64,000 bases of DNA from Octopus vulgaris (lineage: Eukaryota), in contig OX597833.1 of the NCBI GenBank assembly GCA_951406725.2, positions 45,198,001 through 45,262,000 of the forward strand, written 5' to 3'. A program made the position numbers and the translations under genes. Of this stretch, positions 1 to 64,000 are shown in pieces (position 1 is the stretch's first letter; every line of letters starts with the position of its first letter). The notes under the pieces were generated by a model. The model was not told the DNA's origin. It was given only the letters and a program-made list of their open reading frames with translations, and did not search any database.

Positions 1-240
1 AACGCATACGCCACAGAAACCGGGAAAACGGGCCCATGAGCCTGGATAGGCTTTAAAAGGGCGCATTTATTTTTTTCTAATATTTAATTATAAAAATGTT
101 TTTTTTTAAACATTGAATGGCTAGGTGGATCCATCTGAGTAAAATAAGAATCAAAGAGATCCATTGGTAAAATGTGATTGAGAAATACTGATTAAGACTA
201 ATGTAGCCCTCTGAATAAGAGAAAAAGATTTGGTACTCAC

Positions 241-334
241 TCATTAGGAGTGGTGGACTGTTCCTTTGAGTGTCCATCATCAGTGCTAAAGGTTCTTGTT
301 GCATGGCAGCTAACTATTCCTCCTGAAGATCGAC
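241..334 (-). CDS. Predicted exon 2 of an unidentified host gene (likely mitochondrial protein); gene continues left out of the window
   Basis: Acceptor cctgttttgtttcag| before 334 and donor |gtgagt after 241. With phase-1 entry from exon 24628-24685 it reads open: (G)RSSGGIVSCHATRTFSTDDGHSKEQSTTPN(D/E). Confidence 0.7.
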
Positions 335-360
335 CTGAAACAAAACAGGATGATGTTATA

Positions 361-581
361 TATATTTCTTTACTGCTCACAAGGAGCTAAACATAGAGGG
401 GACAAACAAGGACAGACAAAGGGATTAAGTCGATTACATCGACCCCAGTGCGAAACTGGTACTTTATTTATCGACCCTGAAAGGATGAAAGGCAAAGTCG
501 ACCTCAGAACGTAATAACAGACGAAGTACCGCTAAGCATTTTGCCCGGTGCGCTAACATTCCTGCCAGCTCGCCACCTTCA
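361..581 (-). mobile_element. tRNA-derived SINE (family B) with 19-bp TSD
   Basis: Head ggtggcgagctggcag and central tttgcctttcatcctttc.gggtcgataaa motif. TSD aaaacaggatgatgttata at 342-360 and 582-600. Confidence 0.85.
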
Positions 582-2099
582 AAAACAGGATGATGTTATA
601 CCTAACGTTTGGTGACACACAAACACACATCCATCATGTGTGTACAATGGTTGATGAATTGAGGATAGGTGACACAGGGTTTGAGAAGAATTCTTCAATT
701 TTGCCTAAGACAAGACAAACGCCCACTATAATGTTGGTGCCATAAAAATTGCACCCAGTATACTCTGTAAAGCAGTTCAGGTTTGAAAAATGGCATCCGT
801 CCATAGAAACCAAGCCAAAAATGTGACACAGGAGTAAAGCATAGTCCTTCAACCAGATGGATCCTGTTAAACAGTCCAACCCATGCCAGCGTGAGAAGCA
901 CACATAAAAAAAAAATGACGACGACAATAATGATGGGTGTAAGCTTTTGCACAATTTATGCCTACCAAATTTCACCTATGTAGGCATTGGTTAAACTGAC
1001 GCAGTGATAGAAGACACTGGCCCAAAATACTGCAGAATGGGATTGAACCAGGAACCATGTGGTTATATACAACGAACTTCTTAACTAATATAGCTATTCC
1101 TGCATAGCCTACTGAATAAGGTAAAAAAGTCAACTTTGTTAAGATTAAATAGTCACTTGGATCATCATCATTTAGTGTCCATTTTCCATGCTGGCATGGC
1201 TTAGGTGGTTTGACTGGATTGGTAAACCAGAAAGCAGTACCAGATTCCAGTCTGATTTGGCTTGGTTTCAACCACTGGATGCCCTTCCCAAAATCAACCA
1301 CTCCAAGAGTGTAGTGGGTGCCTTTTACGTGTCACCAAAACCAATAAACTACTGGTACTTGTCAAACTTTAGAAGAATGTAAAGTAGTGTTGATTCAGGC
1401 AGGATTTGAACTCAGATTCCAGGGGAAATAATGAAACTAAGTACTGTAAGGAATCTAGTTTGGTGTTCATTGCTATCTATTGGAATATATTCTTCAAATA
1501 AACACAACAAAAGCAAGAGGAAGTCTGACTTCATTTAATATCAAAGACGAAATACTCTGAGTTAGAGGGAATCTCTACATGGTTGTATGGGATAATGGAG
1601 TTGGGTAGGGGACAGGACTCTACATGGTTGCTCAGCCTGCTAGAAATAGCAACCAAATCACTATCTTAAAAAAAGGATATGTTGTATAGTCCTTGATGTC
1701 CCCCAAAGCCCCACCCTACAAACTTAAAAAGGCCACATAATGTAATGCTGTATGCCCTCTACAACTGACAAGATGGTCATCACTGGAATGCCTTTGATTA
1801 TAGGTCTGCTTGAACATGGCTGACCTGGTGTTAAAAACCAACAAAAAATCACTACTCGTGATGCTGTGATTAAAAGGTTGAGGCTGCTTCAAGTGAAATT
1901 CAGCAAGTTAACATTTTCAATGACTTCTAATATTTCAAAGATTTCTAATATTTAGTAACTCTTGACAAATTCTTTAACTTACAAACTTACTGCTTGTTTC
2001 TTGGTTGCAAAACAGAAAAAGAAAGAAAAAAAAAAAAGCTTATCTCATCAGAAAAAGAATAGTTACACATATGTGGTATTGGAATACCAGACCATTTCA

Positions 2100-2870
2100 G
2101 TTTTGGAGTTTAAATCAGAGATGCACTGACCAAATACAGAGAAGAATCAGTAAAGCTTGGCCTTCGGATAAGTTGGGTGAAGACCAAGCTGATGCATATC
2201 AGAGATGGTCCAGACTCTCCCTCTCTTCATACAGGCCCCAACGTCATGGAGTTTGTCAGCTCCTTCACCTACCTGGGCTCCACAATGGAAACCTGACCCT
2301 GGAGATCAACCATAGATGTGGTCTGGTACCTAGGATCATATACTCCCTATGGAAGCCCTTTGGTGCCACTTTAATCCTCTATCTCCTGGTAGATGAAGCT
2401 CCACATCTACAATGCATTAGCCCTCTCCATTCTCCTCTATGGAGCAGACACATGGCCCTACCCTCTTGGAGACCCTGGCAAAGAGGATCAATGTCTTGAT
2501 AGTAGAGCCCTGAGAACCATTAAGAACATCAGATGGTACCATCACATTTTCAATAAAGAACTGTGTGTGTGCATGCATCAGCCCACAGTCTCCCACCTCA
2601 TAGCTATCTGCCACATGTGCTAGTGTAGACATGACCTCCATCTCCCTCTGGATCATCCTACCAGAGCTTTATTCTCATTTGACACAGCAGCTGAGGCTGG
2701 AAGAGGCACACCAGATGCTGGATGTGATAGGGGAAAATCTTCAGAGGTTCAATGTCACCTTGGAGGATACAGAGGGGCTGGCATGGGACCACCAGCAGTG
2801 ATGGAGAGCACTGGTGGAGTTGGTTGGCTCTATGCATGATGACACCACCAAGCAAGAGCATGAGGTGAAA
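2100..2870 (+). mobile_element. Degenerate RTE-like LINE 3' fragment
   Basis: Frameshifted KLHIYNALALSILLYGADTW...RALRTIKNIRW motif typical of the RTE post-RT region. Boundaries approximate. Confidence 0.7.
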
Positions 2871-4015
2871 GAAGTTTAAATCCACTGCTGGCAGTTTCTT
2901 GTGTGTATGGAAAGTACACTTAATTCCCTGTTTGTTTCAGTTCGTGCATGTGTGTGGATGAGAGAGGGAGAGGTGGGTTCCTTTCAAACCAAGTATATAT
3001 GTGCCTGCTTTTATCTACAAAAGATAGGCTCTATGATCTTCTTTGACATACCTTGTAAGGGTTGAAATCAAAGAACAACAATGCCTTAGCAGCATTGTTG
3101 ATGACAACACAGAACAAAAGAAAAAGAACTAAACAAAAACAAAAAACTAACAAACGAGACTGAAGAAACTTGGTAAGATTTTACCAAAAACTTTAACCCT
3201 TAGGAAACAACAGGGCTGATCTATCGGCTGAATAGTCAAATGACAAAGAAGATTGTATTAGTTCATTCAATTTTCTGCAAGAATATATATAGTTTTATAT
3301 ATGTACAGTAATTACTTCATTTTTCATAATTGTTTTTGAAAAATAAGTGTGTGCCCTCTGTAGAACTTGTGAAAAGGGCTAAGTCTTCTTGGCACTGAAA
3401 CTCCAAATAAGGCTCCGTCTCCAAAGGGTTAATAACAAAAATAAAAAGATTTTTCCCATGGCAGTTATAATCCTTTTTACTATAGGCACAAAGCCTGTAA
3501 TTTGGGAGGAGGGGATTGAGCTAGTCCATTACATCATCCTGGTACTTATTTCAGTGACAACCCTGAAAGGATGAAAGGCAAAGTCAGCTTCGGCAGCATT
3601 TGAACTCAGAATGTAAAAATGGACAAAATGTCACTAAGCATTTCATTCAACTAAAAAAATTCTTCAAGGCAGTGCCCTAGCATGGCTGTAGTTTAATGAC
3701 TGAAACAAGTAAAAGATAAAAATAATATCAATAAAACTTTCTAATTTCGGCACAAGGCCAACAATTTTGAGAAGGGGCAGGGTAATTACATCAACCCCAA
3801 TACTCGACTGGTACCTATTTTATCAACCCTGATAGCATGAAAGGCAAACTTGGCCATGGTGGAATTTGAACTCAGAATGTAATAAACCAGAAGAACCACA
3901 AAACACCTTTTCCAATGATGTAACAACCCAGTCAGTCATTGCTTTTAGCTAGTATCAATAATAATATTACTTAATTAGCACCAATAATAATGTCAAAAAT
4001 TGAAGGAATACAATA

Positions 4016-4146
4016 TCTCTCTCTATATAAACGGCAGTTTGTCTGTGCGTGTTTCTGTGTGTCTGTTTGCTTGTACCCTTAGGGGACGCAACTCCACCTT
4101 TTTTTTACTCTCAAAAAAATTTACCATCATTTTTTTCCACTGCTAG
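4016..4146 (+). mobile_element. Very short non-autonomous Helitron
   Basis: 5' TC, 3' CTAG, inserted between A and T. Shares aaaaaaatttaccatcattttttcc with the copies at 20213 and 43805. Confidence 0.55.
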
Positions 4147-4329
4147 TCTTTTATCTTTCTCTTGTTTCAGTCATTAAACTGTGGCCATGCTGGTGCATCA
4201 CCTTGAAGAATTTTTAGTTGAATGTATTGCCTTTAGTACTAATTTCTTTTAAAGTACTTATTCTATCAGTTTCTTTTGCCAAACCACTAAGTTATGGGTA
4301 GTAAACATACCAGCACAGGTTGTCAATAC

Positions 4330-4740
4330 TATTGTATTGTAATAATACTTATAATATTTTTATATAAAACTTTCACTGTTCTTGGTTCTGTTTATGACTT
4401 GGGCTATCAGTCGAGTGTATAGGCATTGATGTAGTGGATATTTAAAATTTTGTCTTTGGTGAACCTAGCTGATGAGGACTAACCAGATTTAAGATAACAA
4501 ACATATTCTGGAAAGTCTGAAACTCAAGTACCACATTATCCATTTTTCTCGGGCGTTTCTCCTAGAGGTAGGATGAAAATTTTTTATATTCGTTGCCCGC
4601 ACACATCTTTGCCTCTGTACATTCAATGAAGCCTTACAATAGCATCGTGTGGTTATTCACTCCTATTTCCAGCAAACACTGATACCTTGTGTCACTATTT
4701 CCTATTTATAATTCAACCTTTACTGTGCTTATTACTGGAA
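4330..4740 (+). mobile_element. Penelope-like terminal repeat remnant with hammerhead-like core
   Basis: CTGATGA (4469-4475), stem II GGACT/AGTCT, then GAAAC (4519-4523). Boundaries approximate. Confidence 0.4.
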
Positions 4741-6798
4741 AACAATAAGATGGGCTTCTTTCAATTTCCATCAATCAAATCCACAACAAGGCTTTGGTTG
4801 ACCTGAGGCTACAGTAGAAGACATTTGCCCAAGGTGCCATGCAGTGGTACTGAACCTGGAACCATGTGGTTGGGAAGTAAGCTTCTTACCACATAGTCAC
4901 GCCTGCATCTATATATGTAAAATAAAATTGCAAAAATTGTAAATAAATAATTCCCAAGCCACAAGGAGATCTTGTAAGTGTTGCTGTTTGGCTCATGTTT
5001 CATGGTGTGAAGTAATTGAGAAATAAATCTCACCCCTAGATAGAATGTTAGTCTATTAACAGTAGTAAAATTTTTAGATGATCAAGTTTAAATTCCCAAG
5101 AACAGAGTGTTCTCTGAAATACGTGTATGTATATGCCTATAGAGGACCTGAACTCATGACCTATAAGCATGTAATACAATGCTTTATCCCCTTAGCTCTC
5201 TTGCCTCAACAACTAGATTCTAGACTTCAGTATCATCATGAAATGCAAGATTTAATTCTATACTAGAATTATATGTAACAGATTAATTTCACTAGATATA
5301 TCATTATCATCAACATCATAATGATGATAATATAGCCTAATCCTTCACTGCTACTGGCATCTTCATATTCTGTCAAGGTCAACTTTGCCTTTCATCCTTT
5401 TGGGGTCAATAAAATAAGTATCCCCTCTTCCAAGACTGCTGCCTTTGTGCCAAAATTTGAACCCATTATCATCATCATCATCATCATCGTTTAACGTCCG
5501 TTTTCCGCGCTAGCACGGGTTGGACGGTTTGACCGGGGTCTGGGGAGCCAGGGGCTGCCCCAGGCTCCAGTCTGATCTGGCAGTGTTTCTACAGCTGGAT
5601 GCCCTTCCTAACGCCAACCACTCCCCGAGTGTAGTGGGTGCTTTTTACGTGCCACCTGCACAGGTGCCAGAGGGGTCTGGCATCGGCCACGATCAGTTGG
5701 TGCGATTATTATTATTAAGATGGTGGGCTAGCAGAATCGTTAGCACAGCAGGTAAAATGCTTGCGGCATTTTGTCCATCTTTACATTCTGAGTTCAAATT
5801 TTGCCGAAGTTGACTTTGCCTTTTATCCTGAGCACTTGGGTCAATGTAATCGACTTAGCCTCTCACCCAAAATTGCTGGCCTTGTGCCAAAATTTGAAAC
5901 CATTATTAAATGAAGGAAAAAAAAATTATTGATATCATAACTGGACAAATACAGCATCTCTCCAATGACTTTTTTCCAGAGCCTCTAAGACTCATGGGAG
6001 GAAGGCATGCTGTATCCTCAGACTGGAGTCCTTGTCCAAATGCTTGAAATAGTGGACTCCATTTAAAGTACTCAAGGGTGTGGGTAGTAGCTGTAAACTA
6101 AGCAACAGCTTCTGAGGTAGATCAATGCTTCCCAAAGCAAGTAATAATGCTTTCAAGGTGTGTAACTGATGTTTTGCCCCAGGTCAGACCTGATCAATGG
6201 CTCCCAAAGTAGGAACTACTATCTTCAAGATGAGTAACTGCTGTTTACTCACAGGTTAACTTTGATTAAGAAGACCACTTCATTTTATTTTCAGACACTG
6301 GAATTAGCTAGACTACCCAGTGTATCCGTTTCTTTAAAGATAGTAAGATGAGTACAACACAAGAAGAATTTGGCTGCTATTTTTAGCAACTCTATGAACC
6401 ATATAATCCCCCTTGTTTGCTCAGTACCATATGACCCATTTCTGCACACAAGACCATAATAGTAGGGAGTACATATAAAGAGGTGTTCTAAGGGAGCAGT
6501 GACCGGACAAGTTTGGGGATCATTAGATAACCAAAATTAGAATTTAAAAATATTATTGGTGTTGTGATGTGTTACAATCAAGACAGGGTCAAATGTAGAT
6601 GTAGTGTAAATATCTCCTTAACCTTTTAGCATTTAATCTGGCCATATTTGACCCAATTATTCTACCCATTTTATGTTAAAACTGACTAGATATAATCTCT
6701 CAGACCTACCCTACAATGTCATTTTAAAAACATGCAAACACACTATTGAAATCCTGAAGCTATAAGATAATGCATGATTAATTCAATGCAAATAAATA

Positions 6799-6967
6799 AG
6801 CAGGAGTGGCTGTGTGGTAAGTAGCTTGCTAACCAGCCACATGGTTCCAGGTTCAGTCCCACTTCGTAGCATCTTGGGCAAGTGTCTTCTGCTATAGCCC
6901 CGGGCCGACCGATGCCTTGTGAGTGGATTTGGTAGACGGAAACTGAAAGAAGCCTGTCATATATATG

Positions 6968-7006
<39 letters not shown>

Positions 7007-7213
7007 ATGTGTTTGTCCCCCTAGCATTGCTTGACAACCGATGCTGGTGTGTTTACATCCCCGTCACTTAGCGGTTCGGCAAAAGAGACCGACAGAATAA
7101 GTACTGGGCTTACAAAGAATAAGTCCCGGGGTCGATTTGCTTGACTAAAGGCGGTGCTCCAGCATGGCTGCAGTCAAATGACTGAAACAAGTAAAAGAGT
7201 AAAGAGTAAAGAG
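6799..7213 (+). mobile_element. tRNA-derived SINE (family A), representative near-full copy
   Basis: Head gcaggagtggctgtgtggtaag..ggttcagtccc (A/B-box-like), internal TA/TG microsatellite, (aagagta)n tail. Other copies near 14887, 16285, 21210(-), 34040(-), 36207, 36781(-), 47755(-), 49320, 56509, 58230, 62715(-). Confidence 0.9.
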
Positions 7214-7214
7214 A

Positions 7215-7547
7215 ATGCATCTGACAAAGAAATCTGAATGCAGTTTGGTGTGGTCAGCTACCAGCCTAGGCTCCACTGCTCGTCAGGTTAAGAAAAGCAA
7301 GCTGTCTAAGAATCAGTCACTCTCCAACAGGTTTATGGTTGAGCCTGTGGCCATAGAGACTGCCAGTGTTTTTGGCCCGTGGACCATATTCCTGCTCACT
7401 GCTATTGGGGCAGAGATGGCTATCCATAAGCTTGGGTCCTGTGAGTCAGAGTGGCAGTTTCAGCGCATCTCCATCACCATCCTCCGGGGCAACACCTTTT
7501 CCATTTTGTCTGCTGGGGCCAGGGAGGTAACTTATGACAACATTTAA
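7215..7547 (+). mobile_element. 3' fragment of a restriction-endonuclease-type non-LTR element (CRE-like)
   Basis: ORF contains F..EPVAIET.SVFGP...FQRISITILRGN, resembling the C-terminal RLE region of CRE-clade elements. Confidence 0.6.
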
Positions 7548-9305
7548 ATGTTAAGTGGGAAGGGATTTGATGGGAGCATGTGCTTAGCCCCAGTTACAGG
7601 TGGATGAGAAGTCTTGTCTCCTTTTGAATAAGATATCAATTATAAGGAGTTAGGTAACATACTGTATTTATCTTTTATTTGTTTCAGCCATTAGGCTACC
7701 TCAAAGGGTTTGTAGTTGAACAAATCCTAACCATAACCCTAACCCCAGTACTTATTTAACCATTTAGTATTTGAACTGGCCATATCTGGCCTTGTTTTCA
7801 GTCGTGTTTGTTTGTTTGCTTGTTTGTCCATGGACAAGATATCTCAAGAACCGCTGAATGGATTCGGATGAAACTTTCAGAGATGTTTAACCGCATGACT
7901 GGCATGAACTGATTAGATTTTGGAATCAATCTGGTACCCAACAAGGATACTGGATTCATCATCATCATCATCATCATTTAGCGTCCGTTTTCCATGCTAG
8001 CATTGGTTGGACGGTTTAACTGGGGTCTGTGAAGCCGGAAGGCTTCATCAGGCCCAGTCAGATTTGGCAGTGTTTCTACGGCTGGATGCCCTTCCTAACG
8101 CCAACCACTCCGCGAGTGTAGTGGGTGTTTTTTACATGGATTGTTTTTCTATTTTTTTTTTTCTTAATTTTTGAGAGTGATCAGGTTCATTTTTAGTATT
8201 ATTGTTTGTGAGAGTAGCCGAGTTTATTTCAGATATTCTAAAAATATTTTTTAAATATTTAAAAATCATCTCTGGCTAATCATTGAGAAGACATTGATGT
8301 TGCCTTAGCAGAGGTTTGTGATCTCTGAGTGCTCTTGTTATTATTATTGCCGTTACATTCTGGGTTCAAATTCCGTTGAGGTCGACTTTGCCTTTCATCC
8401 TTTTGGGGTTGATAAATTAAGTATCAGTTACGCACTGGGGTCAATGTAATCGACTTAATCCGTTTGTCTGTCCCCTCTATGTTTAACCCCTTGTGGATAA
8501 TAAAGAAACATTATTATTATTATTACTCCCGCCTTAGTGAAGGCTGAGGTATTGTTTTCAGTTTATTTATATGTCTAAAAATAGTATCTACATAATTGGC
8601 ACTATCATATTTAATAAGCATCAACACTATATAGCCTTACCAAAATTTTGGAGAAGATGCACACAAATCTTGAGAAAAATCCTGGCTTTGAAAGGTTAAG
8701 GTGGCAAGTTGGCAAAATGCTTTGCTGTATTTCATCTGTCACTATGTTCAGAGTTCAAATTCTACTGAGGTCAACTTTACTTTTCATCCTTTCAGGGTCA
8801 ATTAAATAAGTACCAGTTACGCACTGGGGTTGATGTGATCGACTTAATCCCTTCCCCCAAATTTGAGGCCTTGTGATTCTAGTAGAAAAGATTATTATTA
8901 TTATTACCATTACTAATCGACTTACCCCACTCCCCAGAAATTGCTGGCATTGTGTCAAAATTTGAAACTTATTACCATCGTAGGTGGTAATAAAGTGACA
9001 GCACAATGAACTTTATGAAGAGTAGCTTTATTCTAGTAGATGAGGACTTAAAGTATGAGAGAAGAGGTCAAAGCAGAACAGGTTTCTTGCTGTGGAGGAG
9101 CAACAAGACAGCTCACATTTTCAAAGAGAGCGTGAATTTTTATACATAAAAAAAAACCCAACAAAAACAACCTAGGATTATTAAAGAGATTAAAATTTCA
9201 ACATAGGGTAAAATGGCTCATCACTGCAATAAGTTAACAGCTTTCTGAATCCACATCCATGTCCACAATCTAAGGAATTAATACATAGGAGTAGAAATTC
9301 ATATA

Positions 9306-9807
9306 CCGTAAATCCTCGAGTATAGTCCGCCCTTGAGTATAATACACAGGGGATTTTTAGGGGGCTCTACCTCTGTAAAACCTAAACCTTGTGTATAATA
9401 TGCAGCCCTTCTTTAACTTGAGTCAAGGAGGTCTATATAACGTTCTTGGTTTGTAAAAATGTATACGGTAACGTCCTTTATTATTATTATTGTATATATA
9501 ACATAATGCAAACGTGTAGCTTCTTTGCGCATTTTGTTTGCAGAAAATAAAGAAATAACAGTAATGACATTTAATAAATGTTGCTTACTGCAAGTTATGG
9601 ATGATTCTTTTATGACTTCATTGCTTTCAGGCTTAGCTTAAGATATTTTCACGCCTAACATCACAAAACGCGTCTGAATGAACATTGCCAGACTCGGACA
9701 TTGCTTAGAAAATATTTTTCATTTTTAACCCCGTATATAGTACGCACTAGGGATTTTGACCGTTAAATTTTGAGGAAAAAATGTAGATTATACTTGAGGA
9801 TTTACGG
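9306..9807. mobile_element. MITE, Tc1/mariner-pogo type
   Basis: TIRs ccgtaaatcctcgagtata / tatacttgaggatttacgg, flanked by TA. Confidence 0.8.
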
Positions 9808-10562
9808 TATATGTATATCATTGTCATCATCATTATTATTATTCTAATGTTCATTTTTTCATACTTGCATAGATTAAACAGAGTTTATTGAGGTAAATTT
9901 TTTACAGCCAAATGCCTTTCCTATCACCAACCCACACCTGTCTCGAAGCAAAGAAATATTTCCCCAGAGCCAGACATGTCTTTTGTAGAATATTAGAAAT
10001 GACTGACATTGTTTGCATGACAGTGGTTCTCATTTACAAATATCACATGAAGTCAAAATAAGGTGACACAAACACACATGCATACATGTACATACATAAT
10101 GAGCATCTTTCAGTTTCAACCTACCAAATCTGACAAAGCTTTGGTTGGCCTGTGGTTATAATTGACGACACTTGCCCAAGGTACCATGCAGTTGGATTGA
10201 ACCTGAATCTATGTGATTGAGAAGCAAGCTTCTTAACCCCACGGCTGAGGATTCCTTTCATTGTAACTCAGTTTCGTGTAGATTGTGTATGAATTTCTTT
10301 TCAAGAGGTTTTCACAGAACTATGAGTGACAACTAATGGCAACCTCAACATCAAATAAAAACAAACTCTACTTCATTTATTCAATAGGTTCTTTTTTTAT
10401 TTTCTTTCATAAATTTAAATGTATGCATATATATGTATGTATATATATATACACACACACACATACACACAAATACATGTTTGTGTGGTAATTACCAATG
10501 AATGTTTTGGCTATAAATGGCTGGAGATCAGGATGATAAGAGAAAATGTTTTAAAAGGAATT

Positions 10563-10568
10563 TTTATT
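10563..10568 (-). terminator. Candidate AATAAA polyadenylation signal for GLMN
   Basis: AATAAA ~85 nt after the stop codon; further copies at 10376-10381 and ~10396-10401. Confidence 0.4.
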
Positions 10569-10653
10569 TTTCAGTACTTTGAAGCAATTGGACAATTGCA
10601 GACTATTTTCTGTTGAGGTAATGTCAATTTCTTCATTTTGACAATCTACCTTG

Positions 10654-12579
10654 TCAACTGTTTGATTTAACAGCGGAAGCCTGTGGTTGCTGATCAAGGA
10701 GCTCATTAATACGACACAACACACAACCCATCATGTCAAATGTATTCAAAGCATTGTTAAATACTTGTACCAGTTGGTCAGGCGGAAGATTGGGCAACAC
10801 CTGATTGCCAACATTGACTGTCATATCTGGTTTATTCTCCTCGAGGGCATTCTTCTTTACTTCTTCTCCATGATGGACGTTTTTCAGCTCTAGTTTATAG
10901 TGAGCCCTAGACATGTCTAAAGCCACTTGAAGAGGGGAAAGAAACTGAGTCCTTAATTTATTCTCTAAACTCCAAAACCCAGAAATATTTTTAGAACGAG
11001 GATCTCTCAATATAAGATAACGCACAAAGTTCATGGAAGAAAGAATTCGATCGGAATGTTGGAGAATATCTGTGGTTTCTGCATCTGGCAATTGGATAAT
11101 AGCTCGAAGCAGTTTTAATAAATTTTCACCAAGGAAAGTGTGATCCTCTACTGGATATTTCTGTAAGCAGAAGTCTACCTCATCTTTGATTAACTGAATA
11201 CAGTAACCAAGAACCCCAGGGTTCTCACAACATGCTAACAAAGATTTATATGCTTGATAACGACCTGCTGGTTCAAACATCCGTATAACATCTGTGAAGA
11301 TGTTGACGGCGAGTTTGCGGAAAGTTTGGAGGGAACAATGTAACATAATCTTAGTCAAACTAGTTAAGAGTTGTAGATAACAATCATTTTCAAAAAACAC
11401 CGGCCGCAGTGTATAAGGTTCAATTTTTTGCAAACAACTATTGGCCAAATGCAAACCCTTATACAAAATGAGAGATTGGGAAGAATCAAGTAGTCTAAGA
11501 ATAAATGGTATGTTGTATTCAAATATGTATCTTGGAGAATATACACAGCGTATACTGTCAATACTTAGATTTTCTGAGAAAACTAAATACAATAAACAGC
11601 TTATGGACAATTCTGGTATTGGAGCTTTTGTCTCTTCTTCATCGTCTTCTTTTGTATTTTTATCCTCGGTCAAACCTTTCTCAAGTTCCTCAGTGCTCAT
11701 ATTATCATCATGTTCTGTTTTGTCTCCATCCTCCTCCTCTTCATCAGCATTTTTGATTTTTTTTTTATCTAATTTTAGGCTGCTGTTATAGAAGAGAGCA
11801 TCCTCAGCAATCTGGAGAAAATCTTGATGAAGACAAGCCAGTTGGGAAAAAAGCCTTTCAGCACATAAGTGGCTTTCTGACTTTGCAGATTTATCATTGA
11901 GCGGAGAAGCTAGATGGAGAAAGAGAAGAGGTTTATTTAATAATGCCAACAGATACCAATTGAGAAGATCTGCCTGGAGTGGTTGGTAAGCATGCTGGTT
12001 ATTTCTGTTCTTTAAGGAGACTGCTTCAACAAATGGCTTCATAAAATCAAGAGTTGCAAGAACAATGTCAGTAAGCCTTTTGACAACAGGATCGTTCTCA
12101 AACAGCTTTTGTTCCTCTTCTCCTTCTAATGCATTATTATCAGGGAGTTCCACCGAACAGATATAACGATAAATTGCTTGCAAACTATTTTCTAAGGAGG
12201 ACACACAAGGTTTTGGAAATTTTAACAGGCAGTCACAAATGGGTCCAAGAACAGATTTGAACTGTGTATCATCAACAAGATCTCCCCAGTTTTCTAAGAT
12301 TGCAAGTAATAAGACACGAGGTTTGCCTTTCTTAATAAGATGAGCAAGACAATATTCACAAGTTTTGAAGAAACTAGGATTCTGTTCAAGGTTTTCCTGT
12401 GTCAGACAATGTACAATGTCACTTGTTAAATCAAAGAATATAGTCTGTTCTGAAAGATCTTGTTCTAAAACATAGTTAGCGAGTCCCTTGGAATCACGAA
12501 AAGAGAGGCATTCTTTAATTTGGTCATATAATAAAGTAGGGTCATCGGTTTTGGCAGGAGTTTCAAGTGGGCCCTCCAT
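10654..12579 (-). CDS. GLMN: Glomulin (FAP68/ALF4 family, RBX1-binding cullin-RING ligase inhibitor), 641 aa, intronless CDS
   Basis: Uninterrupted 1926-nt ORF; ATG at 12579 in aggATGg context. Motifs SISCLLYLVF..NLSIDSIRCVYSPRYIF, LPDAETTDILQHSDRILSSMNFVRYLILRD, FLSPLQVALDMSRAHY and LPPDQLVQVFNNALNTFDMM match GLMN as I recall it. Confidence 0.92.
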   Translation of the reverse strand: MEGPLETPAKTDDPTLLYDQIKECLSFRDSKGLANYVLEQDLSEQTIFFDLTSDIVHCLTQENLEQNPSFFKTCEYCLAHLIKKGKPRVLLLAILENWGDLVDDTQFKSVLGPICDCLLKFPKPCVSSLENSLQAIYRYICSVELPDNNALEGEEEQKLFENDPVVKRLTDIVLATLDFMKPFVEAVSLKNRNNQHAYQPLQADLLNWYLLALLNKPLLFLHLASPLNDKSAKSESHLCAERLFSQLACLHQDFLQIAEDALFYNSSLKLDKKKIKNADEEEEDGDKTEHDDNMSTEELEKGLTEDKNTKEDDEEETKAPIPELSISCLLYLVFSENLSIDSIRCVYSPRYIFEYNIPFILRLLDSSQSLILYKGLHLANSCLQKIEPYTLRPVFFENDCYLQLLTSLTKIMLHCSLQTFRKLAVNIFTDVIRMFEPAGRYQAYKSLLACCENPGVLGYCIQLIKDEVDFCLQKYPVEDHTFLGENLLKLLRAIIQLPDAETTDILQHSDRILSSMNFVRYLILRDPRSKNISGFWSLENKLRTQFLSPLQVALDMSRAHYKLELKNVHHGEEVKKNALEENKPDMTVNVGNQVLPNLPPDQLVQVFNNALNTFDMMGCVLCRINELLDQQPQASAVKSNS

Positions 12580-12651
12580 CCTCAGCAACCAAAGAATTAC
12601 AGAAAATGCAATTCACAATGATGACATCAACTGGGCGGCTTTAGTGAATAT

Positions 12652-12670
12652 CTGAAAAGCAAAAGGAAAG
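12652..12670 (-). promoter_or_regulatory. 3' splice acceptor of the GLMN exon
   Basis: ctttccttttgcttttcag|ATATTC, a strong polypyrimidine tract 72 nt upstream of the GLMN ATG. Confidence 0.75.
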
Positions 12671-13454
12671 CATCAAACTGGATCCACTAAGTTTGAATAT
12701 GTAATACATAGATATACTAAATCACCAATTCTAAGCAGCAAATGCTACATATTCCTACCTATCATATATATGTGTGTGACAAAGTGTCAAATTGGGGGGG
12801 GGGGGGTTTCAAATTTCAATCTAAATTTTGATAATTACAATTTTCAAAATCATCAAATTTTAAACAAAAGAACTGATTTGAGATGAACCCCCACCCAAAA
12901 TAACATGTTTTCAATATGCCTGTTTCACTAGTCAAATTAGAGTTTATATCTAATATCACTCTACATTGAAAACCATAGAAGTTATTTCATTCATAATTAA
13001 GTTTTAAGGTTTTGTTCAAGACTCATTTCTCCTGAAACTAGACATATTTAAAACTGTTTGAATATTTAAAACTTTTAATATCTTAAAGATAATATTTTCA
13101 ATTTCATGTGTAAAGGTAAATTTTTTTTTTTACTCCCTCTCTTTTTTCACTAGTTTAGTCTGGTGGAATTGGATGGCTCACAGTTTCTGCAGGCACTCTA
13201 GGACTATTGACATTCAAGATTCCTCTTGAATAGTTTTTAAGTCACCGACTGGAGGAAAGACATGTGGACAATGTTTTGGATATAGCGTGGGGAGGGGGGC
13301 TATGAAGTGGAGAATAGGAAGAGAAGAGACAAGTGAACTGGGAGTATGTAAGCAGAGGTGACATGAGACTAGATAGCACCAAAAGAACAGAAAGAATTGT
13401 AATAGGAGAGACAGCAAGTTTGTGGGTCAGAGCTTGGAGTGTATTGCATATATC

Positions 13455-14047
13455 GGATCTTTTCCTTTTCTAGTTAACTAAACACTTTAAAACTTCGTAT
13501 ACTGGTAGAATGTGTCAAAATAAAACATTTTTTTCTCTTGGCTTTCTTGAGAAAATTGTAATTTGTTTGTTTAATGTAGTTTAATTTTTTGAATTTTAAC
13601 CAATCCTCTGCTCTCTTTTGAGCTAAAATCATTTGCTGCGTCTAAAACTGAGACGTATACAGAAAGCGTGTGTATAAAATTATAGAATTATTTTGTTTGT
13701 TAATTGTTTAAATTATTTTCCATTGCTTTCGGCTTTTTTAACACGTGTAACAATTAAATTAATTTAACAATTAAGAAAAAAAAAGTTAGTTAGGTTCAGG
13801 GTTAGTGACAGGATGTTGTCTCAGTTTTAGACGCAGCAAATGATTTTAGTTCAATGGAGGTAATCGATTGGTTAAAATTGCCAAAATGCTTGGATTTTCA
13901 GACGAAATATCTTACAAACTATAGAATTTTCTCAATAAAACCAAGAGAAAATGATGTTTTAAACACATTCTACCAGTATACAAAGTTTAAAACTTTTTAG
14001 TTACCTAGAAATTATGTTACAAACTGCCGTTCAAAAGGAAAAGATCC
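13455..14047. mobile_element. Merlin-like MITE
   Basis: TIR ggatcttttcctttt / aaaaggaaaagatcc; 8-bp TSD catatatc on both sides. Confidence 0.8.
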
Positions 14048-14597
14048 CATATATCTGTACATACAAATGGATGTCTCATCACATATTAACTACACTTGAA
14101 ATATAATCTGGGAACATGGATTCTAAGAAAATAATCTACAGAAAAGTTTTAACAGATACAGGCTCCTCTAGAGAGTCTGAAGCACTTTATATATAGATAT
14201 ATAAAGTGGCAACGACTTATATTCAATAACCAGTTACATGTTAGCAACCACGCCACCAAAAAAAAAAAAAAAAAATTGTGCCTCTAAGAATAATATTTGA
14301 ATAAAGATGACGAGTGTGAGCTAAGTGTATTGAGTGACAGAGCAGAGTCATTAATTCAAACCTTCCACTAGCCACTGTATGGAGACCTTAAGCAAGACAC
14401 TTAACTCTGCTTGTCTGTTTATCTAAAAAATGTTTCAGTTTTGCAAAAAAAGGCACCCTGTTATTAAAAACATGGCTCTATTAAAAACCTGTATTTTGAC
14501 TTTTTTTTTTTGTGGAAGAATCATATTATCCACATAAGCACACATACAGATCTACCATTATATTTCGTTGTTTTATTTCTTTATAAAAATCAAAATA

Positions 14598-15903
14598 TGA
14601 GGTGGTATCAAAAAGTTCCAGGACTAGTTATGTTTAATAAAAAAATGACTTATTTACCTAAGTTTTAACATTATCTTTGAAACAGACACCTTGCACACCA
14701 ATACACCGGTCTCAGTGTTCTTGCCACTTTTGGAATCTGGCCTGGAAGTAATTTTCCAACCACTTTTGGAATCATGGCATGGAAGCGAGTTGAGGACCTT
14801 CTGCAATTCGCTCTGGATCTCGACAAGTTTTAACACGGTGACTTTTGAGCGGCCTTATCATTTCGGGGGAAGAAATGGAAGTCCACAGTGGCTGTGTGGT
14901 AAGTAGCTTTCTTACCAACCACATAGTTCCGGGTTCAGTCCCACTGCATGGCACCTTGGGCAAGTGTCTTCTACTATAGCCTCGGGCCGACCAAAGCCTT
15001 GTGAGTGGATTTGGTAGACGGAAACTGAAAGAAGCCTGTCGTATATATGTATGTGTGTGTGTGTTTGTGTTTGTCCCCCCAACATCGCTTGATAACCGAT
15101 GCTGGTGTGTTTACATCCCCGTAACTTAGCGGTTCGGCAAAAAGAGACCGATAGAATAAGTACTAGGCTTACAAAGAATAAGTCCTGGGGTCGATGTGCT
15201 CGACTAAAGGCGGTGCTCCAGCATGGCCGCAGTCAAATGACTGAAACAAGTAAAAGAAAAAAAAAAGTTGCTAAATCTTTTGAATAGGGTGAGTGCAGAA
15301 GCTATACCATGTTGCTTTTGGTGAGAAACTCACAAATAAGGAAAGCTCAGAGACAAGTTACAATGTCAGCATGAAGAATCCAATTCTTTTGCTCCACATA
15401 TCCAGTCACTTTCACTGAATGTTTTCCCTCAAACGCTCCAAGACGTTGCAGTAGAACTCTCAATTAATGGTTTGGCCCTGGGGGATGAATTCTTGATGCA
15501 GAATACCACATTTTCCAGGAGTGGCACTCATGGCACGTCTTCCAGGGATGTTCGTCTGCTTTTGAAGCAGCCATGCCACTCGAAACATTGCATACAAACC
15601 ATTGCCTCATTGCAGTAAGCTTGCCAAAGCATGCTCAATGTCTCTGTAGCAGACTTCCCAAGTTTAACGCAAAATTTCATGTTGGGTCTTTGATCCAATT
15701 TCCTGTCCATGACAAAATTGCAGATAAACAGCATACATGTGATCACAAAGCGCAAAGTTCACAACTTGCAAAGTAAACACAGCGATGTCACTTGGCATAC
15801 TGCCTCATGAAAGTCACTACTAGCTCTCACTGTGCACACAACCGTATGCTGCCATCTGTTAGCATGCTACAGAACTAGTCTGAGAACTTTTGATACTACT
15901 TTG
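14598..15903 (-). mobile_element. Deleted mariner element interrupted by a SINE
   Basis: TIR gaggtggtatcaaaaagttc..gactag; transposase N-terminus QRPNMKFCVKLGKSATETLSML at 15528-15755. Confidence 0.75.
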
Positions 15904-17186
15904 TATATATACTCTATATAATAAGCTGCTGGCACTCTGCTGGTTATGACAAGGGCTCCAGTTGTTTTGATCAACAGAACAGCCTGCTCATGAAATTAAC
16001 ATGCAGTTGGCTGAGCACTTCACAGACACATGTACCCGTAACGTAGTTCTTAGGGAGATTCAGTGACAGAGTCTGTGGCAAGGCTGGCCTTTTGAATTAC
16101 AGGTACAATTCATTCTGGCCAGCTGAGTGGACTGGGGCAACATGAAATAAAGTTTCTTGCTCAAGGACACAATGCACCCCTGGGAATTGAATTCATGACG
16201 GTCGTGAGCCGAATACCCTAACCACTAAGCAACATGCCTATATATAATACTATGAAGATATATATATATCTATATATACTAGATAGGCACAGGAGTGGCT
16301 GTGTAGTATGTAGCTTGCTTACCAACCACATGGTTGCGTGGGAAGTGTCTTCTACTATAGCCTCGGGCTGACCAAAGCCTTGTGAGTGGATTTGGTAGAC
16401 GGAAATGAAAGAAGCCCTGTTGATTCGTTAGCTACTGCACGCATTTTTTTTCTCTCCTTCTTTCTGTGTTTTTCTCTCTCTGTGTATCTTTCTGTTGAAG
16501 AGCGTAGGCTCGAAACGTTAAAGACTTGTTTTATTTATATTTCCTGAGCGCCATACTAATACAATTGTTCGTTTGTTTTCCACCTGCCTTCGTCTTTTGT
16601 TTATTTTCATAAAGCTTCCCGGTATGTATATATATATATATATATGTATGTATGTGTGTGTGTGTATATGTTTGTGTGTCTGTGTTTGTCCCCCCCCCCC
16701 CAATATCGCTTGACAACCAATGGTGGTGTGTTTACATCCTCGTAACTTAGTGGTTTGGCAAAAGAGACTTATAGAATAAGTATTAGGCTTCCAAAGAATA
16801 AGTCCTGGGGTCGATTTGCTCGACTAAAGGCGGTGCTCCAGCATGGCCACAGTCAAATGACTGAAACAAGTAAAAGAGAGTGTCAAAGGTAGAGTATTTC
16901 TACAACTGATCACCAGCACTTGAGAGTGATAAAGTGATAGATCATCATCATCATTTTAACATCTGCTTCTCCACATTTGTATGGGTTGGATGGAGTCTAC
17001 TGAGGAAGATTTTCTATAGCCAGATGCTCTTCCTGTCATCAATCCTCAGGTATTTTCAAGCAAGGTAAAATTTCCTCATGGTGAGACAGGTTTATGCAGA
17101 AAGTTGGAAATGAGTGACATGGTCTATATGACAATGACACTAATAAGTCTTGCATAATGTCAAGATGTTATGCAAGAAACAAATAT

Positions 17187-17225
<39 letters not shown>

Positions 17226-17230
<5 letters not shown>

Positions 17231-17407
17231 GTAAATGTAATATGTGACAATTATTTGGTAGCCATGATAAAACTCCGAGTTTCGGATGCTGAGGTGGAAA
17301 CCCATGCTGCCATCTCTTCATGGCAGTGTGGATTTCCACCTCAGCATCCGAAACTCAGAATTTTATCATGGCTACCGAATAATTGTCACATATTACATTT
17401 ACAGATA
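17226..17407. repeat. ~180-bp near-perfect palindrome (foldback) next to a (TA)n tract
   Basis: Arm tatctgtaaatgtaatatgtgacaatta...ggatgctgaggtggaaa and its reverse complement, separated by a short loop. Confidence 0.9.
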
Positions 17408-19594
17408 AATTCCTCTGTTTACATAATCGAGGTCTCTTTCATTCTTTTGTTGTCTTACCACTTTTATCAATATATATATGTGTGTGTATGTGAATTTTAG
17501 GTTAGAGAATATATGTCTGATATTACTTGTAAAGGCAAATTCACTGTAGTTACTATGGAGAAAAAATTTTATGGTAAAAAGGTATTCACACACACATAAT
17601 GGGCTTCTTTCAGTTTCCACCTACCAAATCCATTTACAAGTCTTTGGTTGGCCAGGAGCTATAGTAAAAGACACTTGCCCAAGGTTCCACACAGGGAGAC
17701 TGGACCAATAAATTTTTTTGACACTTAATGGTATTATATATCACAAAGTGTGAAAAGGAACAAAAGTGATTGTACGATACAATTGTTTTAAATTGATATG
17801 ACTTCTTCCATGACGTGTGTCATTTGCAACACACAGTACCAGATTGAATAAAACCCCAAGATTTTAAAAACTATTTTCTGTTTTATTCATTAAACTATTC
17901 GCATTTAAACAGGACATATCCTGCTCAAATATTCTACCTGTTTTATACTAAACTGGGCCAGATTCTGCTTCTCACACCTACTCTACAATGTTGTTCTGAA
18001 AATAAGCAATCATATCATCAAAATCTTGAAGCTATGAAATAATGCAGAATAATGTGAATGCTGAAGTGTTAATGTCTAAGTCTGTGATGCTTGGGAATCC
18101 AGCAGGAGAGTTGAATGATGACTGCTTCTGATAGGAATCTACAGAGGAAGTGCTTGAGGATTCTACCCCTATGACCCTCCCAGGAATATAGGGGCTGTGA
18201 AAATGGATTGGAGAGGTGGTGAACAAGTGACCAAGACATCTGGTGATATGCTATGCTGAGAAGACCTGTGAAGCCAAGTGAAATCGTAGTTGTGACCAAT
18301 GCCAGAAGCACCCTTTGGACATTGGGCTTCATGGAGGCAATGATAAGTGACAGACCTTTGGTGATATGCTGTGCTTGAGAAGACCTGTCAAGCCGAGTGA
18401 AATCATAGTTGTGACTGATGCTGGTGTCATGTAACTGACAACCGTGCCAGTGGCATGTAAAAAGCACCCACTACACTCTTGGAGTGGTTGGCGTTAGGAA
18501 GGTCATCCAGCCATAGAAACCATGCTAAATCAGATTGGAATTGATGTAGCCCTCCAGCTTACCAGTTTCAAACTGTCTAAGCCATGCCAACATGGAAAGC
18601 AGGCACTAAATGATGATGATGAAATGTTGCACTATAGTAAAACTTCCCCTTGGTTTTCAAGGGGGTAAGTAACTGAGAAATTTCTTCCCTTGAATAGAAC
18701 ATTAGTCCACTGTAAATTTTACCAAAGAAATACTTGATCTCAGCACTACAAACCAATGAAATCTAAAACATCTGAAAACAGAGTACGATTGGCTGGGACC
18801 ATGAACAGCATCTATGTATGGTACTGATTAGATAAATTCAGCCTTTTAGGAGGTAAGGGTCATTGCCAATAGCTCAGTTTGCTGGAGTTTAATTCTACAT
18901 TCTACACTACCGCTCCTACATTAACATTTACTTCATTACATAATTAACAAAATTTGTCCTTAAATTGGCAATATTAGCAGAATTATATATTACAATATGA
19001 ATAATGGATCCAACATGATTTTTTCCAATTCACATCTAATTAAAAAACATTTACTCACTTGAACATTTAATAAGCTGAGGATTAAAAGACAGAAATTTCA
19101 ACACATAACTAGCTAATACAATTTTACTGTGATGAAACTGCACTACATAGGCGCATATAACATGAAATATGAGTCCATGAAGGAAGTTCCACTTATTTAG
19201 AACCAATTTTTCCATTAAATAAATCACTGCCACATCGACCCATCAAAACAGACACCTCATGTGATAATATAAAATAGTGTAAGTTAAATTGTTTACTTAA
19301 AGTAGTAAATGTTTCTAATTCCTGAAAGGATGTTTGCAAGAATCTGCACTTAGATTCTGATATCAAGGTGTTAGCTAACAGGACAAGATAAATCTCTGGT
19401 TACAGTGGTAGTAAATTGCAAGGGACATTTTCAAATGAACATTGCTTTTACTGTAAGCTAAGTAAACTAAGATACACAGAGAATTAATTATACTACCCAA
19501 TTAATTGTACTACCCAAATACACTATGAAAGGATCAGAACAATAATTTTAATTACAAATAGCTGGATGCTCAGCAGTAGAATGTACATCTACAA

Positions 19595-19932
19595 CAGTGG
19601 TTCTCAACTGGGGTTCATATAAGATTTTTGGAGGGCCAAACAAAATAGTAAATTAGGGATACTCAATAGTTTTTTGAGGGCTCCTGAAAAAATTTTGCTT
19701 TGCATGTATGTTTTGGTATATATTGCTAAAAACAGCTAAGTTTCTTTCTTTCACATTTTACATAGTTTAACCTACACAAGTTAAAGTGTGAAAAACAAAA
19801 AAATACGAATTTTGAAAGAAGTATCTATAAAACTGGTTTTAAACATTGAATGGCTACAGGGGGGGGGGTTTCCACCAGAACAAAACAATAACCAAAGCGA
19901 TCCATAGATAAAAAATTGTTGAGAAACCCCTG
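19595..19932. mobile_element. hAT non-autonomous element
   Basis: TIR cagtggttctcaac / gttgagaaacccctg; TSD atctacaa / atctagaa. Same family as 38196-38952. Confidence 0.75.
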
Positions 19933-20212
19933 ATCTAGAATGTGTAAGTAGCTACCCAGACAGAATCAGAAGGGTGTTAGACAAAATGCTTTGTGGCATT
20001 CAGTTACATCATTTTACACGCCGCCAAGTCCAATGTGTTGCTTTTCCTCATGGGGAAAGGGGGGGGTTGGTGATAAATTAAGTTTAGTAGCAAACAAATA
20101 TTGGGATGTTTTAATTGGCTATGCTCTCACTCAAAATGTGTGGCCTTGTCTATGACAGAAATCAGTATTTGAACACACTTCAGATATGCCTTCAATACAA
20201 CAAATAATTATA

Positions 20213-20518
20213 TCTTAATATATAAAATTGAAGTTGTGTGTGTTAGACTCTGTCTCCTCCGATTTAGATTCCTAACTACTCCCACATTTTGCGGTGCAGT
20301 TTAACCAAAAGCGGGTATCTTATAGTCGTGATTCATATCGAGCCCTTCTGGGTATTAGCGCATGTCTACGATGAGTCTACGATTTAAAAAAAAATTTACC
20401 ATCATTTTTCCACATTTTTAATGCATTTTTGCTCGGTTTATATAAGGGAAGTAACTCTCTAAAAATGCTTATAGTTATTTCCCTTACAAACCCGAGCAAC
20501 GCCAGGCGATACTGCTAG
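20213..20518 (+). mobile_element. Non-autonomous Helitron
   Basis: 5' TC, subterminal hairpin cccgagcaacgccagg, 3' CTAG, A|T target site. Confidence 0.8.
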
Positions 20519-23500
20519 TCTGATGTAAACTTGTGCAGCATTGCCAACACATACAGTCCAAATACTTCATCAACAAACAAGTAATTATATTTTAACTAGT
20601 ATTACCTGTTGTATGATGAGTAATGCTAGCAATATGTTTTTGTTACTGTAGTAATATCAAGTAAAGTTACACAATATGTTTGTATATATATATATATATA
20701 TATATATAAAATCAATAACATTAATACTGTTTAACTATCAATTATAAATGCAACATTAATTCTATATAAGGTAGTATGAAATCTTTTAGGGTGACCAAGC
20801 AATCAACAATGAACATTATCAGTACTGTTGATGATTGCGTGTGTGTGTGTGCAAGTGCTACTGTTTTGTTTCGGAGCAAGAAGTAACTTTTTGGGGGGTT
20901 CTATGCTTGATGCCTTCATCTTACTTACGTTTTCAATATCATTCTCTTAACTTATAAATTTGTGGCTTTCATGTTTTCACTCAAAAATAATTGAAGCAGG
21001 ACAGTTCCAAAAAGGATATTCCATTATAATTAATTCTGAGATCTAATACTAGTATTAACTTTGCTTTTTATTCTTTCAAGATCAATCAAAAGTTTCCTTT
21101 CCAAAATTCTACTCATGCCTAGTCAAAAGAAAAGTTACCAAACAATATTTATTCTCTATATCTCTTGAGTATCCATTTAATCTCATGAACTACTATATGC
21201 TTTTCATGACTCTTTTACTTGCTTCAGTCATTTGACTGTGGCCATGCTGGAGCACCACCTTTAGTCGAGCAAATCAACCCCAGGACTTATTCTTTGTAAG
21301 CCTAGTACTTATTCTATCGGTGTCGTCTGCCGAACCGCTAAGTTACGGGGACGCAAACACACCAGCATTGGTTGTCAAGCGATGTTGGCAGGTACAAACA
21401 GACATACATATATATTATACATATATACGACAGGCTTCTTTCAGTTTCCGTCTACCAAATCCACTCACAAGGCTTTAGTTGGCCCGAGACTATGGTAGAA
21501 GACACTTGCCCAAGGTGCCATGCAGTGGGACTGAACCTGGAACCATGTGGTTCATAAGTAAGCTACTTACCACACAGCCACTCCTACATGATACAATTTT
21601 AAATGATTTCTCCTAAACACATTTACTTTCTAGACAGTAATTAAAGAGGCTAGCTATTTGACAAAGCCTCATTCATCAAAATACTTCACAACCATAAGTC
21701 CATACTAAGTTTGGATTTCCTTCTTTTCTTTCTTCATTGCTATTAAAATGGTCACTACTGACGTGAAATCAGCATGCCAACAGTATGCCACTCTGACCTA
21801 AACCCTACTTGGGAAAATAAAGTTTAAAAAAGCAAGAAAAAAGAGGAATGGTTGGGGTTCAAATTCAACTGATTTTTCTGCCAACCTAATTTTTTTTATC
21901 CCGTTTTCTATGAGTGAAGTGAAAAGAGGCTTTTCTAGGTAACAAGTCTGATTCACTAATGCAAACTTTTTTGATATGCTAGTCTCTTGCATTTCGTCCA
22001 TTGAACTCTCAAAATACATTGATCAATCCATTTTTTTCTCCCCTATAAATGTATCCATCAAAACTGCCAACATGAATTTCAAAATAAACGAAACTGGTAG
22101 CACATTTTATTTCGAGAGAGGACTGAAAATGTCCTTTATAATTTCATTTTCTCTCCACGGAGTATCCATGATTAGCAGATCCTGAATGAGCTTTATTCCT
22201 TCTCCAAAACCAAGAGAAATCAAAATCTGATTATAAAGGCCTTGGTCTTGAAATAACAGTAAACCCGTTCATTTGCTATAAATCTAGCCCTCCCCTATTG
22301 ACAATAGACACAATTAAGTAATCTCACTCACTACGCGATCCTTCAATATAACAGTCCACTTTCACTTTGTCAAACTACATCTAATAGAGGGATGGGGCAA
22401 AATTAGTAACCGGTGTAAAATGAGTGATTTCTGATTTCTCATTATTTTCTCTCTACCCGTTTGAAATCATTACATTGCAAGTACTGTACCATCATTTTGA
22501 ATTGCTACATTATATTTACGAGAAAAAAATTGGTCTGCATAGTTGTTGAATTTGCGAGTCCGAAACAGAGTCAGGTGACAAGTACATTTTTTTTTTTCAA
22601 GAAATTTTCCCTTGACTTTGACCCGACTGTAATTGAGGTTGCTAATAAAATAACTGGAGAATTTTTGGTGTTTTTATGAATCAATTTTCCCTTCTGTTGG
22701 ATTCCAAGTCAATTTCTTCCTATACTAATTTGATAATTTTCAAATTTCAAAAATAAACTTCCTCTCTTTAACAGAATGGTAAGTAAAATATATCATGTAG
22801 AGAGACACTCCAGCAGGTCGTGAAGAAGCTACATAGAATATTTTATGTCGAGCTTTTTTTTTTCAACCGAGTTTCGTTAATTTCGGATCATGTGCCATTT
22901 TCCCATGATCCTCTTTCATTTGATTTACATATTTTTAAATCTTTTATTTTTGTATTTCTTATGTCTGAGGATGGATATTGATGTGTATGAGTTGTTTTCA
23001 AAAGTAATTCTGGAGAACTGAAGTGGCAAATTTACCTTATCTTTGCTTACTCATTTTGCCCCAGTCAAATTTGCCTTTTATATGCTCAAAGAGAAAGGCG
23101 ATAATTTTCTGAAATAGTGTTCAAATTATGTTACGTTTCTAATGCATTTAGGGAAGGTCATTTGCTTAGATGTTATAGTTTTTACAAGGTAGTGAAAAAT
23201 ATATTTTGTCTCAAAGTAAAAAATGCAGTAAAAATTCCTTATTCTGACCTCCACTATAATCTTGAATGCTCGCCAAAGATTTTTTCTTAAACGTTGTACT
23301 GTGGTCAGAACCCCTTTTCATAGGCTTGAATCCCCCCCCCTTTGTTGTGTTGCTATATAGACATTCCTACAAATGTGTGCATCTCCCACCACCACGACTT
23401 TGGTGCCTCATAACTTCCAAAAAAAAAAACGGATATTTTTTTTTAAATGAAATTCTCTACAAATAATGTAGATTCCAATTATATCGGAATATGTGGTGGG

Positions 23501-24627
23501 ATTGAGTTTCGGAAAATTCACCTGCGTCGGTTTTGTTTACCCATAGCTTTCAGAAAAATGAGTGATTTTTTTTTATTGAAATTTTCTATAAATACCTTTC
23601 AGAGCGTGTAGATTAAAAAAACTTGGTGGGGTCACACACATACATACTGACACACATCGCATTTGAAATTTGGAAAAAATAAAAATTGTCATGTGTATCA
23701 GTATGTGCTCAGTATTTTTCTTTTCACATCAAATTCCGACATAATTGTAATCTACACACTCTGAAAGGTATTTGTAGAAAATTTCATTAAAAATATAATC
23801 ATTTTTCTGAAAGTTATGAGGAAACAAAGAGATAAAACAGAACCACACAAAATCCAAAACCTCTAAATGTAATTTTTTCGCCAATGATAAACGAAATAGT
23901 ACTAGCTGAAGCGCCGCCAAAATGAAAGTTATTTGATATATTTATATAAGGATTGCCTTCGAATGTATAAAATTAACGCGAAACATACCAAAATAATTCG
24001 TAGATACTAGATTTATCTAAAAAAAAAAAAAAAAAATAGCCGGCATTCTGTCAACAACATATTTTAGGACGGCGAACTTTCAGAAATAGTTACATTATCT
24101 TAAGGAGAGAAAAAAGGGAAAGGAATTAATTGAGTGGCTGTTTCCTTCCGTGAAATACTTTTTTCTTGTCCAAAAAATTAGATTTATTTATTTTTTTTAC
24201 ATTTTTGTCCCTAATTTCCATCACTTTTCCTATCTCGTGGGACAGGTGCAATAGTAAAAAAAATTTACCGATTATATAACTTCGTAATGATATGGCTTGA
24301 TTATTTTCTTTGCAACTACGCCAATTATAAAAATAAAATGGAAATAAAACATATCAACGAGTTGAATTATATATATATATATATATATATGTATATCTAT
24401 ACAAGTAGGAATATATAAGCTGTGTGTTCGTGAGTGAATTTATATTTTGTATGCAATATCACGAGATGAAAGGCACATTATAATGTCTATAAGGATGCAC
24501 GGACCTTGAAGGTCTACTTTAATATTTTATGTTTTGAATCGAGGTTAAACAGTAAACATTATCGAATTTACTTTTATACACATAATTCAAACAAAAATTC
24601 ACTATAAATAAAACATGTTCAACTTAC

Positions 24628-24685
24628 CTAAAGTAACTCTCAAACAAAATCCAGTTCGGAGAAAACGTGCTAACATCACTGCCAT
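24628..24685 (-). CDS. Predicted first coding exon of the host gene (MAVMLARFLRTGFCLRVTL)
   Basis: acaATGg Kozak context at 24685, perfect donor AG|GTAAGT at 24627, Arg-rich peptide with no acidic residues, CpG-retaining unique sequence around it. Confidence 0.7.
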
Positions 24686-24927
24686 TGTAACACTGACAAC
24701 TACGAAACTACGGACAGATTTTTTTTATTTCGAATCAGTTAAAACGCGACTACGTATTTTGTTATTCTTACTCCTCAGTTGTGCGTGATGTGTCTGTATA
24801 TTATCTTCATCATCAGTTAACGTCCATTCTCCATGCTGGTCTGGGTTGGATGGAGTTAGCAAGCCAGAGGACAGCTACAAGCTCTACTGTCAGTGTTGGC
24901 ACAATATCTACAGTTGGATGCCCTTCC

Positions 24928-25259
24928 GGATCTTTTCCTTTTGAACGGCACTTTGTAACATAATTTCTAGGTGGGGGAAGGATATCTTTTTTCTTCACAA
25001 ATGTAAATAAACCCAATCTGTTTCTTAAAGGAGGGACATATTCATTATGCACAGAAAGTTATTTACCTAAATGGACGTAAGCGATTGGTTAAAATTGCAA
25101 ATTAAAGACGAAATATGTTACAACATATAGAATTTTCTCAATAAAGCCAAGAAAAAAAAAACGAGGTTTTATTAACACATTCTACCAGTATACGAACTTT
25201 AAAAGTGTTTAGTTAACTCGAAATTGTGTTGACAAGTGCCGTTCAAAAGGAAAAGATCT
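24928..25259. mobile_element. Merlin-like MITE inserted in an older repeat
   Basis: TIR ggatcttttccttttgaacggca; 8-bp TSD gcccttcc. Confidence 0.8.
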
Positions 25260-26279
25260 GCCCTTCCTAATGTCAACTACTTTACAGAGTGAACTGGGTA
25301 CTTTTTATGTGATACAAGCATAGGCCCACAAAGTAACCTGCAAGGCAAAGACACCCCACCCTCGACTGGTAGGAGGAGGAGTATGATGGAGGTGGATTTG
25401 TGCTAGTTGATGAGAGTTTAGAGAATGACAGAGGGACAGAAACAGAATGTCCTCCTGTAGAAGAGATACATAGCTGCCCTGCTGTATCTAGACGCTGAAG
25501 ATGTGACAACTGAAGGTTTTATTTAGTCCCAAGAACATGCAAACTCGAGTTAGTTAATAAATTTATGGGATCTTTTCGGTTTGAACGGCAGTTAGGGGTG
25601 GGGGAAGGGTATCTTTTTTTCTTCACAAATGTAAATAAACCCAATCTGTTTCTTAAACGAGTTGTAAAGAAATAGGTATTTCGTCTGCCGTTACGTTCTG
25701 AGTTCAAAATTCCACCGAGGTCGACTTTGCCTTTCATCCTTTCTGGGTCGATAAATTAAGTACCAGTTACGCACTGGGGTCGATGTAATCGACTTAATTA
25801 ATTTGTCTGTCCTTGTTTGTCCTCTCTATGTTTAGCCCCTTGTGGGCAATAAAGAAATAAGTAACTTTAGCAAGCAGGGCGAAATGCTTAGCAGTATTTC
25901 GTCTGACGCTACGTTCTGAGTTCAAATTCCGCCGAGGTCGATTTTGCTTTTCATCCTTTCGGGGTCGATTAAATAAGTACCAGTTAATCACTGGGATCGA
26001 TGTAATCGACTTAATCTTCTTGTCTGTCCTTGTTTGCCCCCTCTATGTTTAGCCCCCTGTGGGCAATAAAGAACTAAAAATTAATAGCATCCATCCAACT
26101 CTTGTGTGATTAAACACGCTCCACAGATCTTAAATCGAATGTTATCGGCTTAAAGGATATTATTTTTGACATTGTTAGATTCTATGGCTAAATATAGACG
26201 TATAAAGGTCCTGTCTTATCTAGTATCCAATAAAGCGCCTGTCATGCAATCATTTACCGCAACTTTAATAATTTTTGTT

Positions 26280-26870
26280 TGTTCCCAGACAGCAGCTAGC
26301 TAAAGAATTGAGACCGAAGTGGGAGGGTCTTCTCAGGAACCTCATATCATCAGACTTCTTGGTCCATTGTCATTTCCTCCGTGAGGCTCAATATCTTGAG
26401 ATCGGCTCAAACTACTTCGTCCCATATCTTCCTAGGTGTCCCACTTCCCCAGGTTCTATCCACTTTAAACGATCAGTACTTTTTTTTATACAGCTATTGT
26501 TATTTATGCGCATCACATGTCCAAACCATCATAGTCTTTTCTCTTGCAAGCTATATCTGATTCTTCTTATGCCTAACTTTTCTATCCACGCATTTGCACT
26601 TTGTGGTCCCTGCACTCTGATGTTACACATTCATTGAAGCATACTAGCTTCATTCCTCTCCAGTCTTTGTAGTCTTCTGCATTCAGGGCCCACGTCACAC
26701 TAACATAAAGCATAGTCGTTCGTACGCAGATATCATACAATCTGCTTTTCACTCTGAGAGAGAAGCCTTTTGTTGCCAACAGAGATAATAGCTCCCTGAA
26801 CTTTCTCCATCCGATTCTTATTCCAACAACTATGCTTTCAGGGCATACTCCTCCACTATTAATTTGGTCA
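26280..26870 (-). mobile_element. RTE-like LINE 3' fragment
   Basis: KGFSLRVKSRLYDICVRTTMLY motif; degenerate. Boundaries approximate. Confidence 0.7.
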
Positions 26871-27069
26871 CCTATTATTATGGAGATAATAATGATAATG
26901 GAACACCCCCTCCCACATGACGAGTGGTATGTGGTAGTCGTTACAAATACTGTGATGTCGAGAATTCGGGGTAGTCGGTCATAGATAATCGTGCCTTACT
27001 TGTCTAACTAACTATACTGCTATACCGAAGTGGACGTTGCAACAGTCCGATGTCGAATTACAATACCTA

Positions 27070-28064
27070 TGTAACAGAAACTATCATAGGCGCAGGAGTG
27101 GCTGTGTGGTAAGTAGCTTGCTCCTAGGCATTTGAGAAATTGCCGTGAGTCTTTAGTGTTTATTGTTCCTGTGCATGTCACATACTTAGGCGACTTTTCC
27201 TGCATTTTTATGTGTCTATATCTTGCACTGGGTTCCACGAATGGAATTCCTTCCAACACTTTTTCTACATACTGACAGGCCGTCAAGTATACAAAGTATA
27301 TGTGAGTGCAAACATGGATGTATGCGTTAAGCACGGAGCATTGAAAGAGTCTATAATTTGACGTTAGAAGAATGTTCAGACACAAGGATGATAAATACCA
27401 GTTCGTGGTCAAGGTACACGATAGCTGAAGTGTTGTAACAAGAAGTTGAGGCTGCAATGCAGAACCAATTGAGGCATATGTCGTTTGGGGAGCTGTGGAT
27501 ACCATGCAGAGCCGGTTACTTGCTACAGGAGTTCTCGCAGGTAGTGTTGCTGTTAACCATGGTGATGTAATTCACGAACAGTGAGGAGATAGAACCTGTG
27601 CAAGTGCTGCTAGTTGCTGTGTTCGTAGAGAGATGTTGTTGACGACGTTAAGACGGAGGAGACAGAGATGGAGGTCCTGAATGCTGCTGGACGAAGTTGA
27701 GTCTCTATGTGGCTGCTGGTGTGTTGTCGCTGGAACTAGCTGTGTGCTCTGTGGTTAGTGGTTAGACCTAAAAAGGTATTGAACCGAAAGACGTCAACTC
27801 AAAGTGTCGCTAGAGTTTATAGTGAACAGTCGGCTCAAATTGAGGTTTAGAAGAGACTGTCTCACGTGACCTTATCAGAAGGTTGCGAATGGTTGAGTCG
27901 CACATTGGCGCGCAACAGAGCAAGAGAGAAAAATACACCAATACCAACCAATCAGCGTAGTGGACACAACAAGGTCCAAAAGGGTCTCCGAAGGCTAGCT
28001 GTTATCTACTACGTTCGTACTTATGTATATATAAGAGAGAGAGAGAGAGAGAGAGTCCGCTACA
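27070..28064 (-). mobile_element. Possible LTR-retrotransposon remnant
   Basis: TG..CA-bounded segment ~27805-28064 and an RT-like TKDSRQFL peptide. Highly decayed; no PBS identified. Confidence 0.3.
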
Positions 28065-29629
28065 GGCTGTAACTGTGGTTGATGGGCAATTGGAAATTGT
28101 TTAGGCAGCGTTTTGTTCTCATTTATAGCTATGTTAAGATAAAGATTTATGTAGTAATTTTGCAATACCACGTCAGCATTTGAACATAATTTATTGCATT
28201 GCTTCAATATGAAAAGATGTTCATGTATTATATACTTAATGGAAACAGTAAGGTGAAAATAACATAACATGCAAGGGAAATGTCTGTTCGAAATTTAACA
28301 CTTGGACTGGTTTTGACATATCAAATAAATATACAGGCACCGTGTCGGGTCTTCTTCTTCTTCGACATTCTCGATTGAATATGCAGCCGTTAGAACAACT
28401 AGAGGGAAAGAGAGAGAGAGAGAGGGGGGAGTGAGAGTGTAATTCGAATTCGTCCTAAGACACTCTAAATTTGACGAGAGTGAAGATCATCATACCGGCT
28501 CAGACATCTTAACACTGCGAAATTACTGAGTTGACTCTGTGACTCAAGTGTGATTCCTCCGCTCATTATACTCTGATTCTGGGTAGGAAAGAAAAACGCG
28601 AAATTACTGAACAAGAAGAATCAGTTCCTCACAAAGTACGTTCACGCCAAAAAATAAAAATAGAAATAAAAAAAATACAAATTACGATGAAAGACAACCA
28701 AAGTGGAGTCAGCTCATCCGGAAGAATTCATGACTGGGCGATTATTAGCAAAAATAATTTATATTTTAATTAATAATTTATAAGCAAAAATAATAACCTG
28801 GTCATTATGGTAAAGCTGATGACGTACTTGAAGGAATAGAACTTGAATCTTATACGAGGAAGATCAAGAGAAATAGTTGTGTTGAGTGGAGTGTGATGCC
28901 TATATTTTGGGGATATCAGAGGGAAATTCTTTGCTCTTTTGCTGTGAAAGTGGTCACTCTTTGAGTTGCAACGCTTGTCAGAGATGTTCTTACAAGAATG
29001 GGGCAAATAAACCATTTCATATCACTTGTGTCCTTAATACTCTGGAGCGGAGAGTGAAAGAAGAAAAAAGAAAAGAAAGAAAAAGAAAGCATAAACATGA
29101 CTGAATCTAACAAATTTGAAAGTATTTTTCATATCGAAGGAATCGATGATAAAAGCGTTACGACCGGCGAACGAACTTAGTACAAGTAGCGGACGGGCAT
29201 TTTACTTAAGCATTCTGAATTTGAAGACACACCGATATTCTTATTGTTTTATTGGGATCATCGACCTAAATAAAACTGCATTATCGGTGTGCGAGACGAA
29301 TATAAAAAATAGAAACATCTATTTCCTGTGTATCTTTCTGATTCCAATGTATTTATAACACGTAACTTATATGACGCCAAAACGATTTTTATAAAACGTA
29401 ATAATATTATTACTGTTATATCTAAATTTGCACAGGGACACGTATTCATACGTAACCGCACGTAACCTTCGCAACGCTAATAACAAACAGGAGGAGTAAA
29501 CATTGGTTATGAGATGAAATGTTTTGCCGGGTGTAGGCAGTCTTTTACGAACTGATGTATCGTGAGTGTCGGGTATGCCTTTTGTATACATTTCTTCCCC
29601 CACCTCTCTCCCTCATTCTCTCTCTTTCT

Positions 29630-29672
<43 letters not shown>

Positions 29673-29758
29673 TTTGACTTTGATCACTTTGACCGACCAG
29701 TCCGTCAGGCGTCCATTTGACATCGCTGGTCACAGCACGCTGTCCACTCCTCTCTGGA

Positions 29759-29849
<91 letters not shown>

Positions 29850-29850
<1 letters not shown>

Positions 29851-30120
29851 TTTATTTAAAAGCAGCAGAAATTCAACAAAACCTGTTACTCGGAGTTTCA
29901 CGTTCCCGTTTGTCGGACAGTTTTTGTTAAAAAAAAAAAAAAAAAAATATATATATGGTAGAGCTCCATTTTTTTTAAAAACTGTCCGAACGGTAACGTG
30001 AAACTCCGAGTAACAGGTTTTGTTGAATTTCTGCTGCTTTTAAATAAAGCATATTACTCTACTCCTGATATTTGAGTACTCTTTTTCCACCTTGTTTCAC
30101 ATTTATGTGTTTACTCCGGT
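29850..30120. mobile_element. Penelope-like inverted terminal-repeat pair in (TA)n with hammerhead-like motifs
   Basis: Inverted arms ctttatttaaaagcagcagaaattcaacaaaacctgttactcggagtttcacgtt. Further copies at 31846-31990 (+) and 32371-32489 (-). Confidence 0.6.
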
Positions 30121-31985
30121 ATATATATACGCACCCGCGCGCGTGCGTGTATAATATCTGTCTATCTAATTCGATATATATAAACAATTTATTTACAAGA
30201 TAGTATAGAGTAATATATTTATCTTATAGTCAAACTTATTTTCAGCTATGTGTGTGTATGTATGTATTTATGTATGTATGTACATGATATATATTATTTG
30301 GTGTCATCGATCAATTTATAGAAAAGAGCAAAAAATTTACTGATGGTAGAACTCCATATATTTAACAGAAGTTAACTCCAAATGTGATTTCCTGTTTCGT
30401 TATATTGGTGCGATAAAAAATCCCCACAAAAAACGAAATTAGAAGTCACATTATATAACTGTGTGTATAATGACATACATACATACATAGAAAAATACCC
30501 TGTTGATGTTGAAATTCCAATGAAGGAGCCTCGGATCTATGTTAGAAACCGGCTCTTTCTCTATTAGCAAGAAATCTTAAAATAAAACTGAAACACACAC
30601 ACACACACATGCATATTTTCTTACGCACTTTCAGTTAAGTCAGAACGTCAATATTTTAACTTCATATATTACGTTCACTAAATCTGAATAGATTATTTCT
30701 AGTACTTTGTTGATAGTTGTTCCCATTCGTATGCTTTGCACGCTGAGATCATTAAAAATACATTATCTAAAAGCATTAGAATACATTATAATATCTGAAC
30801 ATCCAAAACGCATCGTTTATTTATAAGTTGCTCAGAAGCTGAAAGTTAAACACGGGATGCCAGTCAGTCTTTGACTGGAGCTCCCTTTAGCTTCAATGAC
30901 CATCGGAATACGTCCTTGAAAAAGTAGCAATCAAGAAAAGAAGTAATAATAATTTCAAGTTTTGGAACAGGCCAGCAATTTGAAAGGACGGAGTTGATTA
31001 CATCTAGCACGTCATTTTATGGACTCCGACATAAATGCTGCTAAGCATTTCGTCCGACGCGCTAACTAGCTTTTCCACCTTAAAAGAAGCAACAGTTATT
31101 TAAAAAAAATTTTGGCTCAAGAGAAGAAATTTTACGTGGACGGTTTTGGGCAATTTCTTTGAACTCAGTACTTGAGTGTTTGTGTGTGTTTAATCGATCC
31201 CGTAAGGATGAAGTGCAAAAATTCACTGTGGCCAGATTTGAATTCAGACCGTAAAGAGTGGAATGCTGCAAAGTATTTTGTCAGACTTGCGAACGATTGT
31301 CTGTCTGTCAGTTTGTTTGTCTGTCTGTCTGTCAGTCAGTCAGTCAGTCAGTCTGTCTGTCTGTCTGTCTGTATGTATATATATATATATATCCATATCT
31401 ATCTATCAATCTATCTATATCTATCTATCTATCTATATATATATATATATATATATACACATAAATATGGGGATAAGCAAATTAGATCAATATATAAAGT
31501 TTATTAGATACATGAAATACAGAATATGCATACATGTATACATATAAAAAGGGCCAATTTACACAGAGTAGAAATGATATAGAAAAGTAAAGGAGTGAAA
31601 TAAAGATACTACAAATCCAACAGCTGTTTCTGGGGTCTCGACGATCCTTAATAATGTTTGTAGATTAATTCCATCAGAAAATGCGGCCTTTTGGGTGCCT
31701 TTAACATACGGCCGCATTCTCTGATGTAATTAATCAATTTGCTTCTATATCCGCTCAAGTTAGAATATTTTGGGCACTACAAAGTGTATTCTATATGGAG
31801 AACATCTGAATCTCATCCATGATATATATATATATATATACATATTTCGTCCGACGAACGGGAACGTGAAACTCTGAGTAACAGCTTTTGTTATATTTCT
31901 GCTGCTTTTAAATAAAGCATATTATTCTACCTCTGGTATTTGAGTACTCTTTTTTCCACTTTGTTTCACATTTATGTGCTTACTC

Positions 31986-31989
<4 letters not shown>

Positions 31990-32053
<64 letters not shown>

Positions 32054-32142
32054 GTATATATATGTATATATATGTATATATATGTATATATATGTATATA
32101 TATGTATATATGTATATATATGTATATATATGTATATATGTA

Positions 32143-32206
<64 letters not shown>
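31990..32206. repeat. Compound (TA)n / (TATATATATG)n microsatellite
   Basis: Seen directly. Confidence 0.95.
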
Positions 32207-32208
<2 letters not shown>

Positions 32209-32899
32209 CGTAGGCGTGACTCCAAGGTTAGAAGCCTGCTTTACAACCATATGGTTCAGGCTTCGGTCCCATTGCGTGGCACCTTCCGCTAGTGTCTTCT
32301 ACTATACCCTCGGGCTAACTAAAGTCTTGTGAGTAGATTTGGTAGACGGAAACTTATATATATATATATACCGGAGTAAGCACATAGATGTGAAACAAGG
32401 TGGAAAAATGAGTACTCAAATACCAGAGGTAGAGTAATATGCTTTATTTAAAAGCAGCAGAAATATAACAAAAGCTGTTACTCAGAGTTCGTGCTTGTAC
32501 AGATGTGTAGCACACGCTCGTCGGATTTTCGTTTTCGTGCAAGATGACTGAACGCCTAGAGTAGTGACCATAAACCTATGTCTCATTAACAGTGCTGGCA
32601 GCCTTCATGAAGTTCTGGGTCCTGGTTTGCGCAGTCAAACATTTCCTCTGCGATATCCATGCGGAGTTGCTTCTGCTGTTCCTCCAGCATCCTGAGGGAA
32701 TTTTGCGGACGCTCACCGCATGCACATATCCTCCGTTAAAATGCAATGTACTGATCCTCTGTTTATTCCCACTTCGTGAACAATTTCCTGGATTGTTAAT
32801 CACGGTCTTCCATGATTATTCGCCGAACATTCTCAATTGACTCCTCGCTCCGGCTTGTAGATGGTCTTCTTGCCTGAGCGTGCCTCGCTCTCCACTAAA

Positions 32900-33265
32900 G
32901 TATAGCTACGTCTAAAGCGGTTGTACCATTCTTTGATTTGAGTTTTGCCTTTGGCATCATCGCCAGAGGCTTACTGAATCTTCTGGATGGTTTGAGCATG
33001 AGTATCGTCAAGGTTTTGGCAAAACATGATGCAATACCTCTACTCAATGGTTGCTGCTGGAAGGCCATATGTATGGCAGCAGGATTCAGCTCCTCTCCAT
33101 ACTTCCAGAAAAATGTCAGAAGCGGTTGTTGGAGAATTTTTACGGTTTCACTAGCCACAATTTCTGGCCTCCTAATTTCTCCCGATTCTAATCCCATAGA
33201 TTACTGTGTTGGGGATGCGGTTGAGAAAAATACCAACCATCTGCCTGCAACACCAAAGCTGAGAT
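32900..33265 (+). mobile_element. Tc1/mariner-superfamily DDE/D transposase fragment
   Basis: Frameshifted QQDSAPLH...FWPPN.PDSNPIDYCV motif. Confidence 0.65.
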
Positions 33266-33567
33266 GGTAATCAAAGTGGCGAGCTGGCAGAATCGTTAGC
33301 ACGTCGGGCGAAATGCTTAGCGGTATTTCGGCTGCCGTTACGTTGTGAGTTCAAATTCTGCCGAGGTCGACTTTGCCTTTCATCCTTTTGGGGTCGATAA
33401 ATTAAGTACCAGTCATGCACTGGGGTCGATGTAATCGACTTAATACCTATGTCTGTCCATGTTTGTCCCCTCTATGTTTAGCCCCTTGTGGGTAATAAAG
33501 AAATAGGTAACCAAGATCAGTGAGGTATTTGAAGATCTATAGTAGTTGAAAACTTGGCTAGGTGACT

Positions 33568-33780
33568 CTAGTATCCGAGAACAAAGCTGTCACATGGCTT
33601 AGTATAAGCTCTCCATACTTTCAATAGACTTTGGTAACATTGCTTCATTTCCTTAAGGGTAGTTTTGTTCATGAGGAGCTGTTCGGTACAGCTCCATACT
33701 TCATTCTTTCCTCTTCCTTGCTCATCTGTCACCATGTTATGTGTTTCGAAGTGATCCTGGGGAAATGCGTTCAAGCATGC
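33568..33780 (-). mobile_element. R4/Dong-like non-LTR RT fragment
   Basis: EQGRGKNEVWSCTEQLLMNKTTLKE resembles the EQKGC..G..GCKEQLLID RT motif. Confidence 0.5.
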
Positions 33781-34250
33781 TATGCAGCTTTTTTTTTTTT
33801 TATCAAATAAGATTTCTGGTTTTTAGGTACGAGTGTTGTACGAGCAAGTATCGTCAGTCAGTGTGGCATAGCGAGTTCATCGTTCATCGAGCAGGTTGAA
33901 GGGTGATACTCTGTAGAACGTGAACTGTCTCATTAGTTTTACAACAACGATCTGGATAGTTTGACTGGTGATATTTTAGAAAAGGCTGGCAGAATCATTA
34001 GTATGCCAGGCAAAATGTTCAGCGATATTTCGTCCATACTCTTACTCTTTACTCTTTTACTTGTTTCAGTCATTTGACTGCGGCCATGCTGGAGCACCGC
34101 CTTTAATCGAGCAACTCGACCCCGGGACTTATTCTTTTGTAAGCCCAGTACTTATTCTATCGGTCTCTTTTGCCGAACCGCTAAGTAACGGGGACATAAA
34201 CACACCAGCATCGGTTGTCAAGCAATTCTAGGGGGACAAACACAGACACA

Positions 34251-34316
<66 letters not shown>

Positions 34317-35070
34317 TATACATATATATACATATATATACATATATACGACGGGCTTCTTTCAGTTTCCGTCTACCAAATCCACTCACAATGCTTTGGT
34401 CGACCCGAGGCTATAGTAGAAGACACTTGCCCAAGATGCCACACAGTGGGACTGAACCCAGAACTATGTGGTTCATAAGCAAGCTACTTACCACACAGCT
34501 ACTTCTACGCCTTGGCGGGCAGGTGACAAAAGGGAGCAACAGGCTATGGAAAATCATCCATAATGAACCCTGTCTGACCCATACAAGCTTGGAAAAGTAG
34601 ATATTTAAAAATATCATTAATATAAAATAAGACATATAATACACCAAGCAAATAAGTATTAAGGATGTCCAGATATTAGTGCATTATAGGGATCTTTTCA
34701 CTCACAAGGCTTTGGTCGGCCCGAGGCTATAGTAGAAGACACGTGTCCAAGGTGCCACGCAGTGGGACTGAACCCGGAACCATGTGGTTGGTAAACAAGC
34801 TACTTACCACACAGCCACTCCTGCGCCTACACAGCCACTCCATCTTCACGTTCTGAGTTTAAATTCCGCTGAGGTCTTTGGCATTCATCCTTTTGTGGTC
34901 AATAGATTAAATACCAGTTGAGTATGGGGTTCGATGTAAGCGACTGATCCCCTCCCCCAAATTTCCGGCCTTGTGCCTATAGTAGAAAGGATATTTTAGG
35001 ATATTTATTTGTACAGTACATATTCCGTATCTAATTTAATTTAACCACAGTGTACTGTGACTGTATAGTG

Positions 35071-36065
35071 CAGGGGTCGCCAAAGGAGGTCTGAGGGACC
35101 CCCTAGGCGTCGGCGTGGAATTACAGGGGGTCGATGATAAGCAAGGGGTCGAATGGGGGTCGGCCTGCGAAAGACCAGCTCACCCAGATTAATTGCTTAA
35201 AATAGTTAGTCAGCGCCATGATCATCCCTCACATCAATGTTGTTAATTTCAATGAAAGATATTCCAGTAATATGTTGCGTTTTTCACATTTTCTAACCGT
35301 GAAAACAACTTCATAAAAATTGAAAGTTCAGTGCTATGTACTCGTACACGTAGTTTTAAATGTAAAAAGTCAGTCATCCTCAATAGGATTTCTTAATTTG
35401 TCGTACATGTATATTTTAGCTAACATTTTAATTGACAGCATCAGTATCCGGTACGCATTTAAAATATGGTAGGATAGGGTAGGGTATTAAGATATTTTAA
35501 ATGAGGAGGGTGGTTAATGTGGAAGGAGAAGTAGCTAAAGAGGGTCGATGCTGAAGGAGAAGTGGATAAAGGGGGTCGATGCGGAAGGAGAAGTGGATAA
35601 AGGGGTCGATGCGGAAGGAGAAGTGGATAAAGGGGGTCGATGCGGAAGGAGAAGTGGATAAAGGGGTCGATGCGGAAAGAGAAGTGGATAAAGGGGGTCG
35701 ATTCTGAAGGAGAAGTGGATAAAGGGGGTCGATGCGGAAGGAGAAGTGGATAAAGGGGGTCGATGCAAAAGGAGAAGTGGATAAAGGGGATCGATGCGGA
35801 AGGAGAAGTGGATAAAGGGGTCGATGCGGAAGGAGAAGTGGATAAAGGGGGTCGATGCGGAAGGAGAAGTGGATAAAGGGGATCGATGCGGAAGGAGAAG
35901 TGGATAAAGGGGGTCGATGTGGAAGGAGAAGTGGATAAAGGGGATCGATGCGGAAGGAGAAGTGGATAAAGGGGTCGATGCGGAAAGAGAAGTGGATAAA
36001 GGGGGTCGATGCGGAAGGAGAAGTGGATAAAGGGGGTTGATGGTCAAAAAAGATTGGTGACCCTG
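35071..36065. mobile_element. hAT-like non-autonomous element carrying a minisatellite
   Basis: TIR caggggtcgccaa / ttggtgaccctg; degenerate 8-bp TSD gtatagtg / gtacagag. Confidence 0.65.
35520..36040. repeat. 30-31 bp G-rich minisatellite, ~17 copies
   Basis: Unit gataaagggggtcgatgcggaaggagaagtg. Confidence 0.95.
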
Positions 36066-37101
36066 GTACAGAGTATTTACTTTCCAGGTCTTTTCTCAAA
36101 ATAACTGTAAATCGTTCTGGGGTAGTGGTGTGTGTGGTTTCTGATCTTGATACGGCTTTTCAAGGTACGTTATACCGCCTGCGGTTTAATGTAAACTTGC
36201 AAGTTTAGGCGCAGGAGTGGCTGTGTGGTAAGTAGCTTGCTAACCAACCACATGGTTCTGGGTTTAGACCCACTGCATGGCATCTTGGGCAAGTGTCTTC
36301 TGCTATAGCCCCGGGCCGAATAATGCCTTGTGAGTGGATTTGGTAGACGGAAACTGAAAGAAGCCTGTCGTATATATGTATATTTATATATATATATGTA
36401 TGTGTGTGTTTGTGTGTCTGTGTTTGTCCCCCTAGCATTGCTTGACAACCGTCTGGTGTGTTAACAACACTGGTGTGTTAACGTCCCCGTCACTTAGCGG
36501 TTCGGCAAAAGAGACTGATAGAATAAGTACTGGGCTTACAAAGAATAAGTCCCGGGGTCGATTTGCTCGACTAAAGGCGGTGCTCCAGCATGGCCGCAGT
36601 CAAATGATTGAAACAAGTAAAAGAGTAAAAGAGTAAGTTATCATCCTACGTTCTGCTAGAGTCTTAAGACAATTTTTTGTTTGTTTCTACGTTAGTTGTC
36701 CGTGTTTAAAGGCAATTAACTTACCTGTTAGTATCTTGTAAAACCATAGATAATTTATCATAAAGTCGCAGTTATTGGTTCTCTTTTACTCTTTTACTTG
36801 TTTCAGTCATTTGACTGCAGCCATACTGGAGCACCGCCTTTAGGCGAGCAAATCGATCCCAGGACTTATTCTTTGGAAGCCTAGTACTTATTGCCGAACC
36901 GCTAGGTTACGGGAACGTAGACACACCAGCATCGGTTGCCAAGTGATGTTGGGAGGACAAACACAGACACACAAACATATATATATATATACATATATAC
37001 GACGGGCTTCTTTCAGTTTCCGTCTACCAAATCCGCTCATGTTGTCTTGTCAATTGTCAGTTGGGAAGAGAAAGCTAATGGGTTGTGCGTGCGTGCTTGT
37101 T

Positions 37102-37145
<44 letters not shown>

Positions 37146-37603
37146 GGCGTGCGTGCGTGTGTGTGTGTGTGCGCGTACTTATTCTTCTGTGTATATGTGT
37201 GTCTGTTCTGTTTTTTTAGTATTTATATGTTGTGGAATGTAGAAATAACAGAGAGAGAGAGAGAGAGAGAGGAACAAGCACGCACGCACAATCTATTAGC
37301 TTTCTCTTCGCAACTAGACAACATGACAAGACAACATGTGGTCACTGCAATGACCGATTAAGTGTTTACATTATTCCGAGTTAAAACGAAAGGTTGCCAG
37401 TTATTTTTTGTAACTTGATCGATCACAGATACCATTAAGTCAGTAGGTTTCCTATCGATTCGAGTTATAATCGTTCTTTCATGTAACTGTTCTAGTAAAC
37501 AGCAACGATATGTTTATATTTACATACATACATAAAAATAGTTACAAATCGATCGCAATTATCACTAACTATAAGGAGCATGGAATACAAAGAAAAAATA
37601 CAC

Positions 37604-37685
37604 TGGCAGCGATGGGATTCGAACCCACGCCTCCGAAGAGACTGGTGCCTAAAACCAGCGCCTTAGACCACTCGGCCACGCTACC
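37604..37685 (-). tRNA. tRNA-Leu(TAG), 82 nt
   Basis: GGTAGCGTGGCCGAGTGGTCTAAGGCGCTGGTTTTAGGCACCAGTCTCTTCGGAGGCGTGGGTTCGAATCCCATCGCTGCCA. Full cloverleaf with long variable arm; T6 terminator downstream. Confidence 0.97.
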
Positions 37686-38195
37686 ACTTGTGTTTTGGCA
37701 TCATGAATAAATATGTCATGATTAAGCTAAACAAACGTGGTGCAATTCTAAGCTGTTATGTTTCCATATCACGTGGTTTACTCATTCAATGACCGGGTTA
37801 TTTATTACATATAGGAAGCTAGTGTATTTTCGTTTTTCACCCAACACATTTCACGTTTTACACTTTCGAGTCAACACTAGCTTGACAATCTTAATGACTG
37901 TATCTCAATTCAGAATTTTCGAACCAAGTTACCATTGATCTTTATCCTTTATGACACAAAAGTTGATTTATTATATCATTTATTTACTCTTTTACTTGTT
38001 TAAGTCACTGGTTAATTTATGTTTAGTAATTATAGTTAGATGTATAACTGAAGTGTTAAAGCGAAAGTAGAGTGAAACTTGGAAGTGAAAAGCGATTGAG
38101 AAAATTAGGCGAAATGCGAAATAATATTAGGGACCTTTTAGGATCGAAATCAGTAGATTTCGTCTGATTGAATCTTGCTGTAGAAAGACCTAAAT

Positions 38196-38952
38196 CAGGG
38201 ATTCTCAATCATTTTTTACTTATGAACTCATTTGATTGCTATTTTATTCTAGTGTCTCCCCACTCCCATAGTCATACAATGTTTAAAACCTAGTTTTATA
38301 GATATTTCTTTCAAAATTCCTATTTTGTTTTTCACACATTAACTTGTGTAGGTTGAACTATGTAAATTGTTAGAGAAAGAAACCTAGATGTTTCTTTGCA
38401 ATGCATACCTAAACAGACATCTAAAGCAAAAGTTTTTTCAGGGTCTTCTCAAATAACTATTGTGGAACCACAACCTACTATTTTGTTGCGTGGACTCCCA
38501 AAACTGGAATCTTTTCGGTTTGAACGGCAGTTTTTTTCTAGCGGTGTCATATGAAATTGTCACCCATAATTATGACCCTAATATCGATCTATTGCATTTC
38601 AATCTGTTTTAGGGTTAGGGGTGGTGGGAAGGGTATCTTTTTTTCTTCAGAAATGTAAATAAACCCAATCTATTTCTTAAACGAGGGACATATTCATACG
38701 GCACAGAATGTTTTTTACCTCAATAGAAGTCATTGATTGGTTGAAATTGCAGAATTTGAAGAAAAAAACCCAACAAATATCTTACAAACTATAGAATCTT
38801 TTGAATAAAGCCAAGAGAAAAAGATGTTGTATAAACACATTCTACCAGTATACGAAGTTTAAAAGTGTTTAGTTACGTGGAAATTATTTTTAAAAAACTG
38901 CCGTTCAAACCGAAAAGATCCCAAAAATGTTATATGGACCCCAGTTCCACTG
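38196..38952. mobile_element. hAT non-autonomous element with a nested Merlin-like MITE (38507-38921)
   Basis: Outer TSD acctaaat on both sides; inner TSD caaaactg / caaaaatg. Confidence 0.8.
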
Positions 38953-41331
38953 ACCTAAATGTTTAAAAAGTCTTAAACATAAAATCTTTTATATTTTACA
39001 TATTTCAGTTATCGGGCTGCGACCATGCGAAGGCACGCACGGCCTTGAAAGGTTTAGTCGAACAAATCGACTTCATTACTGTTTTTTTTTTTTAAGTCTG
39101 GTGCTTATTGTATCGGTCTCTAATGCCGAACCGCTAAGTAACGGGTACGTAAACAGCGGCTGTGACACACACCTGCGCACGCACACACATACACACATAT
39201 GACGGGCTGCCGGGCAGTTTCCGTCTTCACTCACAAGACGTTTGTCGATCCAGGGTTGTGGTAGAAGACATTCCCCATGATGCCACGCAGAGAGACTGCA
39301 CCCCAAATCATGCGATTTCTAAGATGACTTCTTAACCACACAGCTCAAATATGACCAATACATAATCAGAGAACAGTAGCGCACGATCGTGCACTACTGT
39401 GTAATCACAGAAGATGGCTTTCCTAACTTACTCTATGTGCTCAGAGTGTTATAAGACGCACTTTTTATATTTTAAAATATATCAAAAATATTTCCATTCG
39501 TTTAATGCAGTGGTTCTTAACTTTTCTTGTAGCGCCCCACTTTAAAGTAGTTGTTATGTCTATTGGCGAGTGAAATATCTATTTCTTTACTAGCCACAAG
39601 GGGCTAAACACAGAGAGGACAGACAAACAGATTAAGTCGATTATATCGACCCCAGTGCGTAACTGGTACTTATTTAATCAACCCAGAAAGGATGAAAGGC
39701 AAAGTCGACCTCAGCGGAATTTGAACTCCGAACGTAACGGCAGAAGAAATACGGCGAGTGAAATATCACGACTAAACTAACTTAACATAGATTATAATTT
39801 ATAAAAGGGATTGTATTAGCTTTTAACAGTGAAATGATAAAGAAATTAATACAGACAAAAGTTGTAAATATACTTTATACTTTGCAAGTTAAGGACTTCC
39901 CGGTACCTGCTGAGATCTCATTTTATTTTGATAACCATTGCTGGTTTTATCATGTGTAATATATTTACTACGATAGGTAAAACTTATTTATGTTAATTAT
40001 GTTACCCCACCACCCACTGAAACCTAACGCTTCCTTTCGACAAGCTTAACCTCTGGTCTAATGCGTCTGTATCGCACATGGGAGATCCGAGTGTTGTAGG
40101 CTAGGAAGCCGGATGAGCACTCATTCAATGACCGGGTTATTTATTACATATAGGAAGCTAGTGTATTTTCGTTTTTCTTAACGTATATCGACAGTTATGT
40201 GTAGAGGTCACATCATCTCATTATACTTCCTTCCCCAACATGCATAATCCACACCTGATATGTGTCTTACGTCTTTTAATGATTGTGTTTCCTTTAAGAG
40301 ATATGAAAAGAATGTTGAAAAAATGTTCAAATCACATAAAAGCTGTTCACAATGCGTGGATGACAACAAAATCATAGCTGTGGTGCGTTACACTAATGAC
40401 CGATCGTAGTTGCATAAACCGTTACAACAAGAAATGTGAATTGTACATCTTGTATGGCAATTACCTTGATCAAAATATCAACATCTTTACAGTTGAACTG
40501 AAAGAAAATAAAGTTTCAATACGGTACTTCCATAACGTAGTTTATTTATGATAAATTTATGCTTTCATACTTTATTCCGATATACTGTCACAACATTTTA
40601 TTTACTTGCACAGAATCGTGCGTTTTTCATTACGAAACTATTTCAAAACATCTTTTGTCTTTTCTTCGTTTCATTCATTGAACTGCAGTGATACTAGGGT
40701 ATAAAGGAGCTGTCTGGAACAGGTTGTGTCTTTTACACTGTTTGGGTGCAACACAATTTCCTTCTTTGTTTCCAGAAACTACCAGTCAGGAACAAGAAAG
40801 CAACCTTAAAAAATATGACACTTTATTTTGTTATTTACATAAAGAAGGCACGTTGGTAAATTGGTAACCACTTGGTGTAGGTACAGCAAGACTGAAGTTA
40901 AACACTTGTAAGATAAACCTCACAATAACTCCAGCAGTAACAGAGCCGGTCAAATCCCAAGCGTCTGGGACAGGAGAATAGGCTAATAACACGTTAAACA
41001 CGTCTTCTCTCTTCAACGAACGTCATAGAATCCTTGTCCCCAGTTTTTTAGCGCATGTGCATTAGGGAACTTCCTTAGGCCTTTCCAGAAGGTTCCAGCC
41101 CCGCACACGCACACTGAAGAATGACGTCACTACAAAGGCTACACCTTAAGGTTTAGTAAAACAAATGGACCCAAGTTATTTTCTTTTAAAGCCCCGTACT
41201 TATTCTGATAGATCTTTTTTTTTTTACGGAACCGCTAAGTTACGGGTGCATGAACTAACCAACATCAGTTGTCAAGTCGTGATGGTGGTGGGAGTTGACA
41301 AACACAAAGACACGCGCACGTACGTATAGAC

Positions 41332-41479
41332 CAGTGGTTCCTAACCAGAGGTCTGCAGAGGTAGAACTGAGGGTCCGTGAACATGTTAAGCTAACAGACC
41401 ATTCAATATCCTGGAGTCCCTTGGAATTAAATGAGTTTTCCAAAGGGGTCCTTGGTAGTGAAAAGGTTGGGAACCACTG
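41332..41479. mobile_element. Short hAT MITE inserted in a SINE
   Basis: TIR cagtggttcctaacc / ggttgggaaccactg. Confidence 0.75.
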
Positions 41480-42306
41480 ATATAGTCAATGGGCGTCTTC
41501 CAGTTTTGGATGGCCCAAGGTCTATAAAAGACGCTTGCTTAAGGTACCACTGAATGGGACTGAAGCTGGAACCATATGGTTGAGAGGCTAACTTCTTAAC
41601 ATACAGCTACGCCTGAAGCGTATGACAAAACTCTAAATTTATTTTTTCCACAAAATAAACTTTGTAAAATAGTGGTACGTCTTACATGTAGGCAAAGACG
41701 GTAATTGCCACCATTCGTCACATCTGAAAAATGTTTAATCATTAAAAATTTTTCGTAAGTCTCAGGCATTGGAGTTTAAACTTGGCGGAGCCCATTCTTC
41801 TTCAGGTCTGAACGCATCCGATTTCTTCCAGAAAGAAAGGGAGATATATAAAGACTGAAATAAGGAAGAATGTAGAAGTATTGAACTGGTATTTTTATTA
41901 TCAATACTGGAGCGATGAAATGTGAGGCTGACTTCCGTGGGATTTAAATTCAGAATGCAGAGAGAGGACGAATACTGCAAGGGGTTTCTGTCCGTCATTC
42001 TTACAACTCCTTCAACTCCTCGCCTTACTGATAAAACTATGATTCACTAAAGTGGTTCAACAAGCGCTTGACTGGTGTTTATTTTCTCGATCACAGCAAA
42101 ATTTGAACTCGGAATAGAGCTGGAAGAAGTGTGACCAAGCACTTCGTCCGCTGCGCTAACGTCTCTGCCAGCTCACTGCCTTTAGCTTTCATATAATAAA
42201 TAATTTAGTCAGAAGATGAATTAATCACATGACACAAATACATAATCACTTATTCGTTTAGATTAGTTAGAGATATTTACAGATAATGGCAAGCCAGGTA
42301 CAATGT

Positions 42307-42388
42307 GGTAGCGTGGCCGAGTGGTCTAAGGCGCTGGTTTTAGGCACCAGTCTCTTCGGAGGCGTGGGTTCGAATCCCATCGCTGCCA
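42307..42388 (+). tRNA. tRNA-Leu(TAG), identical to the 37604-37685 copy
   Basis: Same 82-nt sequence; TTTT terminator at ~42396. Confidence 0.97.
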
Positions 42389-43164
42389 GTATAACTTTTA
42401 TTTATATCAGTTATTGTTTGTAGTTGTTGCTTTGTTTTCTGTTGCTGACTATGGACGTTTTTTTCTCTCTCTTGAAATTATATTTTGTGTTGAAAGCCTA
42501 GATTGACTAACTGAATCGAGTATCTTGCTAAGTGGTATGTGAGGGGACATGTGTACTGAATTGTAGAGTTGTGGGTTTCGATTTCTAGACTCTGAGTCTA
42601 TGTAATTTGAGTAAGTTTGGTCTATAATATATATATATAGTTGGGTAGGCCGGTTTATGGGGTTACCCTGGGTTTCTCACTCATAAGGGGTTTACCTTTA
42701 CAGCATATCTTCAGACCCCAAACACTGCTGGCCTGAAATTTTTTTTAAATATGGAGGAGAAAAAGTTTCGTTTTTAAGGGTAAGACCCTTCGCCCTTGTC
42801 CCTTGATCTTCGGCTGCGCTGCCATCAAGTATATATATTTATTTATACTTGATTGTTTATCATCTGAAAATTTTTGAGTCTACCTTCTCTTTTTACATGT
42901 TTAGCTGGGAGGTTGTGTCTCTGGCCCTTTTACTACAAATTTTTGCTTCTCACAAGTTGCATATTAAATGATGGAATTATCCATTCGGATCTAGTCTATT
43001 TCATTCGCAAAATGAGCCCCCTTTAATTTTGCTCAGATTGCTTTCAGTTTTGGTGTGTCGATGCAACTTTGAATTTTGATTACGATCAACTAATTACTTT
43101 AACTTGTAAGTTGAAGAATCTGATGTTATTCGGAATTAAAGTTGGGAAATTTGGATAATTTTAG

Positions 43165-43210
43165 CCAATCAACAGACAGCGAGGCATTAACAGCTTGTTA
43201 CCATGACAAC
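43165..43210 (+). promoter_or_regulatory. CCAAT box (43165-43169) plus RFX X-box GTTACCATGACAAC (43197-43210); likely promoter of the plus-strand gene
   Basis: tagCCAATca NF-Y-type context and a 14-bp near-palindromic X-box, in CpG-retaining unique sequence. Confidence 0.6.
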
Positions 43211-43804
43211 CGCACATTGTGTTGTGTTTTACCTGCATGTTGTGTTGATTCTTCAAACCACGAGATTTACTAAACCCGCGTTTTGTTTAAATAAAAATTT
43301 ATATTTATCAATTAGAATTTTATAATAGATATTTTTTGTCAATTGTCTTAATATTTTTCATATATAGCAAATGTTATTTGTGATGTTTATACAGTTTCTT
43401 GGCATTGTGAAGGTGAATGGAATATGTGAACTTAGTACAAATAATTTGACATTTTTGAATTCTGCATGCAAAAACATATAAGATACAGGTATTCTTTTTC
43501 TTGGGACAAATTCTCTGTTGACCAGTGTTATTCTTATCGTAGTTTACAACTCCAAGCATGAAAGCATTACTCAACTTTGAAGTTTTGGAGACAGACGCCC
43601 CCTTTTCACACATACACACGCACTTATATATTAATGATGTACACAAATACATGACCGGTATACATAATACTGAAATACTCATAAAGTAAACACATGCAGA
43701 CAAATATATTAATATAACAAATTGAAAAAAGTAATAATAAAAGCATACAATCAATGAAGAGACAAAAGAAACAGTAAGATGATACATCGTAATTTTATTA
43801 GGTA

Positions 43805-44204
43805 CTAGCAGTATCGCCCGGCGTTGCTCGGGTTTGTAAGGGAAATAACTATATAAGCATTTTTAGAGAGTTATAGCCAAAAAATAGCAAAAAAAATGCA
43901 TTAAAAATGGAAAAAAAATTATGGTAAATTTTTTTTAAAATCATTGACTCATCGTAGACATTTTTAGAGAGTTACTTCCCTTATATAATAGCGAAAATAA
44001 TGCATTAAAATGGAAAAAAATGATGGTAAATTTTTTTTTAAATCGTAGACTCATCGTAGACGCGCGCAAATACCCAGAAGGGCTCGATATGAATCACGAC
44101 TATAAGATACCTGGTTTTGGTTAAACTGCACCGCAAAATGTGGGAGTAGTTTGGAATCTAAATCGTAGGAGACAGACACACAACTTGACTTTTATATATA
44201 AAGA
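43805..44204 (-). mobile_element. Non-autonomous Helitron (same family as 20213-20518)
   Basis: TC...hairpin cccgagcaacgccggg...CTAG; A|T target; internal tandem duplication. Confidence 0.85.
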
Positions 44205-45524
44205 TTTCTGTTTATTTAGAAACTTACAACGAAGATGCCAAACTATAAATTCCACAGGGTACAACCTTAAAGTTGACACCGCTCCATTAAACGCAGAAAA
44301 TTTCTATCTCGCTATTGGCTAAAAATACAGTTTTTGCAATTTTTAAACCTCTGTAACTTTTTCCTCCACAACATCATACCTTTATAGCAATTAGACTGGA
44401 AAATTATACTATTATAGCCGATTTTCAGGTTTTTTACTGCCTTTTAAAAAATGCATATTTTGTGAATGAAAAAAAACTAGATCTCTTTATTCTTCAGCTA
44501 AATAAAATTATACAACAAACCAGATAAATACATCACAAACAAAATATGAACTGTAGAAAATCATTCATAGCTGGCCTTTCAAATTCAGTTGGACATGGTT
44601 ACACATGCTTCAACAAGAACAGAAATAACATAACGTGGCTTTCTGAAAACAAACTCTTCCCTCGCCTGCTATGTCTCACCTCATCAGTGAAAATGAAAAA
44701 TATCATGCTATTACAGTTCTATATTTAAGAGATGAGGAATTATGTACAATGTTTACATCTGGTGGATATTTGTCCTCATCTTGTTTGTTGTTAACACAAC
44801 ATTTCATGCTATTAATTGACAAAATGTGGCGTAGGCTAACATTTCTAATTTGCCGCGCCTCGTGGTCTATTGCACAATGTGATTGGATACGCACTTTATC
44901 TCCCGCGTAAAACTAGACCAATCCAAATGCTTGACTTGACAAAATACTTCAACGTCACATGATAAGTGGTAGCATGACCAATCATTAGAGACTTACGCCT
45001 GGAGCCGATTTCCAAGTACTTATATCATCATCATCATCATTTAACGTCCGTTCTCCATGCTAGCATGGGTTGGATGGTTCGACCGGGGATCTGGGAAGCC
45101 AGAAGGCTGCACCAGGCTCCAGTCTGATCTGGCAGTGTTTCTACAGCTGGATGCCCTTCCTAACACCAACCACTCCGAGAGTGTGGTGGGTGCTTTTTAC
45201 GTGCCACCAGCACAGGTGCCAGGCGAGGCTGGCAACGGCCACGATCTAAACATGTAATTATAAAATTAGTCTCACTACACATGTATACATGAGTATATAT
45301 TTTGTACATTTAAATTAAGGTTTTATCTGTTTATTTGAATCATCGTCTCATTGTCTCCATATCTTGTCACTTGAATTCCCCTTATAGCTACTCTTTACCC
45401 TGCTGACTTGGTTGTCAGTGAAGATATCAGAGTGTAAGTTCAAATCATTTGAGTGCTACAAGTGCTTTCTATACTGAAATTCTCTCGCTCTGTCTGTTGA
45501 CTCTGAGTGAAAGAACTTGTTTAA

Positions 45525-45743
45525 CCCTTTAGTGTTCAGATTATTCCATCAAACATAATGCCTATTGATTCCCATTGATTTGAATTAATCATGCATTATC
45601 TCATATCTTCAAGATCTTGATGGTGTAATTACATAATGTAGAATAACATTGTAGGGTAGGTGTGAGAGCCTGGATCTGGTCAGTTTGAATATAAAGCAGA
45701 TGAAATATTTTGGCCGGATATGGCCGGTTTAAATACTAAAGGG
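45525..45743. mobile_element. TTAA-flanked MITE (piggyBac-like)
   Basis: TTAA|ccctttagt...actaaaggg|TTAA; sister copy in opposite orientation at 51786-52000. Confidence 0.75.
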
Positions 45744-46228
45744 TTAAATGAGAATATAAAAAAAGGAGAAAGCAAAGTCTTCAGTGTGAGTAAGTGGTTT
45801 GTGGAGTCGACCGCTTCCTCCACTTCATTTTTTTGTAAATCACTCATTCTCATTTAATTGTATACATTTTAATTGTTTGTTTATTCATACGTTTCATCTC
45901 ATTCGATTCCCTGACCCCAATGTTTGTTTTGTCTGTCCTCGTATTGTCCCCTCTTTTCCTCAACCTTATGATGAATAAAAAAATTCTCTGTCTCTCTTTG
46001 TCTCTCTCTTTCTCACTGCCTGTCTGTCTGTCTCTCTCTATATATATGTGTGTGTGGATGTGTGTGTATATGCACACAGCACATACAGTTGGGCTTGTAT
46101 TTATTGAGTAACAGTTTGAGTTAGCCCCCGTGTTAACGAAAGTTTTGTAGATGTGGGAAAAAAATTATATATATATACACACACAGACACATGCATTCAT
46201 ATGTACATACACACATACATATATGCAT

Positions 46229-46259
<31 letters not shown>

Positions 46260-47538
46260 TACACAAAGAGAGAGTTCTAAAACTCTGAATGATTAGAGTA
46301 AAGTTTATTTGCCAACGTAAAGTGGCAAGCCTGTTTAGGATGAACATTACTGCTATTTAGCCCCAGGAAAACATCTCCAGCTGGCTATCGACACACTAAC
46401 TGCGTCCTTATATTTTCGAACAAGGGATGGTGTGAGACAACACAGACACAAACACACACACACACACATACACACACATACACACATATCAGTTTTCTTT
46501 TAGTTTCTGTCTACCAGATCCACTCACAAGGCTTTGATCAACCCACGACTATAGTAGAAGACACTTGCTCAAGGTCCCATGCAGTAGGACTGAACCACAA
46601 ATCATGTGGTTGGGAAGCAAACTTCTTACCACACGGCCACACCTGTCAATAAAAGGAAAGAAAACAATGTCGCAACAAATGACACAAAAGAGTATTTATG
46701 CCAAGCGAGCTAGTTTGTGTGTGTATCCATGAGAGTAAGTCAGTAATGACAATAACTGTGATTGGTTCAAGTTCTTGCAATAAGTTGTCTTAAACTGTGT
46801 CATGACAACTTACTAGTTACTGGGTACACCATCTATGTATAGCCATGGTCAGTCAAAGAAAAGACACCAAAGACAAAATCATTAATGACAATCCCATATG
46901 TCGTTCATTCACAAATGAGATCTAATGAGCTAGGCATCTGTTCTATTGTTTTCACTGGTCAACTATCTGCTGATAAGAAAATAAAACAAGCTCTTGATGT
47001 GTCAACCAGAGATTTGACTGGGTAATTTTTTGTTGATGTCATCAATTCTTGACAGAATTCTGTTTGTTGGTTATCATTATTTCCCCATCTGAACACAGTG
47101 GTTTTGGGTTCAATTCCTAGGCTGTAAGTTAATGTTTAGGACTCTGCTATTATTTCTATTATAGTGCCTCACAGTAGGATCAAACTTGGAAAGCTTATGG
47201 TTGCAAAGCAAATTTCTTAATCCCTCATCTATTCTTGCAATGTTGAGTTTTTATTTATAACTGTTGATTGACATTTTGTCTTTGGGATTAGTTGTTAGGT
47301 TTTAATCAATGGCTGGCAGTGAGTACTGAAGGAGTAGGATGCGACAGACATAATACAATAAACTTGATGATAATTACATCAGTTCAATGTGGTATGTTGT
47401 GCTGACAATGTATTGTGTACCTTGACATTGTTGAAAACATGAACTACATGGAGATTATAGCACATTCAGAATCTACACCTCCTCCCTTTCTCTCTCTGTG
47501 TCTTTCTGTCTCTGTCTCCTGCACTCCCCCCTCCCCCC

Positions 47539-47578
<40 letters not shown>

Positions 47579-48717
47579 TCTCCACTCCTCCCTCCCTCAT
47601 TCTCCATTTCTTTCCTTCTTGTTTAGATCTGTCAGGTCTGCTTGAACTGGAATCTACTTTTGAATTTTTGTATGAACTGGTAAAAATAGAATCACAATAA
47701 ATCAATAACCATTGAAAAAGACTATAGAAACATAGATATTAGCAGAGTTACTTACTTTTTTTATTCTTTTATTTGTTTCAGTCATTTGACACTGCGGCCA
47801 TGCTGGAGCACCACCGTTAGTCGAGCAAATCGATCCCAGGACCTGTTCTTTGCAAGCCTAGTACTTATTCTATCGGTCTCTCTTGCCGAACCGCCAAGTG
47901 ACAGGGACGTAAATACACCACAGTCGGTTGTCAAGCGATGTTGGGGGGACAAACACAGACACACATACATATACACACACATACATATATATACATATAT
48001 ACGACGAGCTTCTTTCACTTTCCATCTACCAAATCCACTCACAAGGCTTTGGTCGGCCCAAGGCTATAGTAGAAGACACTTGCCCAAAGTGCCACGCAGT
48101 GGGACTGAACCCGGAACCATGTGGTTTGTAAGCAAGCAACTTACCACACAGCCACTCCTGTGCCTATTTACTTATTTTTGTTTGTTTGTGTGTGTGTATG
48201 TGTGTGTGTATGTGTGTGTATGTGTATTTGTGTGTGTATGTATATATATGTGTGTGTGTGTGTAGATATATATATGTATACACACACACACATATAAATT
48301 TTGCTAAATTTGGATATATATTCCCCCCCCCCTGCACACTTAATGCCTGCTCAGATCTCATTGTGACCTTCTTTGTTTTCTATTTTAGGCCCCTTTTAAT
48401 TGATAATCACAATATAGTTTAAGTCACCCCTGTCCTTCCTCATTCTGGTTATCACCTATATACCATTATCTTGCTAGCATCATCTGAGGCATATTCTTTT
48501 ATGTGGACATGGTGAATTTATAGTCACAGTAAAATACGGGCGGGGGAAGAGTATTTGACATTAATTAATTTATCACCAGTAAGAACTTGCTAAAATTATA
48601 ATGGAGTTTCCTGAGTGTTGCAAACCTGTATGGTCTCATGCATCCGAGGAAAGTGGTTACTTCAAATTAATGCTTGCATTGATCAATTAAATGGAGCCGC
48701 TTGAAATGGCTATAATG

Positions 48718-49142
48718 GGATCTTTTCGGTTTGAACGGCAGTTTTTTCTAGCAGTGTCATATGAAATTGTCACCCATAATTATGACCCTAGTATCGATCT
48801 ATTGCATTTCAATCCGTTTTAGGGTTAGGGTTAGGGTTAGGGGTGGGGGAAGGGTATCTTTTTTCTTCAGAAATGTAAATAAACCCAATCTGTTTCTTAA
48901 ACGAGGGACATATTCATATGGCACAGAATGTTTTCACCTCAATAGACGTCATTGATTAGTTGAAATTGCAGAAATTGAAGAAAAAAAAAAACAACAAATA
49001 TCTTACAAACTATAAGAATTTTCTCAATAAAGCCAAGAGAAAAAGATGTTTTATAAACACATTCTACCAGTATACGAAGTTTAAAAGTGTTTAGTTACGT
49101 GGAAATTATTTTTAAAAACTGCCATTCAAACCGAAAAGATCC
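48718..49142. mobile_element. Merlin-like MITE with internal (TTAGGG)4
   Basis: TIR ggatcttttcggtttgaacggcag; 8-bp TSD ctataatg. Confidence 0.85.
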
Positions 49143-49777
49143 CTATAATGCACTAATATCTGGACATCCTTAATACTTATTTGCTTGGTGTATTATATGT
49201 CTTATTTTATATTAATGATTTTTTAAAATATCTACTTTTCCAAGCTTGTATGGGTCAGACAGGGTTCATTATGGGTGATTTTCCATAGCCTGTTGCTCCC
49301 TTTTGTCACCTGCCTGCCAAGGCGTAGAAGTGGCTGTGTGGTAAGTAGCTTGCTTATGAACCACATGGTTCTGGGTTCAGTTCCACTGTGTGGCATCTTG
49401 GGCAAGTGTCTTCTACTATAGCCTCGGGCCGACCAAAGCCTTGAGAGTGGATTTGGTAGACAGAAACTGAAAGAACCCCATCGTATATATGTATATATAT
49501 ATGTGTGTGTATATGTTTGTGTGTCTGTGTTTGTCCCCCCAGCATTGCTTGACAACCAATGCTGATGTGTTTATGTACCCGTAATTTGGTTTGGCAAAAG
49601 AGACTGATAGAATAAGTACTAGGCTTACAAAGAATAAGTCCTGGGGTTGATTTGCTCGACTAAAGGCGGTGCTCCAGCATGGCCATAGTCAAATGACTGA
49701 AACAAGTAAAAGAGTAAAAAGTGTACATATGATATCATCAGTGTTTGTGGTTGATCTAGTAGTACAAGAGTACTTGG

Positions 49778-50145
49778 AGGCGCAATGGTCCAGTGGTTAG
49801 GGCAGCGGACTCGCGGTCATAGGATCGCGGTTTCGATTCCCAGACCGGGCGTTGTGAGTGTTATTGAGCGAAAACACCTAAAAGCTCCACGAGGTTCCGG
49901 CAGGGGATGGTGGTGATCCCTGCTGTACTCTTTCACCACAACTTACTTCCTGTTTCTGTTGTACCTGTATTTCAAGGGGCCGGCCTTGTCACTCTCTGTG
50001 TCATGCTGAATATCCCTGAGAACCACGTTAAGGGTGCACGTGTCTGTGGAGTGCTCAGCCACTTACACATTAATTTCACGAGCAGGCTGTTCCATTGATT
50101 CGGATCAACCGGAACCCTCATCATCGTAACCGACGGAGTGCTTCT
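49778..50145 (+). mobile_element. tRNA-derived SINE (family C)
   Basis: Head ggcgcaatggtccagtggttagggcagcggactc..ggtttcgattccc; related minus-strand copy at ~63490-63686. Confidence 0.8.
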
Positions 50146-51714
50146 CTTTACAAGAGTACTTGTGTTAGTTTTTGGATACGAAGATTAGTGTTTCCATATA
50201 ACATAAAAAATATAAAGACTAATAAAACCATTTATTTACTGTATAGAATTATGCTGACATAATGATCTTGACATACTAAAAGAAAAAAATAACTTATTAC
50301 AGCTACAGCAGTATGGTGCCCTTAAAACTTATTGAGTTTTATGACGTTCGCCTCACCATTTCCTCAAAATTAAATTTAGACCTATGACTAAACAACACAC
50401 ACAAAATACCCCAACAAAACTATTGAAAGAGATACTTTGATATTATGGGTGGGTCAGGAATTTCTTAAATGCTATGAAATATTGATACATAATGAGTAGA
50501 AATGACTAAAAAAAAAAAGAAGATATTGTCTATATCTTCTTTTTTGGCGGTGAGCTGGCAGAATTGTTAGCACGCCGGGCAAAATGCTTTGCAGTATTTC
50601 GTCTGCTGCTACGCTCTGAGTTCAAATTCTGCCGAGGTTGACTTTGCCTTTCATCCTTTTGGGCTCGATAAATTAAGTACCAATTGCGTACTTGGGATTG
50701 ATTTAATTGACTGGCTCCCTCCCCAAAAAATTCAACGGCGGTGCATCAGCATGGCCACAGCTCTGAGCTGAAACAAGAAAAAAAAAAAAATAGATGCAGA
50801 CAATATGTGCTTAGACGGACCAAATGCCTAAAATCCAATGTTAAATGAAGAGAGATAGAATCCAGGTAGATAAGAGTTGGCTATAAGTGCTGTACTGGAA
50901 AATAAAACTCTGAATTGGTCTTTCATGGAATGTATTTACAAGAAAGGATAACAGATGGGATAGGAAATTGATAAGGTGGACACCACATCCCGAAAATAGG
51001 AGAAGGAGGAGACCATGCAGAAGGTTAGAATGCAAACTGTTAAATATCAGATGATGGAGGGTGGAGAGAACATGCTGAGGCCTTTGTCCAGCAGTGGACT
51101 GAACGTGCACAAAGATGATCTGAGATGAACCACTATGCAGCACTACTCAGATTCTTTTCTTTTGTCTGTGACATGAAAATATGAACTTAGGATATCTGCT
51201 TACTTATAAGGAATTGCTCTGAACTCTTGCTTTTCTGCTTTTCCTGTTTTTCTGCTTAATTTTTGTTTATATTCTTTATACCCACTTCAGTTTAACTATT
51301 TTATAAACCATTTGATACAATTTCCAACCTGCTGTCCATCATTTATTGTATTATACTTAGGAAATGTTAATTAATGATTTTTACAAGGCATTTCTTATAT
51401 TTTTATAGTTTATAGAAGTGTCTCAGTTGAAGTCAAGGAATTAATATTGAAAATCAAGCACTATTTTGGAAAGACAGTAAGATTTGTTAAGTTTTACATT
51501 TATTTTTTACCTTCTTGCATTTGAATATTTGTTTCGGAAATATTATTTCCTGAGCTACAAAAGAGAGTTTGATGGGAATTAATTTGAAATTCCTATGGAA
51601 GCGATAAATATAAACATATAAAAATGTAAAATCAGAGAGTAGTTTACTTGTGACTGGAAGAATGGTTAGGCATTTAAAAGACATTAGCTTATGTGTGCTA
51701 ATGGTTACAGGCTT

Positions 51715-51760
<46 letters not shown>

Positions 51761-52098
51761 AGTGGGGGTTGTTATTAAGCTTTAACTCTTTAGTATTTAA
51801 ACCATATCCAGCCAAAATAGCTAATCTGTTTTATGTTCAAACTGACCAGATCCAGGCTCTCACACCTACCCTACAATGTTATTCTACATTAAGTAATTAC
51901 ACCATCAAGCTCTTGAAGATATGAGATAATGCATGATTAATTCAAATCAATGGGAATCAATAGGCATTATGTTTGATTGAATAATCTGAACGCTAAAGGG
52001 TTAATAATACATAGCAACTCCTAGGAGGCTGTCAACTATCAAAACTTATACTGAATCTGGTAGTTAATTTCAATGGTTGCTTTCTCTTTTCTCTTCAG

Positions 52099-52235
52099 AT
52101 TAACTCTATGCCACTAAACCACAAGCAAAACTCACATTCTGCAATGACTGTTGTAGCTAACCAACCGATGAAAGATAACAGGAAGAGGCTTCAATCACTT
52201 GCCAATCAAGCGAACACCCAAAAAACTGTTCAGAA
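52099..52235 (+). CDS. Predicted exon of a CCDC66-like gene
   Basis: tttctcttttctcttcag| acceptor; open frame INSMPLNHKQ...NTQKTVQ; donor gtaggg, phase 2. The start may be the ATG at 52108 or lie in an upstream exon (candidate ~48524-48578). Confidence 0.6.
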
Positions 52236-53383
52236 GTAGGGGTGACTTTTTCATTTCTCCTTCCTGTGACTCAAGGGCATACCCTGAAACATCTTTACTA
52301 CCATCTTCTCCTTTTTCTAATTAGAGTAGCCATGCATTTCCTCTACTGCAAAGATATCTGTCCCTGCTCCTCTGTCTTATTCTAACCTCCCTCTCTCTCT
52401 CTCTCTCATCATCAGATACAAAGCCACCTCCCTCATTACTGCACCCATCTCAGTTGAAGGGTGTTGCCTTGCAAGTTACTTGGTGACCTCACATGTGCTG
52501 GTGCCACATAAAAAGCACTTAGTATGCTCTGTAAAGTGGTTGGCATTAGGAATGGCATCCAGCCATGGAAACCATGCTACAGCAGAAATTGTTCAGTTTT
52601 CTGGCTTGCCAGCTCCTGCTAAACTGTCTAGCCCATACCAGTATGGAAAATAGATATTAAATGATAATGCCCATGCTGCTTCTGCTGCTGCTGCTGCTAC
52701 TGCCGCTGCCGATTATGATGATGATGAGACATGTTCTTCTTATTTATTTTTTTCCATGCAATGTTTTTTTTGTTTTTTTTTTAGATAATCATGAATTCTG
52801 CCTTCTTGGTGACCTAGTTTATCAATGATCTTCATATCCTTTAGGTCCACCACCTCCTTGGCTATATACCTTATTCCCAGTGCCTCCTACTGTACAGTAT
52901 TACCGAAAGAATAGGCTACAATATGGAAAATACAGAGGCAATTTTAGAAAGGTGATAATAGAATTCAGTGTTACCTTAGGACAGCTTGTTTTCATAACCC
53001 AATAGTCACTGCAGAATATCAGCTCCCATTTAAGAAACCACTGCTATGGATGAAACATTTATAGAATTTTCAAGGGAGAATAAACAGAAGCAAGTTCTTA
53101 CTTTTTCCAGATTCATAAGGATATTAGGACTCACCACAGTAAACTAATCACCTTTACTGCATTTCTTTGACTTTCACTCTCGTCTGTATCTATTGTACTT
53201 CTTGGTTTATACACATGTAAGTGGACTGGAAGCAGCAAGTATTGAATGCTTTGGCTTGGAATATTCCACGGTGCAAATGACGGGTTATGAATCATCAGTT
53301 TTGTGTCTGAGAGTTGATAACTTGATATCTGTGAGTGTGGTATAGACTGTACTCCAAATCAAGAACAAATGTATGATTTAGAG

Positions 53384-54308
53384 CAGTGGTTCCCACCTGG
53401 GGTCTTATATGATCCTCGGAGAAGGTCTATATGATCCTTGGGCAAGGTCTATATGGCCTTCGTGGAAGGTCCATATTGCCCTCAGGGAAGGTTCATATGG
53501 TCTTCAGGCAAGGTCCATATGGCCCTTGAGGAAGGTCCATATGGCCCTCAAGGAAGGTTAATATGGCTTTTGTGAAGGTCCATATTGCCCTTGGGCAAGG
53601 TCCATATAGCCCTCGAGCAAGGTCTATATGACCCTTGAGGAAGGTTCATATGGCCCTCGAGGAAGGTTAATATGGCTTTTGTGTAGGTCTATATTGCCCT
53701 TGAGGGAAGGTTCATATGGTCCTCGGGCAAGGTCTATATGGCCCTTGAGCAAGGTCCATATGACCCTTGAGGAAGGTCCATATGGCCCTCGTGGAAGATT
53801 AATATGGCTTTTGTGTAGGTCCATATTGCCCTTGGGGAAGGTCCATATAAAATTTTGTTAAAATTTATCTGCAATAAATAGGTTATTCTTCTACAGTACA
53901 CAAAATATTTTAATTATTTTTATAGTTCCTAATAATATTTAATTATAAAAATACTAAAGGGTTTTTTGTAACATTCAACGGCTAGGAGAGTCCATCCAAG
54001 TAAAATAGGAATCAAAGGGTTCTATAGATAGGAAATAGTTAAGAAACTGAATATAAGGTGGCGAGCTGGCAGAAATGTTAGCACGCTGGGCAAAATGCTT
54101 AGCTGTATTTCGTCTGCCGTTACGTTCTGAGTTCAAATTCCGCCTAGGTCGACTTTGCCTTTCATCCTTTCGGGGTCGATAAATTAAGTACCAGTTATGC
54201 ACTGGGATCGATGTAATTGACTTCATCCCTTTGTCTGTCCTTGTTTGTCCCCTCTATGTTTAGCCCCTTGTCGGCAATAGAGAAATAGGAAATAGTTGAG
54301 AAACACTG
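53384..54308. mobile_element. hAT element with an internal ~21-22 bp tandem array (53400-53848) and a nested SINE
   Basis: TIR cagtggttccca / tgagaaacactg; TSD atttagag / atttagaa; unit ggaaggtccatatggccctcga. Confidence 0.75.
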
Positions 54309-55916
54309 ATTTAGAATATACAAAATACTACAACACATAAAGTACAGGTTAAAGAACAGGGTGTGTAAGACGATATATAATTGGATCTGCTTTTGGAGAG
54401 AAAGTGAGACAGACTGACAGAATGGGTAGCTTGTTGTATCTAATTTGGTGCGTGTTCACCTAAAATGATTTTGTCTTGAAGGATAGGTCCAAAAGAAACA
54501 GTAACATAGAAGATCTAAAACTACCAGCTAACTATAACACTAACTCTAACACTAGCCAATAGAATTCAGTCTTGTACCCATTTCAAAATAAATTTGTATT
54601 TTTAATTAAAAAAAATAATTGGCAAGAGTATAATTTTCCAGATTTCAAACTTCATCTTTAATGTATATATATTTACTCTGTTTACTTCTATTTTATATTT
54701 AAGTTTGTTCTTTGTCTTATTCTGGGATGTGCATAGTGTAGTAGACAAGACACTGGTCATCCCAGGGCTATAGTTGGGGACGTTTAGTCAAGGTGCTGTG
54801 CAGTGGAACTGAACCCAAAACTACATGGTTGCAAGTAAGCTACTTAACCACAGAGCCATGCCTATTACACAAAAGAGTGGCTGTGTGATAAGAAGCTTGC
54901 TTCCCAATCACACGGTTCCAGGTTCAGTCCCACTTGACAAATGTTTGCCTTGGTTTAGAAATAAACCAAGGGAAAAGACGTTAAGAAAATTATTGCATAC
55001 TTTAGTGTCTTATTTTAATGCTGTAATATTCCATTGGATTAGTGGCAGCACGTGGCTTAGTGGTTAGGGTGTTGGACTCATGATTGTGGTTTCAATTCCT
55101 AGACTGGGTGACATGTTGTGCTCTTGAGCAAAACACTTCATTTCACATTGCTCCAGTCCACTTAGCTGGTAAAAATGAGTAATCTTGCAACAGTCTGGCG
55201 TCCCCTCAAGGTGGTGAATATATATACTACAGAAACTGAGAAACTGGCTCAAGGAGTCATTATGACTCCTCTCCTGTTCCATTGTAATGTCATCATAATT
55301 CTGTTATTCATATCACCACTGCATATTCAATCAGGTTGCTTGCTGTTTTTTTAATTCTATTATGCATGTTGTGTTTAGACATATGCTGTTGGTTGGAATA
55401 AATTAAAACTGTCTAAGTTCTAGCTTAAATCTCTTCCAGACATTCTTCTCGACTACATAACCGATGATCATAACATAAAGATGTAAATTTTGAAAATATG
55501 TTTCATCTTTCAAGATGAGCTTAATGTCAAGCTTTGTAATTTACTTATATCATAAGCAAGGTATAGGAGCAAAAATTAAATAGACGTAAACTACAAATTT
55601 CTATCTCACTGTAACAGAAGCACAACCAACAGCAGAATGTATGAGAAGGTGTAACAACATTAACCGTGATCCTGTAGCAATGGGATCAACCCATTTATCT
55701 TAATCACAATATATATAAGAAAGAAAATAAGAAAAAAACCCATAAAACTTATACATGTCATGTAACTGGTAGTTTTTAATTATTTAAATGAATATATAGT
55801 ATTTGTTATATATTTATTAAGAGTTCAATACATGACACTTAATAATTCAGAATCTTATAGTAACATCAAATTATGTCATACATTTAGATATTAATAAAAT
55901 CAAATCGATTTAACAG

Positions 55917-56086
55917 GAAGAAAAATCATTCTCAGAAGACTAGTAATGGAAATTTGAAAAGTGAACATCCATACGCTGAATCTATTATCGTGAGTCAGTC
56001 CCAGTTGAAAGAAATATTGAAATCAGTAGGGAAAATACCTTCTTCTACAGTTGTAACCAAAGATAACCAGTCGCAAAATTTACCCC
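55917..56086 (+). CDS. Predicted exon of the CCDC66-like gene
   Basis: Phase-2 entry matches the previous exon (alternative acceptor at 55888). ESIIVSQSQLKEILKSV resembles the CCDC66 SLVCLTQDQLQQILMTV motif as I recall it. Donor |gtaagt, phase 1. Confidence 0.65.
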
Positions 56087-56664
56087 GTAAGTCTTGAATT
56101 TTCTGCATTTTCATCTTCATTGTCTTTCTTTTATATTTTTGAAACTGGTTTCAGATATTAGAAAGAGGCCATGCTGGGGTTACCATGATGGTCTTTTCTC
56201 CTTGGAGATGGCTGGTCTTGTGTCTCCACCATCTGGGGTCCCTCTAAATGAGCACCATCATCATACAAGTGATATTGTTCATTTCCAGCCTTCTCTGGAA
56301 TTATGTATCTAGCTATGGGGAAAATATTACCTTGCTTGGGAAACAGGTGAGGGTTGGTGATAGGAAAGGCATCTGGTTATACAAAATATGTCTCAACAAA
56401 TGCTGTCTGATCTATGTAAGCAATGGAAAAGTGGATGTTAAATAATGATGATGATGGTGGTAGTGGTGACACTGATGCTGACAATGATGTATATATATAT
56501 ATATATATGAGTGGCTGTGTGGTAAGTAGCTTGTTTGCCAGCCACATGGTTCCGGGTTCAGTCCCACTGCGTGGCACCTTGAGCAAGTGTCTTCTACTAT
56601 AGCCTCAGGCCGACCAAAGCCTTGTGAGTGGATTTAGTAGACGGAAACTGAAAGAAGCCCATCG

Positions 56665-56699
<35 letters not shown>

Positions 56700-56703
56700 T
56701 ATA

Positions 56704-56971
56704 TTGAGGGTACTACTATTCGTAGATACCACACGCTAAGAGGGTGTAATGTTATGTTTTTTCTTATATTTCTTGAGTTTGTTGCACTGATGAACATGAA
56801 ATGCATATTCTGCATTAAATGCGAAATCACATGTGATATGTAACTGAATTCTTTTTTTAAAATGATGTGTTTTGAAGTTTTGCATTCGGTAAAATTTGGT
56901 TTTATTTTTAGTAGTTTTGACCGCATTGGTCCCTCTTAGCGTGTGGTATCTACGAATAGTAGTACCCTCAA
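56704..56971. mobile_element. MITE with ~41-bp perfect TIRs inserted in a SINE's TA tract
   Basis: ttgagggtactactattcgtagataccacacgctaagaggg and its exact reverse complement; TA flanks. Confidence 0.85.
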
Positions 56972-57081
56972 TATAATATAAATGAATATTTTCAAAGAGG
57001 AAGAATTTACGGATTTTTTCTCTTACGAGGTTTTTCACGCTAACTACTGATAATTTCTTTTAAAGATTTTATCCTCAATTG

Positions 57082-57128
<47 letters not shown>

Positions 57129-57344
57129 TTGTGTGTCTGTGTTTGTCCCCCTAGCATTGCTTGACAACCGATGCTGGTGTGTTTATGTCCCCGTCACTTA
57201 GTGGTTCGGCAAAAGAGACTGATAGAATAAGTACTGGGCTTACAAAGAATAAGTCCTGGGGTTGAGTTGCTCGATTAAAGGTGGTGCTCCAGCATGGCCA
57301 TAGTCAACTGACTGAAACAAGTAAAAGAGTAAAGAGTATATATA

Positions 57345-58198
57345 CGAGGTCTGATCAATAAGTAACTGGACTGTTACTGGCCATGGTAACAAAGCTAAAG
57401 CACGCAGAATGAAGCCACTTGGCAAAAATTGACCTTGAACTCTGCTGTGCATGCACACTAAGTTTTAATGTTCTAGCTCACTTCCGCTGTTTACAGCAGT
57501 GCTTGGAAGGAAAGTGTGTAGCATGTGATTGTCACATTGACCCTGACAAAGCAAGTTGTCACGGCGATACCTGCTCAGAGGCTTACGCAAAATGTTCAAG
57601 TGGTTCAGCTGTTTCCAAGATGGCTGAAAAATATCAATATTGATGAGTGTTCTGGGAGACCTGCAATCAGCAGAACTGAGAAGAACCTTGCAGATGTGTA
57701 TGCAGCTGTGAGGGGAAATCATTGAATCATTATCCATGAGTTATTAGAGGATGTGCAGATTAGTTATGGTCCAGTCCAGTCCATTACCACTGAAGATTTG
57801 GGTATGAGATGCATGTCTGCCAAGTTCATGCCCAAAATTGCTTTTCAGTTGACCAAAAAGACACTTGGGTTTCAGTTGCACAAGATCTCCCCGGTGGCGT
57901 CGAGAATGATGAAAACCTTTTGAAAACTTTGCGTAAGCTTCTGAGCAAGTTCTGCCAAGCTTTTGGAAAAATTTGATGCAGATTCTCTGCTCAACTTTCT
58001 TTGTCATGGTCAGTACGAGGATCACATGCTACACATTTCTTCTAAGCACTGCTGTAAACAGCAGAAGTCAGCTAGAATGTTAAGAAACAGTGCACATGCA
58101 CAGCAGATTTTAAGGTCAATCTGTGCCGAGCAGCTTGACTCTGCATGCTTTAGCTTCGTTACTATGGCAACAGTCTGGATACTTATTGATCAGACCAC

Positions 58199-58199
<1 letters not shown>
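57345..58199. mobile_element. Foldback-type mariner derivative with ~250-bp inverted arms
   Basis: TIR cgaggtctgatcaataagta; arms include the transposase start EQRICIKFFQKLG; TA flanks. Confidence 0.8.
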
Positions 58200-58232
<33 letters not shown>

Positions 58233-58399
58233 GCAGGAGTGGCTGTGTGGTAAGTAGCTTGCCTACCAACCACATGGTTCTGGGTTTAGTCCCACTGCGT
58301 GGCATCTTGGGCAAGTGTCTTCTGCTATAGCCCCGGGCCAACCAATGCCTTGTGAGTGGATTTGATAGACGGAAACTGAAAGAAGCCTGTCGTATATAT

Positions 58400-58435
<36 letters not shown>

Positions 58436-58894
58436 TTGTGTGTCTGTGTTTGTCCCCCTAGCATTGCTTGACAATCGATGCTGGTGTGTTTACGTCCCCG
58501 TTACTTAGCGGTTCGGCAAAAGAGACCGATAGAATAAGTACTGGGCTTACAAAGAATAAGTCCCGGGATCGATTTGCTCGACTAAAGGTGGTTCCCAAAC
58601 TATGAGTCGTGACCCACAGATGGGCCGCGAACGGAATCTTAGTGGGTTGCAAAAAGTTATAAAATTACGCATTAGCTTTGATTAACTGCTGTTAATGTTT
58701 TTACTCAGTAGAGTTAAGTGGGGTCATCATAAACTGGTGTGATAAATAGTGGGTCGCGACTCTAGAAAGTTTGGGAACCACTGCATTAAACCATTGGCAT
58801 CACTATATTTAATTAGAAAATTCAGTCTCTCAACCATCAGTTGCTTTGATATCTGATCTAGTGGTTTATGAATTATATGTATTTGTATTTCCAG

Positions 58895-58949
58895 GTAGTA
58901 CGGATGAAATCTCTAAGAAGCCAAGCAAAACTGATCAACAAAAACAAAG
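58895..58949 (+). CDS. Predicted exon of the CCDC66-like gene
   Basis: tttgtatttccag| acceptor, phase-1 entry, STDEISKKPSKTDQQKQ, donor AAG|gtattc phase 2 matching the next exon. The frame stays open to 59094, so a longer form is possible. Confidence 0.55.
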
Positions 58950-59144
58950 GTATTCATTTATTAAAACTGAACAAATTACAAAATATCTTACTCCTCCGTC
59001 AGCGACTGTCATCAATGGAGGGAAAGAATTGTCGGTTTCTGTTGAAAATTCAAGTAATATCAAAGGGGAGACAAATCCCGAAAGTTTAAGTTAACGCTAT
59101 AGCTGTGCTGTTTTCAATTCTGAAAATGTATGCGCGCGCACACA

Positions 59145-59191
<47 letters not shown>

Positions 59192-59336
59192 ACGCACACA
59201 TATACACATACACTCACACACATGCAGGCAGATAGGCATGCACCTACAAATTTGTGGTCTTACGTCAATGCTTGAAATCAACTATACAAGCCTCCCACAG
59301 CTAACAGTGGCGAATTATACCTACGTGTGGTTCCTA

Positions 59337-60596
59337 TTGGGTCATCCCATAAATAATGCGGTTTTTTAATACTTCTTTTATGTTTCAAAATTAAGATTGA
59401 CAAAGTTCTTTTTTAATCTAAAATATACTTTCATTAATTTTTTACAATGCTCTTCCATCCATCTGGTAGACTTGCAAGGCCCTTCTTTCAAAATTCATTT
59501 GTCTATGATGGAAAATACTCCTCCAGTATTGTTCTAACCTCGTCTTCAGAATTTATATTTTTCTGTCCAAATGATTTTGAAGACTGTGGAATAATTGATC
59601 AGATGGGGCAATGTTCAGTGAATATGGTGGTAGGGGTATTGTTTCCCATTCAAACTGCTCCAGCCTTTGGAATGTCATCCTTGCTCTATGTGACCAGGCA
59701 TTATCACCTTTCGTCTTGAAACCAAAGACGGTTGTTTTCTTCTAGCACTGACTTAAACCACTCAAGCTGCTCACAGTAGATCTCCTTTGTTATCGTTTGG
59801 TTTGAGTTTAAAAGTTCAAAGTGGACTAAACCTTTAATATCTCACTAAACAGATAACAACACCTTACATGGGTGAAGACCTCCTTTAGCCTGGGGTGCCG
59901 GTGTTTCTCCTTTCCCTACCCTTTGTTTTCAGTGCTTGACATATTTATAGAGAACCCATTTCTCGTCACCAGTCACTATTTGGTCCAAAAAAGGTAAAGG
60001 TTCATTCATGAGACGTGACGACAAGGAAGAGCACACATTCACTCTCTGCACGTGATTAGACTCAGAATGTTTGTGAGGAACACATTGGCCCAAATTTCTG
60101 ACTTTTCCAATGGCACACAGGTGTTGATGAATGGTTGAATGACCAAATCCAAGCTGCTCTGATGGTTCCTCAACAGTTACGGTAGGATTTTGTTCCACCA
60201 AGGCTTGCAGGATGTACTCGCTGAGCTCTACAGGTCTTCCAGAATGAGTCTCATCTTCTAGACTGTAGTTTCTGGGACCCCATTGACACTGGCTTATACT
60301 TATTGTCCAATGCCCATATACTGCATTGATATTCCTCACACTTTCCATTGCATTGTTGTCTTTATTGAACTCATAAAGCAAAATATGCTGATTATGCTCC
60401 TTTGTCCCTTCCAATATAGCTTTGAAAAAAATAACTGTTAAAATCGAACTGCACTCTTCAAAACTTGCACCAAGAAAGAATAAGGTAAAATCACTACCTG
60501 CTTTTACAGCAAGTTGATGCAGATACTTTATCCTGTTCCCCTCTGACTTTTAGTTCATGCAATTGAAAAAATTGCATTATTTATGGGATGACCCAA
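59337..60596 (-). mobile_element. Near-full-length mariner element with a decayed transposase
   Basis: TIR ttgggtcatcccataaataatgc with TA TSD; ORF 59929-60414 ends FLDQIVTGDEKWVLY; stops and frameshifts present. Confidence 0.92.
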
Positions 60597-61721
60597 TATA
60601 TACTACTTAACCCTCTTGGGACATCCAGGCTGATTTATCGGCCCAAGTGAGAGAAGCTGAAAGGACTTTGTGGCCGATTCATCAACCTGATAGAAGAAAT
60701 GTTCTTTTCTACTCTAGGCACAAGGCCCGAAATTTTGGGGGAGGGGGTCAGTCGATTACATTGCTAGCATGCAACTGGTACTTAATTTATCAATCCTGAA
60801 AGATTGAAAGGCAAAGTCAACCTCGATGGAATTTGAACTCAGAACATAAAGGCAGACGAAATACTGCTAAGCATTTCACCCGGTGTACTAACATTTCTGC
60901 CAGCTTGCTGCCTTTGATGGAACAAATGTTGTGAATGGTTGGTTTTGAAGTGTAATAGCTAATCAGAGATCATCTTTCAGTAGCTGTATCTCAATAGAAA
61001 AAAAATTTTGGCCTTTTCGGCTACACATACCAAAACACCATATGTCTCAAAAGGGTTAGTGGACTGGGGCAGTCCATAATTTTTTTTGTGGTGTTGAATG
61101 AGATAAGATTGGTTTGGTTCATTGCAGGATGCTTTCAACGTCTCTGTTTACAGATTCTCTGCAAATTTGGTATGAGGCATCTAGAACATATGTGGATGAT
61201 ACTTAAGTGTAGAAGATGAAGGAGGAGTGGGTGTGGCTTTTATTGGAGATGATGGTACAAACCATGAAGCAGAACATAGTTGCTGTCACCTACCAGTCTT
61301 GGAGAATCCTTTTACTCTTTAACGTTTAAACTGGCCGTATCCAGCTAAAATATTCTACCTGAGGCACAAAGGTTGCTCTTATCTTAAGGTGCAATCAGTA
61401 ACAGTCCCTCCAAGCATCAGATTATGGGAAACCATGCATATGCTCCACCCGACCTCAGGCCATAAAGGACTATGACCCTATGATTGCTCCCAGCACACAT
61501 CTACTGCTTGCAACATGTCCATAAGGAAGAGGCTGTTTGAACCCACTGCTTCGTGACATGATGTTATTTCCTCTCCCTTCTGGTCTCTTGACATGACGTC
61601 ACTCCCTCTCCCTTCCGGTCACTCATCCTTCTTCCACACTGTTTTATTTTCAAACTGGTCATATTTGACCTTTCACACTTACTCTGCTAAATAATTCTAG
61701 AAATAAACAATCAGATCAGCA

Positions 61722-61759
<38 letters not shown>

Positions 61760-62200
61760 AATTATTGTATACAGTGCTCAGGTGCACCACAACTTGTCAG
61801 AAAGTGCATATAAAGTATATGCAGTAATGTACAAATGTCTGGAAAGCGAACAATGTATGAGTCAGATACATGCTTGTGTGTGTATGGCGGGGAGAAAATC
61901 AGGTGTAGTTTTGGTGAATCTCAGAAAGCTTGGAAGTTTTGAAGGATGCAGTGCTCCGACAACTAACAACTGATGCTGGCAGTTTGTTCCATACTTCAGC
62001 AACTCTTAGTGTGAAAAAATGTTTCCTAAAGTCATGGGAGCTGTGCTGTTTTCTGACTTTGTAAATATGTCCACGGGTGTGTGATGGGTGGAGTTTGAAA
62101 AGGTGCTCAGAGTTATTGTTTGTAAGATGGTTAATAATTTTATGGGTGTCTGCCAAGTCAGCTGCCAGACGTCAGAGTTTCAATGTGTCCATGCCCAGGG
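61722..62200 (-). mobile_element. CR1-like LINE 3' end with (TTA)n tail
   Basis: HTRGHIYKVRKQHSSHDFRKHFFTLRVAEVWNKLP motif; (aat)n at 61722-61756. Confidence 0.85.
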
Positions 62201-62367
62201 AATCCATGACTAATTGAAAACAATGTGAATAAACAAATGTTATATTTGACAGGGAAATCTGAATACTAAAGGGTCGAGATGTAGAACCCTCTGTGCTTAG
62301 TTTCTAATTATCTGTTTATTGTTTTCACTTAAATAACAGTATATTCTCTGCAAATTTTGTTTTCCAG

Positions 62368-62564
62368 TCACAATAAAGAAATGTATATTCACCATGAAGT
62401 GCAAGCGAAATTCAGCCGACCAGACTATAGTCCAAAGAACTTTGCCAAAAGTGAACTAGTCCTAGCAAAACCAAATAAGGATCAACAGTCTACACAATGT
62501 GCAGAGAAACCTGTTCTGTTAACACTCGCAGAAAGAAAGAAGCAACAATGGTTAAAAGAGAAAG
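62368..62564 (+). CDS. Predicted exon of the CCDC66-like gene (gene continues out of the window)
   Basis: ttttgttttccag| acceptor with phase-2 entry; ends LLTLAERKKQQWLKEK, resembling CCDC66 SLEAKKAQWRKE; donor AAG|gtattg. Confidence 0.7.
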
Positions 62565-62933
62565 GTATTGCTCTTTTTTACTGTGTGGCACCTTGGGCAA
62601 ATGTCTCCTACTTACTACAGCCTTGGCCTACCAAAGCCTTGTGAGTGGATTTAGTAGACGGAAACTGAAAGAGGCCTGTCATGTATGTATGTGTGTATGT
62701 ATGTATCTCTCTCTCTCTTTTATCTCTCTTTTACTTGTTTCAGTCATTTGACTGCGGCCATGCTGGAGCACCACCTTTAGTCAAGCAAATCAACCCCGGG
62801 ACTTATTCTTTGTAAGCCTAGTACCTATTCTATCAGTCACTTTTTGCCGAACCGCTAAGTGACGGGGACGTAAGCACACCAGCATTGGTTGTCAAGCAAT
62901 GCTAGGGGAAAAAATACAGACACACAAACACAT

Positions 62934-62996
<63 letters not shown>

Positions 62997-64000
62997 CATA
63001 TATACGACAGGCTTCTCTCAGTTTCCGTCTACCAAATCCACTCACAAGGCATTGGTCGGCCCGGGGCTATAGCAGAAGACACTTGCCCAAGATTCCACGC
63101 AGTGGGACTGAACCCAGAACTATGTAGTTGGTTAGCAAGCTACTTACCACACAGCCACTCCTGCGCCTATGTCTGTATGTATGTATGTATGTTGTTGTTG
63201 TTGTCTTCCTCTTCTTCTTCCAATCAGGACTCACGCCATTAGCCACCTCTAATTTGAGCCTACTGTAAGTTACTAAGAATGTGTGTGGCAACTTGAAGAT
63301 CCACCCACCACACGCGATAGACTGGTGGTTGCATGGGTGCAAAAGCTACGTTGTTATCCTCATTCCATAAATGGTGGTTTTTAACGGGTGGAGAGCTGAA
63401 CCATCCTGGGGTACAGAGGATTCGCAATCTAGATTAGGATCTGAAAATTTACCACACCACAGTGGGTTACACCATGGTTCCTCTGCTTTGTGACAGAAGT
63501 AGGAAGATAGAGTGAGAGAAAGTTGTGGTGAAAGAGTACAGCGGGGTTCCTCCCCCACCCACCGCCGGAGCCTCATGGAGCTTAGGTGTTTTTGCTCAAT
63601 AAACACTCACAAAGCCCGGTCTGGGAATCGAAACCGCGTTCTTACGATCGCAAGTTCGCTGCCCTAACCACTGGGCCATTGTGCCTCTACTGTTGTTGTT
63701 GTTGCTGTTGCTGCTTGTTTGTTTGTTTTTTTGTTGAGCGAAGCGGTCTTCGTCCGTAGTGGGAGAAGTCCGATACGTGGTCCTTTGCTATTTGTAAGAC
63801 CCGCAGAAGAGAAAGCAAGTCAACCCCCGACACCGAGAGCATCGACGGATGGATGAATGTGCATCCAGGCTCGGCGGCTACGAAGGAAATTGGGGGACCA
63901 GAAACTGGAAGAAAGGGTGCGAGAAAGTTGGAGCGAAAGAGTACAATAGGGGTCGCCACCAGCCCCTGCCGGAGCCTCGTGGAGCTTTTAGGTGTTTTCC

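Follow-up and report, generated by a model that had tools for sequence, protein, structure and literature searches.

COQ9 and its first exon in the octopus window

The window analyzed here, a stretch of 64,000 nucleotides from Octopus vulgaris, contains the 5′ end of a gene that the original prediction had described only as encoding a mitochondrial protein. Through an annotated protein and its domains this gene could be named as COQ9, of mitochondrial coenzyme Q biosynthesis, and it is the host of a nested glomulin (GLMN) gene. Its features in window coordinates are as follows.

23701..25000, no strand: CpG-retaining region around exon 1 (CpG observed/expected 1.17), likely promoter of the unit
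24628..24685, minus strand: COQ9 coding exon 1, first 19 presequence codons, likely common with GLMN (100% match to P0022 residues 1-20)
335..24627, minus strand: COQ9 intron 1, 24,293 nt (24.3 kb), containing GLMN (P0022 exon alignment)
241..334, minus strand: COQ9 exon 2 (tblastn of P0022)

The annotated Octopus COQ9 (P0022) aligned by tblastn with 100% identity per exon, alignment overhangs aside, and seven further coding exons were located past the start of the window (C20:45194037 down to 45172879). This protein, identical to the COQ9 exons found here, scored over the cut-offs for both COQ9_N (PF21392, 32.6 bits) and COQ9 (PF08511, 108.1 bits), and a PF08511 match was found at C20:45180662-45180802. 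Exon 1 (24685-24628) is 58 nt long and of phase 1, has an ATG with A at −3 and G at +4 and a donor AG/GTAAGT, and is present once in the genome; all coordinates given earlier for this exon, its donor and its ATG context were reproduced. Joined to the acceptor at 334 it forms the start of P0022, and the in-frame 24628>334 splice that had been proposed is thus that of an annotated protein, with the frame open across the join and through exon 334-241 up to the donor GA/GTGAGT. The COQ9 N-terminus before residue 38 has five basic and no acidic residues, with a hydrophobic moment of at most 0.66 in residues 1-15, and is a putative presequence. The CpG ratio of 1.17 around exon 1 compares with 0.13-0.41 over the gene body (non-repeat bases).

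An intact, intronless GLMN within COQ9 intron 1

10654..12579, minus strand: intronless GLMN, 641 aa, only genomic copy found (PF08568; 4F52_E)
10376..10568, minus strand: AATAAA hexamers (10568, 10401, 10381), candidate GLMN poly(A) signals

The GLMN coding sequence is a single uninterrupted ORF on the same strand as COQ9, bearing out the description of GLMN as intact, intronless and nested. It matched PF08568 with 76 bits against a cut-off of 25, covering profile positions 62-630 of 636, and matched human glomulin (4F52_E), a member of the same family, with an E value of 7e-54 and strongly across residues 310-634. In humans GLMN is a multi-exon gene on a different chromosome from COQ9. Human glomulin is described as inhibiting cullin-RING ligases by masking RBX1 (PMC9105235). 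The octopus protein differs from O. sinensis XP_029647537.1 at 3 of 641 residues; its ATG at 12579 has A at −3 and G at +4, and annotated as well as assembled GLMNs begin at their own Met. The first AATAAA lies 86 nt past the stop codon. When 13 candidates in the genome were scored, one matched GLMN and none was an intron-containing parent; origin by retroposition with subsequent loss of the parent is possible. As a side observation, the exact GLMN of the window was missing from the protein collection searched, whereas its COQ9 was present.

The candidate acceptor at 12651 and a predicted uORF

12652..12675, minus strand: candidate acceptor for the GLMN exon, with branch-like TGAT, pyrimidine tract (14/15 pyrimidines) and CAG
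12641..12651, minus strand: last three codons and TAA of a predicted uORF (22 codons), if exon 1 is spliced here
12613..12627, minus strand: 4-codon uORF with weak start context, 13 nt past the first stop

Exon 1 had been proposed to have two strong acceptors. The one at 334 is annotated. The one at 12651 lies 72 nt 5′ of the GLMN ATG and is of good but not exceptional quality: no AG in the 300 nt leading up to that ATG is better, and by pyrimidine count it is one of three leading sites among 1452 intron AGs and the sole CAG of those. A small matrix, trained on 8 COQ9 acceptors only, ranked it 23 of 1452, with a chance probability of ≈0.13 for an acceptor this good within 150 nt of a given point. 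Recomputed from the sequence, the predicted 24628>12651 join closes after 22 codons (TAA at 12643-12641) and is followed by the 4-codon uORF and by the GLMN ATG 61 nt after the first stop, in agreement with the original prediction. A search for the predicted uORF peptide gave no candidate among proteins of 22-70 residues, in a collection that may omit such short peptides.

Other uses of this exon were considered and rejected. A mitochondria-targeted GLMN made by in-frame joining would fail, as the three AGs that lie in frame 5′ of the ATG run into stops, and those within the ORF (e.g. 12449) are preceded by a further AG at a distance of 9 nt, and their use would remove the N-terminus. Co-translational targeting of the GLMN mRNA by the uORF peptide was discarded since a nascent peptide of 22 residues is still within the ribosome tunnel, and an ATF4-like switch since the second uORF is weak, of only 4 codons, 13 nt past the first stop and without GLMN overlap. 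In mammals, uORFs under ≈30 codons are described as allowing reinitiation (PMC5972666), a point in favour of the shared-exon reading.

The same nesting in insects

All four genomic contigs that extend upstream of COQ9 exon 2, insect-like and representing two independent loci, carry an intronless GLMN there. In both loci it lies between a phase-1 COQ9 exon 1 (a candidate in L036) and exon 2. For L028, L029 and L030, exon 1 is of 52 nt and phase 1, as fixed by the mRNA-like contig L025, in which it is joined to exon 2 without GLMN. In L029 no AG from the donor to the GLMN ATG passes our acceptor filter, which the real exon 2 acceptor also fails. The exon 1 candidate of L036, again 58 nt and phase 1, was chosen by eye and has an off-consensus donor, absent from the donor scan, and weak homology (E 0.22). 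Together with an acceptor 95 nt 5′ of the GLMN ATG it would give a 30-codon uORF ending 60 nt before that ATG, mirroring the 61 nt in octopus. An AATAAA follows the GLMN stop in L029 and L036 too. The nesting is thus old, being present in cephalopods and insects as judged from these sequences, and since it is common to insects it is no cephalopod oddity. The original prediction had missed this sharing with insects.

Among the 150 best COQ9 relatives, four were chimeric models with GLMN followed by COQ9, one each from two moths, a tsetse fly and a beetle, and an Atlas cluster of 96 members, mostly arthropod, had PF08511 in 95% and PF08568 in 85%. COQ9 was also joined to other genes in 2 of 17 scanned models; chimeras arise with mere neighbours too. 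Among cephalopod JGI contigs, 278 pattern matches yielded no confirmed GLMN locus. In fly, neither CG30493 (COQ9) nor CG30496, which we take to be fly GLMN, was named in the FlyBase 2015 shared-exon and polycistronic lists (11 of 12 supplementary files searched), and fly may therefore use a separate promoter. A single P insertion counts as an allele of CG30493 as well as of CG30496, i.e. lies where they overlap (PMC4978919).

Origin of the GLMN transcript

We consider it probable that the intact GLMN, lying in COQ9 intron 1 on the same strand as in insects, serves as an alternative last exon on COQ9 exon 1, with one promoter for both; the 24628>12651 exon sharing is likely. On one route the transcript would be spliced 24628>12651 and end at the AATAAA sites 3′ of GLMN, and on the other GLMN would be skipped and the 24628>334 splice would give COQ9. 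The 19 presequence codons would close into the 22-codon uORF on the GLMN route, with GLMN translated by reinitiation or leaky scanning from its own ATG, without a mitochondrial tag. Such a uORF would probably be an unavoidable by-product of the borrowed coding exon that keeps GLMN low. The split between the two products is probably constitutive: regarding the splice and polyadenylation switch that had been suggested, we found no evidence on regulation, and a fixed split of one housekeeping promoter fits equally well. The layout likely derives from a single insertion of an intronless GLMN into the COQ9 intron before the mollusc/arthropod split, and may have been retained since no second GLMN copy exists and the gene probably lacks its own promoter.

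The CpG ratio is 0.13 in the kilobase before the acceptor and 0.33 in the remaining upper intron, pointing to the lack of a CpG-retaining promoter before GLMN and counting for a shared one; in Nautilus, promoters and first exons are described as unmethylated and gene bodies as methylated (PMC12532940). In addition, the consecutive O. sinensis RefSeq accessions XP_029647537.1 ('glomulin isoform X1') and XP_029647538.1 ('COQ9 isoform X2') look like products of a single merged gene, and the 3 + 3 cluster members included neither a GLMN X2 nor a COQ9 X1 from this species. RefSeq isoform X numbers are assigned per gene. The merge could also stem from read-through into COQ9 exon 2 instead of from exon 1.

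It is unlikely, although a reading to be kept in mind, that GLMN is nested but independent, with its own promoter or a private non-coding first exon in the intron, 12651 unused or joined to that exon, and no presequence uORF. The fly pair not being flagged as exon-sharing in the FlyBase 2015 lists and the lack of a strong acceptor in L029 would agree with this, as would the sites 14690 and 14658, which resemble donors and fall in a patch of mildly raised CpG content (14552-14851, CpG ratio 0.70), by its sequence a possible private first exon. Against it stand the CpG depletion before GLMN and along the intron, the O. sinensis X1/X2 pattern and, in octopus as in L036, the presence of an acceptor 5′ of the GLMN ATG.

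We regard it as very improbable that the locus mainly gives read-through RNAs, with the GLMN exon internal and spliced on to COQ9 exon 2, yielding RNAs with two cistrons or, in the case of arthropods, a true fusion of the GLMN and COQ9 proteins. The chimeric character of two moth RefSeq models and of the 96-member Atlas cluster speaks for it, but the joins are inconsistent among species, falling after about residue 198, near the C-terminus or with COQ9 exons skipped, as expected from predictors unable to nest genes on one strand. The four mRNA-like COQ9 contigs all have their own N-terminus without GLMN, a fusion would bury the presequence, and in the window no donor passes the consensus filter within the final 250 nt of the GLMN reading frame, while an AATAAA follows soon after its stop. 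Also in favour of read-through, the O. bimaculoides COQ9 models begin in the GLMN 3′ flank, with none at exon 1, and its GLMN bears no isoform label. The corresponding site in the window would be the following.

10125..10209, minus strand: repeat-derived stretch with a phase-1 donor TTG/GTAGGT at its end, possible read-through exit to COQ9 exon 2 (the first exon of COQ9 isoform X1 from O. bimaculoides is its best diagnostic match)

Its orthology is deduced from shared residues among many repeat copies, and its frame is stopped in the window. The first exon of O. bimaculoides COQ9 isoform X2 was rejected as a start here, the matching stretch (9303-9247) having neither an ATG nor a GT donor.

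Returning to a shared exon 1, a more far-reaching version would hold that COQ9 and GLMN have formed a single transcription unit ever since the protostome ancestor, retained through use, with the acceptor/poly(A) choice and the presequence uORF, its end ≈60 nt ahead of the GLMN start, coupling how much of the cullin-RING ligase inhibitor is made to the synthesis of coenzyme Q and to stress-dependent reinitiation; this appears quite doubtful to us.

Comparison with known compound loci

The shared-first-exon layout as such is already known. In the cholinergic gene locus, VAChT is described as lying within intron 1 of ChAT (PMC7524744). The likeness is that a whole guest ORF sits in one exon within the host's first intron on the same strand, as found in both the octopus and the insect-like loci. 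As far as that locus is described, its layout is conserved across animal phyla and exon 1 is shared, as RT-PCR in ticks demonstrated, whereas exon sharing for COQ9/GLMN is predicted; ChAT and VAChT act in one pathway, while COQ9 and GLMN have no known link. Unlike in ChAT/VAChT, the exon proposed to be shared here contains the start codon of the host along with its presequence, and for the guest it would act as a uORF.

Su(var)3-9/eIF2gamma and the FlyBase 'CDS overlap' pairs, as described, resemble the present locus in being unrelated, conserved, single-copy genes brought together by intron insertion under one promoter, the latter probable here (PMC1435931, PMC4528330). Those pairs share N-terminal residues in frame, whereas the octopus join stops after three codons and GLMN uses its own ATG; a shared exon in frame into both proteins was not found at COQ9/GLMN. 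Su(var)3-9/eIF2gamma is given as ≈400 million years old and confined to insects (PMC1435931), and for several pairs in File S2 conservation is stated not to extend beyond insects or Drosophila (PMC4528330), as compared with COQ9/GLMN nesting in cephalopods and insects. Closest to our proposal of one promoter and first exon for two proteins without common residues are the FlyBase shared-exon genes without shared coding sequence, listed as 162 models, 130 of them with a common promoter and 5′ non-coding exons (PMC4528330), although those exons are mostly non-coding for both genes and the COQ9 pair is outside the 2015 lists.

Significance

A literature search for COQ9 and glomulin together gave no paper naming both, and among the matches listed no account of the locus was found in the literature on nested or shared-exon genes or, by title and opening of the abstract, on glomulin orthologs in Drosophila. 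COQ9/GLMN thus appears to be an unpublished compound locus of great age, in which cephalopods and insects combine two housekeeping genes that are unrelated to each other; its nesting can serve protostome phylogeny as a rare genomic character. Annotation pipelines fuse the two genes falsely or may omit GLMN. The locus would provide a natural case, as predicted, in which the exon for a mitochondrial presequence also acts as a uORF, and in animals with this layout GLMN may be affected as well by mutations, insertions or RNAi directed at the COQ9 5′ end.

COQ9 hosts an intronless GLMN in octopus

With 200 kb past the window start added to the analysis, the exons lying there were found to encode COQ9, a gene of coenzyme Q biosynthesis, with PF08511 at C20:45180662-45180802 on the same octopus contig. 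The Octopus COQ9 cluster was reached by a single-exon query, and the protein entry P0022 (XP_029647538.1, CAI9737752.1) has exon 1 and then exon 2 at its start and aligns to nine exons in all. The original prediction, of a mitochondrial-protein gene whose exon 1 is spliced to 334, was thereby confirmed both as to the host and, by annotation, as to that join, and its coordinates and arithmetic were reproduced on re-reading the window.

Features of the unit, all on the minus strand
24685-24628, minus: COQ9 exon 1, 58 nt, strong start context, donor AG|GTAAGT
12579-10654, minus: GLMN open reading frame, 641 aa, PF08568 over cut-off
10209-10125, minus: match to the first exon of O. bimaculoides COQ9 isoform X1, repeat-derived
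9303-9247, minus: match to the first exon of O. bimaculoides COQ9 isoform X2

Exon 1 is unique, with a single copy in the genome. Residues 1-37 of COQ9 hold 0 acidic and five basic residues with an amphipathic start, as for a presequence, and intron 1 splits this presequence-like region after codon 19. The nested frame is indeed GLMN, as borne out by PF08568, by its match to human glomulin (E 7e-54) and by the O. sinensis RefSeq GLMN, which differs at 3 of 641 residues; it was the sole genome match (13 candidates scored). Such identities mark the animal as an octopus. Glomulin is known to inhibit cullin-RING ligases by masking RBX1 (PMC9105235).

Elsewhere in the window lie a Mariner/Mos1-type transposase remnant (59929-60546, minus strand; PF17906), a purine-skewed repetitive block with long minus-strand open frames that looks like a satellite (35459-36159), and two plus-strand open frames (58813-59094 and 62333-62644) resembling exons of an opposite-strand gene. 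The latter two gave no Pfam match and are reminiscent of CCDC66.

Evidence that GLMN probably borrows exon 1

Joined to 334, exon 1 reads open into exon 334-241; joined to 12651, its frame closes at 22 codons, 61 nt upstream of the GLMN ATG. Three indirect lines (acceptor, CpG and RefSeq isoform names) indicate that GLMN probably does use exon 1. By pyrimidine count the acceptor at 12651 is one of three among 1452 intron AGs, and it ranks 23/1452 by a matrix trained on 8 COQ9 acceptors; it is the best AG within 300 nt upstream of the GLMN ATG, the chance of an equally good one within 150 nt being about 0.13. The CpG observed/expected ratio, with repeats masked solely via self-comparison of 264 kb, was 1.17 in the region of exon 1, 0.83 on its upstream side, 0.13 in the kilobase preceding the acceptor, and 0.25-0.41 across the remaining unit. 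Because of this depletion, and because Nautilus gene bodies are methylated and its promoters and first exons unmethylated (PMC12532940), the GLMN flank would seem to resemble gene body. A private promoter driving GLMN is unlikely. A mildly CpG-rich non-repeat patch (14552-14851, minus strand; ratio 0.70), in which positions 14690 and 14658 resemble splice donors, may be a private GLMN first exon or an unrecognised repeat.

RefSeq labels O. sinensis GLMN 'isoform X1' (XP_029647537.1) and COQ9 'isoform X2' (XP_029647538.1). Since RefSeq assigns X numbers gene by gene, it probably treated the pair as a single gene; such a merge need not depend on exon 1, and the missing X partners were absent from both clusters (3 members each).

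That the unit chiefly makes read-through RNAs or a fusion is very improbable. What hints at read-through into exon 2 is that the O. bimaculoides COQ9 models begin in stretches matching 10209-10125 and 9303-9247, directly 3' of GLMN, with no model in the cluster starting at exon 1; alternatively, exon 1 may be absent from that annotation. GLMN and COQ9 of this species each lie on a contig of equal length and have near-adjacent accessions, GLMN without an isoform label. 

Nesting in insects

GLMN stands ahead of COQ9 in 4 of the best 150 COQ9 relatives (3266 found), from Epargyreus, Anticarsia, Glossina and Molorchus. Both domains also occur in an Atlas cluster with 96 members, most of them from arthropods, which may be the cluster of the query itself. 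Chimeric models, among them the entries P0069, P0083, P0061 and P0063, are widespread in arthropod annotations, two being RefSeq. Since their join points vary by species, and 2 of the 17 proteins scanned with Pfam join COQ9 to other neighbours (an RNA polymerase subunit in P0051, a SWIRM/JAB protein in P0121), the chimeric models establish adjacency and nothing beyond. They are probably prediction artefacts of same-strand nesting, a real fusion being possible.

What decides the layout is natural DNA: among JGI contigs, 17 COQ9 loci were found, 4 intronless (mRNA-like) and 13 genomic. Nine of the genomic contigs stop short of exon 2 and thus fall outside the layout count; the 4 that span it all carry an intronless GLMN (589-596 aa) directly upstream of exon 2. 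As three of these are >99.5% identical, they represent two independent loci, insect-like by best matches. In the contig locus L029, exon 1 (7197-7248, phase 1) lies 538 nt upstream of the GLMN ATG, and 255 nt separate the GLMN stop from exon 2; the related mRNA-like L025 matches exons 1 and 2 consecutively, with GLMN absent. The other locus, L036, would repeat the octopus anatomy: it has a candidate exon 1 (1735-1792, 58 nt, phase 1) that was picked by eye and is weakly supported by homology, an acceptor at 2161, and a predicted uORF of 30 codons whose end lies 60 nt upstream of the GLMN ATG; 12 of its 384 AGs pass the acceptor filter, two of them within 100 nt of that ATG. No clear acceptor of this kind was found before GLMN in L029. 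A possible extra non-coding exon lies there at 7568-7678 (AAG acceptor, AAG|GTAAAC donor).

CG30496 is presumably the Drosophila GLMN. A single P insertion counts as an allele of this gene and of CG30493 alike (PMC4978919), CG30493 being COQ9 (PMC5455201). Both were absent from the 2015 FlyBase shared-exon and polycistronic files (11 of 12 supplements), which counts against exon sharing in the fly. With the same genes and the same phase-1 intron in mollusc and insects, the nesting is best explained as old, by one event preceding the protostome split.

Proposed mechanism and known systems

We consider it likely that one promoter yields both mRNAs. One would join exon 1 to the GLMN exon and terminate at AATAAA sites; the other would join it to exons 2-9 and encode COQ9. 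On the GLMN mRNA the presequence codons would become a 22-codon uORF, with GLMN initiating at its own ATG. This predicted length is within the mammalian reinitiation range, uORFs under ~30 codons being permissive (part of PMC5972666). The uORF is an automatic consequence of borrowing a coding exon, and the regulated coupling of GLMN and COQ9 that a splice and polyadenylation switch had implied is decidedly doubtful. Junction-dependent decay would not be expected, since the sole junction lies upstream of the uORF stop.

So read, the unit would work like the cholinergic locus (PMC7524744), except that its two genes are unrelated and the exon they would have in common is coding; it differs from the Su(var)3-9/eIF2gamma type (parts of PMC1435931 and PMC4528330, including File S2 rows) in that the in-frame test comes out negative. 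In flies it is common for two genes to use one first exon, with 162 such models (PMC4528330). We found no publication naming COQ9 and glomulin together, though subscription papers and unexamined supplements may do so. The GLMN-in-COQ9 layout is real, intact and conserved from octopus to insects, and exon sharing is probable; the kind is already known, and GLMN/COQ9 is a new and unusually old instance of it.
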